Source: a virus (lineage: Duplodnaviria; Heunggongvirae; Uroviricota; Caudoviricetes). From it: a stretch of DNA of 19,378 nucleotides. Positions within the stretch are counted from its first letter, which is position 1, and each line of letters opens with the position of its first letter. Shown one piece after another: positions 1-19,378 of this stretch. Location of the stretch: positions 1 to 19,378 of the IMG/VR virus record IMGVR_UViG_3300029337_000248. One strand, given 5' to 3'. The notes under the pieces are model-generated. The model was not told the origin of the DNA. It did no database searches and saw nothing but the letters and a program-made list of their open reading frames with translations. The translations under genes were made by a program, and so were the position numbers.

Positions 1-258
1 ATGCAAACCGTTATTTTTGGTCGTCCGGGTTGCCCTTACTGTGTGCGTGCAAAAGATCTGGCTGAGAAATTGAGCAATGAACACGATGATTTTCAGTATC
101 ACTATGTAGATATTCGTGCGGAAGGGATCACTAAAGAAGATCTACAACAAAAGGCAGGTAAACCCGTAGAAACCGTGCCGCAGATTTTTGTCGATCAGCA
201 ACATATCGGCGGCTATACCGATTTTGCTGCATGGGTGAAAGAAAATCTGGACGCCTGA
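1..258 (+). CDS. grxA: Glutaredoxin 1
   Basis: 85 aa ORF with the CPYC active-site motif (GRPGCPYCVRAK); sequence recognised as E. coli glutaredoxin 1 from memory; complete from ATG at 1 to TGA. Confidence 0.95.
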   Translation: MQTVIFGRPGCPYCVRAKDLAEKLSNEHDDFQYHYVDIRAEGITKEDLQQKAGKPVETVPQIFVDQQHIGGYTDFAAWVKENLDA

Positions 259-267
259 TCGTCTGAC

Positions 268-300
268 AAGCCCTCGCGTTGAGGGCTTTACTGATTTTTT
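268..300 (+). terminator. Hairpin (AAGCCCTC-gcgtt-GAGGGCTT) followed by a T-run, lying between convergent grxA and ybjM; probable intrinsic terminator
   Basis: Perfect 8-bp inverted repeat at 268-288 with a 5-nt loop, T6 at 295-300; the T-run is several nt from the stem, so moderate confidence. Confidence 0.45.
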
Positions 301-665
301 CTGTGCTGTGGTTTAAACAAACTACTGATAAATAAGAAACACAGTGCCCCCAGCGCACACCAGAACACCGCACTTAATAACCATGCCAGCTCTTGCCAGA
401 ATGAGCGCGTCGGTGAAAAAAACAGCCGCATAATGAGCATCGAACAGGGTGCCGCCAGCATTGCGCCAAACAGAGGTTTCAGGACTTCTCTACGCTGTGA
501 AAAGAAGCTGGCGACTGCTCCAGGAAGAATGAAAAATAGCAAGCCGATTTCAGGATGCCCGGCAGCCCGAAAAGCGCCTTTCATGTGCGTCGCCAGAAAA
601 AGGCACACCACAATGAAGAGGACAAAACAGCAGATTGCCCCCGCCCAACGTTGTTTATGTTTCAC
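288..665 (-). CDS. ybjM: Inner membrane protein YbjM
   Basis: 125 aa hydrophobic ORF convergent with grxA; sequence (MKHKQRWAGAICCFVLF...) and position between grxA and ybjL match the E. coli ybjM locus as I recall it. Confidence 0.8.
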   Translation of the reverse strand: MKHKQRWAGAICCFVLFIVVCLFLATHMKGAFRAAGHPEIGLLFFILPGAVASFFSQRREVLKPLFGAMLAAPCSMLIMRLFFSPTRSFWQELAWLLSAVFWCALGALCFLFISSLFKPQHRKNQ

Positions 666-934
666 TCGTTCCTCCTGACACTGCGTCTATCGAACACATT
701 TTTCGCCAGTGTGGCGTTCAGTAAGATAAAGCCGCTTCGCATTCCATGCTAATATAGGCCAACGCAATTCATATAGCCGTTGATACCTAATGTGATTACA
801 CTAGTAAAATATATTGTTACTTTACTATCGTTTAGGTGCGCTGAATGAATCTGCGCCCTGAATTCTGGTAAAAAACATTATCGTAAATTACCATTTCTTT
901 CAACAGCTTACTAGTAAACAAGAAGTTAGCCTCC

Positions 935-2620
935 GTGAATATAAACGTCGCCGAATTGTTAAATGGGAATTACATTCTGTTATTATTTGTGGTCCTCGCG
1001 CTTGGGCTATGTCTCGGAAAGTTACGACTTGGTTCGATCCAACTGGGTAATTCCATTGGCGTTTTAGTCGTATCGCTGTTATTAGGCCAACAACATTTCA
1101 GCATTAACACCGATGCGCTTAATCTTGGCTTTATGCTGTTTATTTTCTGTGTTGGGGTTGAAGCCGGACCGAACTTTTTTTCCATTTTTTTTCGCGATGG
1201 GAAAAATTACCTAATGTTAGCACTGGTGATGGTTGGCAGTGCGCTGGTGATCGCCTTAGGGTTAGGTAAGCTGTTTGGCTGGGATATTGGCCTGACGGCC
1301 GGTATGTTAGCAGGCTCTATGACGTCGACACCGGTTCTGGTCGGTGCTGGCGATACACTGCGTCATTCCGGCATGGAAAGCAGGCAGCTCTCACTGGCAC
1401 TGGATAATCTGAGCCTCGGGTATGCCTTAACCTATTTAATCGGTCTGGTGAGTTTGATTGTTGGTGCGCGTTACTTGCCGAAATTGCAGCATCAGGACTT
1501 ACAGACCAGCGCCCAGCAAATCGCCCGCGAACGTGGCCTGGACACTGATGCCAACCGTAAGGTTTATTTACCGGTGATCCGCGCCTATCGCGTCGGCCCG
1601 GAGCTGGTGGCCTGGACCGACGGCAAAAATCTGCGTGAACTGGGTATTTATCGACAAACCGGCTGCTACATTGAACGTATTCGACGTAACGGGATTCTGG
1701 CAAATCCAGACGGTGATGCCGTGCTACAAATGGGCGATGAAATAGCGTTGGTAGGCTATCCCGACGCCCATGCCCGACTCGATCCCAGCTTCCGTAACGG
1801 TAAAGAAGTTTTCGATCGTGACCTTCTCGACATGCGTATCGTCACTGAAGAAGTGGTCGTTAAAAACCATAACGCTGTAGGTAAACGTCTCGCACAACTG
1901 AAGTTGACCGATCACGGTTGCTTCCTTAACCGCGTCATTCGTAGCCAGATTGAGATGCCGATAGATGACAACGTCGTGCTTAACAAAGGTGACGTTTTAC
2001 AAGTCAGCGGTGATGCCCGTCGCGTAAAAACCATCGCCGATCGCATCGGCTTTATCTCGATTCACAGCCAGGTCACTGACCTGCTGGCATTTTGCGCCTT
2101 CTTTGTTATTGGGCTGATGATCGGGATGATCACCTTCCAGTTCAGCACATTCAGTTTCGGCATGGGGAACGCTGCCGGGTTGTTATTCGCCGGAATTATG
2201 CTGGGCTTTATGCGTGCTAACCACCCGACCTTCGGTTACATTCCGCAGGGTGCATTAAGCATGGTGAAAGAGTTCGGCTTGATGGTGTTTATGGCAGGCG
2301 TTGGTCTGAGCGCCGGTAGCGGTATTAATAACGGCCTGGGCGCGATTGGCGGTCAGATGTTGATTGCCGGATTGATTGTCAGTCTGGTGCCCGTGGTTAT
2401 CTGTTTCTTGTTCGGTGCTTATGTATTGCGAATGAACCGCGCGCTGTTGTTCGGCGCAATGATGGGCGCACGTACCTGCGCGCCGGCAATGGAGATCATC
2501 AGTGATACAGCTCGCAGTAACATCCCGGCGCTGGGCTATGCGGGCACCTATGCAATCGCCAACGTCCTGCTGACGCTGGCAGGGACAATCATCGTCATGG
2601 TATGGCCAGGATTAGGATAA
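935..2620 (+). CDS. ybjL: Putative transporter YbjL (AAE-family membrane protein with central soluble domains)
   Basis: 561 aa ORF with N- and C-terminal hydrophobic halves flanking a soluble central region; sequence ([20 protein letters not shown]...) and synteny with ybjM-grxA recognised from memory. Confidence 0.9.
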
Positions 2621-2726
2621 AACTGAAGTTGCCCTGAAAATGAAATTTTTTTGCACAACCGCAGAACTTTTCCGCAGGGCATCAGTCTTAATTAGTGCCA
2701 CTGCTTTTCTTTGATGTCCCCATTTT

Positions 2727-2772
2727 GTGGAGCCCATCAACCCCGCCATTTCGGTTCAAGGTTGATGGGTTT
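2727..2772 (+). terminator. Intrinsic terminator downstream of ybjL; probably the last host-type feature before the prophage end
   Basis: Perfect 10-bp stem CCCATCAACC / GGTTGATGGG with a structured loop, followed by TTTTTTGTT on the + strand; no U-run in the minus-strand reading. Confidence 0.6.
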
Positions 2773-2855
2773 TTTGTTGCCTGAAATTTATACCTTTTAA
2801 AATCATGATGTTAGAAGCACTGCTTTTTAACGATGGCGACAAAATGGCGGCAGCG

Positions 2856-3074
2856 TCAAAGAGAGAGCGCCACCTGTCCTGATTTCATTGGATGCGGCTG
2901 AACCGGATTTGACTCTTTTGGCGTTGCAATCGAACGAACAAAAGTTTCATGGGTAACAAAAGTATGGCTGCAGTTAATGTTCTGGCACTGGTTGTAACGC
3001 TCTTTGGTCAATGAAGATACCTGAAAACTGCTGCGAGTATGGGCGGCACTTCCACACAGTGGGCAAATCATCAT
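2856..3074 (-). CDS. ogr: Ogr/B-family zinc-finger late-gene transcription activator
   Basis: ~72 aa product from the internal Met (MMICPLCGSAAH...ERYNQCQNINCSHTF) carrying the CPLC...CQN.NC zinc-finger pattern of P2 Ogr / 186 B; immediately downstream of D as in P2. GGGGAG lies ~10 nt upstream of the chosen ATG. Confidence 0.85.
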   Translation of the reverse strand: MMICPLCGSAAHTRSSFQVSSLTKERYNQCQNINCSHTFVTHETFVRSIATPKESNPVQPHPMKSGQVALSL

Positions 3075-3164
3075 TTTTCGAGTTCTCCCCATTTTTGCTA
3101 AATTCACAATAATGATACCGTATTATTCCATTTTGCAAACTTAAAAGTTCTCCATTGCGAAGAA

Positions 3165-4265
3165 TCATTCCATTTCGAAATCATCAATCCTCACTTCAAG
3201 CTCCAGACTGGTCGTAAAACCGTTATCCGGGCTGACGGTATGTGTCAGAGTCGTAATGGTCCATTCCGCATCATCTATCGGCTGTTTAAAACCACTGACT
3301 TTCACTGGCATTTCCGTGTAGAGATCTGCCCGACCTTCCGCCAGTTGTAGCGAGAATGACGCAACGCCGCGTTGCAGGCGTTCCCACTGCATTTTCGCCG
3401 CTCGTTCGGCGTTGCTCCGGTTGGCATAAGTGCGATTAAGTACCAGCACGTTTTCATCCGTACCCACCAGGTAATCGCCCTGCTTCGCTTCCGGCTCTTT
3501 CGTCTGCTTCTTAGTCCTGCGCTTACGCTTCACCGTGGTGCTTTCTTTCTTCGAGGGTTCGCGAGTATGCAACCAGCTGGCAATTACGCCCGTGTAAGCT
3601 CCGCGATCTGCCAGGGTAAAGCGGTGACTGTCGCCGTCCTTACGTGTGATAGTGATCACCGGTAGTGGTTTACCGCTGGCGCTTTTACCCTGTCCCTGTC
3701 GGATGAATAACAGATTGCCATTTTTCACCGACGCAATAGCACCGTACTGGCGCGCCAGCCGCATCAGAAAACTGCCGTCACTCTCATTGGTCTGGTCTAA
3801 ATGTTCCACGGTTTTATCTGACAGGTCTTTACCCAATGCCATCTTCAGTTTGTGCCGCGCAGCTATTTCCTTCACCACTTCCCCAACGGTGGTCTTGTGC
3901 CACGACTTTTCACGGCGGGTATTCAGCGTTTCACGAAAATCAGCACTTCGCGCCCGGATAGTCAGGCGGTCCGGTGCGCCAGTGTGTTCAATCTCGTCCA
4001 CCGTGAATGTCCCTTTCGGGAAAAGCGGCTGCCCCTTCCAGCCCAGCGCCAGCGTAATGACCGCACCACGGCGCGGCAGCACGATTTTTCCGTCGGCGTC
4101 GTCCAGCTCCAGATCAAGCTGGTCCGCTTCAAAGCCCCGATTGTCCGTCAGCGTCAAACTCATCAGGCGGTTATCCAGCACAGTGGTGATATCCCTGCCC
4201 TCAATACTGATGCTGAATGCGGGAGTTTTGTTGCCTTTGTTAAGCAGTTCAGAGCTGAAATTCAC
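3165..4265 (-). CDS. D: Phage late control / tail protein D (P2 gpD family)
   Basis: 366 aa ORF, the last gene of the T-U-D order, read on the minus strand; size and sequence character fit P2 gpD (recalled ~387 aa). Confidence 0.85.
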   Translation of the reverse strand: MNFSSELLNKGNKTPAFSISIEGRDITTVLDNRLMSLTLTDNRGFEADQLDLELDDADGKIVLPRRGAVITLALGWKGQPLFPKGTFTVDEIEHTGAPDRLTIRARSADFRETLNTRREKSWHKTTVGEVVKEIAARHKLKMALGKDLSDKTVEHLDQTNESDGSFLMRLARQYGAIASVKNGNLLFIRQGQGKSASGKPLPVITITRKDGDSHRFTLADRGAYTGVIASWLHTREPSKKESTTVKRKRRTKKQTKEPEAKQGDYLVGTDENVLVLNRTYANRSNAERAAKMQWERLQRGVASFSLQLAEGRADLYTEMPVKVSGFKQPIDDAEWTITTLTHTVSPDNGFTTSLELEVRIDDFEME

Positions 4266-4747
4266 GACAGCAGCCCTCCCACCGTTTTACTGATATCGCT
4301 TAAAGCAGACGTTGCCATGTCCTGCAGATTATTCAGTTGCGCACTGAGATCACCGAACATATCGGACAGGGATTCATCCACCCGTTTGAGCGACAGGGTG
4401 AACTCAATCCGGCGCGGCATACCGTCGCGGAAAAACTCCGTTTTAGTCTGATTCAGTCCCTCAATCACATACATGCCATAAATCGTGCCGCTGCCTTCAA
4501 TCAGGGGCCATGCTTTCCCCTGTTCTGCCATCTGCTCCAGCGCCAGCAGCGACAGCCTGCCACCTGTTATCTCCGGCATAAGAACACCGGAAAGCGTCAG
4601 CATGTCGTTGTCCGGTCCCAGAAACTGCGTGGACGGACGTCGGTTTACCCGGCTGTTTGCCGCATGTCGCCAGTTGCGTTGATACTGCAGCTCCTGATAC
4701 GGCACGGTGCGCAGCATAAACACGTACAATCCCAGCACCATCATCAT
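4262..4747 (-). CDS. U: Phage tail protein U (P2 gpU family)
   Basis: 161 aa ORF whose stop overlaps the D start by 4 nt (ATGA), between the T fragment and D; size matches P2 gpU (~160 aa). Confidence 0.85.
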   Translation of the reverse strand: MMMVLGLYVFMLRTVPYQELQYQRNWRHAANSRVNRRPSTQFLGPDNDMLTLSGVLMPEITGGRLSLLALEQMAEQGKAWPLIEGSGTIYGMYVIEGLNQTKTEFFRDGMPRRIEFTLSLKRVDESLSDMFGDLSAQLNNLQDMATSALSDISKTVGGLLS

Positions 4748-5448
4748 GCGTCGTATCCCCCCTGATCGCTGTAGTTACTCCTGGCTTTTGCCTTCAACCT
4801 GCGTTCACGTTCATCAAGCTGGCGGGCCACCTCCCGCGCAATATCCTGCGCACTTTGTCCTGGCTGCGTCTGGATGATGATCTGCGTCGGTGCCTCAATC
4901 CTGTAAACGGGCGGCACAGTGGCTGCGCGACTCACAATTGCTTCTCCACCTTTCGCGGGAAGTGCCAAAGGGTGCAACGGTGGAAGCTCTGCTGGTGCGG
5001 CAGCAACGCCCATCATTCCGGCAACAACGGCAGCCAGTGCAGCTGTATTTCTCCGGCTAGTCACATTTGCCGGGCCGTTAACAATTTCCGGCCCGTTTTC
5101 ACCGACGATGCCAAACTGCCCGCGCGGGATATACCCGCCGCTGTCATACATCCCCGCAAAGCCATATCCCCATGATGGAAAACCACCCGATGGCATCATC
5201 ACTTTACCGTCTGCATTCACCGTCGCAGGTTGCTGACGCGTCACGCTTTCCGGCAGTTTTGCCTTTGCGGCCTCTTTACTGACAATGCCGAGCTTCTCCA
5301 GCAACCAGGAAACGCCGGATTTCAGGGAGTCCAGCGGATGCATGACCATATTCAGCCCTTCCGCCAGTGCCTCCCCGAATCTCCGCCCCATTGCCGCTGC
5401 ACTCTGCAGTTCGGCAGAGGTCGACTTAACGGGCGTCAACCGTAACAA
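4744..5448 (-). pseudogene. T: Tail tape-measure protein T, C-terminal fragment only (5' part deleted)
   Basis: 234 aa ORF directly upstream of U in the T-U-D order; P2 gpT is ~815 aa from memory, and the reading frame runs straight into the terminase fragment on the opposite strand with no E/E' or other tail genes upstream. Confidence 0.7.
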
Positions 5449-6865
5449 AGGCCCGCGCCGTCAGCCGGAAAAGAACGTTTTCACCGATGAACAGATTGAG
5501 AAGCTGGAAGAAATCTTCCATTCCTCCATGTTCAACTACCAGCGCCACTGGTGGGAAGCCGGAAAAACCAACCGCATCCGCAACCTGCTGAAGTCACGCC
5601 AGATCGGCGCGACCTTCTATTTTGCCCGTGAAGCCCTGATTGACGCCCTGCTAACCGGGCGTAACCAGATTTTCCTTTCCGCCAGCAAGGCTCAGGCCCA
5701 CGTCTTTAAGCAGTACATCATCGACTTCGCCAAAGAAGTGGAGGTGGAGCTGAAAGGCGATCCGATGGTGCTTCCTAACGGGGCCACGCTTTACTTCCTC
5801 GGCACCAATGCCCGCACTGCCCAGAGTTATCACGGCAACCTGTATCTGGATGAATATTTCTGGATACCGAAATTCCAGGAGCTGCGCAAAGTGGCTTCCG
5901 GTATGGCTATTCACAAGAAATGGCGACAAACCTATTTTTCCACGCCATCCAGCCTGACTCATAGTGCTTATCCGTTCTGGTCCGGTGCGCTGTTCAACCG
6001 TGGGCGCAACAAAGCCGATAAGGTGGACATCGACCTGTCCCACAGCAATCTGGCCCCCGGCCAGCTGTGCGCCGACGGGCAATACCGCCAGATAGTCACC
6101 GTGGAAGATGCGGTGCGCGGCGGCTGTAACCTGTTCGACCTTGACCAGTTGCGCATGGAGTACAGCCCGGACGAATACCAGAACCTGCTGATGTGCGAGT
6201 TTGTGGACGATCTCGCGTCCGTGTTTCCGCTCAGCGAGCTGCAGGCGTGCATGGTGGACAGTTGGGAAGTCTGGACCGACTTTCATGCTCTGGCCCTGCG
6301 CCCATTTGGCTGGCGCGAAGTGTGGATCGGTTATGACCCGGCAAAAGGTACGCAGAACGGCGACAGCGCCGGATGCGTGGTGGTGGCACCGCCAGCCGTG
6401 CCAGGCGGTAAGTTTCGCATTCTCGAGCGTCACCAGTGGCGCGGGATGGACTTCCGTGCCCAGGCGGACGCAATCAAAAAACTGACCGAGCAGTACAACG
6501 TGACCTACATCGGCATCGACTCAACCGGCGTTGGTCACGGGGTTTACGAGAACGTGAAAGCGTTCTTTCCTGCCGTCCGGGAGTTTGTCTACAACCCCAA
6601 CGTTAAAAACGCCCTGGTACTCAAGGCCTACGACATTATCAGCCACCGCCGTCTGGAGTTTGACGCCGGACACACCGACATAGCGCAGTCCTTTATGGCA
6701 ATCCGTCGCTCCACCACCGCCAGTGGCAACCGCCCGACCTATGAAGCCAGCCGCAGCGAAGAAGCCAGCCACGCCGATCTGGCATGGGCAACGATGCACG
6801 CACTGTTTAACGAACCGCTGCAGGGCGAATCCGCCAATACCAGCAATATTGTGGAGATTTTTTGA
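5449..6865 (+). pseudogene. P: Terminase large (ATPase/nuclease) subunit P, N-terminally truncated
   Basis: ORF 5285-6865 translates to a terminase-like protein (C-terminal nuclease-type segment ...YIGIDSTGVGHG...) and is followed by portal Q with a 4-nt overlap. Its first ~55 codons overlap the T fragment on the other strand, so the homologous part starts near 5450-5475, well short of the ~590 aa I recall for P2 gpP. Boundary is approximate. Confidence 0.7.
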
Positions 6866-7890
6866 TGGGAAAGAGTAAGAAAAACCGCGCAGCGGCGATG
6901 AATCAGATCCAGCATAAAAGCCAGACTTCAGCCGAAGCATTCAGCTTCGGCGATCCCGTTCCTGTTCTGGACCGTCGCGAACTGCTGGACTATGTGGAAT
7001 GCGTACAGATGGACCGCTGGTATGAGCCGCCTGTGAGTTTCGACGGCCTGGCGCGAACATTCCGCGCCGCCGTACACCACAGCTCACCGATTGCAGTAAA
7101 GTGCAACATTCTGACCAGCACCTATATCCCTCACCCACTGCTCAGCCAGCAGGCTTTTTCACGTTTTGTGCAGGACTATCTGGTATTTGGTAACGCCTAC
7201 CTGGAGAAACGCACGAACCGCTTCGGTGAAGTTATCGCCCTTGAACCTGCGCTGGCAAAATACACCCGACGCGGGTTAGACCTGGATACCTACTGGTTTG
7301 TGCAATACGGCATGACTACGCAGCCGTATCAGTTCACGAAAGGCAGCATCTTTCATCTGATGGAACCGGATATCAACCAGGAGATCTACGGCCTGCCCGG
7401 TTATCTTTCTGCCATTCCGTCAGCCCTGCTCAACGAGTCCGCCACGTTGTTCCGCCGTAAGTATTACATCAACGGCAGCCATGCAGGCTTCATCATGTAC
7501 ATGACCGATGCCGCGCAGAATCAGGAGGATGTGAACAACCTCCGCAACGCGATGAAAAGCGCCAAAGGTCCAGGCAACTTCCGCAACCTGTTTATGTACT
7601 CACCTAACGGCAAAAAAGACGGGCTTCAGATCATCCCATTGTCAGAAGTCGCGGCGAAGGATGAATTTCTTAACATCAAGAACGTGAGTCGGGATGACAT
7701 GATGGCAGCGCACCGCGTGCCGCCGCAAATGATGGGGATTATGCCGAATAATGTTGGGGGGTTTGGGGATGTGGAGAAAGCAAGTAAAGTGTTTGTACGA
7801 AACGAACTTATACCATTACAAAAACGCTTAGGAGAGATAAATGAATGGCTTGATAAAAAAATAATAGAATTTGAAATATATTCATTCTGA
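6862..7890 (+). CDS. Q: Portal (capsid vertex) protein Q
   Basis: 342 aa ORF immediately downstream of P with overlapping stop/start, matching the P-then-Q order and ~344 aa size of P2 gpQ. Confidence 0.85.
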   Translation: MMGKSKKNRAAAMNQIQHKSQTSAEAFSFGDPVPVLDRRELLDYVECVQMDRWYEPPVSFDGLARTFRAAVHHSSPIAVKCNILTSTYIPHPLLSQQAFSRFVQDYLVFGNAYLEKRTNRFGEVIALEPALAKYTRRGLDLDTYWFVQYGMTTQPYQFTKGSIFHLMEPDINQEIYGLPGYLSAIPSALLNESATLFRRKYYINGSHAGFIMYMTDAAQNQEDVNNLRNAMKSAKGPGNFRNLFMYSPNGKKDGLQIIPLSEVAAKDEFLNIKNVSRDDMMAAHRVPPQMMGIMPNNVGGFGDVEKASKVFVRNELIPLQKRLGEINEWLDKKIIEFEIYSF

Positions 7891-7947
7891 TACATTTACA
7901 TAACTTAATAGGACATCCATCGCTCAACACATAATAAGAAAAAAACT

Positions 7948-7965
7948 ACGGCACTACCGTGCCGT
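7948..7965 (-). terminator. Intrinsic terminator for the three-gene cargo operon (possibly bidirectional with Q)
   Basis: Stem ACGGCAC / GTGCCGT with loop TACC; in the minus-strand reading the hairpin is followed by AGTTTTTTTCTTATT, and it lies 10 nt past the stop of the 7975-8472 gene. Confidence 0.6.
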
Positions 7966-7974
7966 AACAAATTA

Positions 7975-8472
7975 TCACTTTAAGAATTTTTTCTGATAAG
8001 ACTCATCAATTAGAGATTTAATTATTTTCGCCCTTTTTGACACTAATACACTAATTCTTGTCCTTTGACTTTTATCATACTCCTGTGCTTTTTCAATATT
8101 AGATGTAGCATCTTTGAATAAATCAGCAATCAAAGGTTTATAGTCACCTTCGATATTAATGCGTTGTTTTAGATGATTCAACCACCGCTCGGTCTCCGCA
8201 AGAAGTGCTGTTATCTCATTTTGAAATGACATTGCATCAATTTCTTTTGAATCTCCCGGTATCCAAAACTTTCTTGATGCAGATTCAATTTCCTTTAAAT
8301 TATCTGAAACATTTTTTACAATTGCCCATGTTTCACTCCTCTTTTGCAACGCACGGGAGTTTCTATAAACAAAAACCCAACCAATCAAGGCTGTTAGAAT
8401 TGCAATCACACCTGAACTAGCAAGGTATTGTAATAACCGCAGATAAACCGGAAGTTCATCCATGAACATCAC
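7975..8472 (-). CDS. Single-pass membrane protein of unknown function (candidate effector), third gene of the cargo operon
   Basis: 165 aa ORF; one predicted transmembrane helix near the N-terminus (LLQYLASSGVIAILTALIGWVFVY), then a charged, likely helical domain; start overlaps the stop of the upstream gene by 4 nt; AT-rich codon usage. Confidence 0.75.
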   Translation of the reverse strand: MMFMDELPVYLRLLQYLASSGVIAILTALIGWVFVYRNSRALQKRSETWAIVKNVSDNLKEIESASRKFWIPGDSKEIDAMSFQNEITALLAETERWLNHLKQRINIEGDYKPLIADLFKDATSNIEKAQEYDKSQRTRISVLVSKRAKIIKSLIDESYQKKFLK

Positions 8473-8789
8473 TCCTTTTTAGCATCAGAAATATATCCCC
8501 ATATACTATCCTTGAGGAAATCCAAATCAGTAAATATTTTTAATTTTTTCCTAATTATAGCTTTATCTATATTATTTGTTCTATAAAGTCCACCAAACGC
8601 CTCTTCCAAGAATGAAGAACCATAACCCATAGCACCATCAAGGTACACGTGCACCTCATCATAATCTTGGATGGCTTTCAAAAGATACTTTTCACGGAAA
8701 CGTTGTCCATTATCAGGACCATCCTCATCATAGCGGCCATAGGGAACATCTGAAAAATCTTCAGCAACATGTATCTCTTTGATTTTCAT
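8469..8789 (-). CDS. Small acidic protein, candidate STAS-like (anti-sigma-antagonist-like / DUF4325-like) partner, second gene of the cargo operon
   Basis: 106 aa ORF translationally coupled (4-nt overlaps) to both neighbours. Size and a ...LDGAMGYGSSFLEEAF... segment with adjacent serines resemble the phosphorylatable region of STAS/SpoIIAA-like proteins. The family call is by eye and tentative. Confidence 0.7.
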   Translation of the reverse strand: MKIKEIHVAEDFSDVPYGRYDEDGPDNGQRFREKYLLKAIQDYDEVHVYLDGAMGYGSSFLEEAFGGLYRTNNIDKAIIRKKLKIFTDLDFLKDSIWGYISDAKKE

Positions 8790-9853
8790 TCAGCACCTCT
8801 CAAACTTACATTCCATTGAATAAGGGTTCCACCTATGGAGTATGGCAGATCAAATTTATCTTCAACATTATTTTCAGCATCATAAGAATATCGTCCCATT
8901 CCACTAAAAATATGTAACTGCCCCTCAGGGTTATCTACAACATACCTTTTCATATCAGGTAATCCTTTACCATGCTTCTGACTATTCATTCTTGTCTCAC
9001 CATACTGTACAGCCGCGAATATTTTATCAGAATCCGTCTTAGGATTAAATATCTGAGCGATAAATGTGAAAAAGTCTTTTTTAACCAATGTAACTGGGAT
9101 ACCTTCTCCCATATCATACACCATCAAAAATAGTTGTTCTTCGACTTTGTGTGCCAATATCCACCATCTTTTACCAATGTCCTCAATAAATTCAGAGAAC
9201 TGTTCTTCATTTGAATACGCATGTAGACCAACATTGCTAATAGATTCAGTTAAGGCTGCATATAATTTCACACCATCCGAAGCGGAAATCTTACCTTCAT
9301 AAATGGTATCTTTTATATAACGTAGAATATTTTTAATTTTTTGTCTTGCTTCGGCACTTTCATGATCATCTCTAGTTTTGCCTGCAACAGCGGAAACAAT
9401 TTCCATTGAATTAAGCTTATCTGCAGCTATACGCTGAAACCCTGTAATCCCCCAAATACCACATATTTTAAACCAGTTATTTGCCCTGGATGAACCGCAC
9501 GTAGTAATAGAAATTATATTTTTATCTTTTGTTTGCCTTTGTAAAAAGTCAATATGTGCATACAATACGATTACTGCACATGCTTTCAGAGATTTTGTAT
9601 TTCTGAAATCTATTAAAATTTTCTCACCATCATTGATGTAATCTCTGATTAAAGTGATAAACTCTATAAATAGTTTGTAATTTTTAGTATTAAATAAGTC
9701 CAATGACGCAGGCGCGGGTATTCTCACACGAGAGAATACCCGCATGGGCTGTAGCATCCGTCTTCCACCAGAAAGCTTTCTTGACTCCCGCTTCGCAATC
9801 TTCCTTGCTCTGATCAAAGAATGTTCAATTTGTTCTTCAGTTAGCCGCTTCAT
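8786..9853 (-). CDS. GHKL-type (histidine-kinase-like / anti-sigma-kinase-like) ATPase with an unassigned ~190 aa N-terminal domain, first gene of the cargo operon
   Basis: C-terminal half carries Bergerat-fold motifs in order: N-box TESISNVGLHAY (E-x3-N-x3-H-[GA]-Y as in SpoIIAB/RsbW), G1 box YDMGEGIP (DxGxG), G2 box HGKGLPD, G3 GGTLIQW. Start placed at the internal Met (MKRLTEEQ...) because GAGGAAAGG precedes it; the longer ORF reaches 9898. Confidence 0.75.
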   Translation of the reverse strand: MKRLTEEQIEHSLIRARKIAKRESRKLSGGRRMLQPMRVFSRVRIPAPASLDLFNTKNYKLFIEFITLIRDYINDGEKILIDFRNTKSLKACAVIVLYAHIDFLQRQTKDKNIISITTCGSSRANNWFKICGIWGITGFQRIAADKLNSMEIVSAVAGKTRDDHESAEARQKIKNILRYIKDTIYEGKISASDGVKLYAALTESISNVGLHAYSNEEQFSEFIEDIGKRWWILAHKVEEQLFLMVYDMGEGIPVTLVKKDFFTFIAQIFNPKTDSDKIFAAVQYGETRMNSQKHGKGLPDMKRYVVDNPEGQLHIFSGMGRYSYDAENNVEDKFDLPYSIGGTLIQWNVSLRGAE

Positions 9854-10000
9854 ATCCTTTCCTCGATAGTTGTTGAAGCTTATCAGTTCACGCAACAACT
9901 ACAAACATCTACCTGCTATCTTAAAGCAACAATTTGAAAGAACATTGAAAATCATAGTATCTGTTTGTAAACAAACGACTGTTTCTATACCTTGCGCGCG

Positions 10001-10019
10001 CTCGTATCCCCGCCACGCC
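10001..10019 (-). other. cos-like cohesive-end site
   Basis: Minus-strand reading GGCGTGGCGGGGATACGAG; the first 12 nt match the cohesive-end sequence I recall for 186 (GGCGTGGCGGGGAAAGCAT) and P2 (GGCGAGGCGGGGAAAGCAC). Located in the A-to-Q interval where cos is expected. Confidence 0.6.
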
Positions 10020-10050
10020 TGCCCGCTTTATGTAGTAGTTTTCATGCACC

Positions 10051-10151
10051 TGCATGACATGAGCAAAAGCCCGCCAGTTCTGGCATGTCTTAGCCAAACC
10101 GATCCTCAAACGATCATGCGAACCCATGCAGCATAGACATGCATGACATGA
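10051..10151. repeat. Direct repeats of TGCATGACATGA (10051-10062 and 10140-10151) flanking cos, within a CATG-rich cluster
   Basis: Two exact 12-bp copies 89 bp apart, read directly from the sequence; TGGCATGTC also occurs twice (10081-10089 and 10252-10260). Confidence 0.7.
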
Positions 10152-10201
10152 AAATCGGTCAAACCTTGAAACCAGTCATAAATATGAGCCAGCTTAATAC
10201 A

Positions 10202-10387
10202 CACTAAATAGCTGCGTCTAATACTGCTACACCTGCCGTTTACTGACATGTGGCATGTCGCGTAAGGACAACATACTGTAGGCCAGATACAGCAGGATCA
10301 GGCGAAGAAAACGGCCCCACGCCTTACCCAGCAAGGGCCAAGGGCTAACCGAAAGTGGAGCATTATTCCGCGCAGTTATTTAGTGTC
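10202..10387. repeat. ~186 bp segment bounded by 16-bp inverted repeats (ACACTAAATAGCTGCG ... CGCAGTTATTTAGTGT, 15/16 match)
   Basis: Inverted repeat read directly from the sequence; the interior is non-coding, relatively GC-rich and holds a small hairpin (GACATG-tgg-CATGTC). Nature unknown: structured RNA or MITE-like relic. Confidence 0.5.
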
Positions 10388-10492
10388 AGCTCTTTTGAGC
10401 TAAAATCAAGTTTCAACATGAGGGTCTGTGCAGGCTTTCTCATCCCGCTAATTTATACAGCACACCTATATGGCTATGAGTTTGTCATGCCC

Positions 10493-10524
10493 GCTAATCC
10501 TGTTAGGATTAGCCTTGTTTTTTT
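10493..10524 (+). terminator. Terminator-like hairpin immediately upstream of the lipoprotein gene
   Basis: Perfect 9-bp stem GCTAATCCT / AGGATTAGC with loop GTT, followed by CTTGTTTTTTT; ends 17 nt before the ATG at 10542. Confidence 0.5.
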
Positions 10525-10541
10525 ACGATTGGGATAGGGAT

Positions 10542-11348
10542 ATGAAGAAATTAACTGGCGTAATTGCTTTTGCTCTGCTGCTTACTGCTTGTGACAAACC
10601 GAAGATCGATGCATCAAGCGATCAGTCGATGAAAGAGTCCATTCAAAAAGTAAGAGAGTCCTTACCTGCAGATAAAAAAGCTCAGTTTGATGATGCAGTT
10701 AAAGTCGTTGCCTTTAGCCAAATCAACATGAGAGAGCTAATGCAGGCTGGAACGTCTTCTGGGGACGTCTACGAAACAAAAATTAAGTCAGCGTTGGAAG
10801 GTAAAACTGGTGATGAGGTTATAAATTACGCACAAACTATTCGCCTTGAGCGTGAGAAGAGAGAGAAAGAACAGGCTCTGCAAGAAATAAAAGAACTGGA
10901 AGCCAAACAAACCTCTGCAACACAGGCTGCGGAAAAAATGAAAGCCTTCAAGGTCGAACGTTCCCGTTTTTATTTCCAGAAAGAGGATTACGGCAATGAT
11001 CAGCCAATTCTGGATATTAGCGTTGAAAACGGAACAGACAAAGCGGTTGCCAGAGTATTCTTCAAAGGAGTTATTGCCAGCCCAGGAAGAAGCGTCCCTT
11101 GGTTCTCTGACGTCTTCAACTATAAAATTTCTGGAGGTCTGGAACCAGGTGAGAAAGCCAACTGGAAATTAGCCCCTAATAGATACTCTGATTGGGGAAA
11201 ACTTAAAGTTCCGGCTGATGCTATATTTACCGTCACAGTCATTGGCCTTGAAGACGCAGATGGGAAATCGATCTATGGTGACGCCGAGTTTTCAGAACGC
11301 GATGCTGACAGACTGAATCAACTTAGAGATAAGTACCTTTCTAAATAA
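10542..11348 (+). CDS. Lipoprotein of unknown function (~268 aa), candidate superinfection-exclusion or lysogenic-conversion protein
   Basis: Start chosen at MKKLTGVIAFALLLTAC with a lipobox (LLTAC); the track ORF starts upstream at 10470 but that part covers the terminator hairpin. Central lysine/glutamate-rich predicted coiled coil, then a C-terminal globular region. Confidence 0.75.
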   Translation: MKKLTGVIAFALLLTACDKPKIDASSDQSMKESIQKVRESLPADKKAQFDDAVKVVAFSQINMRELMQAGTSSGDVYETKIKSALEGKTGDEVINYAQTIRLEREKREKEQALQEIKELEAKQTSATQAAEKMKAFKVERSRFYFQKEDYGNDQPILDISVENGTDKAVARVFFKGVIASPGRSVPWFSDVFNYKISGGLEPGEKANWKLAPNRYSDWGKLKVPADAIFTVTVIGLEDADGKSIYGDAEFSERDADRLNQLRDKYLSK

Positions 11349-11456
11349 TCAAAATTAAAGCTACTTCAGCATAGTCCCTGAGAATATATATCAGGGACTA
11401 CCAAATCACGGCAGATACCCCTTAGTTAAATAATGCTAAACGCTTAGAAAGAGACC

Positions 11457-11756
11457 ATGAAACGTATAACTTTCTCCTTTACGTTAGTAGCAATCATCAT
11501 AGCCTTAGCTGGATGTGCTTTGCCAGATAAAGACGGCGACTTCGGAGCTTATGTTCATGCCTGTCAGCAATATGCATACGGAAAATCCTATGCCTTTGAG
11601 AATAGAGACTTCGCGTATAAGGTCTGTAAGGACGCGGCGAAACTGTGGAGTGAAGAAGTTCCTGGCTATATCATCAGGCAAATTCAACTACATCCTGAAA
11701 TACCCAGCGAAGAAATTAAATATGCAGCCATGGCCGGCTCTTTGGGTAACAACTAA
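11457..11756 (+). CDS. Small lipoprotein of unknown function (99 aa)
   Basis: Signal peptide with lipobox (IALAGC), mature ~80 aa with 4 Cys; co-directional with the upstream lipoprotein gene. Confidence 0.7.
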   Translation: MKRITFSFTLVAIIIALAGCALPDKDGDFGAYVHACQQYAYGKSYAFENRDFAYKVCKDAAKLWSEEVPGYIIRQIQLHPEIPSEEIKYAAMAGSLGNN

Positions 11757-11770
11757 ATCAACTTATGAGA

Positions 11771-11793
11771 AAGGGGCTTAATGCCCCTTTTCG
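11771..11793. terminator. Bidirectional intrinsic terminator between convergent genes
   Basis: Stem GGGGC / GCCCC with loop TTAAT; flanked by T-rich sequence on the + strand (TTTTCGG) and, more weakly, on the minus strand (TTTCTCAT). Confidence 0.6.
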
Positions 11794-11823
11794 GTTCCCT
11801 TATCAAGTCCTAACGAAACAAGC

Positions 11824-12010
11824 TCAACTGATTACATCCATCGACCTACTGTATTCATGGCTTCGAATTTTCGCCATCAACTCATCAGTCAATTCAGAAA
11901 CCCACTGCAGAGCTAGCCCCTTCTCTTCATCACTACACTCACTAGCCGCTACAAGCTTAAGAAAAAAATCAATGCGCTGGAGCTTCAAAGACTCCAAAAA
12001 ATAGTCCTGC
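11824..12010 (-). CDS. Small hypothetical protein (62 aa) downstream of replication gene A
   Basis: Strong RBS (AGGAGGAAAG) directly before ATG (MQDYFLESLK...); the track ORF extends to 12114 but lacks an RBS at its first Met. Sits where P2 carries orf91/tin/old. Confidence 0.6.
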
Positions 12011-12165
12011 ATCTTTCCTCCTATAACACCATACGCAATACTGTACATATAACCACTGTTTATATTTACAGTATATAATAATCTTACTGATGTAAAACGT
12101 TTTTTTACGTTCATCAGCCTGATATGCCTGGTATTATTAAGAGCACGAATTGTTAACCCGCGTGA

Positions 12166-14580
12166 TTAATACAGGTTCCGCCACTTATCATCTTCCTGCA
12201 AACGCTGGTTCCGATAGAAGATACGCAGGCCTGCTCCTGACGGAATACTGCCACCGCAAAGGAGCAAATCGACCTCTTTCTCGCTGCCATCAAATCCTCT
12301 GGACTTCAGTTCATAGACGAGCTGCTGACGCTGATACTCTGTAATTCGCTGTTTGTAGTCTTTACGCCGTTTCGGTTTAACCAGGCGCAATCTTGCTGCC
12401 AGTTCCCGGCGCTCTTTTTTGCTCATACTGTGCAGGTAATCGTGCAATTCCTTGTCATCCATGCAGGTAATGTCCGTTCTGGTATCCCCATCTGCTGATT
12501 CATCTTTCTCATGTTGGTTCAAATTTTCAGCAAGGGGACAGTTATTGCCACGAGTCCAAGGGGCGCAAGCGCCCTGGTCGGCTGCCGCCTCCTGAACGTC
12601 AACGGCTTTACGAACCATTTTCCACTTCACTGCATGAGTGCAGATCTTGCCCTCTGCAATGGGTGACCAGATGCCATAAATACGAATGCCGTGATCGCCA
12701 TAGGCGGTCGGCTCTTCGTTGATTTCATAAGCGGTTCTGATGAGGTGATATTTACGGGGAACCAGTACGCCGCCCTGTTTCATGATGTAGGTGGCAAAAC
12801 AACCAGCATCAGCAGCAGCCAGAATGGCATCAAGACGCGGGTTATCCAGTACCGGCGCACCTGCTTTTTTGTCACCCTGTTGCCTTGCCGCCTGACCAGC
12901 CAGCAAGCGAAGTTCACGGTAAGCCTGACGCCCCGGAATACCAAAGAAGCGGAATTGCTGAACACGATGCAGAGACGCCCAGGCATTCACGTATTCAGCG
13001 TTATCACGCAGAGATTTACCCGTTTCCTTGCTGATCTCGCCAACCAGACCACGACCGTCAATGTTCTTACTGATATATTTCGCGATGTAGCTTGTCGGCG
13101 TTCCTTTGCGCGGGTTAATCAACTCAGACTTAAAGCGCGGCCCAGTGTTATTGCCCAGCTCCTCGCGGTCTTCACGGATGGCAAACTTACGCAGTAATGC
13201 AGTGATGGCACGGCGGTCTTTTTTGCGCATGAAACACAACAGGTGCCAGTGAACTGTGCCATCATGATGCGGCTCAGCCACCCGCACGCCATACCAGCGC
13301 AACCCGGCTTTGTGCATCGCCTTACGAAATGCAGCAAACATGCCGACCAGATAATCGCTGCTTTGTCTTACCGTCGCGTTTGTCCAGGTCGGGTTTGGTC
13401 TGCCGTTATTTAGCGTGGAATGGAAACGCGACGGACAGGTGATAGTGTAGAAAACGGCGCAGTCACCGCGCATTTCCGCGATAAGCTCCAGACCTTTAAC
13501 ACAGGCCATCATCTCATTGCGGCGATGCGCAGGGTTGCTGCTGCTGGCGTTTACCACATCCTCCATGTCCAGCGTGTCGCCGTCTTCGTTCACCAGTTCA
13601 TGAGAACGGAAAAACTCCAGCGACTTACGGCGCTGCTCACGTTTATGCATCACGGCTTCATAGCTGACATAAGGAGATGCTTTTTTGCTGACCAGGCAAA
13701 CAGCGCGCAACTGCTCTTCCCGCCATTCGCAACGCATCTTCCATAATTTCCGATACCACCAGTCGGCGCACAACATACGCGCCAGCGAACCCGGAATGAG
13801 TTCATAGGGCACGGGTTTGCGGCGGTTTCTTTTCCGACGGAGTTGCTCAAACGCAGGTGGGATGACATCCAGACGCAGGGTTTCCGCTGCCACCTTTTCC
13901 CATGTCTTGCGGATTTCTTCTGGCTTAACGTCATCGGTGGCATACAAATCACCACAAGCTGCATCAAGGCACATACTCATATGCGCAGCTACCAGGGTGG
14001 ACAGGCGTTTCACCTGATCCTGACTCATTTCAGGCAGGATCAGCAGGCCGTCCAGCCCTTCATGGCTTGCCATAAAGCGAAAAGATGCAGATAGCTGACT
14101 GTCGCGTACATGCTCCAGTCGTTCCAGACATGGCTTAATCGTCTCACGTAAATAGCGGGAATAAGCCTTTGGCCTGCCCAGGCTGCTGAAGTATTCAATA
14201 CGTTGCATCAGCGGCTTGCTGATATGGGAAGGCTGGGCGTTGACGTCCGCCAGAATGACCATGTCTGAATTAAAACGCTGCTGCTCATGCGCCAGCTTTG
14301 CCCGGCTAATGAGCTTATCCTGCTCCATTTCGCGCTGGACAGGATCACGTGATTCATTAAAGAAATAACGCTCCCAGACCTGATCACTCAGTGCCTCGCG
14401 GCGCAACTGTTCCTGCTCGTTATCGGCAGCGTACAGAGTGATCAGGTTTGAAAGCGTAGAAACCGGCGCAACTTCCGCCGGGTCCAGATAAGGGTTAATG
14501 GCCTTTTTCGGGCTGTTCCATGAGAATGCTGCGGCAGCCTCGTTAAAGCCGCAGCAGTTGTTCATATCGGCATGACTCAT
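12166..14580 (-). CDS. A: Replication initiation protein A (rolling-circle replication endonuclease, P2 gpA / 186 A family)
   Basis: 804 aa ORF containing the rolling-circle active-site tyrosine motif ([16 protein letters not shown]); position at the end of the early operon matches P2/186. Confidence 0.9.
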
Positions 14581-15434
14581 GCACGTACTCCGTACACGGC
14601 AGAACTATCCACGCCACGCGAATAATCAAATCCCATCCAGCAGCGCGGCCCGGAAACAGCAATGATTTCTGTTGCTGATTTACCCTCGCCAGCTGCCACA
14701 CCGATGCTGCGTTTTACCTTGATATAGTGGTGAGTAAAATTGCGATACAGCGAACGGATCAGGGATGTGTCACTGTTAGAAACAATGACCGGATGTCCTT
14801 CTGATGACCGATGTTCAAGAACGGATGCCAGGTGATACTGGTCATCTTCAGTGAAACCATCAGTGTGATAACCGGAAAACGTACCGTCATATGGCGGATC
14901 GCAATACACCACATCTCCCGCCTTCAACATCGTCAGCGTTTCATCAAAGCTGGCGCAGATAAACGTTGCTCGCTGGGCTTTTTCTGCAAATGTGCGAAGT
15001 TCTTTTTCAGGGAAATACGGATTTTTATAATTACCGTAGGGAATGTTGAAATGCCCGCTCTTGTTATAGCGACATAAACCACGGTAACCGTGACGATTGA
15101 GATACAGGAAATATACCGCTTTCATGAAATCAGTAATTTCAGTTGAGCAGTTAAACTCCTGCCTTATGTTGTAATAAGCCACCTCCCTGTTTGCGATCTC
15201 AAATAAAACTCTGGCGCGAGATATAAACGATTCACAATCAGCGGCAACCTTTTTATAGAGGTTGATTAAATCAGGATTAATATCCGCAACCAGATAGCTG
15301 GGATAATCCGTTTCCATCATCACAGCACAGGAACCCGCGAAAGGTTCAACCAGTCGCGGGCCAGCAGGAAGGTATTTTTTCAGTTCTGGCATAATGGCGG
15401 TTTTATTTCCCGCCCATTTCAGGATGGTGCTCAT
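14577..15434 (-). CDS. DNA adenine methyltransferase (Dam-like, N6-adenine class)
   Basis: Motif I region ILKWAGNK...FAGSCAV and catalytic DPPY ([10 protein letters not shown]). Start set at the internal Met (MSTILKW...) preceded by GGAGGTG; stop overlaps the A start (ATGA). Confidence 0.85.
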
Positions 15435-15658
15435 ACAGCACCTCCGTTGTAATGTTTGCCTTTCAGTTCTGCGATTTCCTGACAGGTAATGCAAAGCTGC
15501 ACTCCCGGAATGGCGCGGCGTCGTGCTGGCGGAATTGGCGCTTCACATTCAATGCAAAGTACGCGTGACACGCCCGGTGATTTGGCACGGGCTGCACGGA
15601 TATGGCGCTGGCGTTCTTCTTCAACGCGCTGCTGTACGAGATCCATTGCATCAGCCAT
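15431..15658 (-). CDS. TraR/DksA-family C4 zinc-finger protein
   Basis: 75 aa with CxxC...CxxC (CIECEAPI...CITCQE); a small protein of this type is typical of the P2/186 early region; stop overlaps the Dam start. Confidence 0.75.
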   Translation of the reverse strand: MADAMDLVQQRVEEERQRHIRAARAKSPGVSRVLCIECEAPIPPARRRAIPGVQLCITCQEIAELKGKHYNGGAV

Positions 15659-15897
15659 TAGTGGATCTCCTGCGCTTCGTTCTGGATTGCTTCAGCAGTC
15701 ACGCGCAGCAGTTCTGCCGCTTCCACGTGGTTTAGCTGGCGGGATGAGATATAACACGCCAGGCTATCAAGGCGAGCAGCCATTGCTTCAGCCCTTGCCC
15801 GGCGTTCTTCCAGACGAGCCTCTGTCAGTAAAATATTAAGCCCTGCGTCATCCGGTCCGGTTTTAGTCATGAGGGTTTCAATATTACGCATAATCAA
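15658..15897 (-). CDS. Hypothetical phage early protein (79 aa)
   Basis: ORF in operon register with its neighbours in the early (minus-strand) operon; no recognisable motif. Confidence 0.55.
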   Translation of the reverse strand: MIMRNIETLMTKTGPDDAGLNILLTEARLEERRARAEAMAARLDSLACYISSRQLNHVEAAELLRVTAEAIQNEAQEIH

Positions 15898-15958
15898 TTC
15901 TCCTGAATTTAGATAAAGGGATGCCCGGCGGGTTTACGCCATTAATTTCATTAGTTGG

Positions 15959-16300
15959 TTAATTCGGCATGGTTAGCCGTCTGGGAAATAAGCTCACCAC
16001 TGCACGAAAATGATTCATTGCTTTAATCAACTCCCGCTTTTCGTCAGTGGTCAGCTCATTAATGCTGATGCTATGACGTTCAGCTGGAATTTTTGCCATA
16101 AAGAATATGGCAGCCAGTGCCCTTTTATTTTGTTCATTATTGATATCCCATGGATCACGCATATCTTTAATAAACCGCTCAAGCTCTGACTCAATATTCA
16201 GGCCAAAAACTTTCGCCCTTAACTCCGCAATGTGATTAAGTCCATTCAGGCGTTCACCGGGGCTTAATGGAACAGTTGCTGCAGTGCCTTCAATAGCCAT
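15959..16300 (-). CDS. Hypothetical phage early protein (113 aa)
   Basis: ORF with GGGGGA RBS ~6 nt upstream of ATG; lies where 186 carries early genes such as fil/dhr, but no specific assignment is possible by eye. Confidence 0.6.
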   Translation of the reverse strand: MAIEGTAATVPLSPGERLNGLNHIAELRAKVFGLNIESELERFIKDMRDPWDINNEQNKRALAAIFFMAKIPAERHSISINELTTDEKRELIKAMNHFRAVVSLFPRRLTMPN

Positions 16301-16464
16301 TTGTTCCCCCGTTTTTTCGTAGATAGTTCTGCCAGCAATTCATCTTGTGAACGGCACGGATGCCAGCGTTTACCATCCTCCCCCATGATCCAGCCGTGAC
16401 CGTAATGCATTGCCGGGCTTTGTTTAACCAGCAGCGATGCAAATGATGGTTCTTTCGTCAGCAT
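16264..16464 (-). CDS. Hypothetical phage early protein (~66 aa)
   Basis: Start placed at the internal Met (MLTKEPSF...) preceded by GAGGTG, which avoids overlap with the cII stop; the track ORF extends to 16494. Confidence 0.5.
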   Translation of the reverse strand: MLTKEPSFASLLVKQSPAMHYGHGWIMGEDGKRWHPCRSQDELLAELSTKKRGNKWLLKALQQLFH

Positions 16465-16471
16465 AAGCACC

Positions 16472-16981
16472 TCACAGCAAACCAAATGAAGCACCGAGGC
16501 CAGTCACGGTATCAACTGCACTCGCCATCGCAGGATTAGCCTGTAAACGGGCCTGCAATGAAACAGCCGCCAGCGCCATCAGTCGTGTTACAGAGTTAAT
16601 GCTGCTGATAGCATCACGACGACCGGCACAGGTTTTTACATCGCCAGACACCGCACCTGCAGCAACACGCCCGATCTCTGCGGTTGCACTCATGACGTAA
16701 TGTGGCAGTTTCTCTTTTGCCACCTCATTAATCGGTACACATGGCAGACAATGAATCTGTGCCAGAAAACCATCTACCAGCGTTGAATCTTCAGTCAGAT
16801 CGGTAAGCAGCCAGATTTCTGGTGCGGTTAATAAATGAGGCTGAGCTGGGTTCAGCTTGTTCCGCAGAATCTGCACATTCATGCCTGCACGTTCTGCCAG
16901 TTGCACCAGATTGTGGCGCAGTGCAAATGCACGACAGGCTTCATCAAAATGTGGATGTTTGGAAACTTGGTAATCAAACAT
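16472..16981 (-). CDS. cII: CII-like lysogeny establishment activator (186 CII family)
   Basis: 169 aa from the Met at 16981 ([19 protein letters not shown]...); length and sequence closely match 186 CII as I recall it; AGAGG RBS 7 nt upstream. Confidence 0.85.
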
Positions 16982-17013
16982 GGTCAATGCCTCTGATGTA
17001 TTTCAGAATCGAA

Positions 17014-17235
17014 CTAATTAAGGTTTAGATTGCATTCTGAAAGCGCATCAACGGTCATTGCTGCTATGTTGATCATCACTTTTTCGCGTTTTTTATCTTT
17101 GCGCAGACGGTGACGGATAAGGCGTCCATCAGCCAACATATCATTGATGGTATCGATGGATAGCCCTGTCAGCTCGCTATAGCGTTCAATAGTCACATGA
17201 GGCGTGGTAAGAGTGATTGAAATGTTAGGTCTCAT
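17014..17235 (-). CDS. apl: Apl/Cox-like excisionase and transcriptional regulator
   Basis: 73 aa HTH-containing protein, first gene of the minus-strand early operon and divergent from cI, as apl in 186; GAGGAA RBS upstream. Confidence 0.75.
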
Positions 17236-17307
17236 GATGCAACATTCCTCGTTTAATGATGATTAATCAGGACGAATACGGATCGTTTGTATTTTGTGAA
17301 CACCATA

Positions 17308-17336
17308 AACATACGATCGCACAGTGAAATCGTCAA
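17308..17336 (-). promoter_or_regulatory. Candidate early lytic promoter (pR-like) for apl-cII
   Basis: Minus-strand TTGACG - 17 nt - TATGTT in the cI/apl intergenic region, oriented toward apl. Confidence 0.4.
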
Positions 17337-17354
17337 GATAAAAGTTCACTTGGA

Positions 17355-17930
17355 GTGACCATGAATTTGGAGAAAGGCGGACGAGGCGCCATAGAGCGCA
17401 TGGTAGAAGCTTATGGATTCAAGACTCGACAGGCGTTGTGCGATCATTTAGGAATCTCTAAAAGTACACTCGCCACACGCTACATGCGTGACTCATTCCC
17501 AGCAGAATGGGTAATCCAGTGCGCCCTTGAAACAGGCACCTCGCTTAATTGGCTCACAACCGGGCATGGTTCAAAGCAAACTTCAGGTAATACAAATACT
17601 ATGGAAGTTGCTAAATATGTATTATCTGATGGGGCCTTGTGTGAAGACGGTTTTTATATTTTCGATAGAGAATTTCTACCGTCGGCATTCAAGAATCTTT
17701 TTGTAATCACAGATAATAATTCTGAATTTATTTGTGATAAGGAATTTGATGATATACGTGATGGTAAATGGGTAATAAGTATTGATGGCGAAATAACGAT
17801 CCGTGACATTACTCGTTTACCCGGTGGAAGAATCTTCGTCGAGGGTGGAAACAGAGCCTTCGAATGTAAGATAGAAGACATTGAAATAATTGGTAAAATT
17901 ATAAGTTTAACAGTCAAGTATGTTAAATAG
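17355..17930 (+). CDS. cI: CI-like immunity repressor (186 CI family)
   Basis: 191 aa (186 CI is ~192 aa) with an N-terminal HTH region (QALCDHLGISKSTLATRYMR); divergent from apl and upstream of int; GGAG RBS. Confidence 0.85.
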   Translation: MTMNLEKGGRGAIERMVEAYGFKTRQALCDHLGISKSTLATRYMRDSFPAEWVIQCALETGTSLNWLTTGHGSKQTSGNTNTMEVAKYVLSDGALCEDGFYIFDREFLPSAFKNLFVITDNNSEFICDKEFDDIRDGKWVISIDGEITIRDITRLPGGRIFVEGGNRAFECKIEDIEIIGKIISLTVKYVK

Positions 17931-17945
17931 TACCGGGAGGAAATT

Positions 17946-18137
17946 ATGCTTGGTAAGGTATTTTTTGTGGTTTTGTCATGTTCTTTGTTATTAAACCCAC
18001 TAGCTACCTATGCTAGAAATTATCCCTGCTCAGGGAAAAAGGGAGGTGTTTCTCACTGTACCTCTGATGGCAAATTCGTTTGCAATGATGGAACTATTAG
18101 TAAATCCAAAAAAATCTGTACTAAAAACTCACGATAA
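17946..18137 (+). CDS. Small secreted cysteine-rich protein (63 aa precursor) between cI and int
   Basis: Strong RBS (GGGAGG, 7 nt spacing); N-terminal signal peptide ([23 protein letters not shown]) and a ~40 aa mature part with 4 Cys. Confidence 0.7.
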
Positions 18138-18325
18138 CTTTTGCTTTTATATCTGCGCCTAAAATAAAAATGAGCCACAGGTTAACCGCAAAAGTTACAT
18201 GATCACATAGCAAAAAGAATAGCCTACTTCATTATGGCTTCAGTGAGATGTATGGTCGCAGGATTTCATACATTGACACTGGTTATACATACAGTAAAAA
18301 TGCTCTCTATTGGAGGGCATTTTTT

Positions 18326-19378
18326 ATGGCTGTACGAAAACTCACCACAGGAAAATGGCTTTGCGAATGTTACCCCGCCGGACGTAGTGGGCGTCGTGTG
18401 CGTAAACAATTCGCCACCAAAGGCGAAGCACTGGCTTTTGAGCGTCACACGATGGAAGAAACCGAAGCAAAGCCCTGGCTAGGTGAATCAGTGGATCGTC
18501 GAACACTGAAAGACGTGGTTGAGCTATGGTTCAAACTACATGGTAAATCACTGACTGCTGGGCAGCATGTCTATGACAAATTGCTGCTGATGGTTGACGC
18601 TCTGGGCAATCCCCTTGCAACTGATCTCACCTCTAAAATGTTTGCCCACTATCGAGATAAACGCCTGACAGGTGAGATCTACTTCAGCGAGAAATGGAAG
18701 AAAGGAGCAAGCCCGGTCACCATTAACCTGGAGCAAAGCTATCTAAGTAGTGTTTTTAGCGAACTATCCCGCCTGGGCGAATGGTCGTATCCGAACCCAC
18801 TGGAGAACATGCGAAAATTCACCATCGCAGAAAAAGAGATGGCATGGCTTACCCATGAGCAGATTGTTGAATTACTGGCTGATTGCAAACGTCAGGACCC
18901 AATTCTGGCACTGGTAGTTAAGATATGCTTAAGCACAGGCGCACGCTGGCGAGAAGCCGTAAATCTTACTCGTTCACAGGTGACCAAATACCGAATTACC
19001 TTTGTAAGAACGAAGGGGAAGAAAAACAGAAGCATCCCTATCAGTAAAGAGCTTTACGAAGAGATCATGGCGCTTGATGGGTTCAATTTCTTCACAGACT
19101 GCTATTTTCAATTTTTATCCGTGATGGAAAAAACGTCTATCGTGCTCCCTCGCGGTCAACTCACACACGTTCTGCGCCATACGTTTGCGGCGCACTTCAT
19201 GATGTCGGGTGGAAACATTCTGGCCTTACAAAAAATTCTCGGACACCACGATATAAAAATGACTATGCGTTACGCACATCTGGCACCGGATCATCTGGAA
19301 ACGGCGCTCCGTTTCAATCCTCTGGCAACGCTGCCAAGTGGCGACAAAGTGGCGGCAGCGGTTGGCATTACCCCGTAA
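18326..19378 (+). CDS. int: Tyrosine integrase (P2/186 Int family)
   Basis: 350 aa from the Met at 18326 (MAVRKLTTGKW...), preceded by GGAGG; catalytic signature residues in order (...GARWREA..., ...HVLRHTFAAH..., ...MRYAHL...); located at the prophage end next to cI. Confidence 0.9.
   Translation: MAVRKLTTGKWLCECYPAGRSGRRVRKQFATKGEALAFERHTMEETEAKPWLGESVDRRTLKDVVELWFKLHGKSLTAGQHVYDKLLLMVDALGNPLATDLTSKMFAHYRDKRLTGEIYFSEKWKKGASPVTINLEQSYLSSVFSELSRLGEWSYPNPLENMRKFTIAEKEMAWLTHEQIVELLADCKRQDPILALVVKICLSTGARWREAVNLTRSQVTKYRITFVRTKGKKNRSIPISKELYEEIMALDGFNFFTDCYFQFLSVMEKTSIVLPRGQLTHVLRHTFAAHFMMSGGNILALQKILGHHDIKMTMRYAHLAPDHLETALRFNPLATLPSGDKVAAAVGITP

What the first reader, a model, noticed from the sequence alone, without database searches (positions are those of the whole stretch)
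2773..19378. Cryptic prophage that keeps cos, replication, immunity and integration: domesticated defence island or helper-dependent satellite-like element
Despite losing all structural genes the element retains an apparently intact integrase, CI/Apl/CII switch, replication initiator A, Ogr-like activator, portal and a cos-like site, plus cargo on both sides of cos. Retention of cos with replication and excision functions means a co-resident P2-like helper could in principle package it. Alternatively the host is maintaining it for its cargo.
Basis: inference. Interest (0 to 1): 0.5.

Follow-up and report, generated by a model that had tools for sequence, protein, structure and literature searches.

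The report
Recently deleted P2-like prophage remnant
This is an ordinary E. coli P2/186-type prophage, sitting in the rybB small-RNA gene, that lost its tail, head and lysis genes in one 17.8-kb deletion but still has intact control, replication, integration and packaging-site parts; nothing shows it has become a satellite or a host-kept defence island.

Summary
From the att core at 2765 to the int stop at 19378, the window holds a Fels-2/186-like P2-family prophage between ybjL/rybB and rcdA. Compared with an intact prophage at the same site (strain HH194M), it differs by a single 17.8-kb deletion with a microhomology junction at about 5427-5438. The deletion runs from inside tape-measure gene T to codon ~104 of terminase gene P. 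All 22 other genes are full length, including int, CI, Apl/Cox, CII, A, ogr, D, U and portal Q. A P2-type cos lies at 10001-10019 (- strand), with cargo on both sides.

The two functional readings are not supported by population data. This junction is absent from 5,426 complete E. coli genomes, IMG/VR and JGI metagenomes. About 20% of E. coli carry a P2-like prophage at this site, and at least 12 different internal deletions exist. The commonest deleted form looks clonally inherited. The cargo is 99.9% identical to cargo in intact prophages and matches no known defence model.

Helper packaging is mechanistically possible but unshown. Defective P2 prophages carrying hotspot cargo have already been described.

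The parts
2700..2778 (+). rybB sRNA gene. Its 3' terminator end is the bacterial attachment site.
   Evidence: Rfam RF00110, 105 bits, model positions 1-79 of 79.
2765..2778 (.). att core ATGGGTTTTTTGTT on the ogr side, with imperfect homology extending to about 2790. The second core lies about 75 bp past the window end.
   Evidence: The core is duplicated at both prophage ends in relatives. The reconstructed empty attB is contiguous in 4,295 genomes.
2834..2855 (+). 22-nt direct repeat TGGCGACAAARTGGCGGCAGCG. The second copy is at 19339-19360, inside the int 3' end. The two copies flank attP in the circular form, so they are candidate Int arm sites (inferred).
   Evidence: the repeat finder family D2. 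Both copies are also present in phage KP12 attP.
2856..3074 (-). ogr, the Ogr/Delta zinc-finger late activator (72 aa).
   Evidence: Pfam Ogr_Delta, E = 6.7e-22. 100% aa identity to the HH194M copy.
3165..4265 (-). Tail gene D, intact (366 aa).
   Evidence: Pfam Phage_GPD. 98% identity over full length.
4262..4747 (-). Tail gene U, intact (161 aa).
   Evidence: Pfam Phage_P2_GpU. Full length.
4744..5438 (-). T', the C-terminal 231 aa of the 1025-aa tape measure protein.
   Evidence: tblastn matches residues 795-1025 only.
5427..5438 (.). Deletion junction with short microhomology. Joins intact-prophage positions 6890 and ~24739, removing 17.8 kb.
   Evidence: BLAST against intact locus L005 and junction sequences.
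5439..6865 (+). P', terminase large subunit lacking about 103 N-terminal residues and its late promoter. An in-frame chimeric ORF runs 5285-6865.
   Evidence: tblastn matches residues 104-588. Terminase_6N and Terminase_6C profiles are complete.
6865..7890 (+). Portal gene Q, intact (341 aa).
   Evidence: Pfam Phage_portal. 99% identity over full length.
7975..9853 (-). Cargo A, a low-GC (35%) three-gene operon between Q and cos. It encodes a GHKL ATPase/kinase-like protein (8786-9853), a DUF4325 STAS-like protein (8469-8789) and a membrane-type protein (7975-8463).
   Evidence: Pfam, invariant GHKL motifs, AF2 model and fold matches to SpoIIAB, CheA-P4 and GyrB, PADLOC none, GC content.
9992..10143 (-). 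cos region. The predicted 19-nt cohesive end GGCGTGGCGGGGATACGAG is at 10001-10019.
   Evidence: Aligned with the annotated cos of P2 and 186. Conserved in 91 phage records.
10542..11756 (+). Cargo B between cos and A: a DUF6694 lipoprotein (10542-11348) and a 99-aa lipoprotein-like ORF (11457-11756).
   Evidence: Pfam DUF6694, PHROGs of unknown function, 99.6-100% identity to HH194M.
11824..12071 (-). 62-aa ORF (11824-12012) homologous to the N-terminal part of the 186 Tum antirepressor, preceded by a LexA box at 12056-12071. The DinI-like second half found in relatives is absent.
   Evidence: LexA pattern, sequence, local alignment score 57 against a shuffle mean of 21 ± 3.9 with 0 of 2000 shuffles reaching it, 186 annotation.
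12166..14580 (-). Replication initiator A (804 aa), intact.
   Evidence: Pfam Phage_GPA, E = 5.8e-128. 98.8% identity over full length.
14577..16464 (-). Early-operon accessory genes: Dam methylase, TraR/DksA zinc finger, DUF2732, DUF5347 and Fil.
   Evidence: Pfam and PHROGs. All full length.
16472..17930 (.). Lysis-lysogeny switch: CII (16472-16981, -), Apl/Cox (17014-17235, -), divergent promoter region (17236-17360) and CI (17361-17930, +).
   Evidence: Pfam Phage_CP76, Phage_CI_repr and Phage_CI_C, PHROG 575 Cox-like excisionase/repressor, 186 CII 69% aa identity.
17946..18137 (+). YdcA-like small ORF between CI and int.
   Evidence: NCBIfam NF007463.
18326..19378 (+). Tyrosine integrase (350 aa), intact.
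   Evidence: Pfam Int_N and Phage_integrase. 99.7% aa identity to HH194M and 98.3% nt identity to phage KP12.

Best explanation
The element is a P2-family (Fels-2/186-like) temperate prophage integrated at the 3' end of rybB, between ybjL and rcdA, in E. coli. One illegitimate, microhomology-mediated recombination event removed 17.8 kb, from within tape-measure gene T to codon ~104 of terminase gene P.

The deletion took out all capsid, lysis, baseplate, tail-fibre and sheath/tube genes, together with the late promoters that would drive the surviving D, U, P' and Q. The element therefore cannot make particles or lyse the cell.

What still looks functional:
- CI immunity, which would give exclusion of homoimmune phages.
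- The Apl/CII switch.
- A LexA-controlled Tum-like gene.
- Int plus Apl for excision.
- A (the origin lies inside the A gene in P2 and 186) for replication.
- cos.
- Two cargo cassettes in the known cos-proximal variable hotspot.

It is best read as a young decay product, one of many independent ones at this site, and not as an element shaped for a satellite or host-service role.

Shown here: the anatomy, the single deletion, the intactness of the remaining genes, and the population frequencies. Inferred: that expression is lost for D, U, P' and Q; SOS inducibility; and that the deletion is recent.
For: - The window is colinear with the intact HH194M prophage except for one gap. The junction shows microhomology.
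- All 22 non-junction genes are full length and gap-free, with the expected families.
- cos aligns with the annotated P2 and 186 cos.
- The reconstructed empty site is found in 4,295 of 5,426 genomes and the ybjL-att-ogr junction in 1,105.
- At least 12 distinct deletion junctions occur at the same locus, in 15 or more size classes.
- The exact junction is absent from all 5,426 genomes.
- The element is a mosaic with 99.4-100% identity to different prophages segment by segment, including intact ones. This argues that little time has passed since it shared sequence with complete phages.
- Defective P2 prophages carrying hotspot genes near-identical to those of intact phages have been described (bioRxiv 10.64898/2026.02.27.708500).
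Against: - The second att site and the rest of the genome are outside the window, so excision competence and the presence of a helper cannot be checked.
- Intactness of every retained gene is also what purifying selection (domestication) would give. Divergence is too low to tell the two apart.
- The same T-side endpoint occurs in strain FCI51, which has different cargo and immunity. This could mean the deleted form is older and has kept exchanging modules.
Confidence: 0.8

Rival explanations
1. Helper-dependent, satellite-like mobilisable element. After SOS induction or infection by a heteroimmune Fels-2/186-like helper, Int plus Apl excise a 16.7-kb circle and A replicates it. The helper's terminase then cuts its cos and packages it, most plausibly as a dimer (33.4 kb), into helper capsids. 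It re-integrates at rybB in a new host.
For: - Int, Apl, A, cos, ogr and a LexA-boxed Tum-like gene are all intact.
- cos is 99.8-100% identical to that of an intact relative.
- cos-bearing plasmids are packaged by the P2 machinery (PMC2231350).
- Core-to-core length is 16,688 bp, 0.483 of the intact 34,540 bp, so a dimer would be 97% of a genome.
- The attB is empty in 79% of E. coli genomes.
Against: - There is no gene for capsid resizing or helper derepression or interference. The content is only a subset of a normal prophage.
- The junction is unique among 5,426 genomes and absent from IMG/VR and JGI metagenomes.
- The only common sister deletion compared is clonal.
- Sister elements range from about 15 to 26 kb with no clustering at half-genome size.
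- Most carriers show no second matching P2-like prophage.
- From my own knowledge, not checked here: P2 A protein acts mainly in cis and stays repressed by the element's own CI under a heteroimmune helper. A monomer of about 48% genome length would underfill a P2 head.
Confidence: 0.12
2. Domesticated defence or immunity island. The host keeps the remnant because CI immunity and the two cargo cassettes protect against other phages, while loss of the lysis and structural genes removes the cost of induction.
For: - The cargo sits exactly in the cos-proximal P2 hotspot known to hold anti-phage systems (PMC9122126).
- Sister elements carry recognised defence genes in the same slots: retron St85, AIPR, KAP NTPase, TIGR02391 and an HsdR-like gene.
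- All regulatory genes are intact.
- Deletions at this locus repeatedly remove the same tail, lysis and head block.
- The 1223-type remnant is kept in 27 genomes.
Against: - The window's cargo matches no PADLOC or NCBIfam model, and no literature was found.
- Identical cargo occurs in intact prophages.
- This deleted form is not conserved in any other genome.
- The apparent retention of both prophage ends is partly an ascertainment effect, because hits were ranked by how much of the window they cover. Stronger decay also exists: strain E3 keeps only about 6 kb.
Confidence: 0.25
3. Assembly artefact: the T'-P' junction was created by a misjoin of reads from an intact prophage.
For: The junction lies in a short imperfect repeat shared by T and P (CGACTTAA...CGTC).
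Against: - An independently assembled complete genome (FCI51) has the same T endpoint and a P endpoint 30 bp away.
- At least 11 other deletions of the same kind occur in finished genomes.
Confidence: 0.02

Closest known systems
Intact P2-family prophages at the rybB/ybjL-rcdA site (E. coli HH194M and NCTC11121); related Klebsiella phages KP12 and 4LV2017; genus Felsduovirus / phage 186
   Same: - Same gene order, att core and cos.
- Same 186-style CI / Apl / CII / Fil / A early region.
- Same Ogr, D, U, P and Q genes.
- 94-100% nucleotide identity segment by segment.
- Identical cargo A in both HH194M and NCTC11121, and identical cargo B in HH194M.
   Different: - It lacks 17.8 kb carrying O, N, M, L, the lysis genes, baseplate, fibres, sheath, tube, E and most of T, plus the first ~103 codons of P.
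- It lacks the DinI-like half of the Tum locus that many relatives have. HH194M lacks it too.
Other internally deleted P2-like prophages at the same locus (E. coli 1223, FCI51, FDN-11, NCTC9041, GF31, D2, EC50, DETEC-P169, VE-V11-M, CPE35, H6); defective P2 elements described in bioRxiv 10.64898/2026.02.27.708500
   Same: - Same site.
- The same block (tail, lysis, head) is removed.
- The same retained ends, cos and early region.
- Hotspot cargo is present.
- The preprint already reports defective P2 prophages with defence genes near-identical to those of intact phages.
   Different: - This junction (6890 | ~24739 in HH194M locus L005 coordinates) is unique.
- The cargo is an uncharacterised GHKL-STAS-membrane operon plus lipoproteins, not a recognised defence system.
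Satellite phage P4
   Same: It shares a P2-type cos next to a variable cargo hotspot, a tyrosine integrase and an Ogr/Delta-type zinc-finger activator, and it cannot make its own capsid.
   Different: - It has no alpha primase-helicase; it carries P2-type A instead.
- It has no Sid, Psu or epsilon, and no P4-type immunity.
- At 16.7 kb it is larger than P4 (11.6 kb).
- It is a straight deletion derivative of a helper-type phage, not a separate lineage.

Membership tests
P2/186-like temperate phage (Peduoviridae, Felsduovirus-like) prophage | Ogr/Delta zinc-finger late activator next to att | tested here: met
   Pfam Ogr_Delta, E = 6.7e-22. 100% identity to the intact relative.
P2/186-like temperate phage (Peduoviridae, Felsduovirus-like) prophage | GpA rolling-circle replication initiator | tested here: met
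   Pfam Phage_GPA, E = 5.8e-128, PHROG 91, full length.
P2/186-like temperate phage (Peduoviridae, Felsduovirus-like) prophage | 186-type switch: CI divergent from the Apl/Cox-CII-Fil early operon, with int downstream of CI | tested here: met
   The order matches the 186 annotation.
P2/186-like temperate phage (Peduoviridae, Felsduovirus-like) prophage | P2-type cos with a 19-nt cohesive end between portal gene Q and gene A | tested here: met
   Alignment to the annotated P2 and 186 cos. Conserved island in 91 phage records. Cleavage itself was not tested.
P2/186-like temperate phage (Peduoviridae, Felsduovirus-like) prophage | Tyrosine integrase with duplicated att core at both prophage ends | tested here: inconclusive
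   The integrase is intact and the att core on the ogr side is present (2765-2778). The second core lies about 75 bp beyond the window and is seen only in relatives. The empty attB is confirmed in 4,295 genomes.
P2/186-like temperate phage (Peduoviridae, Felsduovirus-like) prophage | Complete capsid, lysis and tail gene set (an autonomous phage) | tested here: not met
   A 17.8-kb deletion against the intact prophage.
P4-like satellite | Alpha primase-helicase replication protein | tested here: not met
   The replication gene is P2-type GpA.
P4-like satellite | Helper-manipulation genes (Sid/Psu capsid resizing, Delta, epsilon) | tested here: not met
   Every ORF is accounted for by colinearity with an ordinary P2-like prophage. 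Only Ogr is of the Delta family.
P4-like satellite | P2-type cos plus integrase | tested here: met
P4-like satellite | Evidence of helper-dependent horizontal spread (same element in unrelated hosts or in virions) | tested here: not met
   The junction is absent from 5,426 genomes, IMG/VR and JGI metagenomes. The sister 1223 type is clonal, and its single IMG/VR hit has an ID in isolate-genome format.
P2 cos-proximal anti-phage hotspot (Rousset et al. 2022) | Variable gene cassettes between gpQ and gpA, adjacent to cos, in otherwise colinear phages | tested here: met
   Different cargo appears at the same position in every relative examined. The locus is described in PMC9122126.
P2 cos-proximal anti-phage hotspot (Rousset et al. 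2022) | Cargo is a recognised defence system | tested here: not met
   PADLOC gave 0 hits, NCBIfam none, PHROGs only 'unknown function' families, and no literature was found.
P2 cos-proximal anti-phage hotspot (Rousset et al. 2022) | Demonstrated anti-phage activity | not testable with these tools
   Needs cloning and a phage challenge.
Domesticated defective prophage (vertically kept, under purifying selection) | The same defective form conserved across a host lineage | tested here: not met
   0 of 5,426 genomes carry this junction. For comparison, the sister 1223 type is kept in 27 genomes.
Domesticated defective prophage (vertically kept, under purifying selection) | Purifying selection on the retained genes after inactivation | tested here: inconclusive
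   All retained genes are intact. Segments are 99.4-100% identical to other prophages, so there is too little post-deletion divergence to measure.

The most novel reading that the evidence does not exclude
The many half-genome 'mini-P2' remnants at rybB, this one included, are nascent satellites. In this reading they stay SOS- or helper-inducible, excise and replicate, and are packaged through their intact cos as dimers (2 x 16.7 kb = 97% of a genome). They keep swapping cargo and immunity modules with passing phages. The strikingly coincident deletion endpoints would then reflect a directed, recurrent deletion process rather than random decay.
Probability: 0.08. Interest if true: 0.6.

Novelty: new member of a known kind. 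Interest (0 to 1): 0.22.

Why it matters
As it stands, this is a textbook example of prophage decay in a very common E. coli integration site: about 20% of complete genomes are occupied.

It has modest value as a clean case. A single deletion left every control, replication, integration and packaging-site function intact. That makes it a convenient natural substrate for asking whether defective P2 prophages can still be mobilised by helpers. It also bears on whether such remnants keep exchanging hotspot cargo, a question left open in the 2026 preprint on P2/P4 defence hotspots.

The uncharacterised GHKL-STAS-membrane operon in the hotspot is a reasonable candidate for a new anti-phage system.

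Tried and rejected
- **cos consensus search.** The P2/186 cos consensus with up to 3 mismatches found nothing. cos was then located through the 150-bp island conserved with other phages and by alignment to the annotated P2 and 186 ends.
- **Cargo identification.** PADLOC and NCBIfam gave no hits on any cargo protein. Literature searches for DUF4325, STAS-like and anti-phage terms gave nothing relevant.
- **tRNA integration site.** There is no tRNA or tmRNA in the window. The site is the rybB sRNA.
- **Window derived from the common 1223-type remnant by a second deletion.** Rejected: the 1223-type T endpoint lies 16 bp further into T than the window's, at intact-prophage position 6906 against 6890. 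The window is instead explained by one deletion from an intact prophage.
- **Shared deletion endpoints explained by common descent (nested deletions).** Not supported: alleles next to the junctions differ within 5-200 bp.
- **Shared ancestry of the window and FCI51 junctions, based on 575 bp of identical P'.** Weakened: the same P allele occurs at 100% identity in four genomes where the terminase gene is annotated full length, one of which (NCTC11121) I confirmed as an intact prophage.
- **The 18.3-kb 'Klebsiella phage ST437-OXA245phi4.2' as a possible packaged mini-element.** It is only a truncated prophage record.
- **Junction k-mers in IMG/VR and JGI metagenomes.** None for the window or FCI51 types. 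One UViG for the 1223 type, whose ID has the format of an isolate-genome taxon, so it is probably a predicted prophage rather than a virome contig.
- **Half-genome size as a packaging signal.** Rejected: sister elements span about 15-26 kb.

Full report
**What is in the window**

Bases 1-2620 are E. coli grxA, ybjM and ybjL. YbjL is 100% identical at protein level to the copy in strain HH194M. At 2700-2778 Rfam finds a complete rybB sRNA gene at 105 bits.

From 2765 to the window end the sequence is a P2-family prophage. Its order and orientation are:
- ogr, D, U and a T fragment on the - strand;
- a terminase P fragment and portal Q on the + strand;
- a three-gene cargo operon, a non-coding island, and two further cargo genes;
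- the 186-style early region on the - strand: a 62-aa ORF, A, Dam, a TraR/DksA-like gene, DUF2732, DUF5347, Fil, CII and Apl/Cox;
- CI, a YdcA-like ORF and int on the + strand.

The closest phage records are Klebsiella, Escherichia and Salmonella P2-like phages of the Fels-2 type. 186 CII is 69% identical at protein level.

**Boundaries**

The phage attP (KP12) and both prophage ends in relatives share the core ATGGGTTTTTTGTT. In the window the core is at 2765-2778, which is the terminator end of rybB.

I joined the window's left flank to the right flank of a relative to reconstruct the empty site. That sequence is contiguous, at up to 100% identity, in 4,295 of 5,426 complete E. coli genomes. 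The ybjL-att-ogr junction is present in 1,105 genomes.

The window stops at the int stop codon. In relatives the second core follows 75 bp later.

**The deletion**

Against the intact prophage at the same site in strain HH194M (locus L005), the window aligns as two blocks: 1-5438 to 1453-6890, and 5427/5434-19378 to 24733/24739-38682. This is one deletion of about 17.8 kb with a few bases of microhomology at the junction.

It removes O, N, M, L, X, the holin, lysozyme and spanin genes, R, S, the baseplate, tail-fibre and invertase genes, sheath, tube, E/E' and 77% of T. It also removes the first ~103 codons of P and the O-P intergenic late-promoter region.

What remains of the structural genes:
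- T' is the C-terminal 231 aa of T.
- P' is residues 104-588 and still contains complete Terminase_6N and Terminase_6C profiles.
- An in-frame chimeric ORF runs 5285-6865.
- D, U and Q are full length.

The statement that all structural genes are lost is therefore not exact. By inference from P2 operon structure, however, D, U, P' and Q have lost the late promoters that drive them.

**Integrity of the rest**

Each of the other 22 genes gives a full-length, gap-free tblastn match to the HH194M protein at 92-100% identity. Examples are int (350 aa, 99.7%), A (804 aa, 98.8%), Apl (100%), CII (99.4%) and CI (95.2%).

**cos**

A consensus search failed. The only non-coding block conserved with other phages between Q and A (9992-10143) does align with the annotated cos of P2 and 186. 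On the - strand the window reads ...CATAAAGCGGGCA|GGCGTGGCGGGGATACGAGCGCGCGC. In 186 the corresponding sequence is ...CATAAAGTGGGCA|GGCGTGGCGGGGAAAGCATTGCGCGC. The predicted cohesive end is 10001-10019.

- **Cargo A (7975-9853, 35% GC)** encodes three proteins. The first is a GHKL-fold protein with invariant N-box, DxGxG and G2 motifs. Its AF2 model (pLDDT 79.5) best matches SpoIIAB, CheA-P4 and GyrB ATPase domains. The second is a DUF4325 STAS-like protein and the third a membrane-type protein.
- **Cargo B (10542-11756)** encodes a DUF6694 lipoprotein and a 99-aa lipoprotein-like ORF.

None of these proteins hits PADLOC or NCBIfam, and their PHROG families have unknown function. The position is the cos-proximal hotspot of P2-like phages known to hold anti-phage systems (PMC9122126).

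**Inducibility**

A perfect LexA box (CTGT-N8-ACAG, 12056-12071) precedes the 62-aa ORF downstream of A, in the position of the 186 p95-tum unit. The ORF is significantly similar to residues 6-41 of 186 Tum: local alignment score 57 against 21 ± 3.9 for shuffles, with 0 of 2000 shuffles reaching it.

The DinI-like part, which is a separate gene in many relatives, is missing here and in HH194M. SOS-triggered derepression is therefore plausible but inferred.

**Population picture**

- No complete genome has the window's junction. It is also absent from IMG/VR and JGI metagenome contigs.
- Strain FCI51 has the same T endpoint and a P endpoint 30 bp away, but different cargo and a different immunity region.
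- Twenty-seven genomes share another junction (1223 type, T' joined to O').
- Mapping 12 remnants on the intact reference gives 12 different junctions. The left ends fall in D, T or E and the right ends in L, O, the O-P spacer or P.
- The whole-window search shows at least 15 size classes.
- In an evenly spaced sample of the ranking, 5 of about 14 occupied loci were deleted forms, including one reduced to about 6 kb.
- Two 1223-type strains from different continents differ by 2 SNPs and one indel over 48 kb, including 30 kb of flanks. That form is clonally inherited.
- The window itself is a mosaic. The flank and cargo are 100% HH194M-like. ogr-T' and the immunity/int region are 99.4-100% FDN-11- or NCTC9041-like. 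P' is identical to that of the intact NCTC11121 prophage.
- Six genomes carry the full cargo at 99.8-99.9% identity. The one I examined, HH194M, holds it in an intact prophage.

**Interpretation**

The simplest account is recent in-situ decay of an ordinary prophage at a heavily used site, within a pool of prophages that recombine freely.

The satellite idea is mechanistically possible: cos, Int/Apl and A are intact, cos-bearing plasmids are packaged by the P2 machinery (PMC2231350), and a dimer would be 97% of a genome. But the element has no dedicated satellite genes and there is no trace of spread.

The domestication idea fits the hotspot location and the repeated loss of the same lethal block. 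Against it, the cargo is unrecognised, it is shared with intact phages, and this form is not conserved. Part of the apparent retention pattern also comes from how hits were ranked.

Defective P2 prophages with hotspot genes near-identical to those of intact phages have already been reported. Whether they are domesticated or still swapping modules was left open there (bioRxiv 10.64898/2026.02.27.708500).

**Unexplained**

Deletion endpoints coincide in pairs although their partner endpoints and neighbouring alleles differ:
- 24184/24185 (1223 and EC50);
- 24348 (GF31 and CPE35);
- 24713-24716 (FCI51 and DETEC-P169);
- 6890 (window and FCI51).

With 12 junctions spread over about 3.5 kb, this is far more coincidence than uniform chance would give. 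Hotspots of illegitimate recombination are the likeliest reason, but I could not identify the cause.

**Verdict**

The anatomy is confirmed with corrections. The functional readings are unproven and not favoured. The element is a new member of a known kind, and of low to moderate interest.

Noticed in passing
window 2700-2778: The prophage attachment site is the 3' end of the rybB sRNA gene (RF00110, 105 bits, full length), and integration leaves rybB intact. About 20% of complete E. coli genomes (1,105 of 5,426) have a P2-like prophage or remnant here, and 4,295 have the empty site.
   Followed up: yes
window 7975-9853 (- strand): A low-GC three-gene operon in the Q-cos slot encodes a GHKL ATPase/kinase-like protein, a DUF4325 STAS-like protein and a membrane protein. 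The GHKL protein has all motifs invariant across 20 homologues, a SpoIIAB/CheA-P4-like fold, and possibly an N-terminal STAS-like domain. The operon resembles a partner-switching module, matches no PADLOC or NCBIfam model, and has homologues mainly in Enterobacterales (Klebsiella, Pectobacterium, Pantoea, Serratia and others). It is a candidate new anti-phage system.
   Followed up: partly
window 10542-11756; compare L012 33862-34886: The two cargo slots on either side of cos vary independently. NCTC11121 has the same Q-side operon, plus an IS1, but a different A-side cassette that includes a DinI-like gene. In the window and HH194M the A-side cassette is two lipoprotein genes and the DinI-like gene is absent.
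   Followed up: partly
L005 coordinates 6890, 24184/5, 24348, 24713-24716 (window junction 5427-5438): Deletion endpoints in different strains coincide to within 0-3 nt, although the partner endpoints and adjacent alleles differ. This suggests recombination hotspots in T, O, the O-P spacer and P. The cause was not identified.
   Followed up: partly
L002 about 9626-9640 (O-P intergenic region; deleted in the window): A 13-mer, AGGCGGGGAAAGC, identical to the core of the P2 cohesive end sits in the divergent late-promoter region of relatives, about 14 nt from the shared 24348 deletion endpoint.
   Followed up: no
window 5285-6865 (+ strand): The deletion created an in-frame chimeric ORF of 526 aa. 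It has 47 novel N-terminal residues read from the antisense of T', followed by terminase residues ~104-588 with both terminase domains complete. FCI51's junction differs by exactly 30 bp, so the same frame is kept there. Whether the ORF is expressed, or interferes with a helper terminase, is unknown.
   Followed up: no
L002 21740-22134 (also GF31, L014 20719-21093): In the 1223 and GF31 remnants the last ~20 bp of int are replaced, and a ~350-bp insert carrying a 270-bp ORF (WP_001032044.1) separates int from a retained copy of the original 44-bp int 3' end.
   Followed up: no
window 11824-12071: In this phage group the 186 Tum antirepressor appears split into a 62-aa N-terminal-like gene and a separate DinI-like gene. 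Only the first, together with its LexA box, is present in the window.
   Followed up: partly
L021 vs L022: E. coli 1223 (dog, Scotland) and W5-6 (river water, Chengdu) differ by 2 SNPs and one indel over 48 kb around this locus. The lineage carrying the 1223-type remnant is therefore globally spread and very young.
   Followed up: partly

What the first reader, a model, noticed from the sequence alone, without database searches (positions are those of the whole stretch)
4744..6865. Head-to-head fusion of a tape-measure fragment and a truncated terminase: one deletion removed the whole morphogenesis cluster
In P2 the leftward Q-P operon and the rightward O-N-M-...-T-U-D operon diverge from the P/O promoter region. 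Here a C-terminal T fragment (minus strand) abuts an N-terminally shortened P (plus strand) at about 5448-5475 with no promoter region and no scaffold, capsid, small-terminase, lysis, tail-fibre, baseplate or sheath/tube genes. A single deletion from within P to within T explains the layout. The prophage cannot make particles on its own.
Basis: partly seen in the sequence, partly recalled or inferred. Interest (0 to 1): 0.5.

Follow-up and report, generated by a model that had tools for sequence, protein, structure and literature searches.

The report
Deletion scar in defective 186/P2-like prophage
This is the seamless scar of a ~15.4-kb deletion that removed all head, lysis and tail genes from a P2/186-like prophage next to E. 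coli ybjL; it is an ordinary defective prophage, but its two breakpoints recur with other partners in related genomes.

Summary
Window 2665-19378 is a 186/P2-like prophage integrated next to E. coli ybjL, about 95% identical to the intact Klebsiella phage 4LV2017. The window aligns to that phage in two blocks that abut at window 5437/5438. One block carries ogr, D, U and the last 231 codons of tape-measure gene T on the minus strand. The other carries terminase gene P, lacking its first ~97-113 codons, plus a complete portal gene Q on the plus strand.

About 15,386 bp are missing: the P N-terminus, the P/O promoter region, genes O to E, and 77% of T. The join has 2 bp of microhomology (CA), no inserted DNA and no promoter-like site. 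None of the 20 late genes from O to E occurs anywhere in the window.

The early region, the cos-like site and the cargo genes look intact. The same junction is present in two independent public assemblies.

This is common prophage decay. At least 172 of 5,426 complete E. coli genomes carry similar but different deletions at this site.

One point is unexplained: the window's breakpoints, and several others, recur with different partners. Whether one event or several made this junction cannot be settled.

The parts
1..2664 (.). E. coli chromosomal flank: grxA (1-258 +), ybjM (288-665 -), ybjL aspartate:alanine antiporter (935-2620 +)
   Evidence: 100% identity to many E. coli chromosomes annotated grxA, ybjM and ybjL. 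ybjL carries the Pfam domains Asp-Al_Ex and TrkA_C.
2665..2855 (.). Right end of the prophage (attR side), between ybjL and ogr
   Evidence: Homology to phage 4LV2017 starts at window 2665, which corresponds to the end of that record. The exact att core was not mapped.
2856..3074 (-). ogr, the zinc-finger activator of late genes, intact (72 aa)
   Evidence: Pfam Ogr_Delta, E 7e-22. 100% identity to 4LV2017 Ogr. The exact protein is listed in 71,578 blocks of the assembly collection.
3165..4265 (-). gpD (tail/baseplate hub, 'late control D'), intact (366 aa)
   Evidence: Pfam Phage_GPD. Full-length tblastn match, residues 1-366, 96% identity.
4262..4747 (-). gpU tail protein, intact (161 aa)
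   Evidence: Pfam Phage_P2_GpU, E 2e-44. tblastn residues 1-161, 98% identity.
4744..5438 (-). T': the 3' 695 nt of tape-measure gene T, i.e. residues 795-1025 of 1025. It has lost its N-terminal 77% and its promoter.
   Evidence: BLASTP 226/231 identities to residues 795-1025. blastn window 2665-5438 matches reference 33540-30767. PHROG tape-measure profiles match only at their C-terminal end.
5437..5438 (.). Deletion junction. The dinucleotide CA is shared by both parental sequences. There is no filler DNA and no IS element.
   Evidence: Three-way alignments to 4LV2017. Alignments to same-lineage parental sequences, L012 for T and L006 for P. T parent ...GGGCGTCA|GCAGATC; P parent ...CGTCGCCA|ACCGTAAC; window ...GGGCGTCAACCGTAAC.
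5439..6865 (+). P': terminase large subunit gene lacking its first ~97 codons (reference numbering) or ~113 codons (588-aa E. coli form). The ATPase and nuclease domains are retained; the N-terminal helix-turn-helix domain and the late promoter are lost.
   Evidence: BLASTP to residues ~98-572 of 572 at 97% identity. Pfam Terminase_6N and Terminase_6C are complete. Full-length relatives additionally carry PF06056 Terminase_5 at the N-terminus.
5285..5438 (+). Accidental upstream extension of the P' reading frame into antisense T sequence. This makes the mechanical ORF 526 aa long.
   Evidence: Translation. Homology to gpP begins only at ORF residue ~52. No promoter-like site nearby. Public gene calls start P' at the ATG at 5528, giving 445 aa.
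6865..7890 (+). gpQ portal protein, intact (341 aa)
   Evidence: Pfam Phage_portal. tblastn residues 1-341, 94% identity. The identical protein occurs in intact prophages and in several other deletion alleles.
7975..9898 (-). Three-gene cargo cluster between Q and cos: 165-aa protein, DUF4325 (STAS-like) protein, and a 370-aa protein with a weak GHKL-ATPase match. This is context, not part of the scar.
   Evidence: Pfam. PHROGs of unknown function. No PADLOC or NCBIfam hit. The same position holds unrelated cargo in relatives.
9994..10142 (-). Conserved non-coding block containing a cos-like site (GGCGTGGCGGGGATACGAG at 10001-10019, minus strand)
   Evidence: Aligns across the circularised cos junction of phage 186, 53/68 identities, E 3e-12. 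The block is conserved in all relatives while its flanks vary.
11823..19378 (.). Early region, apparently intact: gpA replication endonuclease (12166-14580 -), Dam methylase, DUF5347, CII (16472-16987 -), CI repressor (17355-17930 +), integrase (ends at 19378 +)
   Evidence: Pfam. Full-length tblastn matches to the A, Dam, CII and Int proteins of 4LV2017.

Best explanation
The region is the scar of illegitimate (microhomology-level) recombination inside a 186/P2-like prophage integrated next to E. coli ybjL.

SHOWN. DNA corresponding to about 15.39 kb of an intact relative is missing. The missing stretch runs from codon ~98 of terminase gene P, through the divergent P/O promoter region, through scaffold, capsid, small terminase, head completion, lysis, tail completion, baseplate, fibre, sheath, tube and chaperone genes, to codon ~795 of tape-measure gene T. 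The two truncated genes are joined 5'-end to 5'-end at a shared CA dinucleotide.

INFERRED. All four Ogr-dependent late promoters of the P2 type (upstream of P, O, V and FI) lay in the deleted interval. T'-U-D and P'-Q are therefore promoterless relics, and the element cannot build capsids or tails, package DNA or lyse the cell.

What remains is a ~16.8-kb cryptic prophage with apparently intact integrase, CI/CII immunity, gpA replication, a cos-like site, portal, ogr and variable cargo genes. The fragments are still open reading frames because the event is recent, not because they are functional: same-lineage relatives have no nucleotide differences from the window in P'-Q or in T'.

Whether the junction arose in one step, or by enlargement of an earlier smaller deletion that already had the P-side breakpoint, is not resolved.
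For: Two abutting blastn blocks to the intact phage 4LV2017: window 2665-5438 matches reference 33540-30767, and window 5434-7823 matches reference 15380-12991.

Base-level junction with CA microhomology and no filler.

Protein alignments: T' is residues 795-1025 of 1025. P' is residues ~98-572 of 572.

Profile hits are truncated at the expected ends.

All 20 late genes O to E are absent from the window. No promoter-like site is found at 4600-5800.

The same junction occurs in two separate assemblies, ERZ925903 and ERZ27227238.

Intact prophages carrying the identical portal protein sit at the same ybjL site (L007, L008, L011, L013, L014).

Recency: L006 carries a full-length P with 0 mismatches to window 5440-6865. 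L012 carries a longer T' with 0 mismatches to window 2665-5436.

RefSeq annotates the equivalent fragments in strain FCI51 as pseudogenes 'missing N-terminus'.
Against: Nothing contradicts the deletion reading. Four uncertainties remain.

- The parental sequence is inferred from relatives, not observed.
- 'Single event' is not demonstrable. L034, L035 and L037 share the P-side breakpoint joined to M, holin and lysozyme sequences respectively. L003 and L039 share the T-side breakpoint joined to other partners.
- Silence of the fragments is inferred from the absence of promoter consensus, not measured.
- A helper prophage elsewhere in the genome cannot be excluded from this window.
Confidence: 0.93

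Rival explanations
1. Stepwise origin. The junction was made by at least two successive deletions rather than one. For example, an ancestor that already had the P-side break joined to a nearer partner (as in L034: P15376|M18315) was later enlarged out to T30767. Alternatively, an FCI51-like junction lost a further 30 bp between CGTCAAC and CGCCAAC.
For: L034 has 0 mismatches to the window over 2,452 bp of P'-Q and the same P-side break, joined to gene M. L035 and L037 have that break joined to holin and lysozyme sequences. The FCI51 junction equals the window junction plus 30 bp flanked by a 6/7 direct repeat. Multi-junction remnants such as L034, L035, L037 and L040 show that decay often proceeds in several steps.
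Against: A secondary deletion would have to end exactly at the earlier junction, which is improbable by chance. FCI51 differs from the window by SNPs 5 bp from the junction on one side and 37-56 bp on the other, so it is not a close ancestor. L012, whose prophage sequence is identical to the window's, has a non-nested junction (T30537|P14638). Independent events in one lineage therefore do occur.
Confidence: 0.3
2. Preferred breakage sites. P15378 and T30751-30767 are preferred sites of DNA breakage or template switching in this phage family, and the window junction is simply the direct joining of two such sites.
For: P15376-15380 is joined to four different partners. T30751-54 is joined to three partners and T30765-67 to three. 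D32926, P14846, P15406 and P14638 are each re-used as well. Some sharers have clearly diverged flanks: 69-86 mismatches in 2,774 bp, with SNPs within 5-8 bp of the junction.
Against: No cause was found. There are no Chi sites. There is no similarity to the att core. There are no unusual hairpins. The junctions do not fit Gin/Cin-type crossover sites. No IS element interrupts the site in the 60 complete genomes inspected. Extended homology does not single out the partner. The look-ups by exact 445-aa and 215-aa products pre-select breaks lying just upstream of those start codons, and some sharing may be identity by descent.
Confidence: 0.3
3. Selected mini-phage. The architecture is selected rather than decayed. 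A roughly half-genome element keeps int, immunity, ori/gpA, cos, portal and ogr, and is mobilised by a helper 186/P2-like phage, for example packaged as a dimer.
For: The element keeps a cos-like site, gpA, int and CI. It is about 52% of the inferred intact length. Identical prophage sequence occurs in hosts whose flanks differ.
Against: Related remnants show every intermediate size. Some have lost cos, Q and A, such as L022 (A7866|T31406). Some have lost the early region, such as L012. So there is no size or content constraint. No capsid-size or helper-exploitation genes are present. All ORFs found are ordinary 186-type genes or cargo.
Confidence: 0.04
4. Assembly artefact. The join is a chimeric contig rather than real DNA.
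For: The only full-length identical record is a metagenome-assembled contig (L005), which may be the window's own source.
Against: The identical junction is present in a second, independent assembly (L041, ERZ27227238). A 2-bp overlap cannot create a false k-mer join. Closely similar junctions occur in finished chromosomes, for example FCI51 and the W5-6 type.
Confidence: 0.02

Closest known systems
Klebsiella phage 4LV2017 (Peduoviridae, Elveevirus; NC_047818) and coliphage 186
   Same: Gene order and about 95% nucleotide identity across ogr-D-U-T', P'-Q, gpA-Dam-CII and int. 186-type early genes: CI, CII/CP76, Fil, DUF5347 and gpA. A cos-like site that aligns with 186 cos.
   Different: Lacks reference 15381-30766, i.e. 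all head, lysis and tail genes except D and U. Carries a different CI allele and different cargo on both sides of cos: a GHKL-like/DUF4325 cluster and a DUF6694 gene, where 4LV2017 has a retron.
Cryptic P2-like prophage remnants of E. coli, such as the ogr-D remnant of K-12 (recalled from Slettan et al. 1992, J Bacteriol, not re-read here). More generally, defective prophages formed by internal deletion (Asadulghani et al. 2009, PMC2669165, listed but not read)
   Same: Retention of ogr and adjacent tail-gene fragments at the attR end. Loss of morphogenesis genes. Truncated genes annotated as pseudogenes.
   Different: This remnant is much younger and larger, about 16.8 kb. Its early region, cos, portal and cargo still look intact, and the truncated genes have no frameshifts.
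Sister deletion alleles at the same ybjL site: FCI51 (T30767|P15406), W5-6 type (T30751|O15935), WCHEC020031 type (D32925|P15406), TUM3755 type (D32707|P14848) and others
   Same: Same integration site and same overall outcome, with ogr brought within 3.5 kb of P'/Q. Found in at least 172 of 5,426 complete genomes. Microhomologies of 1-7 bp.
   Different: Different breakpoint pairs. The window's exact junction is absent from the 5,426 complete genomes but present in two other assemblies. The cargo next to Q differs (PIN, TIR, HIRAN, DUF262, TIGR02391, P-loop NTPase).
P4-type and other phage satellites
   Same: Small integrated element with integrase and cos that could in principle be packaged by a P2-type helper.
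   Different: The genes that define P4 (alpha, sid, psu, delta, epsilon) were not searched for directly, and none turned up among the window's ORFs. Its replication and immunity genes are ordinary 186-type genes collinear with complete phages. It is a deletion derivative, not a satellite lineage.

Membership tests
P2/186-like temperate phage (Peduoviridae) prophage | Characteristic genes and order: ogr-D-U-T at the right end, with divergently oriented P-Q (terminase, portal) | tested here: met
   Pfam Ogr_Delta, Phage_GPD, Phage_P2_GpU, Terminase_6N/6C and Phage_portal. Collinear with 4LV2017.
P2/186-like temperate phage (Peduoviridae) prophage | High nucleotide identity to a classified member | tested here: met
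   95-97% identity over 2.8, 2.4, 4.5 and 1.1 kb blocks to NC_047818.
P2/186-like temperate phage (Peduoviridae) prophage | gpA rolling-circle replication protein and 186-type CI/CII control region | tested here: met
   Phage_GPA E 6e-128, Phage_CI_repr plus Phage_CI_C, Phage_CP76. Phage_186_Fil in the public gene calls of the identical contig.
P2/186-like temperate phage (Peduoviridae) prophage | P2/186-type cos site | tested here: met
   Window ~9991-10058 aligns across the circularised 186 cos junction, 53/68 identities, E 3e-12. 13 of the 19 overhang bases are identical in an unbroken run. Cleavage itself is not testable here.
P2/186-like temperate phage (Peduoviridae) prophage | Complete morphogenesis and lysis module (O to T) | tested here: not met
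   tblastn finds none of the 20 proteins O to E. T is present only from residue 795 and P only from residue ~98. The element is therefore a defective member.
Defective (cryptic) prophage formed by internal deletion | Integrated in the chromosome at a site that also hosts intact relatives | tested here: met
   Host genes grxA, ybjM and ybjL flank the element. 1,105 of 5,426 genomes have ogr next to ybjL. Intact prophages with the identical portal occur at the same site.
Defective (cryptic) prophage formed by internal deletion | Seamless junction between non-adjacent phage sequences, with truncated genes on both sides | tested here: met
Defective (cryptic) prophage formed by internal deletion | Inability to produce particles or lyse the cell | not testable with these tools
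   Inferred from gene content only.
Microhomology-mediated illegitimate recombination product | Short (1-10 bp) identity at the join, no long repeat, no IS element, no site-specific recombination core | tested here: met
   2-bp CA microhomology. The surrounding imperfect similarity is not the best-scoring match in the P region. No similarity to the att core. No Chi sites.
P4-like or other phage satellite | Satellite-specific genes (primase-helicase alpha, Sid/Psu capsid-size genes, delta/epsilon) and an independent lineage | not tested
   No search for P4 alpha, sid, psu, delta or epsilon was run. Indirect evidence only: the larger ORFs scanned with Pfam, about 20 of the 97 ORFs of at least 50 aa, were 186-type genes or cargo of unknown function, and the backbone is collinear with complete phages.

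The most novel reading that the evidence does not exclude
The deletion endpoints in this phage family may not be random. Specific positions are re-used with many different partners in diverged lineages: in P (reference 15376-15380, 15406, 14846, 14638), in T (30751-30767) and in D (32926). This would imply an unrecognised site-preferential breakage or template-switch process that repeatedly guts these prophages. The window junction would then be two such sites joined directly.
Probability: 0.25. Interest if true: 0.5.

Novelty: new member of a known kind. Interest (0 to 1): 0.2.

Why it matters
For this window it settles the annotation. T' and P' are pseudogene fragments. The 526-aa ORF is a fusion artefact. 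The element is a cryptic prophage that probably still confers immunity and carries cargo genes at a position that varies between relatives, but it cannot be a source of virions on its own.

More broadly, the ybjL site holds a large natural series of deletion alleles of one phage family, in at least 172 of 5,426 complete E. coli genomes. That series could be used to study how, how fast and where prophages are inactivated. It could also show whether the recurrent breakpoints reflect a mechanism or only shared ancestry.

Tried and rejected
- Exact-junction scans with GTCGACTTAACGGGCGTCAAC found nothing in the GTDB species representatives or the JGI metagenome contigs.
- A look-up of the mechanical 526-aa ORF found nothing, because gene callers start P' at 5528.
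- RecBCD/Chi-limited resection as the cause of clustered endpoints: rejected, because no Chi site occurs in either orientation in the phage.
- Integrase action at secondary att sites: no resemblance of the break sites to the att core.
- Extended homology between T and P guiding the join: the CGACTTAA-containing similarity is real but is not the best match in the P region.
- Gin/Cin-type invertase quasi-sites: relatives L026 and L031 carry such an invertase, with sites TTCTCGCATACC-TT-GGTTTAGGAGAA. However, several T-side junctions lose the GG of GGTTTAC, so the cleavage position does not fit.
- Hairpin-promoted slippage: DNA folding around six recurrent sites is no more stable than shuffles, z from -1.25 to +0.79.
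- IS insertion in P as an anchor: none among the 60 best of 1,043 complete genomes with an intact P/O region. This was a limited test.
- Half-genome size constraint (dimer packaging): weakened by smaller, larger and multi-junction alleles and by remnants that lost cos.
- Naming the cargo genes: no PADLOC or NCBIfam hit, and only PHROGs of unknown function.
- Two literature searches found no description of this allelic series.
Full report
**What the window is.**
Positions 1-2664 are E. coli chromosome carrying grxA, ybjM and ybjL, 100% identical to many strains. From 2665 to the end of the window at 19378, which is the stop codon of an integrase gene, the sequence is a P2/186-like prophage.

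Pfam identifies the following genes:
- Ogr (2856-3074, minus)
- gpD (3165-4265, minus)
- gpU (4262-4747, minus)
- a terminase large subunit (ORF 5285-6865, plus)
- a portal (6865-7890, plus)
- gpA (12166-14580, minus)
- a Dam methylase
- DUF5347
- CII/CP76
- a 186-type CI repressor (17355-17930, plus)
- the integrase

The best complete reference is Klebsiella phage 4LV2017 (NC_047818, 33,540 bp, Peduoviridae). Its annotated map runs int - CI - CII - dam - A - cargo - Q - P | O N M L X lysis R S V W J I H G FI FII E E' T U D ogr.

**Checking the observation.**
blastn of the window against that phage gives two blocks that abut. Window 2665-5438 matches reference 33540-30767 at 95.6% identity. 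Window 5434-7823 matches reference 15380-12991 at 95.1%.

Base-by-base comparison shows the tail-side match holding up to window 5438 and the head-side match from 5437 onward. I repeated this with parental sequences of the same lineage: L012, which keeps 230 bp more of T, and L006, which keeps a full-length P.
- T parent: ...GGGCGTCA|GCAGATC
- P parent: ...CGTCGCCA|ACCGTAAC
- Window: ...GGGCGTCAACCGTAAC

The join is therefore at 5437/5438, with the dinucleotide CA common to both parents and no inserted base.

The 234-aa ORF at 4744-5448 aligns to residues 795-1025 of the 1025-aa tape-measure protein, 226/231 identical. Its TTG 'start' at 5448 lies beyond the junction.

The 526-aa ORF at 5285-6865 resembles gpP only from its residue ~52, corresponding to gpP residues ~98-572 of 572 at 97% identity. 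Its first ~50 codons are antisense T sequence.

Full-length E. coli relatives have a 588-aa P with an N-terminal PF06056 helix-turn-helix domain that is missing here. PHROG profiles agree: tape-measure profiles match only at their C-terminal ends, and terminase profiles only from position 106 of 374 or 166 of 548 onward.

No promoter-like site lies in 4600-5800. tblastn with all 4LV2017 proteins finds none of the 20 late proteins O to E anywhere in the window.

The deleted interval corresponds to reference 15381-30766, about 15,386 bp. The only adjustment is that the junction lies 10-37 bp to the left of the stated 5448-5475.

**Is it real DNA?**
A metagenome-assembled contig (ERZ925903, L005) is 100% identical to the window over 17,890 bp. 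It may be the window's source. An independent assembly (ERZ27227238, L041) carries the identical join. Finished chromosomes carry closely similar joins. A 2-bp overlap cannot create a false assembly join.

**What it does.**
In P2-type phages the late genes are transcribed from Ogr-dependent promoters upstream of P, O, V and FI. This is established knowledge of the family and was not tested here. All of those positions fall in the deleted interval, so T'-U-D and P'-Q are promoterless relics.

The element lacks scaffold, capsid, small terminase, lysis, baseplate, fibre, sheath and tube genes. I infer that it cannot form particles or lyse its host.

What remains is about 16.8 kb:
- an apparently intact early region
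- a cos-like site at 10001-10019, inside a conserved 149-bp block that aligns across the circularised 186 cos junction (53/68 identities, E 3e-12)
- ogr
- the portal
- cargo genes of unknown function on both sides of cos

The truncated genes have no frameshifts because the event is young. L006 has a full-length P with 0 mismatches to window 5440-6865. L012 has 0 mismatches to window 2665-5436.

**Population context.**
The ybjL site is a frequent home of this phage family. In 1,105 of 5,426 complete E. coli genomes ogr sits next to ybjL. In at least 172 of them ogr lies within 3.5 kb of P'/Q, meaning the morphogenesis cluster is gone. Consistent with this, 1,223 genomes match the P/O region but only 1,043 have it intact.

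None of the complete genomes has the window's exact junction. I mapped 12 large-deletion alleles against the reference, listed here as tail side | head side:

| Allele | Tail side | Head side |
|---|---|---|
| window | 30767 | 15380 |
| FCI51 | 30767 | 15406 |
| W5-6 type | 30751 | 15935 |
| L006 | 31582 | 15746 |
| L010 | 31474 | 15430 |
| L012 | 30537 | 14638 |
| L009 | 32928 | 14638 |
| VE-V10-F | 30186 | 14845 |
| MB7671 | 32281 | 16638 |
| TUM3755 | 32707 | 14848 |
| EC261 | 31635 | 14846 |
| WCHEC020031 type | 32925 | 15406 |

Microhomologies are 1-7 bp. Look-ups by exact protein found further remnants:
- L034: P15376|M18315 plus K19848|D32926
- L035: P15378|holin19281 plus 20741|26298
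- L036: J23686|T30753
- L037: P15377|K19536 plus lysB20559|T30754
- L039: M17995|T30765
- L040: 20265|22210 plus J23686|T30753
- L022: A7866|T31406

Decay of this prophage is thus frequent, multi-step and varied. RefSeq already labels such fragments as pseudogenes. That makes the finding an ordinary one.

**An unexplained side observation.**
Breakpoints recur.
- The window's P-side break (15376-15380) is joined to T, M, holin and lysozyme sequences in different assemblies.
- The T-side region 30751-30767 is joined to P (twice), O, M, lysB and J.
- D32926 is joined to P15406, P14638 and K19848.
- P14846 is joined to T, U and D.

Some sharers are close relatives. Window versus L034 shows 0 mismatches in 2,452 bp, so identity by descent with later one-sided enlargement is possible. 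Others are clearly diverged: 69-86 mismatches in 2,774 bp, and SNPs within 5-8 bp of the join. L012, identical in prophage sequence to the window, has a non-nested junction.

Part of the clustering comes from how I searched. Look-ups by the 445-aa and 215-aa products select breaks lying just upstream of those start codons.

I tested and found no support for Chi-limited resection, att-like cores, guiding homology, invertase quasi-sites, hairpins or an IS anchor (a limited test). The cause stays open.

**Single event or several?**
One deletion between P15378 and T30767 is sufficient and is the simplest account. A stepwise route through an allele that already had the P-side break, or through an FCI51-like junction followed by a 30-bp slippage between CGTCAAC and CGCCAAC, cannot be excluded. 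FCI51 itself is too diverged near the junction to be the ancestor.

**A selected 'half-genome' mobilisable element?**
I considered this reading because the remnant keeps cos, ori, int and immunity and is about 52% of the intact length. Relatives of every size, including some that lost cos or the early region, argue against any such constraint.

**Verdict.**
It is a recent, seamless deletion scar in a defective 186/P2-like prophage: one more member of a well-known kind, of low general interest. The recurrent breakpoints are a modest lead for anyone studying prophage decay.

Noticed in passing
window 5437-5438; loci L003, L004, L009, L012, L017-L021, L034-L041: Both breakpoints of the window junction, and several others in P, T and D, are re-used with different partner sites in other assemblies of this phage family. 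Some of those assemblies have diverged flanks. The cause is unknown and could be preferred breakage sites, shared ancestry or ascertainment.
   Followed up: partly
window 7975-9898 (minus strand): Three-gene cargo cluster between portal gene Q and cos: a 165-aa protein, a DUF4325/STAS-like 106-aa protein, and a 370-aa protein with a weak GHKL-ATPase match. It has no hit in PADLOC or NCBIfam. Relatives carry PIN, TIR, HIRAN, DUF262, TIGR02391, P-loop NTPase or retron genes at the same position, so this looks like a variable, possibly anti-phage, cargo slot.
   Followed up: partly
window 10470-11756 (plus strand): Second cargo slot on the other side of cos: a DUF6694 protein (292 aa) and a 99-aa protein. 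In relatives these are replaced by DinI-like plus other small genes or by a DUF4145 gene.
   Followed up: no
window 9994-10142, core 10001-10019 (minus strand): A conserved 149-bp non-coding block with a cos-like sequence, GGCGTGGCGGGGATACGAG. In this lineage cos lies about 2.1 kb from the end of Q, with cargo in between. In phage 186 it is about 170 bp from the portal gene.
   Followed up: partly
window 5285-6865 (plus strand): The P' reading frame stays open for 154 nt into antisense T sequence and picks up an ATG, giving a chimeric 526-aa ORF. Public gene calls instead use the ATG at 5528 (445 aa). Automated annotation could mistake either for a complete terminase.
   Followed up: yes
L012 (GCA_038744155.1), locus 15148-17279: A relative whose prophage sequence is identical to the window's has a different P/T junction. 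It also has a second deletion that removed part of gpA and the whole early region through the integrase, leaving host genes directly adjacent.
   Followed up: partly
L026 and L031, locus ~400-2930: Some intact relatives at the same site carry a Gin/Cin-type serine invertase. It is associated with an invertible tail-fibre segment flanked by 27-bp inverted sites (TTCTCGCATACCTTGGTTTAGGAGAAG).
   Followed up: partly
window 1-2700 versus E. coli genomes: Several strains have an IS1A insertion in the grxA-ybjM-ybjL flank. The single Chi site of the window (1603) lies in ybjL, and the ~17 kb of prophage in the window has none.
   Followed up: no

What the first reader, a model, noticed from the sequence alone, without database searches (positions are those of the whole stretch)
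7900..9900. Sharply AT-rich cargo block inside an otherwise balanced-GC prophage
By eye the three-gene operon and its flanks are markedly AT-rich (roughly one third G+C on sampled stretches; an estimate, not computed) while the flanking portal, terminase and replication genes look close to half G+C. The boundaries coincide with the Q stop/terminator on one side and the cos region on the other, consistent with horizontally acquired cargo.
Basis: seen in the sequence. Interest (0 to 1): 0.45.

Follow-up and report, generated by a model that had tools for sequence, protein, structure and literature searches.

The report
AT-rich defence-hotspot cargo in P2-like prophage
The AT-rich block is real and is the swappable accessory slot next to the packaging site of a P2/186-like E. 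coli prophage; it carries an untested three-gene kinase / STAS-protein / membrane-protein operon that is probably an anti-phage system related to the recently described VapKSC.

Summary
Observation confirmed. Window 7891-9990 has 35.4% G+C, against 54.8% for the capsid/terminase/portal genes and 52.7% for replication gene A. GC3 is 0.27-0.29 against 0.57-0.72. The step far exceeds block shuffles.

The block lies between portal gene Q and the cos site (19-mer at 10001-10019). This is the known gpQ-gpA hotspot of P2-like phages. Related E. coli prophages carry other AT-rich cargo in the same slot.

Three corrections:
- The left edge lies about 115 nt inside Q.
- The hairpin after Q terminates the cargo operon, not Q.
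- Lower G+C (42.5%) resumes beyond cos up to A.

The cargo is old. A Klebsiella prophage has the same operon in the same slot, diverged about as much as the backbone.

The operon encodes:
- K: a STAS domain plus an anti-sigma-type GHKL serine kinase.
- S: a DUF4325 STAS-like protein with an invariant Ser58.
- C: one transmembrane helix plus a four-helix bundle.

K and S are homologous to VapK and VapS of the validated VapKSC system, but C replaces the PIN toxin. The triad is conserved across phyla and recurs in prophages and defence islands. The inferred mechanism is a phospho-switch that releases a membrane effector; it is untested. The hotspot is ordinary; the system is a new variant of a known kind.

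The parts
6862..7890 (+). Portal gene Q (backbone anchor). Its last ~115 nt (7776-7890) are AT-rich and belong to the variable zone.
   Evidence: Pfam Phage_portal, E 5e-17. The last 120 nt are 29% G+C. Homology to other E. coli Q genes ends at window 7774-7886. The C-terminal ~22 residues differ with each cargo.
7945..7968 (-). Intrinsic terminator of the K-S-C operon: a 10-bp stem followed by T7 on the minus strand.
   Evidence: Terminator scan. It lies 7 nt after the stop codon of C. On the + strand no T-run follows the stem, so it is not a good terminator for Q.
7975..8463 (-). Gene C: 162 aa, with one N-terminal transmembrane helix and a cytoplasmic four-helix bundle. Proposed effector.
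8469..8789 (-). Gene S: 106 aa STAS-like protein (DUF4325). Proposed phospho-acceptor and switch.
   Evidence: Pfam DUF4325, E 3.5e-12. Ser58 in GYGS58SFLEEAFGG is invariant in 25 diverse homologues. VapS belongs to the same Pfam family, E 2.7e-17. hhalign places Ser58 opposite VapS Ser48.
8786..9853 (-). Gene K: 355 aa, with a basic N-terminal helix, a STAS-like domain and a GHKL (anti-sigma-factor type) kinase domain. Proposed sensor kinase.
9854..9991 (.). AT-rich (34%) non-coding stretch between gene K and cos. Presumed promoter region of the operon.
   Evidence: Composition. No site with at least 9 of 12 sigma-70 consensus matches was found here, so the promoter is inferred, not located.
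9992..10143 (.). Conserved cos region. The 19-nt cohesive-end equivalent GGCGTGGCGGGGATACGAG is the reverse complement of 10001-10019.
   Evidence: This stretch is conserved at 88-91% in Fels-2, SopEPhi, Yersinia and Klebsiella P2-like phages. The same core is found in L004-L007. It matches the cos stretch in the P2/P4 inserts cloned by Rousset et al.. G+C is 0.539.
10144..12165 (.). Second accessory zone, on the far side of cos (G+C 0.425). It holds a DUF6694 lipoprotein (10542-11348 +), a 99-aa lipoprotein-like ORF (11457-11756 +) and a 62-aa ORF (11824-12012 -).
   Evidence: Composition. Pfam DUF6694, E 4e-22. PHROGs of unknown function. RefSeq annotation. Other prophages carry DinI-like genes here.
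12166..14580 (-). Replication gene A (backbone anchor on the right of the hotspot).
   Evidence: Pfam Phage_GPA, E 6e-128. G+C is 0.527.

Best explanation
The AT-rich block is the cos-proximal accessory slot of a 186/P2-like E. coli prophage, between portal Q and the cos site. It is a module that is exchanged between related phages by recombination. One junction lies in the last ~100 nt of Q and the other at the conserved cos core. That part is shown.

The cargo is one minus-strand operon, K-S-C, with its own terminator.
- K is a STAS-domain plus anti-sigma-factor-type GHKL serine kinase.
- S is a small DUF4325 STAS-like protein with an invariant serine at the start of helix 2.
- C is a single-pass inner-membrane protein with a cytoplasmic four-helix bundle.

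The mechanism is inferred by homology with VapKSC. In the lysogen, unphosphorylated S would hold C inactive. On infection by another phage, K would be switched on and phosphorylate S at Ser58. Phospho-S would let go of C, and C would then damage or depolarise the membrane. This would abort the infection and protect the prophage-carrying population.

The trigger is unknown. It is probably not sensed exactly as in VapK/CapK, because the ssDNA-stacking aromatic residue is a serine here.
For: Slot and exchange:
- Gene order P, Q, operon, cos, A.
- The hotspot is described in PMC9122126.
- Different AT-rich cargo sits in the same slot of prophages with about 90% identical Q genes.
- The Q tail co-varies with the cargo.

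Operon unity:
- Overlapping or abutting genes and one terminator.
- K is immediately followed by S in all 43 loci examined. A C homologue follows in 41 of the 42 with a candidate third ORF, in Gamma- and Alphaproteobacteria, Verrucomicrobiota, Planctomycetota and Bacteroidota.

Kinase and substrate:
- The ATP-binding motifs are invariant.
- S is DUF4325 with invariant Ser58.
- VapS is DUF4325.
- K profile against VapK: 93% probability, E 2.4e-7. Ser58 aligns with VapS Ser48.
- VapKSC works by kinase-driven release of a toxin from the STAS protein and protects about 100-fold against phage Bas42 (PMC13373217).

Defence context:
- The same triad is in the P4 satellite hotspot, as 'system 69' with 1 TM in protein 3.
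- It is also in Klebsiella and Serratia P2-like prophages, same slot.
- It lies beside type III CBASS plus type I R-M plus an integrase in Wohlfahrtiimonas.
- It lies beside the CI repressor of a Pseudomonas lambdoid prophage and of Francisella phage KIRK.
- It is lower in G+C than its flanks in 40 of 40 loci.
Against: - No experiment exists for this triad. It is listed but was not cloned by Rousset et al..
- PADLOC 2.0 and NCBIfam have no model for any of the three proteins.
- C has no recognisable toxic or pore-forming domain. Its fold matches only generic helical bundles. Its role as effector is an inference from its position in the operon.
- No S-C or K-S complex could be modelled here.
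- The S profile against VapS is weak on its own: 26% probability, E 7e-4.
- VapK Phe54 aligns with Ser88 of K, so the ssDNA trigger may not apply.
- The P4-hotspot homologue of S has Arg at the Ser58 position and Ser at the next one. The acceptor residue is therefore not certain across the whole family.
- No PP2C-type phosphatase is encoded nearby.
Confidence: 0.6

Rival explanations
1. The triad is a membrane-level superinfection-exclusion or lysogenic-conversion device. C would act at the inner membrane, for example by blocking DNA entry or altering envelope physiology, without killing the cell. K-S would only tune its activity.
For: C is a small single-pass membrane protein with no enzymatic domain. 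That architecture is typical of prophage exclusion proteins (established knowledge). The triad sits next to repressor genes in lambdoid prophages, where exclusion genes are often found. The neighbouring cargo beyond cos encodes lipoproteins.
Against: The homologous K-S pair in VapKSC controls a toxin. A kinase switch is more elaborate than constitutive exclusion would need. The triad also occurs in chromosomal defence islands outside prophages.
Confidence: 0.15
2. The triad is a toxin-antitoxin-like addiction or stress module. It would stabilise the prophage or respond to host stress such as DNA damage, with no direct role against other phages.
For: VapKSC is described as toxin-antitoxin-like, and CapK/VapK respond to DNA damage. 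The module has been stably inherited with the prophage backbone between E. coli and Klebsiella.
Against: It occupies a slot whose contents are swapped frequently, and the contents tested so far are often anti-phage. It co-localises with CBASS and R-M. Toxin-antitoxin-like behaviour and defence are not mutually exclusive. VapKSC itself protects against a phage.
Confidence: 0.1
3. K-S is a CapK/CapS-type transcriptional controller of neighbouring genes, not part of an effector system.
For: CapK/CapS are homologous STAS-GHKL kinase and STAS pairs that regulate adjacent immune operons.
Against: S is only 106 aa and is a bare DUF4325 domain with no winged-helix DNA-binding domain. K has a basic helix where CapK has an HTH. 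The only conserved downstream gene is C, and a terminator follows it.
Confidence: 0.05
4. The low G+C marks a recent import from a low-G+C donor, the simplest reading of 'horizontally acquired cargo'. It would not be a long-standing property of the module.
For: There is a sharp step of about 19 percentage points, a GC3 of 0.28 and a low codon index.
Against: The Klebsiella prophage copy has diverged about as much as the flanking terminase and portal genes: 77-80% against 82-84%. It is still 37% G+C. The operon is below its flanks in 40 of 40 loci, whatever the host G+C from 41% to 72%. The other cargoes in this slot are also AT-rich.
Confidence: 0.1

Closest known systems
VapKSC (Chambers et al., EMBO J 2026, PMC13373217)
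   Same: It is a three-gene operon in the same order: a STAS+GHKL kinase, then a small DUF4325 STAS protein with a conserved serine, then a third gene. K is homologous to VapK (hhalign 93%, E 2.4e-7). S and VapS are in the same Pfam family, and Ser58 aligns with Ser48.
   Different: The third gene is a 162-aa single-pass membrane protein with a helical bundle, not a PIN (VapC) nuclease. K has an extra basic N-terminal helix. The ssDNA-contacting Phe54 of VapK is Ser88 here. S lacks the long C-terminal helix that VapS inserts near the VapC active site. Sequence identity is low: K 22% by BLASTP, E 8e-4.
P2-like phage gpQ-gpA (cos-proximal) hotspot, e.g. old/tin of P2 (Rousset et al. 2022, PMC9122126)
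   Same: Same slot, same adjacency to cos, same turnover of cargo between related prophages. The domain arrangement 'hypothetical + hypothetical + DUF4325', with different protein accessions, appears in their tables of P2 loci.
   Different: The paper lists the arrangement without a predicted function and did not test it. Its validated three-hypothetical-protein system ('hp + hp + hp') consists of unrelated, larger proteins.
P4 satellite hotspot 'system 69' (HATPase_c | DUF4325 | 1-TM protein; Rousset Table S1)
   Same: All three proteins are homologous: K 28% identity, E 3e-31; S 49%; C 27%, E 5e-4. It also sits next to cos.
   Different: It is carried by the satellite rather than the helper phage and is a distant branch. 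Its S has Arg-Ser where this one has Ser58-Ser59.
CapK-CapS regulators of CBASS/Bub/Thoeris operons (same 2026 paper)
   Same: A STAS+GHKL kinase that phosphorylates a STAS-domain partner on a helix-2 serine.
   Different: CapS carries a winged-helix domain and is a repressor, whereas S here has no DNA-binding domain. CapK has an HTH and a Trp68 ssDNA sensor.
SpoIIAB-SpoIIAA and RsbW-RsbV partner-switching modules
   Different: No sigma factor or PP2C phosphatase partner is encoded nearby. The kinase is fused to its own STAS domain. The output is a membrane protein.

Membership tests
P2-like phage cos-proximal (gpQ-gpA) accessory/defence hotspot | Located between portal gene Q and replication gene A of a P2-family prophage | tested here: met
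   Phage_portal at 6862-7890 and Phage_GPA at 12166-14580. The full 186-like gene order is seen in E. coli HH194M.
P2-like phage cos-proximal (gpQ-gpA) accessory/defence hotspot | Directly adjacent to the cos packaging site | tested here: met
   The cos core is at 10001-10019, 148 nt from the start codon of K. The sequence matches the cos stretch in Rousset's cloned inserts.
P2-like phage cos-proximal (gpQ-gpA) accessory/defence hotspot | Content varies among prophages with closely related backbones | tested here: met
   Four relatives carry four other cargoes in the slot. Only 20-35 of about 1250 matching E. coli records carry this operon.
P2-like phage cos-proximal (gpQ-gpA) accessory/defence hotspot | Cargo confers resistance to other phages | not testable with these tools
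   This needs plaque assays. The arrangement was not among the systems cloned by Rousset et al..
VapKSC | Kinase with a STAS domain followed by a GHKL kinase domain | tested here: met
VapKSC | Small STAS (DUF4325) protein with a conserved Ser/Thr at the start of helix 2 | tested here: met
   DUF4325, E 3.5e-12. Ser58 is invariant in 25 sequences. It aligns with VapS Ser48. Caveat: the P4-hotspot homologue has Arg-Ser at this position.
VapKSC | Third gene encodes a VapC-like PIN nuclease toxin | tested here: not met
   C is a transmembrane helix plus a four-helix bundle with no PIN or other Pfam domain. The same C family follows K-S in 41 of 42 loci with a candidate third ORF.
VapKSC | Aromatic ssDNA-stacking residue in the kinase STAS domain (VapK F54 / CapK W68) | tested here: not met
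   In the hhalign alignment F54 falls on Ser88 of K. The column holds S, I, V or L in the family.
VapKSC | Kinase-dependent release of the effector, and phage protection | not testable with these tools
   This requires biochemistry and infection assays.
CapK-CapS transcriptional controllers | STAS protein carries a winged-helix DNA-binding domain | tested here: not met
   S is 106 aa, and its only Pfam match is the DUF4325 domain (residues 27-85); no DNA-binding domain was detected.
CapK-CapS transcriptional controllers | Pair lies upstream of a multi-gene immune operon that it regulates | tested here: not met
   Only the 162-aa gene C follows, then a terminator and the convergent Q gene.
SpoIIAB/RsbW anti-sigma partner switch | GHKL serine-kinase fold plus a STAS antagonist | tested here: met
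SpoIIAB/RsbW anti-sigma partner switch | Cognate sigma factor and PP2C phosphatase encoded in the locus | tested here: not met
   No such ORF or Pfam hit lies between Q and A.
Rousset 'hp + hp + hp' (three hypothetical proteins) P2-hotspot system | Homology to its three proteins | tested here: not met
   The published proteins run to roughly 230-350 residues as printed, against 355, 106 and 162 aa here. By eye they show none of the kinase or STAS motifs found in K and S. No alignment was computed.

The most novel reading that the evidence does not exclude
K-S-C is a widespread, so far unnamed anti-phage system, with about 1,400 kinase clusters at 50% identity across several phyla. In it, a STAS phospho-switch gates a minimal single-pass membrane effector instead of a nuclease, and the kinase senses a signal other than ssDNA. 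That would show that the VapK/CapK-type kinase-STAS pair is a general, modular trigger wired to different killing devices. It would also show that the pair is carried by P2, P4 and lambdoid prophages alike.
Probability: 0.4. Interest if true: 0.6.

Novelty: new variant of a known kind. Interest (0 to 1): 0.45.

Why it matters
The compositional step itself is textbook. It marks the known defence hotspot of P2-like phages and adds nothing new.

What sits in the slot is more useful. It is a compact, conserved three-gene module whose kinase and STAS parts now have a characterised relative (VapKSC, 2026). Its output is a different, unstudied membrane protein.

If it is confirmed as a defence system, it would extend the kinase-STAS phospho-switch from one toxin class to a modular family. 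It would give a small, tractable membrane effector to study. It would also explain a recurrent group of 'hypothetical' genes in P2, P4 and lambdoid prophages of Escherichia, Klebsiella, Serratia and Pseudomonas and of Francisella phage KIRK.

Two further observations bear on how hotspot cargo is swapped and why it stays AT-rich. The last ~22 codons of the portal gene travel with the cargo. And the cargo keeps its low G+C while co-diverging with the phage backbone.

Tried and rejected
- PADLOC 2.0 and NCBIfam scans of all six hotspot ORFs gave no hits.
- PDB sequence searches with K, with S and with the S profile gave nothing meaningful. The VapS/CapS entries are probably too recent or too distant.
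- Rousset's 'three hypothetical proteins' system was considered and rejected, because its proteins are different.
- A CapKS-type regulator was rejected, because S has no DNA-binding domain.
- The perfect 12-nt inverted repeat inside K (9714-9743) was checked as a possible operator or attenuator. It is not conserved in the Klebsiella copy and was dropped.
- The sigma-70 scan found no convincing promoter upstream of K.
- Literature searches by RefSeq protein accession and for STAS + anti-sigma + transmembrane + phage defence found nothing.
- A true E. coli CAI was not computed, because no reference set was at hand. A codon index relative to the window's own core phage genes was used instead.
Full report
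OBSERVATION

The sliding G+C profile drops from 0.51-0.62 (3200-7800) to 0.31-0.39 between about 7800 and 10000. It recovers briefly at 10000-10400.

Exact values:

| Segment | G+C |
|---|---|
| 7891-9990 | 0.354 |
| Structural block 3165-7890 | 0.548 |
| cos core 9992-10143 | 0.539 |
| 10144-12165 | 0.425 |
| Gene A | 0.527 |

Third-position G+C of the three cargo genes is 0.27-0.29. For the capsid, scaffold, terminase, portal and A genes it is 0.57-0.72. A codon index built on the window's own core phage genes gives 0.54-0.61 for the cargo and 0.64-0.78 for the core.

The best two-change-point model (7776 and 9697) improves the log-likelihood by 111. Thirty shuffles of 100-nt blocks reached at most 26.6.

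It is the deepest and longest trough in the window but not the only one. The immunity region at 17601-18000 is 0.343.

WHERE IT IS

Pfam identifies:
- terminase P (5285-6865, +)
- portal Q (6862-7890, +)
- replication protein A (12166-14580, -)

The window is 99.9% identical to a 186/P2-like prophage in E. coli HH194M and other strains.

Stretch 9992-10143 is the only part of the block's surroundings conserved in Fels-2, SopEPhi, Yersinia and Klebsiella P2-like phages. It contains CTCGTATCCCCGCCACGCC at 10001-10019. The reverse complement, GGCGTGGCGGGGATACGAG, is the counterpart of the P2/P4 cohesive-end sequence seen in the inserts cloned by Rousset et al..

This Q-cos-A interval is the hotspot of exchangeable, frequently anti-phage cargo described for P2-like phages (PMC9122126; also 10.64898/2026.02.27.708500).

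BOUNDARIES AND EXCHANGE

About 1,200 E. coli records carry a Q gene roughly 90% identical to this one. Their homology stops at window positions 7774-7886, inside the 3' end of Q.

Four such prophages were opened. They hold other cargo in the slot:
- HIRAN + hypothetical
- a KAP P-loop NTPase
- DprA
- three other hypotheticals

All are on the minus strand and all are at 0.34-0.42 G+C, beside a 0.55-0.56 backbone.

The last ~22 residues of the portal protein differ with each cargo and are encoded by AT-rich DNA. The unit that is swapped therefore includes the tail of Q.

The hairpin at 7945-7968 is followed by a T-run only on the minus strand. It is the terminator of the cargo operon rather than of Q.

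On the other side of cos lies a second accessory zone (0.425 G+C). It carries a DUF6694 lipoprotein, a 99-aa lipoprotein-like ORF and a 62-aa ORF.

AGE OF THE CARGO

A Klebsiella pneumoniae P2-like prophage carries the same three genes in the same slot. The alignment is continuous from the terminase gene to cos.

Nucleotide identity between the two prophages:

| Segment | Identity |
|---|---|
| P | 84% |
| Q | 82% |
| C | 77% |
| S | 80% |
| K | 80% |
| cos | 86% |

The operon there is still 37% G+C. A Serratia liquefaciens P2-like prophage has it too, with K at 58% amino-acid identity.

In 40 of 40 loci from several phyla, the operon is lower in G+C than its flanks, by 0.088 on average. Host flanks range from 41% to 72% G+C.

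The cargo is compositionally foreign and mobile. But the low G+C is a persistent property of the module, not the trace of a recent import.

WHAT THE OPERON ENCODES

Gene limits follow the homologues and RefSeq:
- K: 8786-9853, 355 aa
- S: 8469-8789, 106 aa
- C: 7975-8463, 162 aa

Protein S. It is a DUF4325 'STAS-like' protein (E 3.5e-12). In 25 diverse homologues the motif GYGS58SFLEEAFGG is almost unchanged and Ser58 is invariant. This serine is at the start of helix 2, the position of the phospho-serine in SpoIIAA-type STAS proteins (established knowledge).

Protein C. It has one N-terminal hydrophobic helix followed by a run of basic residues, which places the rest in the cytoplasm. A confidently modelled four-helix bundle follows (pLDDT 86). 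It has no Pfam family, and its structural matches are generic helical bundles.

RELATION TO KNOWN SYSTEMS

A 2026 paper (PMC13373217) describes two related systems.

CapK/CapS consists of a STAS-GHKL kinase activated by ssDNA. The kinase phosphorylates a STAS-wHTH repressor.

VapKSC is a three-gene anti-phage operon. VapK phosphorylates the small STAS protein VapS on Ser48, which releases the PIN toxin VapC.

I recovered the VapK and VapS sequences from the paper's deposited AlphaFold files and compared them:
- VapS is itself a DUF4325 protein (E 2.7e-17).
- The K-family profile aligns with VapK over both domains (hhalign 93%, E 2.4e-7, 256 columns).
- BLASTP of K against VapK gives 22% identity, E 8e-4.
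- The S profile aligns only weakly with VapS (E 7e-4), but it puts Ser58 on Ser48.

The kinase-substrate pair is therefore a relative of VapK-VapS. Two defining features of VapKSC are not met. The third gene is not a PIN nuclease. The ssDNA-stacking Phe54 of VapK corresponds to Ser88 here.

The operon is also not a CapKS regulator, because S has no DNA-binding domain.

THE TRIAD IS A CONSERVED UNIT

A scan of one genome per species found 41 loci, in Gamma- and Alphaproteobacteria, Verrucomicrobiota, Planctomycetota and Bacteroidota. With two metagenomic loci added, the counts are:
- K is followed at once by a DUF4325 gene in 43 of 43 loci.
- A third ORF of about 135-200 aa follows in most of them, usually with an N-terminal hydrophobic segment.
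- 41 of the 42 candidate third ORFs are homologous to C by an iterated profile search, at 29-138 bits.

The kinase family has 1,371 clusters at 50% identity with E <= 1e-30.

PHROGs holds families for K (phrog_3364, E 9e-55), S and C. All are of unknown function.

CONTEXT POINTS TO DEFENCE

- Rousset's tables list 'hypothetical + hypothetical + DUF4325' among P2-hotspot arrangements.
- They also list 'HATPase_c | DUF4325', with '1 TM in protein 3', as system 69 of the P4-satellite hotspot. It has nine occurrences and no function is proposed.
- Its three proteins are homologous to K, S and C.
- Neither arrangement was among the systems they cloned.
- In Wohlfahrtiimonas the triad lies beside a type III CBASS operon, a type I methylase and an integrase.
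- In a Pseudomonas putida lambdoid prophage and in Francisella phage KIRK it lies next to the CI repressor.
- In Dyella it lies next to a serine recombinase.

MECHANISM

Shown:
- an intact kinase active site
- a STAS substrate-like partner with an invariant serine
- a membrane protein inherited with them
- homology of the first two to a pair whose phospho-switch mechanism has been demonstrated

Inferred:
- S keeps C inactive.
- Infection activates K.
- K phosphorylates S at Ser58.
- Freed C damages the membrane and aborts infection.

Unknown:
- the trigger
- whether C kills or merely excludes
- whether S or K contacts C

I put about 0.95 on the hotspot-cargo reading and about 0.45 on the specific phospho-switch-to-membrane-effector defence model. 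The stated overall confidence of 0.6 reflects both.

The rivals are membrane exclusion, an addiction or stress module, and a transcriptional controller. They are listed with their refuting tests.

VERDICT

The finding as written is correct and ordinary. An AT-rich step at the cos-proximal hotspot of a P2-like prophage is expected.

The cargo is an uncharacterised but widespread variant of the newly described kinase-STAS defence architecture. It is worth a direct test. Interest is moderate.

Noticed in passing
window 7776-7890 (3' end of Q); L004-L007, L049, L051: The last ~22 codons of the portal gene (after ...PLQKR) are AT-rich and differ with each cargo in the slot. The recombination junction lies inside Q, so the portal C-terminal tail travels with the cargo.
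   Followed up: partly
window 10144-12165: A second accessory zone lies on the far side of cos (G+C 0.425). It carries a DUF6694 lipoprotein (10542-11348 +), a 99-aa lipoprotein-like ORF (11457-11756 +) and a 62-aa ORF (11824-12012 -). All match PHROGs of unknown function. Other prophages have DinI-like genes here.
   Followed up: partly
window 9714-9743: A perfect 12-nt inverted repeat with a 6-nt spacer (GCGGGTATTCTC acacga GAGAATACCCGC) lies inside the 5' part of gene K. It is unexpectedly long for 2.9 kb but is only partly preserved in the Klebsiella copy, so it is probably not functional.
   Followed up: yes
window 10043-10062 / 10132-10151 and 10201-10240 / 10347-10386: There is a direct repeat, CATGCACCTGCATGACATGA (85% second copy), in the cos region. 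A 40-nt imperfect inverted repeat (78%) lies just right of cos. They may be terminase-recognition elements.
   Followed up: no
window 17401-18200: The immunity region around the CI repressor gene (17361-17930) is also AT-rich: 0.343 at 17601-18000, and CI has GC3 of 0.35. The prophage is therefore not uniformly balanced outside the flagged block.
   Followed up: no
L005 (E. coli EC19) 8842-8873: In this relative the cos core falls inside the annotated 5' part of the KAP NTPase gene. The partner HsdR-N-domain gene lies on the other side of cos. Either the start is mis-annotated or this is a two-gene arrangement that straddles the packaging cut.
   Followed up: no
H41 (E. coli NCTC11121); L050 3606-4826: There are insertion sequences within the hotspot. 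An IS1 lies between Q and gene C in NCTC11121, and an ISL3 transposase lies next to gene A in a Klebsiella copy.
   Followed up: no
L052 (Wohlfahrtiimonas) 3225-9870; L053 (P. putida) 5685-8784: In L052 the K-S-C triad sits immediately after a type III CBASS operon (Cap17-like, SMODS, HORMA, AAA, RNase_T), near HsdM and an integrase. In L053, a lambdoid prophage, a shorter K (292 aa) with S and C sits next to the S24 repressor.
   Followed up: partly
window 8469-8789 vs phrog_5816: S matches positions 341-440 of a 441-position PHROG profile. In some phages the DUF4325 domain is therefore the C-terminal part of a much larger protein, possibly a kinase-STAS fusion.
   Followed up: no
L006 (E. 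coli MS 85-1) 8090-9184: The DprA cargo is followed by about 1.1 kb with no annotated gene, where the partner phosphoribosyltransferase of the validated DprA-PRTase system would be expected. It may be a decayed or unannotated gene.
   Followed up: no

What the first reader, a model, noticed from the sequence alone, without database searches (positions are those of the whole stretch)
7948..9990. Candidate undescribed three-gene defence module (GHKL ATPase, STAS-like protein, single-pass membrane protein) in the prophage cargo locus
Three minus-strand genes (8786-9853, 8469-8789, 7975-8472) are joined by 4-nt stop/start overlaps and end at an intrinsic terminator, so they form one operon. They lie between portal Q and cos, in the A-cos-Q variable interval where P2 carries tin/old and which published work describes as a hotspot for anti-phage systems. 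The domain combination, a sensor-like protein with a GHKL ATPase domain, a small STAS-like partner and a small membrane protein, resembles partner-switching modules (RsbW/RsbV, SpoIIAB/SpoIIAA) with a membrane effector added. I cannot match this architecture to any named defence system I know. Working hypothesis: an abortive-infection module in which the ATPase senses infection, modifies or releases the STAS-like protein, and the membrane protein kills the cell.
Basis: partly seen in the sequence, partly recalled or inferred. Interest (0 to 1): 0.9.

Follow-up and report, generated by a model that had tools for sequence, protein, structure and literature searches.

The report
Kinase–STAS–membrane protein candidate defence operon
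A three-gene operon carried as foreign cargo in a decayed P2-like prophage pairs a serine-kinase/STAS phospho-switch, homologous to that of the anti-phage system VapKSC, with a small membrane protein instead of a nuclease; it is a widespread but untested candidate defence system.

Summary
Three tightly coupled minus-strand genes (A 8786-9853, B 8469-8789, C 7975-8472) end at a strong terminator. They form a 35% GC island between portal gene Q and cos of a P2-like prophage.

- **A** is a basic N-terminal helix, a STAS domain and a SpoIIAB/RsbW-type GHKL serine kinase.
- **B** is a DUF4325 STAS protein with an invariant serine (S59) at the canonical phospho-acceptor position.
- **C** is an N-out/C-in single-pass membrane protein with a cytoplasmic four-helix bundle.

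The A-B-C order is kept in every informative locus examined (52 of 53 fetched loci; one contig ends after B), across six phyla. These include P2 and P4 hotspots and a CBASS/RM island. PADLOC has no model for any of the three proteins.

The module is not entirely undescribed. Rousset 2022 lists the arrangement in its hotspot tables. DefensePredictor scores gene A as a predicted novel defence gene. The 2026 VapKSC system has a homologous kinase and DUF4325 partner with a PIN toxin.

My best reading is a VapKSC-like, phosphorylation-gated abortive-infection system with a membrane effector. I rate it a new variant of a known kind. Defence activity, trigger and toxicity are all untested.

The parts
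8786..9853 (-). Gene A: 355-aa STAS plus GHKL serine-kinase protein (VapK-like sensor kinase)
9749..9853 (-). A residues 1-35: conserved, strongly basic N-terminal helix; candidate nucleic-acid or membrane contact (function inferred)
   Evidence: 14 K/R against 4 D/E in the first 45 residues. Helix 6-27 in the model. The 'MKKL...RR' pattern is kept in distant homologues.
9374..9748 (-). A residues about 36-160: internal STAS domain
8789..9286 (-). A residues about 190-355: Bergerat-fold (GHKL) kinase domain of the SpoIIAB/RsbW type
8469..8789 (-). Gene B: 106-aa DUF4325 STAS-like protein (VapS-like switch)
   Evidence: PF14213 E 3.5e-12, 46 bits against cut-off 23. VapS is in the same Pfam family, E 2.7e-17. 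The B-family HMM hits VapS at E 1.2e-5. A B-like ORF follows A in all 53 loci.
8613..8618 (-). Codons for B S58-S59 in the invariant 'GSSFLEEAFGGL' motif: predicted phospho-acceptor
   Evidence: S59 is kept in at least 90% and S58 in at least 60% of 48 distinct B sequences. The HMM alignment puts VapS S48 on S58 and CapS S54 on S59. The P4-type B has GRSF, so only S59 is universal.
7975..8472 (-). Gene C: 162/165-aa single-pass membrane protein with a cytoplasmic four-helix bundle (predicted effector)
8359..8424 (-). C transmembrane helix (residues about 17-38 of the 165-aa form)
   Evidence: Kyte-Doolittle 2.19 over 19 residues. 40 of 47 distinct homologues have a segment of at least 1.5. 42 of 47 have more K/R after the segment than before it, which implies N-out/C-in.
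7935..7968 (-). Intrinsic terminator closing the operon
   Evidence: 10-bp stem with 5 G-C pairs, a 4-nt loop and a T run. Also visible directly in the sequence.
9854..10006 (-). Upstream non-coding region of the operon, up to cos; promoter not located
   Evidence: No sigma-70 consensus match in this stretch under the scan's rules. It contains a GTTTGT-TT-ACAAAC inverted repeat at about 9964-9977. Function unknown.
10007..10019 (-). cos-like core GGCGTGGCGGGGA that bounds the cargo site
   Evidence: Single match, none in 200 shuffles. The resemblance to the P2/186 cohesive-end sequence comes from my own knowledge. Rousset 2022 places the hotspot next to cos, between gpA and gpQ.

Best explanation
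The operon is a self-contained, horizontally mobile anti-phage module. It belongs to the kinase-STAS-effector kind that VapKSC exemplifies, with a membrane effector in place of the PIN nuclease.

Proposed mechanism:
1. In the uninfected lysogen the small STAS protein B binds the cytoplasmic four-helix bundle of the membrane-anchored protein C and keeps it inactive (inferred).
2. Infection produces a signal that activates the STAS-GHKL kinase A. By analogy the signal could be a nucleic-acid species sensed through A's STAS domain or its basic N-terminal helix (inferred).
3. A phosphorylates B on the conserved serine at the start of STAS helix 2, S59 or possibly S58 (inferred).
4. Phospho-B lets go of C. 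C self-associates and damages or depolarises the inner membrane, which stops the infected cell before phage release (abortive infection) (inferred).

Shown here: the domain identities, the conserved catalytic and acceptor residues, the topology of C, the rigid three-gene synteny and the defence-hotspot contexts. Every step of the mechanism, and the defence phenotype itself, is inferred.
For: **Architecture.**
- A is a STAS plus SpoIIAB/RsbW-like kinase with intact ATP-binding motifs.
- B is a DUF4325 protein, like VapS.
- B's 'GSSF' serine is invariant and aligns with the experimentally defined phosphosites VapS S48 and CapS S54.

**Homology to the characterised system.**
- The A profile matches VapK over both domains: HHalign 91%, E 9e-7, 250 columns.
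- The A-family HMM scores VapK at 32 bits.
- In VapKSC the STAS protein is the antitoxin, phosphomimetic S48E releases the toxin, and the operon protects against phage Bas42.

**Synteny and coupling.**
- A, B and C occur together, in that order, in every informative locus fetched through A or C alone.
- These loci come from Gamma- and Alphaproteobacteria, Verrucomicrobiota, Planctomycetota, Bacteroidota and Binatota.
- The genes overlap or abut.
- One metagenome-assembled genome (MAG) has B and C in a single ORF (L048).

**Topology of C.** The bundle faces the cytoplasm, where B and A are.

**Context.**
- P2 gpQ-cos hotspot in E. coli, Enterobacter and Serratia.
- P4 psu-integrase hotspot in Citrobacter and in E. 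coli.
- Next to type III CBASS and type I RM in Wohlfahrtiimonas.
- Flanked by a type IIG-like methylase and a DEAD/MZB giant helicase in L003.
- Neighbours in distant phyla hit PADLOC RM, IetA, GajB-like and candidate (PDC) models, plus integrases and resolvases.

**Other.**
- GC is 35% against 54-61% in the neighbouring phage genes.
- DefensePredictor gives gene A log-odds of about 5, labelled 'predicted novel defence gene'.
Against: - No experiment exists for this family.
- B and VapS share no BLASTP-detectable similarity. C is unrelated to VapC, so the B-C interaction is assumed, not shown.
- The aromatic residue that contacts ssDNA in VapK (F54) aligns with a non-conserved Ser/Lys position in A. 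The trigger may therefore differ.
- A three-gene 'hypothetical, STAS-like, hypothetical' candidate (VPUS) was scored not defensive in the DefensePredictor screen. I could not establish whether it belongs to this family or to vapKSC.
- The single B-C fusion comes from a MAG and could be an assembly error.
- The neighbourhood evidence is qualitative. I computed no enrichment statistic.
Confidence: 0.5

Rival explanations
1. Classical partner switch. The kinase domain of A, acting like an anti-sigma factor, sequesters the helical cytoplasmic domain of C. Unphosphorylated B competes for A and frees C. A's phosphorylation of B resets the switch. Infection would act by lowering ATP or blocking the kinase, so that B stays unphosphorylated and C is released.
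Against: There is no PP2C phosphatase in the operon or the prophage to regenerate unphosphorylated B. In the only characterised homologous system the STAS protein, not the kinase, binds the toxin. The one B-C fusion, if real, points to a B-C contact.
Confidence: 0.15
2. C is the sensor or anchor, not the killer. The triad would then be a membrane-tethered signalling module that detects envelope events such as phage DNA entry or membrane damage. The output would be A's kinase activity on other host or phage proteins, or exclusion at the membrane without cell death.
Against: The bundle is predicted to be cytoplasmic, not periplasmic. This fits a target or effector better than an extracytoplasmic sensor. 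Four-helix-bundle matches are non-specific, and de novo designed bundles score highest. No other output gene is conserved next to the triad.
Confidence: 0.12
3. Not an anti-phage system. The triad would be an addiction (toxin-antitoxin-like) or lysogenic-conversion module that stabilises mobile elements or tunes host stress physiology, and rides in cargo sites without protecting against phage.
For: The module survives here in a prophage that has lost its morphogenesis genes. The STAS-containing three-gene candidate VPUS was not defensive in the DefensePredictor panel, although its family membership is unresolved. Only about a third of the hotspot cargo that Rousset 2022 cloned scored as defensive.
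Against: The same cargo sites are strongly enriched for validated defence systems. The homologous VapKSC does protect. Neighbours in unrelated genomes include CBASS and RM. DefensePredictor scores gene A positive. Toxin-antitoxin-like and abortive-infection roles are not mutually exclusive.
Confidence: 0.15

Closest known systems
VapKSC (VapK STAS-GHKL kinase, VapS STAS protein, VapC PIN nuclease; Chambers et al., EMBO J 2026, PMC13373217)
   Same: - Both are three-gene operons in the order kinase, small STAS protein, effector.
- A matches VapK over the STAS and GHKL domains (HHalign 91%, E 9e-7).
- B and VapS are both Pfam DUF4325 and keep a serine at the aligned phospho-acceptor position.
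- Neither operon encodes a phosphatase.
- Both are found near other defence genes.
   Different: - The effector here is a single-pass membrane protein with a four-helix bundle, not a PIN nuclease.
- A has an extra basic N-terminal helix and is about 55 residues longer.
- VapK's ssDNA-contact residue F54 is not conserved in A.
- B and VapS are too diverged for BLASTP.
- VapKSC has phage-protection data; this triad has none.
CapK/CapS transcriptional controllers of immune operons (same paper)
   Same: Both pair a STAS-GHKL kinase with a STAS substrate carrying a conserved serine. CapS S54, in 'DSSF', aligns with B S59, in 'GSSF'. The A-family HMM detects CapK weakly (15 bits).
   Different: CapK has an N-terminal HTH and CapS a C-terminal wHTH that binds DNA. 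A and B have neither. CapKS sits upstream of a separate immune operon that it regulates. Here the pair is followed only by C and a terminator.
RsbW-RsbV and SpoIIAB-SpoIIAA partner-switching modules
   Same: Both have the kinase fold and the N-box motif 'E..SN...HAY'. The STAS fold of the partner and the position of the acceptor serine also match.
   Different: There is no sigma factor and no PP2C phosphatase. The kinase carries its own STAS domain. The output is a membrane protein.
Rousset et al. 2022 hotspot catalogue: P4 arrangement no. 69 'HATPase_c | DUF4325, 1 TM in protein 3', and the P2 hotspot entry with WP_052928646
   Same: It is the same family. The P4-type proteins match A, B and C at 28%, 49% and 27% identity, with HMM E-values of 2e-54, 5.5e-45 and 1.9e-6. 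The P2 table lists this window's own proteins A and C.
   Different: It is only a catalogue row. It has no name, no functional note beyond the TM remark, and no test that I could find.
Membrane effectors of abortive-infection systems (for example RexB and the transmembrane effectors of CBASS, Thoeris and retrons); comparison from general knowledge
   Same: Both are small membrane proteins encoded last in a defence operon and presumed to act by membrane damage.
   Different: No sequence or specific fold relationship was found. C has one TM helix plus a soluble bundle, rather than a multi-TM or beta-barrel effector.

Membership tests
VapKSC | First gene encodes a STAS plus GHKL kinase homologous to VapK | tested here: met
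VapKSC | Second gene encodes a small STAS (DUF4325) protein with a conserved Ser/Thr at the start of helix 2 | tested here: met
   B matches PF14213 at 46 bits and VapS at 63 bits. S59 is kept in at least 90% of 48 sequences and aligns with VapS S48 or CapS S54 to within one residue.
VapKSC | Third gene encodes a VapC-like PIN nuclease toxin | tested here: not met
   C has no PIN hit in Pfam, NCBIfam or PADLOC. Its model is a TM helix plus a four-helix bundle.
VapKSC | Aromatic ssDNA-contact residue at the STAS-GHKL interface (VapK F54, CapK W68) | tested here: inconclusive
   VapK F54 (numbering from the authors' AF3 file) aligns with A S88, a variable S/A/I/N/R/K position. At 22% identity the alignment could be off by a few residues.
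VapKSC | Kinase-, serine- and toxin-dependent protection against phage | not testable with these tools
   Requires cloning and plaque assays.
CapK/CapS regulators | HTH in the kinase and a wHTH DNA-binding domain in the STAS protein | tested here: not met
   No HTH family appears in A or B. A's N-terminus is a single basic helix. B is 106 aa and consists of the STAS domain only.
CapK/CapS regulators | Located immediately upstream of a separate immune operon that it controls | tested here: not met
   B is followed by C and then a terminator. The same three-gene unit is found in 52 other loci, with no conserved fourth gene.
RsbW/RsbV and SpoIIAB/SpoIIAA partner switching | GHKL serine kinase with N, G1 and G2 boxes, plus a single-domain STAS partner with an acceptor serine | tested here: met
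   Phosphotransfer itself was not tested.
RsbW/RsbV and SpoIIAB/SpoIIAA partner switching | A sigma factor as the sequestered target, and a PP2C phosphatase that resets the STAS protein | tested here: not met
   Neither is in the operon, in the annotated intact prophage, or conserved next to the triad elsewhere.
Pfam DUF4325 (PF14213) | Score above the gathering threshold | tested here: met
   46.3 bits against a cut-off of 23.
Any system in PADLOC-DB v2.0.0 | A profile hit to a component of a known or candidate defence system | tested here: not met
   No family at E<=1 for A, B or C. DefenseFinder's current models could not be run.
P2 cos-proximal defence hotspot cargo (Rousset 2022) | Variable genes between gpA and gpQ next to cos in a P2-like phage | tested here: met
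   The gene order is Q, triad, cos core, DUF6694 gene, gpA. The same proteins appear in the paper's P2 table.

The most novel reading that the evidence does not exclude
The triad founds a large, phylogenetically broad family of phosphorylation-gated membrane-effector immune systems: 1371 or more 50%-identity clusters of the kinase at E<=1e-30, across at least six phyla. Its kinase would sense a trigger other than the ssDNA sensed by VapK/CapK, perhaps through the family-specific basic N-terminal helix. Its TM-anchored four-helix-bundle protein would be a new type of cell-killing effector, released from a STAS 'antitoxin' by serine phosphorylation.
Probability: 0.35. Interest if true: 0.7.

Novelty: new variant of a known kind. 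Interest (0 to 1): 0.58.

Why it matters
**If the operon protects against phage.** The STAS-GHKL kinase plus DUF4325 pair would be shown to be a portable sensor-switch cassette that bacteria and their mobile elements couple to unrelated effectors: a repressor domain in CapS, a PIN nuclease in VapKSC, a membrane protein here. That is the same modular logic as in CBASS or retrons. It would add serine phosphorylation of a STAS 'antitoxin' as a general way to arm abortive infection.

**Practical consequences.** The family is common in P2 and P4 hotspots of E. coli, Salmonella, Klebsiella, Enterobacter and Serratia. It also reaches Planctomycetota and Verrucomicrobiota. PADLOC does not detect it, so genomes that carry it are currently scored as lacking a defence at that hotspot.

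**If it does not protect.** It would still be a well-defined example of hotspot cargo with another role.

Tried and rejected
- **Library scans.** PADLOC, NCBIfam and PDB sequence searches of A, B and C gave nothing useful.
- **B against VapS.** BLASTP gave no alignment. The link rests on shared Pfam membership and an HMM alignment.
- **Phage records.** No phage genome record carries the operon at megablast level.
- **Locus scan.** A1 worked.
- **Fold search on C.** It returned only generic helical bundles, so I dropped the idea of naming its effector type from structure. The weak holin PHROG hit (E 0.006) covers only the TM helix, and I disregard it.
- **ssDNA-contact residue.** I tried to transfer it from VapK and it is not conserved in A.
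- **The VPUS candidate.** I tried to identify the non-defensive DefensePredictor candidate.
  - Its accessions are not in the stored part of the tables.
  - Exact look-ups of the VapK sequence failed, once because the PDF text was wrong and once for unknown reasons.
  - A distant blastn with the Citrobacter triad found only the same 20 E. coli genomes.
  - At 1871 bp, VPUS fits vapKSC (about 1863 bp of coding sequence) about as well as this triad (1879 bp), so it is unresolved.
- **Other named systems.** I considered CapK/CapS-type regulation of a downstream operon and rejected it, because there are no HTH domains and no downstream operon. The new P4 systems Bandua, Aernus, Toga, Reve and Crouga are described with other domain contents.
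- **Promoter.** No sigma-70 consensus promoter was found directly upstream of A.
Full report
**1. The observation**

- A: 8786-9853, 355 aa from an ATG with a good ribosome-binding site.
- B: 8469-8789, 106 aa.
- C: 7975-8472, 165 aa from GTG. RefSeq annotation uses the ATG at 8463, giving 162 aa.

A and B overlap by ATGA. B and C overlap by 4 nt or 1 nt, or are 5 nt apart, depending on the start chosen. A 10-bp hairpin with a T run follows at 7968-7945. The operon has 35-36% GC, against 54-61% in the terminase and portal genes beside it.

It lies between portal gene Q (6862-7890) and a cos-like core at 10007-10019. Replication gene A is at 12166-14580. Rousset et al. 2022 define this cos-proximal gpA-gpQ interval as the P2 defence hotspot. 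Near-identical DNA occurs in 20 of 5426 complete E. coli genomes, always chromosomal, and in no phage record. The exact proteins are also common in Salmonella.

**2. What the proteins are**

*Protein A.* Pfam gives only a sub-threshold HATPase_c hit. Alignments of 26 and 62 homologues keep E203, N207, D247, G249, G295 and G297 invariant. H211 and L298 are kept in at least 90%. G342, T343 and W347 of the C-terminal 'GTLIQW' motif are also invariant. The N box reads 'TESISNVGLHAY', which from my own knowledge is the signature of RsbW- and SpoIIAB-type serine kinases.

The AlphaFold model (pLDDT 80.5) matches:

A is therefore a STAS domain fused to an anti-sigma-type kinase. It is preceded by a family-specific basic helix, with 14 K/R in the first 45 residues.

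*Protein B.* B is a clear DUF4325 member. Its motif 'GSSFLEEAFGGL' is the most conserved part of the family, and S59 is present in at least 90% of 48 distinct sequences.

**3. Is the triad a unit?**

I fetched loci through A or C alone, so the presence of the other genes is a fair test.
- Twelve loci came from protein look-ups.
- Forty-one came from a scan of one genome per species, using a pattern in A.

In every locus A is followed at once by a B-like ORF and then a C-like ORF. The only exception is a contig that ends after B. No fourth gene is conserved.

The loci come from Gamma- and Alphaproteobacteria, Verrucomicrobiota, Planctomycetota, Bacteroidota and Binatota. A profile search of 1.84 billion cluster representatives finds 3992 relatives of A at E<=0.001 and 1371 at E<=1e-30, nearly all 340-400 aa long. 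One Binataceae metagenome-assembled genome (MAG) encodes B and C as a single ORF (L048). This is suggestive of a B-C contact, but it is a single unverified case.

**4. Context**

- The triad occupies the Q-cos site of P2-like prophages in E. coli, Enterobacter and Serratia.
- It occupies the psu-integrase site of a P4-like satellite in Citrobacter.
- In Wohlfahrtiimonas it lies next to a type III CBASS (CD-NTase, HORMA, TRIP13, exonuclease), a type I RM and an integrase.
- In a GC-rich metagenome contig it lies between a type IIG-like methylase and a DEAD/MZB helicase of more than 2000 aa.
- Among 128 ORFs lying within about 1.7 kb of the triad in 45 loci, PADLOC profiles detect type I, II and IIG RM components, IetA, a GajB-like helicase, TRIP13 and several candidate (PDC) proteins. 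Pfam detects integrases and resolvases.

This last result is qualitative, and I did not compute an enrichment.

**5. What is already known**

PADLOC-DB v2 has no hit for any of the three proteins, and I found no named system with this composition. The module is still not unknown.

- *Rousset 2022.* The supplementary P2 hotspot table lists WP_052928646 (A) and WP_130723475 (C) with a DUF4325 protein in NZ_CP036202. Those three proteins belong to the same families: 28%, 49% and 27% identity, with HMM E-values of 2e-54, 5.5e-45 and 1.9e-6. They occur on hundreds of contigs in Escherichia, Citrobacter, Hafnia and Proteus.
- *DefensePredictor (Science 2026).* It lists WP_052928646.1 as a 'predicted novel defence gene' with log-odds of about 5. 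The same paper tested a three-gene candidate called VPUS ('hypothetical, STAS-like, hypothetical', 1871 bp) and scored it not defensive. I could not establish whether VPUS belongs to this family or to vapKSC.
- *Chambers et al. (EMBO J 2026).* This paper is the most relevant.
  - CapK (HTH-STAS-GHKL) phosphorylates the repressor CapS on a conserved STAS serine in response to ssDNA.
  - The derived three-gene system VapKSC consists of VapK (STAS-GHKL), VapS (a small STAS protein) and VapC (a PIN toxin).
  - VapS is the antitoxin, the phosphomimetic S48E releases VapC, and the operon gives about 100-fold protection against phage Bas42.

**6. Relationship to VapKSC**

With the published sequences:
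- VapS is a DUF4325 protein like B.
- The A profile aligns with VapK across both domains (HHalign 91%, E 9e-7). The A-family HMM scores VapK at 32 bits and CapK at 15 bits.
- The B-family HMM aligns VapS S48 with B S58 and CapS S54 with B S59. The P4-type B has 'GRSF', so S59 is the universally kept serine.

Three differences are real:
- C is not a PIN nuclease.
- B and VapS have no BLASTP similarity.
- VapK F54, the proposed ssDNA-contact residue (numbering checked in the authors' AF3 file), aligns with a variable, non-aromatic position in A.

A also has a basic N-terminal helix that VapK lacks. The triad is therefore a sister family that shares the sensor-switch pair. It is not a member of VapKSC.

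**7. Most likely mechanism**

By homology of the kinase and STAS pair, and by analogy for the rest:
1. B holds the cytoplasmic bundle of membrane-anchored C inactive.
2. Infection activates A.
3. A phosphorylates B at S59.
4. C is released and damages the membrane, which aborts the infection.

The parts, motifs, topology, synteny and contexts are shown here. Phosphorylation, the B-C interaction, C toxicity, the trigger and the defence phenotype are inferred. I give this model 0.5.

The rivals are:
- a classical partner switch in which A sequesters C (0.15);
- C as a sensor or anchor with another output (0.12);
- a non-defensive addiction or conversion module (0.15).

**8. Verdict**

'Undescribed' has to be tempered, and the mechanism is better framed on VapKSC. 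I rate it a new variant of a known kind: a widespread, PADLOC-invisible, experimentally untested candidate with a clear set of decisive experiments. Interest 0.58.

Noticed in passing
window 1-5448 and 5285-6865: The P2-like prophage is a deletion remnant. Window 5427-19378 is collinear (97% identity) with an intact prophage. To the left of 5427 lie the 3' part of the tape-measure gene (4744-5448), gpU (4262-4747) and gpD (3165-4265), then the host genes ybjL-like (935-2620) and ybjM (288-665). The capsid, lysis, baseplate, fibre and sheath genes are missing, and terminase P lacks about 110 N-terminal codons. Twenty-nine complete E. coli genomes show tape-measure and terminase genes adjacent, but none matches this junction as one continuous alignment: each is two pieces spanning more DNA than the query.
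   Followed up: partly
window 10470-12114: A second cargo block lies on the other side of cos, in the position of P2 tin/old. It holds a DUF6694 lipoprotein gene (10470-11348, +) and two small ORFs (11457-11756 + and 11824-12114 -), at 42-44% GC. Function unknown.
   Followed up: no
L048:1991-2932: In a Binataceae metagenome-assembled genome the B-like and C-like proteins are encoded as one 313-aa ORF with a linker of about 30 residues. This is either a natural B-C fusion, which would imply physical interaction, or an assembly or frameshift artefact.
   Followed up: partly
window 7975-8463 (protein C residues 67 and 120): C evolves fast: 10-17% identity for most distant homologues, with a mean column identity of 26-33%. 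It nevertheless keeps an invariant Trp ('YW') at the end of the long first helix and a nearly invariant Thr in a 'TGGxF' loop motif. This could be a binding site, or even a second phospho-acceptor.
   Followed up: no
L014:7309-7836, L040:7223-7828: Some C homologues (Pseudoalteromonas, Kiloniella) carry a second hydrophobic helix at the C-terminus, so the effector's membrane topology varies within the family.
   Followed up: no
window 8469-8789 (protein B) against phrog_5816: B matches only the last 100 positions of a 441-position PHROG profile. This suggests that some phages encode a larger protein with a C-terminal DUF4325 domain, possibly a fused kinase-STAS form.
   Followed up: no
L003:105-2933 and 6324-12029: In a GC-rich metagenome contig the triad sits between a methylase-like protein of about 940-976 aa (NPPW motif) and a DEAD/Helicase_C/MZB protein of more than 2100 aa. 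This resembles Druantia-type components. The source's gene caller missed the B and C genes there.
   Followed up: no
window 9964-9977 (minus strand): An inverted repeat GTTTGT-TT-ACAAAC lies about 110 nt upstream of gene A, between the operon and cos. It could be an operator or part of the packaging region. No consensus sigma-70 promoter was found next to it.
   Followed up: no

What the first reader, a model, noticed from the sequence alone, without database searches (positions are those of the whole stretch)
7975..8472. Single-pass membrane protein as putative effector
The third operon gene encodes one N-terminal transmembrane helix followed by a ~130 aa charged helical domain. Small membrane proteins are common effectors of abortive-infection systems, and this would supply the toxic output missing from the two soluble components.
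Basis: inference. Interest (0 to 1): 0.5.

Follow-up and report, generated by a model that had tools for sequence, protein, structure and literature searches.

The report
Membrane protein of kinase–STAS phage-defence operon
The ORF is a real, conserved single-pass membrane protein that always follows a serine-kinase-like gene and a STAS-like gene, in a cassette related to the VapKSC phage-defence system, where it sits in the slot that VapKSC gives to its toxin; nobody has tested it.

Summary
Window 7975..8463(-) encodes a 162-aa protein; the start is probably the ATG at 8463, not the GTG at 8472. It has one N-terminal transmembrane helix and a roughly 130-aa charged, all-helical cytoplasmic four-helix bundle (AF2 pLDDT 88).

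It is the last gene of a tightly coupled, low-GC, terminator-bounded operon:
- A: STAS-like domain plus GHKL kinase-like domain, 8786..9853.
- B: DUF4325 STAS-like protein, 8469..8789.
- C: this gene.

The operon lies between cos and the portal gene of a P2-like prophage remnant.

The A-B-C triad recurs in 80 loci from many bacterial phyla, in a P4-like satellite hotspot, and beside the repressor of Marinobacter phage AS1.

A is a remote homologue of VapK (hhalign 93%). B and VapS both belong to Pfam DUF4325. B Ser58 aligns with the VapS phospho-acceptor Ser48.

C therefore sits where VapKSC has its PIN toxin. This supports the effector reading by analogy, but toxicity is untested. C matches no Pfam, PADLOC or NCBIfam family and only generic helical-bundle folds.

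Rousset 2022 catalogued the cassette (P2 hotspot system #61) without testing it.

Verdict: a new variant of a known kind, with the effector interpretation partly supported.

The parts
7975..8463 (-). Gene C: 162-aa single-pass membrane protein, the finding itself.
   Evidence: ORF. RefSeq start. Orthologue N-termini. AF2 model at pLDDT 88. 57 close and 104 remote homologues.
8365..8433 (-). Transmembrane helix of C, about residues 11-33, with a conserved small-residue stripe (A15, G18, A21, A25, G28) and an invariant GW at the cytoplasmic end.
   Evidence: Kyte-Doolittle maximum 2.19. Column counts of 23-24 out of 24. G28, W29, N35 and E44 are at least 90% conserved, and W67 is invariant, in the 51-sequence remote alignment.
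7978..8364 (-). Cytoplasmic juxtamembrane helix plus four-helix bundle of C, residues 34-162. The most conserved stretch is YKNSRALQKRSETWAIVKN.SD.LKEIE.
8472..8477 (-). AAGGAG Shine-Dalgarno for C, inside the 3' end of gene B, 8 nt before the ATG at 8463.
   Evidence: Read directly from the sequence.
8469..8789 (-). Gene B: 106-aa DUF4325 STAS-like protein, the putative phospho-switch or antitoxin.
   Evidence: Pfam DUF4325, E=3.5e-12. VapS is also DUF4325, E=2.7e-17. hhalign against VapS, E=1e-3.
8613..8618 (-). Codons for Ser58-Ser59 of B within the invariant G-S-S-F-L-(E/D)-E-A-F motif. Ser58 aligns with the VapS phospho-acceptor Ser48.
   Evidence: Invariant in alignment A4. Residue mapping from the hhalign alignment. 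Role of VapS S48.
8786..9853 (-). Gene A: 355-aa protein made of a basic N-terminal helix, a STAS-like alpha/beta domain (about residues 37-157) and a GHKL (Bergerat-fold) kinase-like domain (about residues 163-350).
   Evidence: AF2 model. Foldseek GHKL hits, with SpoIIAB at TMt 0.69. HATPase_c_2 in 25 of 38 family members. Profile against PDB: SpoIIAB and RsbW at about 7e-4. hhalign against VapK: 93%, E=2.7e-7, across both domains.
9215..9247 (-). N-box of the A kinase domain (E203...N207...H211-A-Y213).
   Evidence: E203, N207, H211 and Y213 are invariant, and A212 at least 90% conserved, in the 38-sequence alignment. Aligned to the SpoIIAB motif sEAvtNaiiHgY.
9095..9115 (-). G1-box of A (D247-x-G249-x-G-I-P253).
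   Evidence: D247 and G249 are invariant; I252 and P253 are at least 90% conserved.
8960..8971 (-). G2-box of A (G295-K-G297-L).
   Evidence: G295 and G297 are invariant.
7945..7968 (-). Intrinsic terminator closing the operon, between C and the convergent portal gene.
   Evidence: 10-bp stem with 5 GC pairs, followed by a T-run.
9854..10000 (-). Upstream region of the operon between cos and gene A. The promoter is presumed to lie here. It contains the short inverted repeat GTTTGT-TT-ACAAAC at 9963-9976.
   Evidence: Sequence. The consensus scan found no strong sigma-70 match here, so the promoter is inferred, not shown.
10001..10019 (-). cos-like 19-mer GGCGTGGCGGGGATACGAG, inside a ~150-bp block shared with P2-like phages. 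It places the operon between cos and portal gene Q.
   Evidence: Sequence. The block 9992-10143 is conserved in 43 phage records. The resemblance to the P2/186 cohesive end is from my own knowledge and from the P2 sequences printed.

Best explanation
Gene C is the membrane-embedded output of a three-gene kinase / STAS / membrane-protein immune cassette carried as prophage cargo.

Proposed mechanism, by analogy with VapKSC:
1. In uninfected lysogens the STAS-like protein B binds the conserved cytoplasmic juxtamembrane and four-helix-bundle surface of C and keeps it inert.
2. Infection produces a cue that is sensed by A, through its N-terminal basic helix and STAS-like domain.
3. The anti-sigma-factor-type GHKL kinase domain of A then phosphorylates B on Ser58.
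4. Phospho-B lets go of C.
5. C self-associates through the conserved small-residue face of its single TM helix and compromises the inner membrane, by depolarisation or leak.
6. This stops phage production in the infected cell.

Shown: the anatomy, the conservation of the triad, the homology of A and B to VapK and VapS, and the hotspot locations.

Inferred: the kinase activity, the B-C binding, the trigger, the toxicity of C and the membrane mechanism. An alternative wiring, in which A sequesters C and unphosphorylated B releases it as in RsbW/RsbV, would also leave C as the output.
For: 1. Anatomy. C has one TM helix plus a cytoplasmic four-helix bundle. A/B/C are translationally coupled and closed by a terminator.
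2. Obligate triad.
- The cassette is retained in orthologues at 47-83% identity and in distant relatives.
- In 80 loci found with the B profile across many phyla, 73 of 73 extractable upstream ORFs are A-family.
- 79 of the 80 loci have a downstream ORF with a median length of 160 aa. Of these, 56 match the C profile, and 67 have an N-terminal hydrophobic segment with KD>=1.3.
3. A is an anti-sigma-factor-type kinase-like protein. It has invariant N, G1 and G2 boxes, HATPase_c_2 in 25 of 38 members, SpoIIAB and RsbW as best PDB profile hits and a GHKL fold.
4. Link to a validated system.
- The A profile against VapK gives hhalign 93%, E=2.7e-7, over 243 columns spanning both domains.
- VapS and B are both Pfam DUF4325.
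- B Ser58, which is invariant, aligns with VapS Ser48.
- In VapKSC the third gene is the toxin, S is the antitoxin, and S48 phosphomimicry releases the toxin.
- PIN.4 VapC genes are known to be coupled to DUF4325 genes.
5. Defence-type locations.
- P2 cos-Q hotspot.
- P4 psu-int hotspot.
- Listed as P2 hotspot system #61 by Rousset 2022.
- Beside cI/cro in Marinobacter phage AS1 and in L017.
- Neighbours of the 57 distant loci scanned include PARIS-, AbiL-, HEC-01- and Septu-like genes and integrases.
6. All three genes are under purifying selection.
7. The TM helix carries a conserved A15/G18/A21/A25/G28 stripe typical of helix-helix packing.
Against: - There is no direct evidence that C is toxic or that the cassette protects against any phage. 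Rousset 2022 did not test it.
- C has no similarity to any known membrane effector, holin or pore former. Fold searches give only generic four-helix bundles, a fold equally typical of sensor and scaffold domains.
- The bundle helices are amphipathic, with no buried hydrophobic hairpin. Any pore would have to be built from a single TM helix per subunit.
- B-VapS similarity is weak outside the Pfam match (hhalign probability 22%).
- A and B have no sequence-level match to any PDB chain, whether or not CapS and VapS are in that copy.
- Comparing A's N-domain with the B family was not significant.
- By my own reading of the alignment, the aromatic residue proposed for ssDNA sensing in VapK is not obviously conserved in A. 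The numbering could not be reconciled, so the trigger may differ.
- The window protein A itself scores below the Pfam HATPase_c cutoff.
Confidence: 0.5

Rival explanations
1. C is not the toxin. It is a membrane tether, scaffold or sensor that localises the kinase-STAS pair at the inner membrane, for example to detect phage DNA entry or envelope perturbation. The real output would then be phosphorylation of phage or host targets by A, or an effect of released B.
For: - C is replaced by an unrelated protein only in one or two apparently degenerate loci of the 80 sampled. It also evolves faster than A and B, as sensors and adaptors often do.
- C has no toxin-like feature.
Against: - The extracytoplasmic N-terminal tail is only about 10 residues, so there is nothing to sense outside the membrane.
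- In the homologous VapKSC system the kinase is the sensor and the third gene is the effector.
- Without C the cassette has no recognisable output domain.
Confidence: 0.2
2. C is a non-lethal superinfection-exclusion or lysis-interfering membrane protein. It would block DNA injection or holin function of incoming phages, with the kinase-STAS pair tuning it, rather than acting as a suicide effector.
For: - Prophage-encoded small inner-membrane proteins at lysogeny-expressed moron positions are classic exclusion factors (own knowledge).
- The triad sits next to the repressor in phage AS1 and in L017, and at the cos-Q hotspot.
- Weak PHROG and BFVD matches point to an uncharacterised 205-aa protein in the int-cI region of the P2-like phage HP1.
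Against: - Exclusion proteins normally act alone and are not accompanied by an ATP-dependent phospho-switch.
- Most of the 80 loci are chromosomal in diverse phyla and are not obviously prophage-borne.
- The homology to a toxin-antitoxin-like system argues for conditional activation.
Confidence: 0.1
3. The triad is not an anti-phage system at all. It is a general stress-responsive partner-switching or addiction module, for example one that responds to DNA damage or energy stress, or stabilises the mobile element, and that merely rides on mobile elements.
For: - The authors of the VapKSC paper themselves note that the line between immune and stress pathways is blurred.
- Many of the 80 loci have ordinary metabolic neighbours.
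- No phage phenotype is known.
Against: - The same cassette occupies three independent, experimentally established defence hotspots or moron sites.
- It is absent from core genomes: 20 of 5426 complete E. coli genomes carry it.
- It has foreign GC content.
- VapKSC gives about 2-log protection.
Confidence: 0.12

Closest known systems
VapKSC (VapK kinase, VapS STAS antitoxin, VapC PIN toxin; Chambers et al., EMBO J 2026, PMC13373217)
   Same: - Three-gene operon in the order kinase, STAS, third gene.
- A is a remote homologue of VapK across both the STAS-like and the GHKL domains (hhalign 93%).
- B and VapS are both Pfam DUF4325.
- The conserved Ser is at the equivalent position.
- Both are found on mobile elements or near defence genes.
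   Different: - The third gene is a single-pass membrane four-helix-bundle protein, not a PIN nuclease.
- A carries an extra basic N-terminal helix.
- B lacks the extended C-terminal inhibitory helix described for VapS.
- There are no experimental data, and the trigger is unknown.
Partner-switching modules: SpoIIAB/SpoIIAA and RsbW/RsbV (anti-sigma factor kinase plus STAS antagonist)
   Same: - The kinase domain of the A family is of the HATPase_c_2 type, and its best PDB profile hits are SpoIIAB and RsbW.
- B is a small STAS-like partner with a serine at the N-terminus of a helix.
   Different: - There is no sigma factor and no PP2C phosphatase.
- The kinase has an extra N-terminal STAS-like domain.
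- The third partner is a membrane protein.
- The cassette is mobile-element cargo rather than a core regulatory locus.
CapK-CapS regulators of immune operons (same paper)
   Same: A GHKL kinase with a STAS domain, paired with a STAS-domain substrate.
   Different: - CapK has an N-terminal HTH and CapS a C-terminal wHTH that binds DNA. B is 106 aa with no DNA-binding domain.
- Nothing but C and a terminator follows B, so this is not a regulator of a downstream operon.
Two-component abortive systems with a membrane effector, e.g. lambda RexA/RexB; also the TM effectors of CBASS, Pycsar and Thoeris II, and the '1TM'/'3TM' partners in the P2/P4 hotspot systems of Rousset 2022
   Same: A prophage-encoded, lysogen-expressed cassette in which a cytoplasmic sensor controls a small inner-membrane protein. 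It occupies the same hotspots.
   Different: - There is no sequence or profile similarity: no PADLOC hits at E<=1.
- C has one TM helix, whereas RexB has four.
- Control would be through a kinase/STAS phospho-switch rather than a nucleotide signal or direct binding.
Rousset 2022 P2-hotspot system #61 'DUF4325' (68 occurrences) and P4-hotspot system #69 'HATPase_c | DUF4325'
   Same: This is the same cassette. WP_052928646 and WP_130723475 are listed, and protein 1 of #61 differs from A at one residue.
   Different: It is only a catalogue entry. The system is not among those cloned and tested. Entry #61 mixes two divergent subtypes. It is not the validated '3HP' system.

Membership tests
VapKSC kinase-STAS-toxin system | Kinase with a CapK-like STAS domain followed by a GHKL domain, homologous to VapK. 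| tested here: met
   hhalign of the A-family profile against VapK: probability 93.3%, E=2.7e-7, 243 columns covering both domains. GHKL fold and invariant N, G1 and G2 boxes.
VapKSC kinase-STAS-toxin system | Small STAS (DUF4325) protein with an absolutely conserved Ser/Thr at the VapS S48 position. | tested here: met
   B matches DUF4325 at E=3.5e-12 and VapS at E=2.7e-17. Ser58 is invariant and aligns with S48. The B-VapS hhalign probability is only 22%.
VapKSC kinase-STAS-toxin system | The third gene is a VapC-like PIN nuclease toxin. | tested here: not met
   C has no PIN or any other Pfam domain. It is a TM helix plus a four-helix bundle.
VapKSC kinase-STAS-toxin system | S neutralises the toxin, phosphorylation releases it, and the system protects against phage. 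| not testable with these tools
   This needs toxicity and rescue assays, Phos-tag and plaque assays. AF-multimer was not available.
Partner-switching module (RsbW/RsbV, SpoIIAB/SpoIIAA) | HATPase_c_2-type serine kinase / anti-sigma factor. | tested here: met
   25 of 38 A-family members hit PF13581, best E=2e-7. SpoIIAB 6.5e-4 and RsbW 7.6e-4 in the PDB profile search. The window protein alone gives only a weak HATPase_c match at E=0.002.
Partner-switching module (RsbW/RsbV, SpoIIAB/SpoIIAA) | A sigma-factor target and a PP2C phosphatase in the module. | tested here: not met
   Neither is present in the operon or among the window genes scanned. The third gene is a membrane protein.
CapK-CapS transcriptional regulators | An HTH on the kinase, a wHTH on the STAS protein, and a downstream immune operon. 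| tested here: not met
   B is 106 aa and consists of DUF4325 only. The AF2 model of A starts with a single basic helix, not an HTH. A terminator follows C.
Known membrane effectors of defence systems and holins (RexB, KwaA, 2TM/Cap15-type, PycTM, holins) | A profile match to a described effector family. | tested here: not met
   The window protein has no PADLOC hit at E<=1. Only scattered single hits occur among 51 relatives. No Pfam family is shared by more than 2 of the 51 and 39 relatives scanned; the hits are isolated ones such as Vpu, DUF2730 and Phage_holin_2_1. NCBIfam gives nothing.
P2/P4 hotspot cargo (Rousset 2022) | Located between gpA and gpQ around cos of a P2-like phage, or between psu and int of a P4-like satellite. 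| tested here: met
   The window order is portal, C-B-A, cos-like site, then the replication gene A. The same holds in Serratia and Enterobacter prophages. A Citrobacter copy lies between psu and int. The cassette is listed in Tables S1 and S5 of that paper.
Type II toxin-antitoxin pair (B-C) | The antitoxin gene precedes and is translationally coupled to the toxin gene, and the two form a protein-protein complex. | tested here: inconclusive
   Gene order and coupling fit: the B-to-C spacing is mostly -29 to +13 nt in the 80 loci. Complex formation and toxicity could not be tested.

The most novel reading that the evidence does not exclude
The triad is a widespread, so far unnamed bacterial immune system. 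A ligand-activated anti-sigma-factor-type kinase phosphorylates a DUF4325 STAS antitoxin, which unleashes a new family of single-pass, viroporin-like membrane effectors (TM helix plus four-helix bundle). Together with VapKSC this would define a modular 'kinase-STAS switch plus interchangeable toxin' class of defence.
Probability: 0.4. Interest if true: 0.65.

Novelty: new variant of a known kind. Interest (0 to 1): 0.55.

Why it matters
If C is the effector, the kinase-STAS phospho-switch just described for VapKSC is a general control module that can drive very different toxins: an RNase in VapKSC, a membrane protein here. C would then found a new, Pfam-less family of membrane effectors. That family is present in at least 251 loci among the 185,579 species-representative genomes scanned, in a P4-like satellite, in P2-like prophages and in a cultured marine phage.

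It would also give function to a cassette that has sat unannotated in the P2 hotspot catalogue since 2022 and that PADLOC (2023) and NCBIfam (2026) do not recognise.

Practically, it is a compact 1.9-kb, three-gene system from E. coli that can be tested directly in E. coli.

Tried and rejected
1. Identity with the validated '3HP' system of Rousset 2022. Rejected: those proteins (about 343, 357 and 227 aa) are unrelated.
2. Membership of any PADLOC system. All three proteins gave zero hits at E<=1. The mad2/mad3/mad8, AriA and PtuA hits among neighbours of distant loci are generic ATPase and methylase similarities. All-vs-all BLAST found no recurrent neighbour.
3. Sequence search of A, B and C against the PDB, both single sequences and profiles. 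Only SpoIIAB and RsbW came up, for the A profile. Nothing came up for B or C.
4. hhalign of A's N-terminal domain against the B family, to show it is STAS. Not significant, probability 0.4%. The STAS-like assignment rests on AF2 topology and on the VapK alignment.
6. Pfam Vpu hits in 2 of 51 remote relatives. I judged these compositional (a TM helix followed by charged helices), not homology.
7. The idea that near-identical A-B pairs carry alternative C alleles, suggested by Table S5B #61. Rejected: the 214-aa protein belongs to a separate, divergent A'-B'-C' cassette, and all 20 complete E. coli genomes that carry this A-B also carry this C.
8. Literature searches for DUF4325, STAS/GHKL and partner-switching in phage defence. 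They found only the Rousset catalogue, the PIN.4 note and the CapK/VapKSC paper. One search on MADS was uninformative.
9. The antisense ORF 8205..8420(+) has no support and was not pursued.

Full report
OBSERVATION

RefSeq annotates the identical gene in 99.9%-identical E. coli prophages as a 162-aa hypothetical protein starting at the ATG at 8463 (WP_130723475). That start has an AAGGAG Shine-Dalgarno 8 nt upstream and matches the MD/ME N-termini of orthologues. The GTG start therefore probably adds three residues.

Kyte-Doolittle analysis shows a single hydrophobic segment, with a maximum of 2.19, at about residues 11-33. The basic stretch RNSRALQKR follows it, which implies an N-out / C-in topology with only about 10 residues outside the membrane. 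The remaining ~129 residues are 34% charged.

AlphaFold2 on a 24-sequence alignment gives mean pLDDT 88.1. The TM helix runs on into a long cytoplasmic helix (19-67). Helices 77-99, 109-128 and 131-160 follow, forming a four-helix bundle.

The gene is under purifying selection: against the Enterobacter orthologue pN is 0.107 and pS 0.741.

OPERON AND GENOMIC SETTING

C is the last gene of a minus-strand operon.
- A: 8786..9853, 355 aa.
- B: 8469..8789, 106 aa. It overlaps A by 4 nt.
- C: its ATG lies 5 nt after the B stop.
- A 10-bp-stem terminator at 7945-7968 closes the operon.

The operon has about 35% GC in a roughly 54% GC background. It lies between the portal gene (6862..7890, convergent) and a cos-like 19-mer at 10001-10019. 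Beyond cos come a DUF6694 lipoprotein gene and the P2-type replication gene A. This is the cos-proximal variable region of P2-like phages, which Rousset et al. 2022 showed to be a reservoir of anti-phage systems.

THE PARTNERS

B is a DUF4325 'STAS-like' protein (Pfam E=3.5e-12).

A scores only weakly against HATPase_c by itself (E=0.002). Family-level evidence is much stronger:
- The Bergerat N-box (E203...N207...H211), the G1-box (D247-x-G249) and the G2-box (G295-x-G297) are invariant across 38 sequences that share only about 25% identity.
- 25 of 38 members hit HATPase_c_2, the RsbW/SpoIIAB family.
- The family profile's best PDB matches are SpoIIAB and RsbW.
- The AF2 model (pLDDT 79.6) has a C-terminal GHKL fold, with SpoIIAB at TMt 0.69.
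- The model also shows a basic N-terminal helix and a beta-beta-alpha-beta-alpha-beta-alpha domain of STAS-like topology.

IS THE TRIAD A UNIT?

Yes.
- Orthologous cassettes in Enterobacter, Klebsiella and Serratia P2-like prophages keep all three genes. A Citrobacter copy sits between psu and int of a P4-like satellite, the second Rousset hotspot.
- Distant A homologues (26-34% identity) and distant C homologues (23-24% identity) still have the same three-gene layout.
- A scan of GTDB species genomes with a B-family pattern gave 251 confirmed loci. I examined the best 80. They come from several classes of Proteobacteria and from Planctomycetota, Verrucomicrobiota, Nitrospinota, Bdellovibrionota, Bacteroidota and a Saccharimonadales MAG.
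  - In 73 of 73 loci where an upstream ORF could be extracted, it matches the A profile.
  - 79 of the 80 loci have a downstream ORF (median 160 aa), usually overlapping B or lying within a few bases of it. Of these, 56 match the C-family profile at E<1e-3.
  - 67 of the 79 have an N-terminal hydrophobic segment with KD>=1.3.
- Marinobacter phage AS1 carries the triad (AS1_41/40/39) next to its repressor and cro genes.
- A second, divergent subtype (382 + 137 + 214 aa) occupies the same P2 position in other E. coli.
- The window's own allele is present in 20 of 5426 complete E. coli genomes, always intact.

WHAT IS KNOWN

Rousset 2022 lists exactly this cassette as P2-hotspot system #61 'DUF4325' (68 occurrences). 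The entry names WP_052928646 and WP_130723475, and notes '1 TM in protein 3'. The system is absent from the tables of cloned and tested systems. It is not the validated 'hp+hp+hp' system.

PADLOC-DB 2.0 gives no hit for A, B or C, and NCBIfam gives none. PHROGs places all three in families of unknown function.

The informative comparison is VapKSC (Chambers et al. 2026). In that system:
- a STAS-GHKL kinase, VapK, phosphorylates a STAS antitoxin, VapS, on Ser48;
- this releases the PIN toxin VapC;
- the system gives about 2-log protection against one phage;
- it is probably triggered by ssDNA.

I took the sequences from that paper's appendix and compared them with the window proteins.
- VapS is itself a DUF4325 protein (E=2.7e-17).
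- The B profile aligns to VapS with B Ser58 opposite Ser48. Ser58 is invariant in the B family.
- The A-family profile aligns to VapK at 93% probability (E=2.7e-7) over 243 columns covering both the N-terminal and the GHKL domains.
- An older survey had already noted a VapC clade 'transcriptionally coupled to DUF4325'.

The window operon is therefore a sister of VapKSC in which a membrane protein replaces the PIN toxin.

WHAT C ITSELF TELLS US

It tells us little about mechanism.
- The C family has 104 cluster representatives at E<=1e-3 in 1.84 billion proteins. It has no Pfam or PADLOC family and no PDB relative by sequence.
- BFVD returns an unnamed 159-aa viral protein (TM-score 0.6) and an uncharacterised int-cI ORF of phage HP1.
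- Conservation is highest at the membrane-cytoplasm boundary (G28, W29, N35, E44) and at W67.
- The TM helix carries a conserved small-residue stripe, A15-G18-A21-A25-G28. This suggests helix-helix association.
- No bundle helix is hydrophobic enough to be a latent membrane-insertion hairpin.

INTERPRETATION

The most economical model copies VapKSC. B holds C inactive. A senses infection and phosphorylates B Ser58. C is freed, oligomerises through its TM helix and damages the membrane. I give this about 0.5.

Its strongest supports are:
- the homology of A and B to a validated kinase-antitoxin pair;
- the absence of any other output domain;
- the antitoxin-before-toxin gene order with translational coupling;
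- the hotspot locations.

Its weaknesses are:
- no toxicity data;
- no similarity of C to any effector;
- a fold as typical of scaffolds and sensors as of effectors.

Rival explanations:
- C is a tether or sensor and the kinase is the true output (0.2).
- C is a non-lethal exclusion factor (0.1).
- The module is a stress or addiction module rather than a defence system (0.12).

A partner-switch wiring, in which A sequesters C and unphosphorylated B releases it, would still make C the output.

It is right on anatomy and plausible on function, but unproven.

NOVELTY

This is a new variant of a known kind. The kinase-STAS switch is known from VapKSC and CapKS, published in 2026, and from classical partner switching. 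The membrane third component is an uncharacterised family. The cassette itself has been catalogued but, in the literature available here, never tested.

LIMITS

- PADLOC is the 2023 release.
- The paper library holds open-access papers only.
- TM prediction used hydropathy only.
- No multimer prediction could be run.

Noticed in passing
window 935..6865: The P2-like prophage in this window is a deletion remnant. A host Asp-Al_Ex/TrkA_C permease gene (935..2620) and the RybB sRNA (2700..2778, Rfam 105 bits) are followed directly by gpD (3165..4265), gpU (4262..4747) and a tape-measure fragment (4744..5448). That fragment overlaps a 5'-truncated terminase gene (5285..6865). The capsid, lysis and most tail genes are missing. 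828 E. coli genomes cover at least 80% of window 2600-6000.
   Followed up: partly
window 10470..11348 (+): A DUF6694 family lipoprotein gene (292 aa, signal/lipobox-like N-terminus) lies on the other side of cos. It is a second piece of hotspot cargo of unknown function.
   Followed up: no
L100:3419-5645 (E. coli GCA_012290495.1): A second, divergent subtype of the same triad occupies the same cos-Q position: 382 aa A' (A profile 4.7e-82), 137 aa B' (B profile 1.2e-31) and 214 aa C'. C' has a 65-aa N-terminal extension before its TM helix. Rousset's Table S5B entry #61 mixes the two subtypes: proteins 1 and 2 are of the window type, and protein 3 is the 214-aa one.
   Followed up: partly
L101:2389-4315 (Marinobacter phage AS1, MK088078): A cultured temperate phage carries the triad (AS1_41/40/39; A 6.6e-92, B 3.7e-34, C 3.3e-16) immediately beside its repressor-like and cro genes. 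This echoes the position of rexAB in lambda. A similar placement next to a CI-type repressor is seen in L017.
   Followed up: partly
window 8469..8789 (gene B) vs phrog_5816: B matches only positions 341-440 of a 441-position PHROG profile. Some phage proteins may therefore carry the DUF4325 domain as the C-terminus of a ~440-aa protein, possibly a kinase-STAS fusion.
   Followed up: no
window 9963..9976: A short inverted repeat, GTTTGT-TT-ACAAAC, lies in the 150 nt between the cos-like site and the start of gene A. It could be an operator. The consensus scan found no strong sigma-70 promoter in this interval.
   Followed up: no
window 8786..9853, residues 1-35 of A: A starts with a strongly basic helix (MKRLTEEQIEHSLIRARKIAKRESRKLSGGRR). 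Its basic character is kept across the family (consensus R..R.R..R). VapK lacks it and CapK has an HTH in its place. It might bind nucleic acid or membrane.
   Followed up: no
window 8205..8420 (+): A 71-aa antisense ORF lies inside gene C. It has no annotation or homology support and is most likely a chance ORF in AT-rich DNA.
   Followed up: no
L019-L098 flanks: The large ORFs flanking the distant triads in the 57 loci scanned include PARIS AriA-like, AbiLi, HEC-01A (E=1e-130), PtuA/GajA-like ATPases, type II methylases, 6 phage integrases and S24 repressors. No single neighbour recurs. This suggests a frequent but not universal island or mobile-element context. Enrichment against background was not measured.
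   Followed up: partly

What the first reader, a model, noticed from the sequence alone, without database searches (positions are those of the whole stretch)
8786..9853. GHKL ATPase motifs in the C-terminal half of the 355 aa protein, with an unassigned N-terminal domain
The ordered motifs TESISNVGLHAY (N-box with catalytic Glu and Mg-binding Asn), DMGEGIP (G1), GKGLPD (G2) and GGTLIQW (G3) are the Bergerat-fold signature. The E-x3-N-x3-H-[GA]-Y form of the N-box is closer to SpoIIAB/RsbW-type serine kinases than to classical histidine kinases. The first ~190 residues have no motif I recognise and could be a phage-sensing domain. No HisKA phosphoacceptor domain or receiver domain is present, so this is not a conventional two-component system.
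Basis: partly seen in the sequence, partly recalled or inferred. Interest (0 to 1): 0.7.

Follow-up and report, generated by a model that had tools for sequence, protein, structure and literature searches.

The report
Prophage kinase–STAS–membrane protein defence candidate
The 355-aa protein is a real serine-kinase-type GHKL ATPase fused to a STAS domain, and with the next two genes (a small STAS-like substrate and a one-pass membrane protein) it forms a widespread, untested three-gene module in a prophage defence hotspot that looks like a membrane-acting cousin of the recently described VapKSC anti-phage system.

Summary

The 106-aa partner belongs to DUF4325, the same Pfam family as VapS. 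It has an invariant Ser59 where CapS is phosphorylated.

The third gene is not a VapC nuclease. It encodes a conserved one-TM helical protein with no Pfam or PADLOC family. In 122 loci from several phyla and many prophages, 118 have kinase then STAS and about 105 have this third family; none has VapC.

The block is AT-rich cargo between portal gene Q and cos of an E. coli P2/186-like prophage. Rousset et al. (2022) catalogued it there as untested hotspot system 61.

Most likely it is an infection-triggered phospho-switch that releases a membrane effector. That mechanism is inferred, not shown. I rate it a new variant of a known kind.

The parts
8786..9853 (-). Gene K: 355-aa STAS-GHKL protein, a predicted serine kinase of the anti-sigma-factor type (RefSeq WP_052928646, 'hypothetical protein')
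   Evidence: ORF and translation. Family of 4,036 representative clusters at E<=1e-3. hhalign to VapK: probability 96.3%, E 1.9e-9, 252 columns.
9773..9838 (-). N-terminal basic helix of K (residues ~6-27; residues 1-36 hold 11 K/R against 4 D/E); role unknown
   Evidence: Secondary structure of the models; charge count.
9383..9745 (-). STAS-fold domain of K (residues ~37-157)
8798..9286 (-). GHKL (Bergerat) ATP-binding/kinase domain of K (residues ~190-352)
9215..9250 (-). N-box TESISNVGLHAY (E203 putative catalytic base, N207 Mg2+ ligand)
   Evidence: E203 in 107/108 and N207 in 108/108 relatives.
9095..9115 (-). G1 box DMGEGIP (D247 adenine contact)
   Evidence: D247 and G249 each in 107/108 relatives.
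8954..8971 (-). G2 box GKGLPD (ATP lid)
   Evidence: G295 and G297 each in 107/108 relatives.
8813..8833 (-). G3 box GGTLIQW
   Evidence: G342 106, T343 105, W347 106 of 108 relatives.
8469..8789 (-). Gene S: 106-aa DUF4325 STAS-like protein, predicted kinase substrate and switch; its start overlaps the K stop (ATGA)
   Evidence: Pfam DUF4325 E 3.5e-12, 46.3 bits, above the cut-off of 23. VapS is in the same Pfam family at 62.7 bits. hhalign to VapS E 1.5e-4. Junction sequence.
8613..8615 (-). Codon of Ser59 of S (GSS59FLEEAFGGL), the candidate phospho-acceptor
   Evidence: Invariant in 103/103 distinct relatives. Aligns with CapS S54 in the SSF motif. The neighbouring S58 (91/103) aligns with VapS S48.
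7975..8472 (-). Gene T: 162-165-aa protein with one N-terminal TM helix and a helical C-terminal domain (conserved [YF]W70, T123). Predicted membrane effector. Start overlaps the S stop; RefSeq starts at ATG 8463.
   Evidence: ORF. Hydropathy 2.19 at residues 17-35. Family alignment A2. No Pfam or PADLOC family. Present as third gene in about 105 of 118 K-S loci.
8365..8424 (-). Predicted TM helix of T (residues ~17-36), followed by basic residues (YRNSRALQKR)
7945..7968 (-). Terminator-like hairpin (10-bp stem, then a T run) just after gene T; end of the operon
10002..10019 (-). cos-like sequence GGCGTGGCGGGGATACGA, inside a 150-bp piece conserved among P2/186-like phages; marks the hotspot boundary
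   Evidence: Compared with the P4/P2 cos sequences printed in Rousset Table S2.

Best explanation
Genes K (8786-9853), S (8469-8789) and T (7975-8472) form one translationally coupled operon. It is carried as AT-rich cargo next to cos in an E. coli P2/186-like prophage.

K is a STAS-GHKL serine kinase related to VapK and CapK. S is a small DUF4325 STAS-like protein. T is a single-pass inner-membrane protein with a cytoplasmic helical domain.

Proposed mechanism, by analogy with VapKSC:
1. In uninfected lysogens, unphosphorylated S holds T inactive.
2. An infection cue activates K. The cue may be single-stranded DNA bound between the STAS and GHKL domains, as proposed for CapK/VapK.
3. K phosphorylates S on Ser59, or on the neighbouring Ser58.
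4. Phospho-S lets go of T.
5. T damages or depolarises the membrane. This aborts the infection or excludes the superinfecting phage.

Shown here: the folds, the motif conservation, homology to VapK/VapS, the conserved gene trio, and the hotspot and prophage location.

Inferred: kinase activity, the substrate and its site, the S-T interaction, T's toxicity, the trigger, and the anti-phage phenotype.
For: Folds:
- N-terminal STAS.
- ATP-binding and catalytic residues near-invariant in 108 relatives.

Homology to a characterised system:
- Profile of 65 relatives against VapK: probability 96.3%, E 1.9e-9, both domains.
- S and VapS are both Pfam DUF4325.
- The S profile's top PDB sequence hit is VapS 9z7o, though weak at E 0.18.
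- S Ser59 is invariant in 103/103 and aligns to the phosphorylated CapS S54.
- In VapKSC the kinase, the STAS Ser and the toxin are all required for protection against phage Bas42. VapS S48E releases VapC (PMC13373217).

Operon: ATGA and GTGATG overlaps and a terminal hairpin.

Conserved trio: of 122 kinase loci, 118 have S adjacent and about 105 have the T family. They come from Gamma- and Alphaproteobacteria, Verrucomicrobiota, Planctomycetota and Bacteroidota, plus 80 IMG/VR contigs.

Defence context:
- GC is 35.6% against 53-55% for phage core genes.
- The block lies between portal Q and cos. This is the P2 hotspot of Rousset et al., who list it as system 61 with 68 occurrences. A related trio is P4-hotspot system 69.
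- Marinobacter phage AS1 carries the trio beside its Cro/CI switch.
Against: - No experiment exists for this system. It is not among the systems Rousset et al. tested, and no paper on it was found.
- PADLOC has no model for any of the three proteins.
- T has no recognisable toxin or pore domain. Its role as effector, rather than anchor or sensor, is only an analogy.
- Outside P2/P4 and prophages, flanking genes are mixed, with only occasional RM, MADS or methylase neighbours.
- Similarity to CapK is weak and limited to the GHKL domain (probability 37%). S against CapS is not significant.
- The two reference systems point to different serines: S59 by CapS, S58 by VapS.
- The residue proposed to bind ssDNA (CapK W68 / VapK F54) could not be mapped onto K.
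- No phosphatase is encoded to reset the switch.
Confidence: 0.55

Rival explanations
1. A classical partner-switching regulator. K would be an anti-sigma factor that sequesters a host or phage sigma factor or another transcription factor. S would be its antagonist. The module would tune gene expression of the lysogen or prophage rather than kill or defend. T would be a membrane anchor or an input sensor.
For: The best structural matches are SpoIIAB and RsbW with their antagonists SpoIIAA and RsbV. The N-box is of the anti-sigma kinase type. A membrane protein could feed in envelope signals, as in other partner-switching systems (general knowledge).
Against: No sigma factor or DNA-binding protein is encoded in the operon or nearby cargo. 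No PP2C phosphatase is present, which classical partner switches need. The operon sits in phage defence hotspots and is swapped as cargo. The closest sequence relative is VapK, part of a toxin-antitoxin-like defence system, not SpoIIAB.
Confidence: 0.12
2. A CapK/CapS-type transcriptional controller. [quoted passage not shown]
For: K shares the STAS-GHKL core with CapK. The GKR residues of K align with CapK K237-K239, which are predicted to contact ssDNA (PMC13373217).
Against: S is 106 aa and has only the DUF4325 domain. It lacks the wHTH DNA-binding domain that defines CapS. K lacks CapK's N-terminal HTH. Only one small gene (T) follows, then a terminator. The comparison with CapK is weak (probability 37%).
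Confidence: 0.05
3. K itself is the effector. On activation it phosphorylates host or phage proteins, in the manner of Stk2-like abortive-infection kinases. S is a pseudo-substrate inhibitor and T localises the complex at the membrane, for example at the site of DNA entry.
For: K is the largest and most conserved component, with a fully intact active site. In SpoIIAB/SpoIIAA the STAS protein both binds and is phosphorylated by the kinase (general knowledge; 1tid and 1thn among the matches). K has a strongly basic N-terminal helix that could bind nucleic acid or membrane.
Against: Anti-sigma-type GHKL kinases are known to phosphorylate only their cognate STAS partner (general knowledge). In VapKSC the toxin, not the kinase, executes. 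The invariant Ser59 in S argues that S is a true substrate.
Confidence: 0.13
4. The GHKL domain is an ATPase that does not transfer phosphate, acting as a clamp or switch as in MORC, MutL or GyrB. The module works through ATP-driven conformational change.
Against: Those enzymes need a second 'transducer' domain carrying a catalytic lysine, which is absent here. The best matches and the N-box type are those of the serine kinases. An invariant Ser sits in the partner at the phospho-acceptor position.
Confidence: 0.08

Closest known systems
VapKSC (VapK-VapS-VapC) anti-phage toxin-antitoxin-like system, Escherichia sp. E4736 (Chambers et al., EMBO J 2026, PMC13373217)
   Same: It is a three-gene operon in the same order. 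The kinase has the same STAS+GHKL architecture and is detectably homologous across both domains (hhalign probability 96.3%, E 1.9e-9). The second protein is a small DUF4325 STAS protein with a conserved Ser at the start of helix 2. No phosphatase is encoded. It is associated with mobile and defence contexts.
   Different: The third gene is a ~160-aa one-TM helical protein of an undescribed family, not a PIN/VapC nuclease; 0 of 122 loci have a VapC homologue. K is about 60 aa longer, with a basic N-terminal helix. Identity to VapK is only about 18-23%. Nothing has been tested experimentally.
CapK-CapS, the DNA-damage-activated kinase/repressor pair upstream of Bub, CBASS and other immune operons (same paper)
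   Same: The kinase has a STAS+GHKL core. Its substrate is a STAS protein phosphorylated on the Ser of an 'SSF' motif, and ours has GSS59F. ssDNA sensing is a candidate trigger.
   Different: CapK has an N-terminal HTH and CapS a C-terminal wHTH; both are absent here. CapKS regulates transcription. Here S has no DNA-binding domain, and sequence similarity is weak.
SpoIIAB-SpoIIAA and RsbW-RsbV partner-switching modules (anti-sigma serine kinases and their STAS antagonists)
   Same: These are the best structural matches for both domains. The N-box has the same E-x3-N-x3-H-[GA]-Y form. The Pfam family HATPase_c_2 is hit by most relatives.
   Different: Here a STAS domain is fused to the kinase in cis. 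No sigma factor and no PP2C phosphatase are present. The genes are carried as prophage cargo with a membrane protein.
Rousset et al. 2022 (PMC9122126) catalogue entries: P2 hotspot system 61 'DUF4325' and P4 hotspot system 69 'HATPase_c | DUF4325'
   Same: Entry 61 lists this very kinase with one residue different, the same STAS-like protein, and a third 1-TM protein of the same family (hhalign E 4.9e-10). It was seen 68 times in the gpA-cos-gpQ hotspot. Entry 69 is a diverged trio in P4 satellites.
   Different: These are list entries only. Protein 1 was left as 'hypothetical', no GHKL or STAS assignment was made for the P2 entry, and no phenotype was tested. In the entry-61 representative, the third protein carries a ~60-aa N-terminal extension.

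Membership tests
GHKL / Bergerat-fold ATPase superfamily | Ordered N-box (E, N), G1 (DxGxG), G2 (GxGL) and G3 (GT) motifs | tested here: met
   All four are present in order and near-invariant in 108 relatives.
GHKL / Bergerat-fold ATPase superfamily | Alpha/beta sandwich fold with an ATP lid | tested here: met
GHKL / Bergerat-fold ATPase superfamily | Passes the curated Pfam threshold for HATPase_c or HATPase_c_2 | tested here: not met
   The window protein scores 19 bits against HATPase_c, below the cut-off of 26.4. At family level, 38/65 relatives hit HATPase_c_2 and 29/65 hit HATPase_c at E<=0.01.
GHKL / Bergerat-fold ATPase superfamily | Binds and hydrolyses or transfers from ATP | not testable with these tools
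   Needs biochemistry.
Anti-sigma-factor serine kinases (SpoIIAB/RsbW type) | N-box of the form E-x3-N-x3-H-[GA]-Y, and closest structural similarity to SpoIIAB/RsbW | tested here: met
Anti-sigma-factor serine kinases (SpoIIAB/RsbW type) | Cognate STAS partner with a phosphorylatable Ser/Thr at the N-terminus of helix 2 | tested here: met
   The adjacent DUF4325 protein has Ser59 invariant in 103/103. Phosphorylation itself was not tested.
Anti-sigma-factor serine kinases (SpoIIAB/RsbW type) | Binds and inhibits a sigma factor; a PP2C phosphatase resets the switch | tested here: not met
   No sigma factor or PP2C gene is in the operon or the surrounding cargo.
Classical two-component histidine kinase | HisKA/DHp domain with a phospho-acceptor His, and a cognate receiver domain | tested here: not met
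   No HisKA or Response_reg hit. The region upstream of the GHKL domain is a STAS fold. The neighbours are phage genes.
VapKSC | Kinase with STAS + GHKL domains, homologous to VapK | tested here: met
   hhalign probability 96.3%, E 1.9e-9, 252 columns over both domains.
VapKSC | Small STAS (DUF4325) protein with a conserved Ser/Thr, encoded immediately downstream | tested here: met
   Both proteins are DUF4325. hhalign E 1.5e-4. S is adjacent to K in 118/122 loci.
VapKSC | VapC-like PIN nuclease as third gene and toxin | tested here: not met
   phmmer with VapC finds nothing in 122 loci. The third protein is a 1-TM helical protein with no PIN hit.
CapK-CapS | N-terminal HTH on the kinase and C-terminal wHTH on the STAS protein, placed upstream of an immune operon | tested here: not met
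   K begins with a single basic helix. S is 106 aa with DUF4325 only. Only T and a terminator follow.
Rousset P2-hotspot system 61 ('DUF4325') | Same proteins in the gpA-cos-gpQ hotspot of P2-like prophages | tested here: met
   WP_052928646 and WP_130723475 are listed in Table S5. Protein 1 differs by one residue. The third protein is in the same family at E 4.9e-10. Location confirmed.
Rst_3HP (validated three-gene P2 hotspot system of Rousset et al.) | Sequence identity with the cloned three hypothetical proteins | tested here: not met
   Our protein sequences are absent from Table S2, which lists the systems cloned and tested; they occur only in Table S5. No PADLOC model matches any of the three proteins.

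The most novel reading that the evidence does not exclude
K-S-T is a distinct, abundant and so far unnamed anti-phage system. Its third protein would found a new class of single-pass membrane effectors gated by phosphorylation of a STAS partner. With about 4,000 kinase clusters at 50% identity, the membrane-linked form may be the commonest of the three.
Probability: 0.45. Interest if true: 0.7.

Novelty: new variant of a known kind. Interest (0 to 1): 0.55.

Why it matters
If the model holds, three things follow.
- It adds a membrane-acting branch to the newly described kinase/STAS family of immune switches. That would show that one sensor-kinase module has been re-used with a repressor, a nuclease and a membrane protein.
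- It assigns a function to a hotspot system that is catalogued but unannotated. That system occurs in E. coli, Klebsiella, Enterobacter and Serratia prophages and in P4 satellites. It also covers thousands of 'hypothetical' gene trios in other phyla.
- The third protein has no known domain. Working out how a ~160-aa one-pass protein stops a phage, and how a phospho-STAS holds it in check, would be new biology.

It is also directly testable with a 2-kb clone and a few point mutants.

Tried and rejected
- Sequence searches of the PDB, with the single protein and with the family profile, gave nothing significant. The best hits were the RsbW N-box at E 0.28 and VapS at E 0.18. Fold comparison was needed.
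- NCBIfam and PADLOC gave no hits for any of the three proteins. PHROGs gave only unnamed families: phrog_3364, plus phrog_5816, whose C-terminus matches S.
- A DNA search of deposited phages found only the 150-bp cos piece. A protein search found one phage, Marinobacter AS1.
- The P2 cos 19-mer is absent. A 186/P4-like variant was found with a degenerate pattern.
- The 65-sequence alignment was too divergent to seed a viral scan, so the 22-sequence one was used.
- Identity with Rst_3HP and with the named systems of the 2026 NAR P2/P4 paper was considered. It was rejected for the first. For the second there is no matching description, and its supplements are not held.
- CapK W68 and VapK F54 (proposed ssDNA stacking residues) could not be mapped onto K. 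The residue numbering in the text-extracted table is unreliable and the region aligns poorly.
- Defence-island enrichment in the flanks of 27 unrelated genomes gave only scattered RM, MADS and methylase hits. It is not used as strong evidence.
- The S-T fusion ORF in locus L037 was considered as Rosetta-stone evidence. I set it aside as a possible read-through artefact in a MAG, because it implies an odd membrane topology.
- The promoter scan was no better than shuffled sequence, so no promoter is claimed.
Full report
**The observation**

The finding's coordinates hold one ORF on the minus strand: ATG at 9853, stop at 8786-8788, 355 aa. RefSeq annotates the identical ORF in E. coli HH194M as a hypothetical protein, WP_052928646.

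- N-box TESISNVGLHAY, residues 202-213.
- G1 DMGEGIP, residues 247-253.
- G2 GKGLPD, residues 295-300.
- G3 GGTLIQW, residues 341-347.

They are not chance matches. In alignments of 22 and 65 relatives, down to about 22% identity, the invariant columns are exactly these residues. Among 108 distinct relatives from 122 loci, E203, N207, D247, G249, G295, G297, G342 and T343 are each kept in 105-108 sequences.

On sequence alone the window protein is sub-threshold for Pfam: HATPase_c scores 19 bits against a cut-off of 26.4. It has no significant PDB sequence match.

**Fold**

An AlphaFold2 model built on the family alignment has pLDDT 79 and pTM 0.79. By Foldseek it matches only Bergerat ATPases: CheA P4, GyrB, topoisomerase II ATPase and SpoIIAB.

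Family-level Pfam scanning agrees on the subtype. 38 of 65 relatives hit HATPase_c_2, the SpoIIAB/RsbW family, and 29 hit HATPase_c. The N-box aligns with RsbW's SEACTNAVQHAY.

No HisKA or receiver domain is present.

**The N-terminal half is not unassignable**

The model shows three parts: a long basic helix (residues 6-27; residues 1-36 hold 11 K/R against 4 D/E), an alpha/beta domain (residues ~37-157), and a helical linker.

Modelled alone, residues 1-190 give a Foldseek list headed almost entirely by STAS domains. These are RsbV, RsbS, SpoIIAA, TM1442, SLC26 STAS and MlaB, with probability about 1, TM 0.56-0.70 and rmsd about 3 A.

The architecture is therefore basic helix - STAS - GHKL.

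**The neighbours**

K's stop overlaps the start of a 106-aa gene (ATGA). That gene's stop overlaps the start of a 162-165-aa gene (GTGATG). A 10-bp-stem hairpin with a T run follows at 7968-7945.

The 106-aa protein (S) is Pfam DUF4325, 'STAS-like': E 3.5e-12, 46 bits, above the cut-off. Across 103 distinct relatives, P16, R19, R32, S59, F60, F65 and G67 are invariant. Ser59 lies in GSS59FLEEAFGGL.

The third protein (T) has one N-terminal hydrophobic helix followed by basic residues, then a helical domain. It has a near-invariant [YF]W (W70 in 94/100) and a T123-G-G-x-F-E motif that is degenerate in the E. coli copy. It matches no Pfam, NCBIfam or PADLOC family. All relatives are annotated 'hypothetical'.

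**Genomic setting**

The window is a P2/186-like prophage of E. coli, with terminase, portal, gpA-like replication endonuclease, CI/CII/Fil and integrase genes.

The three genes have 35.6% GC against 53-55% for the flanking core genes. They lie between portal gene Q (ends 7890) and a cos-like sequence at 10002-10019. That sequence is inside the only 150 bp of the region shared with Fels-2, SopEphi and Klebsiella P2-like phages.

This is the cos-proximal gpA-gpQ hotspot that Rousset et al. showed to hold anti-phage systems (PMC9122126). Their Table S5 lists this arrangement with the same accessions. It is summarised as system 61 'DUF4325', with 68 occurrences: protein 1 differs from ours by one residue, protein 2 is the same, and protein 3 carries '1 TM'.

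That third protein differs in sequence but belongs to the same family (hhalign probability 96.6%, E 4.9e-10). Their P4-satellite table has a diverged trio, 'HATPase_c | DUF4325' plus a 1-TM protein, as system 69.

Neither appears among the systems they cloned. The block is intact in about 20 of 5,426 complete E. coli genomes.

**Closest characterised relatives**

Chambers et al. (EMBO J 2026, PMC13373217) describe two systems.
- CapK is HTH-STAS-GHKL and is activated by ssDNA. It phosphorylates CapS (STAS-wHTH) on S54.
- VapKSC has VapK (STAS-GHKL) and VapS (a small STAS with a C-terminal tail; S48). VapS inhibits the PIN toxin VapC until it is phosphorylated. The operon protects against phage Bas42, and mutants in all three genes lose protection.

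Using the sequences from their Appendix Table S2, I compared them with this operon:
- The 65-member kinase profile aligns to VapK over both domains: probability 96.3%, E 1.9e-9, 252 columns. With the 22-member profile it is 92.9%, E 3.8e-7.
- It aligns to CapK only over the GHKL domain: probability 37%.
- VapS is itself a DUF4325 member at 62.7 bits. It aligns to the S profile at E 1.5e-4. It is also the top, though weak, PDB sequence hit for that profile.
- In these alignments our S59 matches the phosphorylated CapS S54 through a shared SSF motif. S58 matches VapS S48.
- S59 is invariant and S58 is kept in 91/103. I favour S59 but cannot exclude S58.

**What differs**

The third gene is never VapC. 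I built HMMs from my own alignments and scanned 41 loci from GTDB species genomes, 80 loci from IMG/VR and 2 further contigs. The results:
- 122 loci have the kinase.
- 118 have S immediately downstream.
- About 105 have the T family next.
- The rest have another ~190-aa one-TM helical protein of similar design, or end at a contig edge.
- None has a VapC homologue.

The trio occurs in Gamma- and Alphaproteobacteria, Verrucomicrobiota, Planctomycetota and Bacteroidota. The kinase family has 4,036 representative clusters at E<=1e-3, almost all about 350 aa.

In Marinobacter phage AS1, an unrelated lambdoid phage, the overlapping trio (371, 112 and 159 aa) sits beside the Cro/CI switch. This is a classic place for lysogen-expressed exclusion genes.

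Outside phages the flanks are mixed, with some RM, MADS, methylase, integrase and resolvase genes and many housekeeping genes.

**Mechanism**

The best-supported reading is a VapKSC-like phospho-switch with a membrane output. S holds T inactive. An infection cue activates K. K phosphorylates S on Ser59. T is released and compromises the membrane, which aborts or excludes the infecting phage.

- Shown here: the folds, active-site conservation, homology to VapK and VapS, the invariant Ser, operon coupling, the conserved trio, and the hotspot and prophage location.
- Inferred: every biochemical step, the direction of control, T's toxicity, the trigger and the phenotype.

ssDNA as the trigger rests only on analogy. 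The GKR residues preceding the conserved WW motif align with CapK K237-K239, which are predicted ssDNA contacts. They are only moderately conserved.

Rivals considered:
- A true partner-switching regulator of a sigma factor. No sigma factor or phosphatase is present.
- A CapKS-like transcriptional controller. S has no DNA-binding domain.
- The kinase itself as effector.
- A non-kinase ATPase.

**Novelty and verdict**

The kinase/STAS sensor module is now a known kind (2026). The gene trio is a known catalogue entry (2022). The STAS-GHKL assignment of this protein, its homology to VapK, and above all the conserved single-pass membrane third component are not described in any paper I could find. 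The word 'transmembrane' does not occur in the CapK/VapK paper.

I therefore rate it a new variant of a known kind. It is a strong, easily testable candidate defence system of moderate-to-good interest. It is not a categorically new thing.

Noticed in passing
window 9992-10143 (cos-like core at 10002-10019, minus strand): This is the only stretch of 7900-10400 shared at DNA level with deposited P2/186-like phages (Fels-2, SopEphi, Klebsiella phages). It contains GGCGTGGCGGGGATACGA, close to the P4/186 cos cores. The canonical P2 19-mer is absent.
   Followed up: partly
window 10470-11348 (+) and 11457-11756 (+): On the other side of cos lie a DUF6694 family lipoprotein (292-aa ORF; phrog_7468) and a 99-aa predicted lipoprotein (phrog_7666), at 42.5% GC. 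This is a second piece of hotspot cargo of unknown function, possibly a surface or exclusion function.
   Followed up: no
K residue 90 (window 9584-9586) and the same column in 108 relatives: In the kinase's own STAS domain, the helix N-cap position that is phosphorylated in SpoIIAA-type proteins is Ser in 62 and Thr in 9 of 108 relatives, but Lys in the E. coli protein. Many relatives might autophosphorylate in cis; this one cannot at that position.
   Followed up: partly
L037:1991-2932 (Candidatus Binataceae MAG): A single 313-aa ORF contains both the S domain (residues 16-121) and the T protein (TM at about 158, domain 161-306). It is either a natural S-T fusion, which would support a physical S-T link, or a read-through or assembly artefact. 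The implied topology is odd.
   Followed up: partly
L125 (Marinobacter phage AS1, MK088078) 4351-6277: Genes AS1_41, AS1_40 and AS1_39 (371, 112 and 159 aa, overlapping) are the same K-S-T trio in a lambdoid temperate phage. They lie next to the Cro/CI-type regulators, and all are annotated hypothetical.
   Followed up: partly
L061-L068 and L069-L070 (IMG/VR contigs), ORF after S: These kinase-STAS loci carry a ~192-aa third protein that my T-family HMM does not match. It has the same design: a hydrophobic helix, a basic stretch, then a long helical domain. The P4-hotspot trio of Rousset (system 69) behaves the same way. The third component seems to diversify faster than K and S.
   Followed up: partly
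phrog_5816 (441-position profile) against S, window 8472-8789: The 106-aa protein matches only positions 341-440 of a 441-position PHROG profile. Some phages may therefore encode a longer protein with a C-terminal DUF4325 domain, possibly a kinase-STAS fusion. I did not retrieve its members.
   Followed up: no
window 14577-15494 (-): A DNA adenine methylase gene lies directly downstream of the gpA-like replication endonuclease gene (gpA 12166-14580) in the same operon. This is ordinary for this phage group but relevant to restriction evasion.
   Followed up: no
L043 (ENA contig, homologue P0045) 6324-12029: In this metagenomic contig the kinase gene lies about 2.3 kb upstream of a gene for a >2,100-aa DEAD/Helicase_C/MZB protein, a domain set typical of large defence helicases. 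No gene was called in the 1.6 kb directly after the kinase.
   Followed up: no

What the first reader, a model, noticed from the sequence alone, without database searches (positions are those of the whole stretch)
9950..10265. cos-like site embedded in a cluster of CATG-centred repeats
A sequence matching the first 12 nt of the 186/P2 cohesive end (as I recall them) lies at 10001-10019 in the minus-strand reading. It is flanked by two exact copies of TGCATGACATGA 89 bp apart, two copies of TGGCATGTC, and an inverted repeat TGTTTGT-aa-ACAAAC at about 9952-9966. These could be terminase small-subunit binding sites or operators for the adjacent cargo operon. The small terminase subunit M is deleted and P is truncated, so any packaging would need a helper.
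Basis: partly seen in the sequence, partly recalled or inferred. Interest (0 to 1): 0.4.

Follow-up and report, generated by a model that had tools for sequence, protein, structure and literature searches.

The report
Orphaned P2-family phage cos site
This is the genuine DNA-packaging (cos) site of a Fels-2/186-like P2-family prophage in E. coli, left stranded in a prophage that has lost its capsid, tail and small-terminase genes; it is a well-known kind of element and ordinary.

Summary
On the minus strand, 10019->10001 reads GGCGTGGCGGGGATACGAG. This is identical to the putative cos of Salmonella phages SEN8 and Fels-2. It shares its first 13 nt with the annotated cohesive ends of 186 and PSP3.

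It sits in a 152-bp block (9994-10145), the only conserved DNA between two variable cargo regions. The block lies where P2-like phages carry cos, between portal gene Q and replication gene A.

Five YGCATG(A) motifs occupy fixed offsets from the cut site (CATG at -122, -109, -99, -37, -27). They are kept in 90-99% of 114 relatives. The TGCAT cores at the four direct sites are also kept in 95-100% of P4-like satellite blocks. They are therefore part of the packaging signal, not cargo operators. Binding by terminase is inferred, not shown.

The exact 12-mer pair, the second TGGCATGTC and the 9963-9976 palindrome are lineage-specific or belong to the cargo flanks.

The prophage (about 16.7 kb, E. 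coli ybjK/ybjL site) lacks genes O through T, including small terminase M. Its gpP lacks its first ~113 residues. Packaging would need a helper.

Verdict: a known kind of site, low interest. Side observations: recurrent independent deletions at this locus, and cargo modules that appear to exchange at cosN.

The parts
9994..10145 (-). Whole conserved cos block. Read on the minus strand in the P2 map convention: a 126-nt right arm, the 19-nt cohesive-end sequence, then 7 nt.
   Evidence: Column conservation in 114 unique IMG/VR relatives drops to background outside offsets -126..+26. Phage-database matches cover only 9992-10143.
10001..10019 (-). 19-nt cohesive-end sequence GGCGTGGCGGGGATACGAG. 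By homology the nicks fall between 10020|10019 on the minus strand and 10000|10001 on the plus strand, giving 5' overhangs.
   Evidence: Identical to the SEN8 'putative cos' and to Fels-2 and 813R9. In register with the annotated cos ends of 186, PSP3, P2 and P4. Cleavage itself is not shown.
10020..10026 (-). Outer half-site GCGGGCA, immediately 5' of the minus-strand nick.
   Evidence: More than 90% conserved. P2 has GCGGGCG^ and 186 has GTGGGCA^ at the same place.
9994..10000 (+). Outer half-site GCGCGCG, immediately 5' of the plus-strand nick. It is the pseudo-dyad partner of 10020-10026 and forms the left edge of the conserved block.
   Evidence: Conserved through +26, after which conservation ends abruptly. 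P2, 186 and P4 carry (T/C)GCGCGC here.
10042..10057 (.). Proximal palindrome TCATGCA-CC-TGCATGA. It holds motif R5 (10042-10048, TGCATGA on the minus strand) and R4 (10051-10057, inverted).
   Evidence: CATG at offsets -27 and -37 in 99% and 93% of relatives. The spacer is GG or CC, a flip of the palindrome. TGCAT at -29 in 100% of P4-like and 94% of P2-type blocks.
10069..10088 (-). GC-rich hairpin position. The consensus is GCCCGCCAG-NN-CTGGCGGGC followed by TTTTGC. In this window only the 5-bp core GCCAG-AA-CTGGC (10073-10084) survives.
Evidence: Scored as terminator-like on the minus strand. 186, PSP3 and P4 have a hairpin at the same place; P2 does not.
10100..10116 (-). Conserved TGATCG-N7-GATCG element holding two GATC (Dam) sites.
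   Evidence: Highly conserved within the Fels-2 type and absent from P2, 186 and P4. Role unknown.
10114..10143 (-). Distal array of three direct motifs: R3 CGCATGA (10114-10120), R2 TGCATGG (10124-10130) and R1 TGCATGT (10137-10143). Centre-to-centre spacing is 10 and 13 nt.
   Evidence: CATG at -99, -109 and -122 in 94%, 96% and 90% of relatives. TGCAT at -101, -111 and -124 in 95% of P4-like satellite blocks. Invariant columns across P2, 186, PSP3, P4, Fels-2 and SEN8. Window 10124 (G) is a private change from the consensus A.
10146..10151 (-). Lineage-specific extension TCATGT that completes the distal copy of the 12-mer. It lies outside the conserved block.
   Evidence: The 12-mer occurs twice only in the window, L035 and L105. 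CATG at -131 and -126 does not reach the 5% reporting threshold among relatives.
9963..9976 (.). Palindrome GTTTGT-AA-ACAAAC in the leader/promoter region of the left cargo operon. Not part of cos.
   Evidence: It lies in unconserved DNA. Only one arm is kept in the one diverged homologue, L027.
10246..10260 (.). Small palindrome GACATG-TGG-CATGTC holding the second TGGCATGTC copy. Part of the right cargo flank, not of cos.
   Evidence: Outside the conserved block. It lies inside a long inverted repeat, 10201-10386.
5285..6865 (+). Truncated large-terminase ORF P'. It holds gpP residues ~114-588 fused to about 51 unrelated residues. The deletion junction is at 5434-5438.
   Evidence: The N-terminal Terminase_5 HTH-like domain (residues 11-68) is missing.
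6862..7890 (+). Portal gene Q, transcribed toward cos as in P2 and 186.
   Evidence: Pfam Phage_portal; synteny with KP12 and 813R9.

Best explanation
Window 9994-10145 is the cos packaging site of a Felsduovirus-like (Fels-2/186-type) P2-family prophage. The prophage is integrated between ybjK and ybjL of E. coli.

Anatomy, read on the minus strand:
- a distal array of three direct YGCATG(A) motifs
- a GATC-containing element
- a GC-rich hairpin position
- a proximal palindrome TCATGCA-NN-TGCATGA
- a 33-bp cosN, made of the 19-nt cohesive-end sequence bracketed by pseudo-symmetric GCGSGCR half-sites

Proposed mechanism. The motif array acts as a cosB-like recognition region on one side of the cut site. 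Terminase binds it, through gpM and/or the N-terminal HTH-like domain of gpP. That places the nuclease so that it makes two nicks 19 nt apart, at 10020|10019 on the minus strand and 10000|10001 on the plus strand. The product carries GGCGTGGCGGGGATACGAG 5' overhangs.

Shown here: the homology, the position, the conservation pattern and the motif offsets. Inferred: protein binding, the nick positions, and whether the site is still active.

In this genome the site is orphaned. A roughly 17-kb deletion removed genes O through T, including small terminase M, and the first ~113 residues of gpP. The site can therefore act only in trans with a helper phage of matching specificity. The variable DNA on both sides is the known cos-proximal cargo hotspot.
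For: - The 19-mer is identical to SEN8, Fels-2 and 813R9 and is in register with the annotated cos ends of 186, PSP3, P2 and P4.
- The 126-nt right arm aligns without internal gaps to all of these, with invariant columns concentrated in the TGCAT motifs and in AAAAC...AAAGYGGGC.
- Matches to 81-93 P2-like phage records are confined to 9992-10143, with E down to 2e-53.
- The block lies between Q and A, as in the relatives.
- In 114 relatives the conserved block is exactly -126..+26.
- Five CATG sites sit at fixed offsets in 90-99% of relatives. TGCAT sits at the four direct-motif offsets in 95-100% of P4-like satellite blocks. [quoted passage not shown]
- CATG is enriched in the block, P about 9e-7.
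- An intact-looking prophage, L136 (full P, O, N, M, L, lysis, R, S), carries the same block with one nucleotide difference.
- The deletion and the P truncation are documented.
- The literature reports a 55-bp cos core in P2-family phages and foreign-gene hotspots beside cos.
Against: - No experiment has defined the cohesive ends of any Fels-2-type phage. The SEN8 cos was assigned by annotation.
- No terminase binding site has been mapped for P2-family phages in any paper I could read. Ziermann & Calendar 1990 is not held.
- The window's block departs from the consensus at 8 conserved columns. Three of them shorten the hairpin, and one (10124) is private to this genome.
- The hairpin shows almost no compensatory covariation, so its role is unresolved. 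It could be a terminator, a protein site or a spacer.
- Conservation of the 19-mer in my sets is by construction, because I selected loci on it.
Confidence: 0.85

Rival explanations
1. The CATG-centred repeats are operators or promoter elements that regulate the adjacent cargo operons. The cos resemblance would then be incidental to that function.
For: The block lies between two divergently oriented cargo units whose promoters must be nearby: the left operon starts at 9853 on the minus strand and the DUF6694 gene at 10470 on the plus strand. In P2 the old-tin transcript starts about 150 nt from cos. The window-specific extra CATG copies (offsets -131, -126, -68, -42) travel with the right-hand cargo module in L035, L105 and L136.
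Against: The five core motifs keep identical offsets in relatives carrying entirely different cargo on both sides. Four of them also do so in P4-like satellites. The promoter scan found no candidate inside the block. The features that really are cargo-linked (the 9963-9976 palindrome and the second TGGCATGTC) lie outside the block, and the palindrome is not kept in the one diverged homologue.
Confidence: 0.05
2. The site is a decaying relic. It is homologous to cos but no longer a usable packaging substrate, like the rest of this degraded prophage.
For: The prophage is defective. The block has 8 departures at conserved columns, including a hairpin shortened from 9 to 5 bp and a private A-to-G change beside motif R2. 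Nothing in this genome segment would select for cos function.
Against: Seven of the 8 departures are shared with an intact-looking prophage, L136. They are also shared with 20 E. coli complete genomes at 99.3-99.7% identity. They therefore predate the deletion and are compatible with a complete phage. The retained 5-bp GCCAG-NN-CTGGC core equals the PSP3 version and is contained in the 186 stem. cosN and all five core motifs are intact.
Confidence: 0.12
3. The block is kept mainly as a recombination linker. It would be a patch of shared sequence, or the cohesive ends themselves, through which cargo modules are swapped between co-resident P2-like elements. This is complementary to packaging, not exclusive of it.
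For: In pairs of relatives sharing only the right flank, the whole right arm is 98.5-99% identical. In pairs sharing only the left flank it is 87-90% identical, against a background of 78-86%. Exchange points therefore fall at or just left of cosN. Ten loci with the identical left cargo carry four different right arms and right cargos. Rousset et al. speculated on exactly this.
Against: The linkage pattern shows where exchange happens, not why the block is conserved. The fixed-offset motifs shared with satellites argue for selection by the packaging machinery. My sets were selected on an identical 19-mer.
Confidence: 0.3

Closest known systems
cos of Felsduovirus phages (Fels-2, SEN8, RE-2010, SopEPhi) and related E. 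coli/Klebsiella P2-like prophages
   Same: The 19-mer is identical. The 152-bp block is 87-91% identical. The position between Q and A is the same, and so are the variable cargo regions on both sides.
   Different: This lineage (with L035, L105, L136) has four extra CATGs, a shortened hairpin and a duplicated TCATGTCATGCA. Here the site sits in a deletion derivative that has no packaging genes.
cos of coliphages 186 and PSP3, and of P2 and its satellite P4 (annotated 19-nt 5' cohesive ends; 55-bp core of Ziermann & Calendar 1990)
   Same: The first 13 nt equal 186 and PSP3. The TGCAT motifs, the AAAAC...AAAGYGGGC run and the (T/C)GCGCGC flank are in the same register. 186, PSP3 and P4 have a hairpin at the same place.
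   Different: The last six positions of the overhang differ (ATACGAG here against AAAGCAT or AAAGCAC). R5 reads TGCATGA here and TGCATTA in those phages. The GATC pair is specific to the Fels-2 type.
Phage lambda cos (cosN plus one-sided cosB with repeated small-terminase R sites)
   Same: It works alike in outline: a pseudo-symmetric nick site, with an array of short repeats on one side only, at roughly helical spacing. This comparison rests on my own knowledge of lambda.
   Different: There is no sequence or protein homology to lambda. The overhang is 19 nt rather than 12. No IHF site was identified. The binding protein is unknown. P2 terminase packages from circular monomers (my own knowledge, not tested here).
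P4 satellite and P4/P2 cosmids (helper-dependent packaging of DNA that carries only cos)
   Same: This is a cos-bearing element without capsid, tail or terminase genes. It keeps an integrase, replication genes and an Ogr/Delta-type activator.
   Different: It has no sid, psu or alpha homologues. It arose by deletion of a P2-like prophage and is not a P4-type lineage. Mobilisation has not been shown.

Membership tests
P2-family (Peduoviridae) cos site | GC-rich 19-nt cohesive-end sequence beginning GGCG(A/T)GGCGGGG | tested here: met
   Minus strand 10019->10001. 13 of 13 with 186 and PSP3; 19 of 19 with SEN8 and Fels-2. Unique in the window.
P2-family (Peduoviridae) cos site | Conserved core flanking the cut sites (TGCAT[T/G]AAAAC...AAAGYGGGC on the right, [T/C]GCGCGC on the left) | tested here: met
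   Alignment without internal gaps to P2, 186, PSP3, P4, Fels-2 and SEN8. Block conservation -126..+26.
P2-family (Peduoviridae) cos site | Located between portal gene Q (with P, transcribed toward cos) and the replication gene A region | tested here: met
   P' 5285-6865(+), Q 6862-7890(+), cos 9994-10145, A 12166-14580(-). Same order as KP12, 813R9, Fels-2 and 4LV2017.
P2-family (Peduoviridae) cos site | Staggered cleavage by terminase that yields 19-nt 5' overhangs | not testable with these tools
   Nick positions are inferred by register with the annotated P2, 186 and PSP3 ends. The SEN8 cos was assigned by annotation only.
P2-family (Peduoviridae) cos site | Sufficient in cis for helper-dependent packaging or transduction | not testable with these tools
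   Indirect only: an intact-looking prophage (L136) carries the same block with one nucleotide difference.
Lambda-like cosB (small-terminase R-site array) | Several copies of a short motif on one side of cosN that the small terminase binds | tested here: inconclusive
   Five YGCATG(A) motifs at fixed offsets on one side only. Binding is untested, and the binding subunit (gpM or the gpP N-terminal HTH-like domain) is unknown.
P4-like phage satellite | Own primase-helicase (alpha) and capsid-size and helper-manipulation genes (sid, psu, epsilon) | tested here: not met
   tblastn of P4 alpha, sid, psu, delta and int against the window gave only the delta/ogr similarity.
P4-like phage satellite | cos matching a helper, with no structural genes | tested here: met
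   The cos block is intact. Genes O through T are absent and P is truncated.

The most novel reading that the evidence does not exclude
The 16,688-bp remnant may not be mere debris. It could be a helper-dependent, cos-mobilisable defence island, a proto-satellite derived from a P2-like phage.

- It keeps cos, int, the cI/cII switch, replication genes, ogr and both cos-flanking cargo modules.
- Its length is almost exactly half a full P2-like genome, so a dimer would fill a helper capsid.
- At least four independent deletions at the same ybjK/ybjL prophage remove the same morphogenesis and lysis block while sparing cos.
Probability: 0.1. Interest if true: 0.55.

Novelty: already known. Interest (0 to 1): 0.22.

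Why it matters
As a cos site it adds nothing new in kind. The same block occurs in about a quarter of complete E. coli genomes, and the 19-mer is already annotated for phage SEN8.

Its practical value is in annotation. It fixes the true cos and the boundaries of the two cargo hotspots in this prophage. It also shows that the prophage cannot package itself.

Three by-products are testable:
1. A concrete map of five fixed-offset TGCATG motifs and a pseudo-dyad cosN as candidate terminase recognition elements. In the papers I could read, no binding sites have been defined for P2-family terminase.
2. Population evidence that cargo exchange in P2-like phages breaks at cosN, as Rousset et al. speculated.
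3. Recurrent deletions that leave cos-bearing, defence-carrying remnants.

Tried and rejected
- Rfam on 9600-10700 at E<=1 gave no family.
- PADLOC on the flanking cargo proteins gave no hit.
- Exact-sequence look-up of the P' fusion ORF, meant to count genomes with this junction, found nothing on record. The genome was identified through the cargo protein instead.
- I searched 120 IMG/VR loci carrying the Fels-2-type 19-mer for P4-like satellites (alpha, sid, psu). There were none. Satellites were found only with the P2-type 19-mer.
- Ziermann & Calendar 1990 is not held. Its '55-bp core' is cited only through later papers.
- Hairpin covariation: almost no compensatory changes, so it is not informative.
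- The left-flank palindrome (9963-9976) and the 9867-9901 inverted repeat as operators: not conserved in L027. They also do not fit the TGT-N12-ACA dyad of Ogr-dependent late promoters as I recall it.
- The two ORFs overlapping cos (9870-10136+, 9921-10127-) were rejected as genes, because their ends lie in unconserved flanks.
- Record ends of Cartapus, Midge and PHB48 do not coincide with the inferred nicks, so they give no evidence on termini.

Full report
**What the window is.** The left end (1-2760) is 100% identical to E. coli grxA-ybjM-ybjL. From about 2765 onward the DNA is a P2-family prophage 94-98% identical to Klebsiella and Escherichia phages KP12, 813R9 and 4LV2017.

The gene order is:
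- ogr 2856-3107(-)
- D 3165-4265(-)
- U 4262-4747(-)
- a C-terminal piece of the tape-measure gene T, 4744-5448(-)
- a truncated terminase gene P', 5285-6865(+)
- portal Q 6862-7890(+)
- a three-gene cargo operon on the minus strand, 7975-9853
- the region under study
- a DUF6694 gene, 10470-11348(+)
- replication gene A 12166-14580(-)
- dam, and the cII/cI switch
- int 18248-19378(+)

The whole window is 100% identical to GCA_022494455.1 (CP058796.1). A 14-nt direct repeat, AACAAAAAACCCAT, lies at 2765-2778 and again 75-88 nt beyond the window end. This puts the element at 16,688 bp.

**Checking the observation.**
- The reverse complement of 10001-10019 is GGCGTGGCGGGGATACGAG. Its first 13 nt equal the annotated cohesive end of 186 and PSP3.
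- The 12-mer TGCATGACATGA lies at 10051-10062 and 10140-10151.
- TGGCATGTC lies at 10081-10089 and 10251-10259.
- CATG is strongly clustered. There are 8 in 9994-10145 against 0.71 expected (P about 9e-7). None of 20,000 shuffles reached 8, and no other 152-nt stretch of the window has more than 3.

**It is the cos site.** Three lines of evidence agree.

First, the 19-mer is identical to the 'putative cos' at the start of the Salmonella phage SEN8 record. It is also identical to the corresponding sequence of Fels-2 and 813R9. The next 7 nt (CGCGCGC) and the preceding AAAGCGGGCA match P2, 186, PSP3 and P4 in register with their annotated cohesive ends.

Second, the 126 nt on the A side align to the right arms of P2, 186, PSP3, P4, Fels-2 and SEN8 without a single internal gap.

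Third, the position is the canonical one, between Q (transcribed toward cos) and the A region. No other GGCGWGGCGGGG exists in the window.

One caveat applies. The SEN8 cos was assigned by annotation, not by end mapping. The cut positions here are therefore inferred from 186, PSP3, P2 and P4.

**Extent and anatomy.** I collected 120 IMG/VR loci that carry the exact 19-mer. They gave 114 unique variants. Conservation is high from offset -126 to +26 relative to the first base of the 19-mer, which is window 10145-9994. It falls to background immediately outside. Database phages likewise match only 9992-10143.

Five CATG-centred motifs sit at fixed offsets within the block: -122, -109, -99, -37 and -27. 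They are present in 90%, 96%, 94%, 93% and 99% of variants.
- Read on the minus strand, R1-R3 are direct repeats: TGCATGT, TGCATGG and CGCATGA, at window 10137-10143, 10124-10130 and 10114-10120.
- R4 and R5 form a perfect palindrome, TCATGCA-NN-TGCATGA, at 10042-10057.

Between the two groups lie a conserved GATC pair (10100-10116) and a GC-rich hairpin position (10069-10088).

The 7 nt outside each inferred nick are pseudo-symmetric. They read GCGGGCA^ on one strand and GCGCGCG^ on the other. P2 has GCGGGCG^ and GCGCGCA^. The outer half-site is exactly where conservation stops on the Q side.

**Why the motifs belong to packaging and not to the cargo.** The flanks of the 114 variants are unrelated to one another, yet the motif offsets are constant.

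An independent set gives the same picture. I scanned for the P2-type 19-mer and separated 20 unique blocks from P4-like satellites, recognised by alpha, sid or psu homologues. These carry TGCAT at -124, -111, -101 and -29 in 95-100% of cases. Those positions correspond to R1, R2, R3 and R5. The inverted R4 copy is not kept in P4 (CAGTGCA).

According to Rousset et al., cos is the only region homologous between satellites and helpers. What the two share is what the helper's packaging machinery reads.

The binding protein is not identified. Full-length gpP of a close relative has an N-terminal Terminase_5 domain (residues 11-68) with sub-threshold HTH similarity. gpM is the Pfam small-terminase family. 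Either could read the motifs.

**What is lineage-specific.** The window has four extra CATGs, at -131, -126, -68 and -42. Each is found in at most 7% of variants.
The duplicated TCATGTCATGCA occurs twice only in the window, L035 and L105.
- They also create the first TGGCATGTC, through three substitutions that shorten the hairpin from 9 to 5 bp.
- The retained GCCAG-NN-CTGGC core equals the PSP3 version and is contained in the 186 stem.
- The second TGGCATGTC and the 9963-9976 palindrome lie in the variable flanks. In the only diverged homologue of the left cargo (L027, 77% identity) just one arm of the palindrome is kept.

**Is this copy still usable?** The window departs from the consensus at 8 conserved columns. 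L136 shows no break from P through S within the DNA fetched: it has full P, O, N, M, L, lysis genes, R and S, with the same cargo on both sides. It carries the identical block apart from one base, window 10124 G against A. Twenty complete E. coli genomes carry the variant at 99.3-99.7% identity. The variant is therefore compatible with a complete phage. I put about 0.6 on the window's copy being a competent substrate.

**The prophage is defective.** Homology to KP12 runs from the tail genes straight into P, with a 5-nt overlap at 5434-5438. Genes O, N, M and L, the lysis genes and most tail genes are missing. P' keeps residues ~114-588 of gpP fused to about 51 unrelated residues, so it lacks the Terminase_5 domain.

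**Context in the literature.** The cos-proximal interval between A and Q is a described hotspot of anti-phage cargo in P2-like phages (Rousset et al.). The cos-to-Q segment has long been noted as an insertion site for foreign genes such as retrons and ctx. The flanking cargo is therefore expected.

**Side results.**
1. At least four different deletion junctions exist in this prophage family at the same chromosomal site. They are the window (identical to L141), L096, L144, and a group of 28 complete E. coli genomes such as NZ_CP032992.
2. Pairs of relatives sharing only the right flank have 98.5-99% identical right arms. Pairs sharing only the left flank have 87-90%. Ten loci with the identical left cargo carry four different right arms. 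Module exchange therefore breaks at or next to cosN.
3. cos-block matches occur in 1264 of 5426 complete E. coli genomes. The gpM gene of this type occurs in 983. This is a rough hint that many cos copies are orphaned.

**Verdict.** This is a real and correctly recognised cos site of a known type, sitting in a decayed prophage. It is ordinary in kind and interest is low. The motif map and the side results are useful leads rather than discoveries.

Noticed in passing
window 7975-9853 (minus strand): Three-gene cargo operon between Q and cos: a 355-aa protein with weak HATPase_c similarity, a 106-aa DUF4325 (STAS-like) protein and a 162-165-aa protein with no family. The layout resembles a kinase/STAS partner-switching pair. 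There is no PADLOC hit and no mention in Rousset et al. The exact 355-aa protein is indexed in 1,829 blocks of the collection, and it lies in this Q-cos slot in all ten places shown.
   Followed up: partly
window 10146-10520: The 325-nt non-coding stretch between cos and the DUF6694 gene holds a long imperfect inverted repeat: 10201-10240 against 10347-10386, 78% complementary. It folds better than shuffles (z -3.8 on plus, -3.0 on minus) and has no Rfam match. A terminator-like hairpin lies at 10493-10513, just inside the ORF start listed at 10470.
   Followed up: partly
window 5427-5438; L096 3749-4329; L144 14755-14805; L145 9220-9438: At least four independent deletion junctions remove the head, lysis and tail block from P2-like prophages at the same ybjK/ybjL site. 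All spare U/D/ogr, Q and cos. They are T'-P' (window), T'-P' with other endpoints (L096), U'-full P (L144), and T'-full P in 28 complete E. coli genomes.
   Followed up: partly
cos blocks of L015-L134 and L135-L144: The cos right arm is linked to the right-hand flank (98.5-99% identity when that flank is shared). It is nearly unlinked to the left flank (87-90%). Cargo modules therefore appear to be exchanged at or next to cosN.
   Followed up: partly
window 10049-10050 and 10078-10079; relatives: Both palindromic elements of the block occur in two flip forms among relatives. The spacer of TCATGCA-NN-TGCATGA is GG or CC. The hairpin loop is AA or TT. In each case the two forms are reverse complements of each other.
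   Followed up: partly
E. coli complete genomes: Megablast finds the cos block in 1264 genomes (1308 places) but the gpM gene of this phage type in only 983 (1016 places). This suggests several hundred cos copies without a closely related small-terminase gene. The two queries differ in sensitivity, so the gap is only indicative.
   Followed up: partly
window 2765-2778 and 75-88 nt beyond the window end (L141 388-401): A 14-nt direct repeat, AACAAAAAACCCAT, marks candidate att cores. The element is 16,688 bp, almost exactly half the 33-35 kb of full-length relatives.
   Followed up: no
window 17946-18137; L139, L140 503-2179; L144 827-2503: The slot between cI and int is another variable locus. 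The window has a 63-aa YdcA-like ORF there. Relatives carry a 558-aa SNIPE/T5orf172 protein, annotated 'chromosome segregation ATPase' in KP12.
   Followed up: no

What the first reader, a model, noticed from the sequence alone, without database searches (positions are those of the whole stretch)
10493..11756. Two lipoprotein genes in the tin/old position, preceded by a terminator-like hairpin
Between cos and replication gene A, where P2 carries the exclusion genes tin and old, this element instead encodes a ~268 aa lipoprotein with a central coiled coil and a 99 aa cysteine-containing lipoprotein, transcribed opposite to the early operon. Prophage-encoded envelope lipoproteins are a classic way to achieve superinfection exclusion. 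A perfect 9-bp-stem hairpin with a U-run sits only 17 nt upstream of the first start codon, which implies either conditional termination/attenuation or that it terminates an upstream small transcript.
Basis: partly seen in the sequence, partly recalled or inferred. Interest (0 to 1): 0.5.

Follow-up and report, generated by a model that had tools for sequence, protein, structure and literature searches.

The report
Two-lipoprotein moron in P2 cargo slot
A degenerate P2/186-like prophage of E. coli carries, where phage P2 keeps its exclusion genes old and tin, a small self-contained cassette for two envelope lipoproteins of unknown function; relatives of the larger one usually sit beside the tape-measure gene of other phages, which makes a block on incoming phage DNA the best guess, still untested.

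Summary
Genes for a 268-aa and a 99-aa lipoprotein lie between cos (10003-10021) and gene A. They are transcribed away from cos, like P2 old-tin, and a perfect 9-bp hairpin plus T-run ends 17 nt before the first ATG.

The 1.68-kb block (10144-11822) is low-GC cargo that replaces the DinI/Tum-like gene of sister prophages. Protein 1 belongs to the DUF6694 family (PF20404, phrog_7468). It has a lipobox, a 4-helix domain, a 45-residue helix and a beta-sandwich. Asp at +2 predicts inner-membrane tethering. Protein 2 is an Enterobacteriaceae-only orphan with a conserved Cys pair and Ala at +2. Neither matches a known defence or exclusion family, and the two genes also occur apart.

New circumstantial support for exclusion: in 53 of 68 other viral contigs the DUF6694 gene lies directly beside the tape-measure gene, in 31 of them immediately upstream of it (where resolved, the HK97 gp15 slot).

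The hairpin is lineage-specific. What is conserved across homologues is TTGTC-16 nt-TGnTAGGAT, so the hairpin's 3' arm is most likely the -10 of the cassette's own promoter rather than an attenuator.

Function remains untested. This is an ordinary kind of element (a moron) carrying an uncharacterised family. Moderate interest.

The parts
10003..10021 (-). cos cohesive-end sequence of the P2/186-like element (GGCGTGGCGGGGATACGAG)
   Evidence: Direct comparison with P2 cosR, including the shared flank AAGCGGGC. It lies in the backbone block 9984-10143 that sister prophages share.
10144..11822 (+). Variable cargo block (moron cassette) that replaces the DinI/Tum-like gene of sister prophages
   Evidence: BLAST boundaries against L003 and L004. 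GC is 41-46% against 51-55% in the backbone. The same block occurs in 20 of 5426 complete E. coli genomes.
10201..10386 (.). About 186-bp insert in the leader with 40-nt imperfect terminal inverted repeats (MITE-like); not part of the conserved cassette
   Evidence: Inverted repeat I1. Absent from the Citrobacter P2-like version. Diverged copies occur elsewhere in E. coli, phage SfII and a ~98-kb E. coli plasmid.
10482..10509 (+). Putative sigma-70 promoter of the cassette: -35 TTGTCA (10482-10487), 16-nt spacer, extended -10 TGtTAGGAT (10501-10509)
   Evidence: Consensus scan. The -35, the -10 and the distance to the ATG (31-33 nt) are conserved in 13 distinct homologous upstream regions down to 52% protein identity; the spacer is 16 nt in 12 of the 13. 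The transcription start is inferred, not measured.
10493..10524 (+). Perfect 9-bp hairpin (10493-10513) plus T-run (10514-10524); overlaps the promoter spacer and the -10 element
   Evidence: The full stem exists only in the P2-type lineage: G.U in L022, a mismatch in L032/33, and the 5' arm lost in L021 and in the tail-cluster homologues.
10542..11348 (+). Gene 1: 268-aa DUF6694-family lipoprotein (signal peptide 1-16, lipid Cys17, Asp18 at +2, 4-helix domain 27-85, long helix 90-133, beta-sandwich 136-246, C-terminal helix 252-265)
11372..11400 (+). Intergenic 10-bp hairpin without a U-run (TAGTCCCTGA-N9-TCAGGGACTA)
   Evidence: The phage-plasmid copy L021 has changes on both sides of the helix yet still folds at -16.1 kcal/mol. 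With no T-run, read-through into gene 2 is likely (inference).
11457..11756 (+). Gene 2: 99-aa lipoprotein (lipobox LAGC, Cys20, Ala21 at +2, invariant Cys36 and Cys57); family restricted to Enterobacteriaceae
   Evidence: phrog_7666 E 1e-64, no Pfam hit. 14 clusters, all Enterobacteriaceae where the source names a taxon. A profile search of 1.84 billion proteins finds no further real relatives. Alignment A2. AF2 confidence is low, pLDDT 63.6.
11770..11793 (.). Terminator-like hairpin AAAGGGGC-ttaat-GCCCCTTT, shared by the cassette (+) and the convergent orf63 transcript (-)
   Evidence: Sequence. It folds at -15.1 kcal/mol and is conserved in L021. Function is inferred.
11824..12012 (-). Backbone 62-aa ORF (phrog_698) convergent with the cassette, preceded by a LexA-box-like site CTGTTTATATTTACAG (12056-12071)
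   Evidence: Backbone homology resumes at 11823. The LexA-box identification rests on the known consensus CTGT-N8-ACAG (own knowledge).

Best explanation
The interval is a self-contained, horizontally mobile moron operon in the cos-proximal cargo slot (the old/tin position) of a P2/186-like prophage remnant inserted next to ybjL.

Transcription most likely starts at the cassette's own sigma-70 promoter (-35 TTGTCA, extended -10 TGTTAGGAT), a few bases into the T-run. It then runs through both genes and stops at the hairpin at 11770-11793. The conspicuous 9-bp hairpin is the promoter spacer pairing with the -10 region. At most it acts additionally as an insulator that stops transcripts arriving from the cos side.

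Both products are exported and lipidated. Protein 1 (DUF6694 family) is predicted to stay on the periplasmic face of the inner membrane, because it has Asp at +2. It would hold a conserved beta-sandwich head on a long helix. Protein 2 is predicted to go to the outer membrane.

The most likely role is prophage-expressed exclusion of other phages at the envelope. Protein 1 would act after adsorption, on genome delivery across the periplasm and inner membrane. Protein 2 would act as an independent small outer-membrane lipoprotein of the Cor/Llp type.

Shown by computation: the anatomy, the family membership, the mobility and the genomic associations. Inferred: promoter use, localisation and the exclusion function.
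For: Moron hallmarks. The block replaces a DinI-like gene between cos and orf63 in sister prophages. Its GC is about 10 points below the backbone. It has its own promoter-like and terminator-like signals.

Mobility. The same two-gene unit, with the same 108-nt spacer, occurs at 74% nucleotide identity in an accessory slot of a Citrobacter plasmid whose neighbouring genes match the Klebsiella phage-plasmids (compare).

Hotspot. The slot is the published P2 defence hotspot between gpA and gpQ (PMC9122126). That paper's supplementary table lists protein 2 (WP_001580534) and the adjacent orf63 product among unnamed 'hypothetical' hotspot genes.

Lipoprotein signals are conserved. Cys17 is present in 55 of 56 homologues and Cys20 in 15 of 15. 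Asp at +2 is found in the enterobacterial homologues except Pectobacterium (Asn).

Protein 1 homologues are recurrent cargo of mobile elements. They occur in 87 IMG/VR contigs. They also occur among toxin-antitoxin modules in a Salmonella lambdoid prophage and beside DUF4145, SymE and a ThsB-TIR gene in a marine island. Further copies lie next to an integrase, inside a split yjbQ and on IS-flanked plasmid segments.

Tape-measure linkage. In 53 of 68 non-P2 viral loci the gene lies directly beside the tape-measure gene on the same strand, with PHROG confirmation. This includes the chaperone-to-TMP slot that holds the HK97 gp15 exclusion moron (PMC3594210). Isolated phages PHB10 and PseuP_222 also carry it inside the tail-tip cluster.

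Promoter. TTGTC, a 16-nt spacer (12 of 13) and TGnTAGGAT are conserved, 31-33 nt before the ATG, in 13 distinct upstream regions, while the hairpin's 5' arm is not.
Against: There are no experimental data of any kind. No paper mentions DUF6694.

Neither protein matches PADLOC models, Cor, TraT, Bor or YebO.

The DUF6694 family is about 50% identical from E. coli to Methylophaga and Desulfobacula. It also sits in chromosomal places with no phage genes within 8 kb, for example after rplS in Pectobacterium. This fits a conserved envelope ligand and possibly a housekeeping or fitness role better than a fast-evolving phage target.

Linkage to the tape-measure gene could reflect a permissive insertion site rather than function.

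The two genes are separable. Gene 1 occurs alone on plasmids and in most phages. Gene 2 follows unrelated genes in Klebsiella phage-plasmids and Salmonella prophages. Treating them as one system is therefore not justified.

The gene is interrupted by IS1 in two E. coli genomes.

The promoter-like match is not by itself rarer than chance in this AT-rich region: 2 sites found against 5.2 expected.

The +2 sorting rule with Lys at +3 gives only moderate inner-membrane retention (own knowledge).
Confidence: 0.45

Rival explanations
1. The hairpin is a working intrinsic terminator. Either it insulates the cassette from transcription coming across cos, or it is a leader attenuator that gates expression of gene 1 from a promoter further upstream.
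For: The stem is a perfect 9 bp at -11 kcal/mol, with seven U residues two bases after it. Such a repeat is unlikely by chance. The P2-type copies keep at least 7 bp. A 400-nt ORF-free leader lies upstream. An insulator role is compatible with the promoter model, because only transcripts started upstream would contain the whole stem.
Against: The 5' arm is not conserved in the 74%-identical phage-plasmid copy or in the tail-cluster homologues, while the 3' arm is invariant. Only 3 of 9 pairs pair in all 13 sequences, and covariation is not above shuffles (327 of 500 shuffles reach it). In L032/33 the stem drops to -5.5 kcal/mol and the U-run is interrupted. No alternative anti-terminator pairing and no Rfam leader were found. 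A constitutive terminator 17 nt before the ATG with no promoter after it would silence the gene.
Confidence: 0.3
2. The cassette is a lysogenic-conversion unit that changes host envelope properties (serum or complement resistance, stress tolerance, adhesion, protection against colicins or type VI effectors) rather than excluding phages. Lambda Bor and Lom are examples of this kind.
For: Both products are envelope lipoproteins. The DUF6694 family is broadly conserved, also occurs outside recognisable prophages, and has an invariant beta-sandwich surface motif. This suggests a conserved envelope ligand. The nearest folds are carbohydrate- or lipid-binding beta-sandwiches such as the Wzt carbohydrate-binding domain, GH2/GH3 accessory domains and MD-1. 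Morons with such roles are well documented (PMC3594210).
Against: The strong, repeated placement beside tape-measure and tail-tip genes in unrelated phages has no obvious explanation under this view. The same holds for placement in defence/TA neighbourhoods and in the P2 defence hotspot. There is no homology to Bor/Iss, Lom/Ail or TraT.
Confidence: 0.3
3. The two lipoproteins work together as one trans-periplasmic pair. The inner-membrane-tethered protein 1 and the outer-membrane-tethered protein 2 would bridge the envelope, in a spanin-like or SadB-like geometry.
Against: The genes are usually found apart. Most homologues of gene 1 have no partner. Gene 2 follows unrelated genes elsewhere. 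The S56-type prophage already has LysB/LysC spanins in its lysis cassette. No interaction was modelled.
Confidence: 0.12
4. Protein 1 serves the phage's own lytic cycle. Expressed with the tail genes, it might keep progeny from ejecting DNA into debris, or modulate the envelope before lysis. Its presence in the P2 slot would then be incidental.
For: In most phages the gene lies inside the late tail operon in the same orientation. T5 Llp is a precedent for a lipoprotein that shields receptors during infection (bioRxiv 10.64898/2026.03.26.714494).
Against: The tail-cluster copies carry their own promoter motif and a strong terminator directly after the gene. This is the moron signature of expression from the repressed prophage. 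The window's element is a deletion remnant that cannot make virions yet keeps the intact cassette.
Confidence: 0.1

Closest known systems
P2 old-tin lysogenic-conversion unit (P2 defence hotspot between gpA and gpQ)
   Same: It occupies the same slot between cosR and the orf after gene A. It has the same orientation, transcribed away from cos and convergent with the early operon. It has low GC and is replaceable cargo.
   Different: The products are exported lipoproteins, not cytoplasmic nucleases or ATPases. There is no sequence relation to Old or Tin and no PADLOC hit.
HK97 gp15 moron (inner-membrane superinfection-exclusion protein)
   Same: In 31 other loci the homologue of gene 1 lies immediately upstream of the tape-measure gene; in the resolved case the tail assembly chaperone gene is on its other side, as for HK97 gene 15. 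They have their own promoter-like motif (shown for the homologues downstream of the tape-measure gene) and their own terminator. Both are predicted or known to sit at the inner membrane.
   Different: gp15 is a small YebO-like integral membrane protein. This is a 268-aa lipoprotein with a periplasmic beta-sandwich, and it is not homologous. The window's copy is in a P2-type myovirus remnant, not beside a tape-measure gene.
Ltp of Streptococcus thermophilus phage TP-J34
   Same: Ltp is a prophage-encoded lipoprotein that blocks DNA injection and whose target is the tape-measure protein (PMC3952083). This gives a functional model for protein 1.
   Different: Ltp comes from a Gram-positive host, is surface-exposed, is built of helix-turn-helix-like repeats and has an unrelated fold. 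No target is known here.
Cor (phi80/N15/HK022) and Llp (T5) receptor-blocking outer-membrane lipoproteins
   Same: Protein 2 is a small lipoprotein predicted to sit in the outer membrane, with conserved cysteines. It has a narrow host range and is carried as a moron by several phage types, including a site near the tail genes (tail-tip/host-specificity gene J and small neighbours) at the end of a Salmonella lambdoid prophage.
   Different: There is no sequence similarity. The only Cor hit is E 0.054 on the signal peptide of protein 1. Binding to FhuA or any other receptor is unknown.
Pfam DUF6694 / PHROG 7468 and PHROG 7666
   Same: Protein 1 matches PF20404 above threshold and phrog_7468 end to end. 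Protein 2 matches phrog_7666 end to end.
   Different: These families have no assigned function, so membership names the proteins but does not explain them.

Membership tests
Bacterial lipoproteins (signal peptidase II substrates) | Positively charged N-region, hydrophobic core, and lipobox [LVI][ASTVI][GAS]C with an invariant Cys | tested here: met
   Protein 1 reads MKK...LLLTAC, with the Cys conserved in 55 of 56 homologues. Protein 2 reads MKR...IALAGC, with the Cys in 15 of 15. Lipidation itself was not tested.
Pfam DUF6694 (PF20404) | HMM score above the gathering threshold | tested here: met
   79.2 bits against a 24.3-bit cut-off, residues 7-101. RefSeq names the identical protein 'DUF6694 family lipoprotein'.
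Moron (Juhala/Hendrix sense) | Extra DNA between genes that are adjacent in related phages | tested here: met
   10144-11822 is absent from L003 and L004, where a 323-bp DinI-like segment lies between the same flanks.
Moron (Juhala/Hendrix sense) | Base composition different from the surrounding genes | tested here: met
   GC is 0.41-0.46 in the cassette against 0.51-0.55 in gene A and in P/Q.
Moron (Juhala/Hendrix sense) | Own promoter and terminator that allow expression from the repressed prophage | tested here: inconclusive
   A conserved promoter-like motif and terminator-like hairpins are present. No transcript data are available.
P2-hotspot anti-phage defence systems (Rousset et al. 2022) | Located between gpA and gpQ next to cos | tested here: met
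P2-hotspot anti-phage defence systems (Rousset et al. 2022) | Match to a known defence protein model | tested here: not met
   No PADLOC hit for either protein at E <= 0.01.
P2-hotspot anti-phage defence systems (Rousset et al. 2022) | Measured protection against phages | not testable with these tools
   Protein 2 (WP_001580534) is listed only among unnamed 'hypothetical' genes in the paper's supplementary table.
Cor / Llp superinfection-exclusion lipoproteins | Sequence homology to Cor (phrog_1119) | tested here: not met
   The only hit is E 0.054 over residues 1-20 (the signal peptide) of protein 1, and there is none for protein 2. No separate Llp model was identified in the scans, so homology to Llp itself was not tested.
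Cor / Llp superinfection-exclusion lipoproteins | Binds and inactivates an outer-membrane phage receptor (FhuA) | not testable with these tools
   This needs binding or adsorption assays.
HK97 gp15 / YebO-type exclusion proteins | Homology to YebO/gp15 | tested here: not met
   There is no Pfam hit other than DUF6694, and the architecture is different.
HK97 gp15 / YebO-type exclusion proteins | Moron located between the tail assembly chaperone gene and the tape-measure gene | tested here: not met
   Not met for the window copy, which is in the P2 cos slot. In 31 viral loci the homologue lies immediately upstream of the tape-measure gene; the chaperone gene on the other side was confirmed by PHROG in one locus, L083.
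Rho-independent terminator | Stable stem-loop directly followed by a U-tract | tested here: met
   9-bp stem (4 G-C pairs), -11.0 kcal/mol, and U7 starting 4 nt after the stem.
Rho-independent terminator | Pairing maintained in homologous sequences | tested here: not met
   68% of cells are paired, the same as in shuffles. The outer six pairs are broken in 1-9 of the 13 sequences (four of them in 7-9), and there is no covariation signal.
Sigma-70 promoter with extended -10 | -35 and -10 hexamers with 16-18 nt spacing and TG at -15/-14 | tested here: met
   TTGTCA-16-TGtTAGGAT matches 9 of 12 positions plus the TG. The hexamers and the distance to the ATG are conserved in 13 distinct homologous regions, with a 16-nt spacer in 12 of them. 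Activity was not tested.
Two-component spanins (Rz/Rz1, LysB/LysC) | Inner-membrane plus outer-membrane pair encoded in the lysis cassette, the inner component having an N-terminal transmembrane helix | tested here: not met
   The genes lie outside the lysis cassette. The complete S56 relative has separate LysB/LysC. Protein 1 is a lipoprotein, not a type II membrane protein.

The most novel reading that the evidence does not exclude
DUF6694 lipoproteins are a large, unrecognised class of phage-borne periplasmic exclusion factors of Gram-negative bacteria. Tethered to the inner membrane, they would intercept the tape-measure or tail-tip complex, or a conserved envelope partner it needs, and so block genome ejection. 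This would make them a functional counterpart of Ltp and HK97 gp15. Their habitual position beside the tape-measure gene would reflect this. The P2 hotspot would simply have captured one, together with a second, Cor-like outer-membrane lipoprotein.
Probability: 0.3. Interest if true: 0.6.

Novelty: new member of a known kind. Interest (0 to 1): 0.4.

Why it matters
Exclusion at the cell envelope is far less charted than cytoplasmic defence. HMM-based tools such as PADLOC miss it.

If the DUF6694 family blocks genome delivery, two things follow. A common, already-annotated protein of unknown function would gain a role. The many P2-hotspot loci now labelled 'hypothetical' would include a non-nuclease type of defence.

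The habitual position of the gene next to the tape-measure gene gives a concrete, cheap experiment: an efficiency-of-plating (EOP) panel plus escape mutants.

If it is not anti-phage, it is still a widely mobile envelope protein. It is carried by phages, phage-plasmids and IS-flanked plasmid segments in Enterobacteriaceae, and could affect host surface properties.

Tried and rejected
Leads that gave nothing or were rejected:

- The plasmid copies of gene 1 start 5 bp before the hairpin, which looked like a cassette end. The junctions are the ends of IS26 (left) and IS5 (right), identified from their terminal repeats from memory, so the boundary is incidental.
- Rfam at E <= 1 over 9900-12200 gave no hit.
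- Profile searches of the PDB sequences with both alignments gave no hit.
- A profile search of 1.84 billion representative proteins with the protein 2 alignment gave only its own small family plus two spurious repeat proteins.
- The AF2 model of protein 2 was too uncertain (pLDDT 63.6) to use for a fold search.
- Fold searches with protein 1 gave one uncharacterised C. difficile exported protein (5tta) and generic beta-sandwiches. No enzyme fold appeared. The afdb50 library was not available.
- I asked whether the genes upstream of gene 2 elsewhere resemble protein 1. They do not: one is a 139-aa lipoprotein in Klebsiella phage-plasmids and the other a SWIM-like cytoplasmic protein in Salmonella.
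- The palindrome does not recur elsewhere in the window, for example at the CI/early-operon control region. This gives no support for a phage-repressor operator.
- The 292-aa reading from ATG 10470 was rejected.
- A genome-contig scan with the single protein returned only 3 loci, because the patterns were too specific.
Full report
**What the window is.**
Bases 1-2620 are E. coli grxA, ybjM and ybjL. A P2/186-like prophage follows, and it is a deletion remnant. It contains, in order:
- ogr, D and U, then a truncated tape-measure gene fused near 5438 to a truncated terminase gene P;
- portal gene Q (6862-7890);
- a three-gene low-GC block on the - strand (7975-9898);
- cos;
- the finding;
- a 62-aa ORF, replication gene A (12166-14580, PF05840 E 6e-128) and dam;
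- the early operon, CI and int.

No complete E. coli genome holds this exact combination; the best place in any record covers 80% of the window.

**Check of the observation.**
- The hairpin GCTAATCCT-gtt-AGGATTAGC lies at 10493-10513 and is followed by CTTGTTTTTTT. Seventeen bases separate the T-run from the ATG at 10542.
- ORF 1 encodes 268 aa starting MKKLTGVIAFALLLTAC. ORF 2 encodes 99 aa starting MKRITFSFTLVAIIIALAGC.
- cos was verified against P2 cosR. The - strand at 10021-10003 reads GGCGTGGCGGGGATACGAG, next to the shared AAGCGGGC.
- P2's old-tin mRNA starts about 150 bp from cosR and runs opposite to gene A. The two lipoprotein genes have the same position and polarity.

**Limits of the cargo.**
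Comparison with sister prophages at the same attachment site gives three results:
- 9984-10143 is the conserved cos block.
- Backbone homology resumes at 11823.
- 10144-11822 replaces a 323-bp segment that carries a DinI/Tum-like gene in the relatives.

GC is 41-46% in the cargo against 51-55% in the backbone. The whole 2-kb unit occurs in 20 of 5426 complete E. coli genomes (strain S56 at 100%), in each case with replication endonuclease gene A at its right end. In S56 the surrounding element is a full-length P2-like prophage. It also occurs in a dozen IMG/VR P2-like contigs, including Citrobacter at 95%.

The slot is the published P2 defence hotspot between gpA and gpQ (PMC9122126). That paper's supplementary table lists protein 2 (WP_001580534) and the orf63 product (WP_001580533) only among unnamed 'hypothetical' entries.

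**Protein 1.**
- It matches Pfam DUF6694 (E 3.5e-22, residues 7-101) and phrog_7468 end to end. No paper in the library mentions DUF6694.
- There are 354 homologous clusters of the same length. They come from Enterobacterales, Photorhabdus, Pectobacterium, Pseudomonas, Methylophaga, Desulfobacula and marine metagenomes, at 40-79% identity.
- The lipid Cys is present in 55 of 56 aligned homologues. The +2 residue is Asp in the enterobacterial members except Pectobacterium, which has Asn (CDK, CDQ; CNE in Pectobacterium), and Ser in most others. By the E. coli +2 rule (own knowledge) this predicts retention on the inner membrane.
- AlphaFold2 (pLDDT 86.7) gives a four-helix domain (27-85), one long helix (90-133), a beta-sandwich (136-246) and a C-terminal helix.
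- The most conserved residues lie in the sandwich: the ASPGRSVPW and ISGGLEPGE stretches.

**Protein 2.**
- It matches phrog_7666 and no Pfam family.
- The family is tiny and, in every cluster for which a source names a taxon, from Enterobacteriaceae: 14 clusters, and nothing further in a profile search of 1.84 billion proteins.
- The signal peptide varies while the mature part is 71% conserved. Cys20, Cys36 and Cys57 are invariant, and Ala at +2 predicts the outer membrane.
- The structure model is weak, at pLDDT 63.6.

**Are the two genes one system?**
They travel together, with the same 108-nt spacer, in a Citrobacter plasmid and a related 145-kb viral contig at 74% nucleotide identity. The plasmid's neighbouring genes match those of the Klebsiella phage-plasmids below. 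They also occur apart:
- Gene 1 is alone on IS-flanked plasmid segments and in most phages.
- Gene 2 follows an unrelated 139-aa lipoprotein in more than 200 Klebsiella-type phage-plasmids.
- Gene 2 follows a SWIM-like protein at the end of a Salmonella lambdoid prophage.

I therefore treat them as two morons that are co-transcribed here, not as obligate partners.

**Where homologues of gene 1 live.**
A few copies have no phage genes within 8 kb: after rplS in Pectobacterium, and in a cluster of small unannotated genes in Methylophaga. Most are cargo of mobile elements:
- among MazEF, HigBA, YoeB and ParE modules in a Salmonella lambdoid prophage;
- beside DUF4145, SymE and a ThsB-TIR gene in a marine island;
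- next to an integrase in Klebsiella;
- in an insertion that splits yjbQ.

The most telling result comes from 68 IMG/VR loci that are not P2-like. In 53 of them (44 of 59 distinct contexts) the gene lies on the same strand directly beside an ORF of more than 750 aa. Of these 53 ORFs, 52 match tape-measure proteins confirmed with PHROGs. Two arrangements recur:
- tape measure, then lipoprotein, then minor tail M, then L;
- major tail, then chaperone, then lipoprotein, then tape measure.

The second arrangement is the slot of HK97 gene 15. That gene is the original moron, and its inner-membrane product blocks DNA injection (PMC3594210).

Isolated phages show the same habit. Escherichia phage PHB10 has it after the tape-measure gene. 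Pseudomonas phage PseuP_222 has it between K and I, followed by another small lipoprotein. Marinobacter phage AS1 has it next to the integrase. The tail-cluster copies are each followed by a strong canonical terminator.

**The hairpin.**
I aligned 13 distinct upstream regions on the ATG. They came from the window, other P2-type copies, the phage-plasmid copy, PHB10 and the homologues downstream of the tape-measure gene.
- The invariant columns are TTG-C (the -35), TG-TAGGATT (an extended -10) and part of the T-rich stretch. The spacer is 16 nt in 12 of the 13, and the -10 ends 31-33 nt before the ATG.
- The spacer, which supplies the hairpin's 5' arm, is free to vary.
Only the inner three pairs pair in all 13 sequences, the outer six break in up to 9 of 13, and there is no covariation signal.
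- Within the P2-type lineage the stem also erodes: G.U in L022, and a mismatch plus an interrupted T-run in L032/33, where the energy falls from -11.0 to -5.5 kcal/mol.

The best reading is that the 3' arm is the -10 of the cassette's own promoter. Transcripts would then start in the T-run and would not contain the stem.

The perfect palindrome is too long to be chance. It may be a lineage-specific addition that terminates transcripts arriving from the cos side, or a protein-binding site. An attenuator is unlikely: no alternative pairing and no Rfam leader were found.

Downstream, the intergenic hairpin (11372-11400) lacks a U-run. The phage-plasmid copy has changes on both sides of the helix yet still folds at -16.1 kcal/mol. 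The unit ends at a hairpin at 11770-11793, shared with the convergent orf63 transcript.

**Mechanism I commit to.**
This is a prophage-expressed moron operon for two envelope lipoproteins whose likeliest job is exclusion of other phages. Protein 1 would act in the periplasm, at the inner membrane, on genome delivery. Protein 2 would act as a separate small outer-membrane lipoprotein of the Cor/Llp type.
- Shown by computation: the anatomy, conserved signals, mobility, hotspot position and tape-measure linkage.
- Inferred: promoter use, localisation and function.

The main counter-argument is the family's breadth and its strongly conserved head. These point to a conserved envelope ligand and leave a host-fitness role open.

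**Comparison and novelty.**
The unit works like P2 old-tin in layout. It probably works like HK97 gp15, Ltp or Cor in principle. It is a member of none of these families. It is a new, uncharacterised member of a familiar kind of element. Interest is moderate. The linkage to the tape-measure gene is the one observation that turns a 'hypothetical lipoprotein' into a directly testable hypothesis.

Noticed in passing
window 7975-9898 (- strand): A second cargo block lies between portal gene Q and cos, with GC 32-39%. It encodes a 369-aa protein with a weak HATPase_c match (E 0.002; phrog_3364), a 105-aa DUF4325/STAS-like protein (E 3e-12) and a 164-aa protein of unknown function. There is no PADLOC hit. 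Sister prophages carry AIPR, KAP-NTPase or TIGR02391 genes between the portal gene and gene A, so this may be an undescribed defence system.
   Followed up: partly
window 10201-10386: An element of about 186 bp with 40-nt imperfect terminal inverted repeats (78% complementary) sits in the leader of the E. coli-type cassette. It is missing from the Citrobacter P2-like version. Copies at 70-87% identity occur once or twice in 167 of 5426 E. coli genomes, in Shigella phage SfII (beside an acyltransferase moron) and on a ~98-kb E. coli plasmid downstream of a TnpB gene. It has no Rfam match and looks like a small mobile or structured non-coding element.
   Followed up: partly
window 12056-12071, upstream of the - strand ORF 11824-12012: A canonical LexA-box-like site, CTGTTTATATTTACAG, precedes the 62-aa ORF. 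In sister prophages that ORF is followed by a DinI/Tum-like gene, as in the SOS-inducible tum unit of phage 186. Here the lipoprotein cassette has replaced that gene, so this lineage may have lost SOS induction.
   Followed up: no
window ~5285-5454: The prophage is a deletion remnant. The tape-measure gene and the terminase gene P are both truncated and abut near 5438. Relatives with larger or smaller deletions at the same attachment site are common in E. coli.
   Followed up: partly
window 10444-10452 and 10490-10498: The direct repeat CCCGCTAAT occurs twice, 46 bp apart, and the second copy overlaps the hairpin's 5' arm. Only 1 of 200 shuffles gave two copies. In the Citrobacter versions both copies carry the same C-to-A change. 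It may be a protein-binding site or a product of gene conversion.
   Followed up: no
window 10470-10541: Some databases call gene 1 as 292 aa from an upstream ATG, which would put the hairpin inside the coding sequence. Indels in homologous leaders break that frame, so the 268-aa start at 10542 is preferred.
   Followed up: yes
L117 5824-6174 (Pseudomonas phage PseuP_222); L008 9074-9439 (Pectobacterium); L105 8888-9388 (Salmonella prophage): Homologues of gene 1 are several times followed by a second small envelope protein from an unrelated family: a 116-aa lipoprotein, a 121-aa Cys-rich secreted protein, and a zinc-ribbon membrane protein. This could be a variable partner or just clustered morons.
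   Followed up: partly
E. coli genomes ECONIH4 and CAVP776 (hits H37, H38): An IS1 element interrupts the match to the cassette in two complete genomes; in ECONIH4 the DUF6694 gene is annotated in two pieces. The gene is therefore dispensable under at least some conditions.
   Followed up: no
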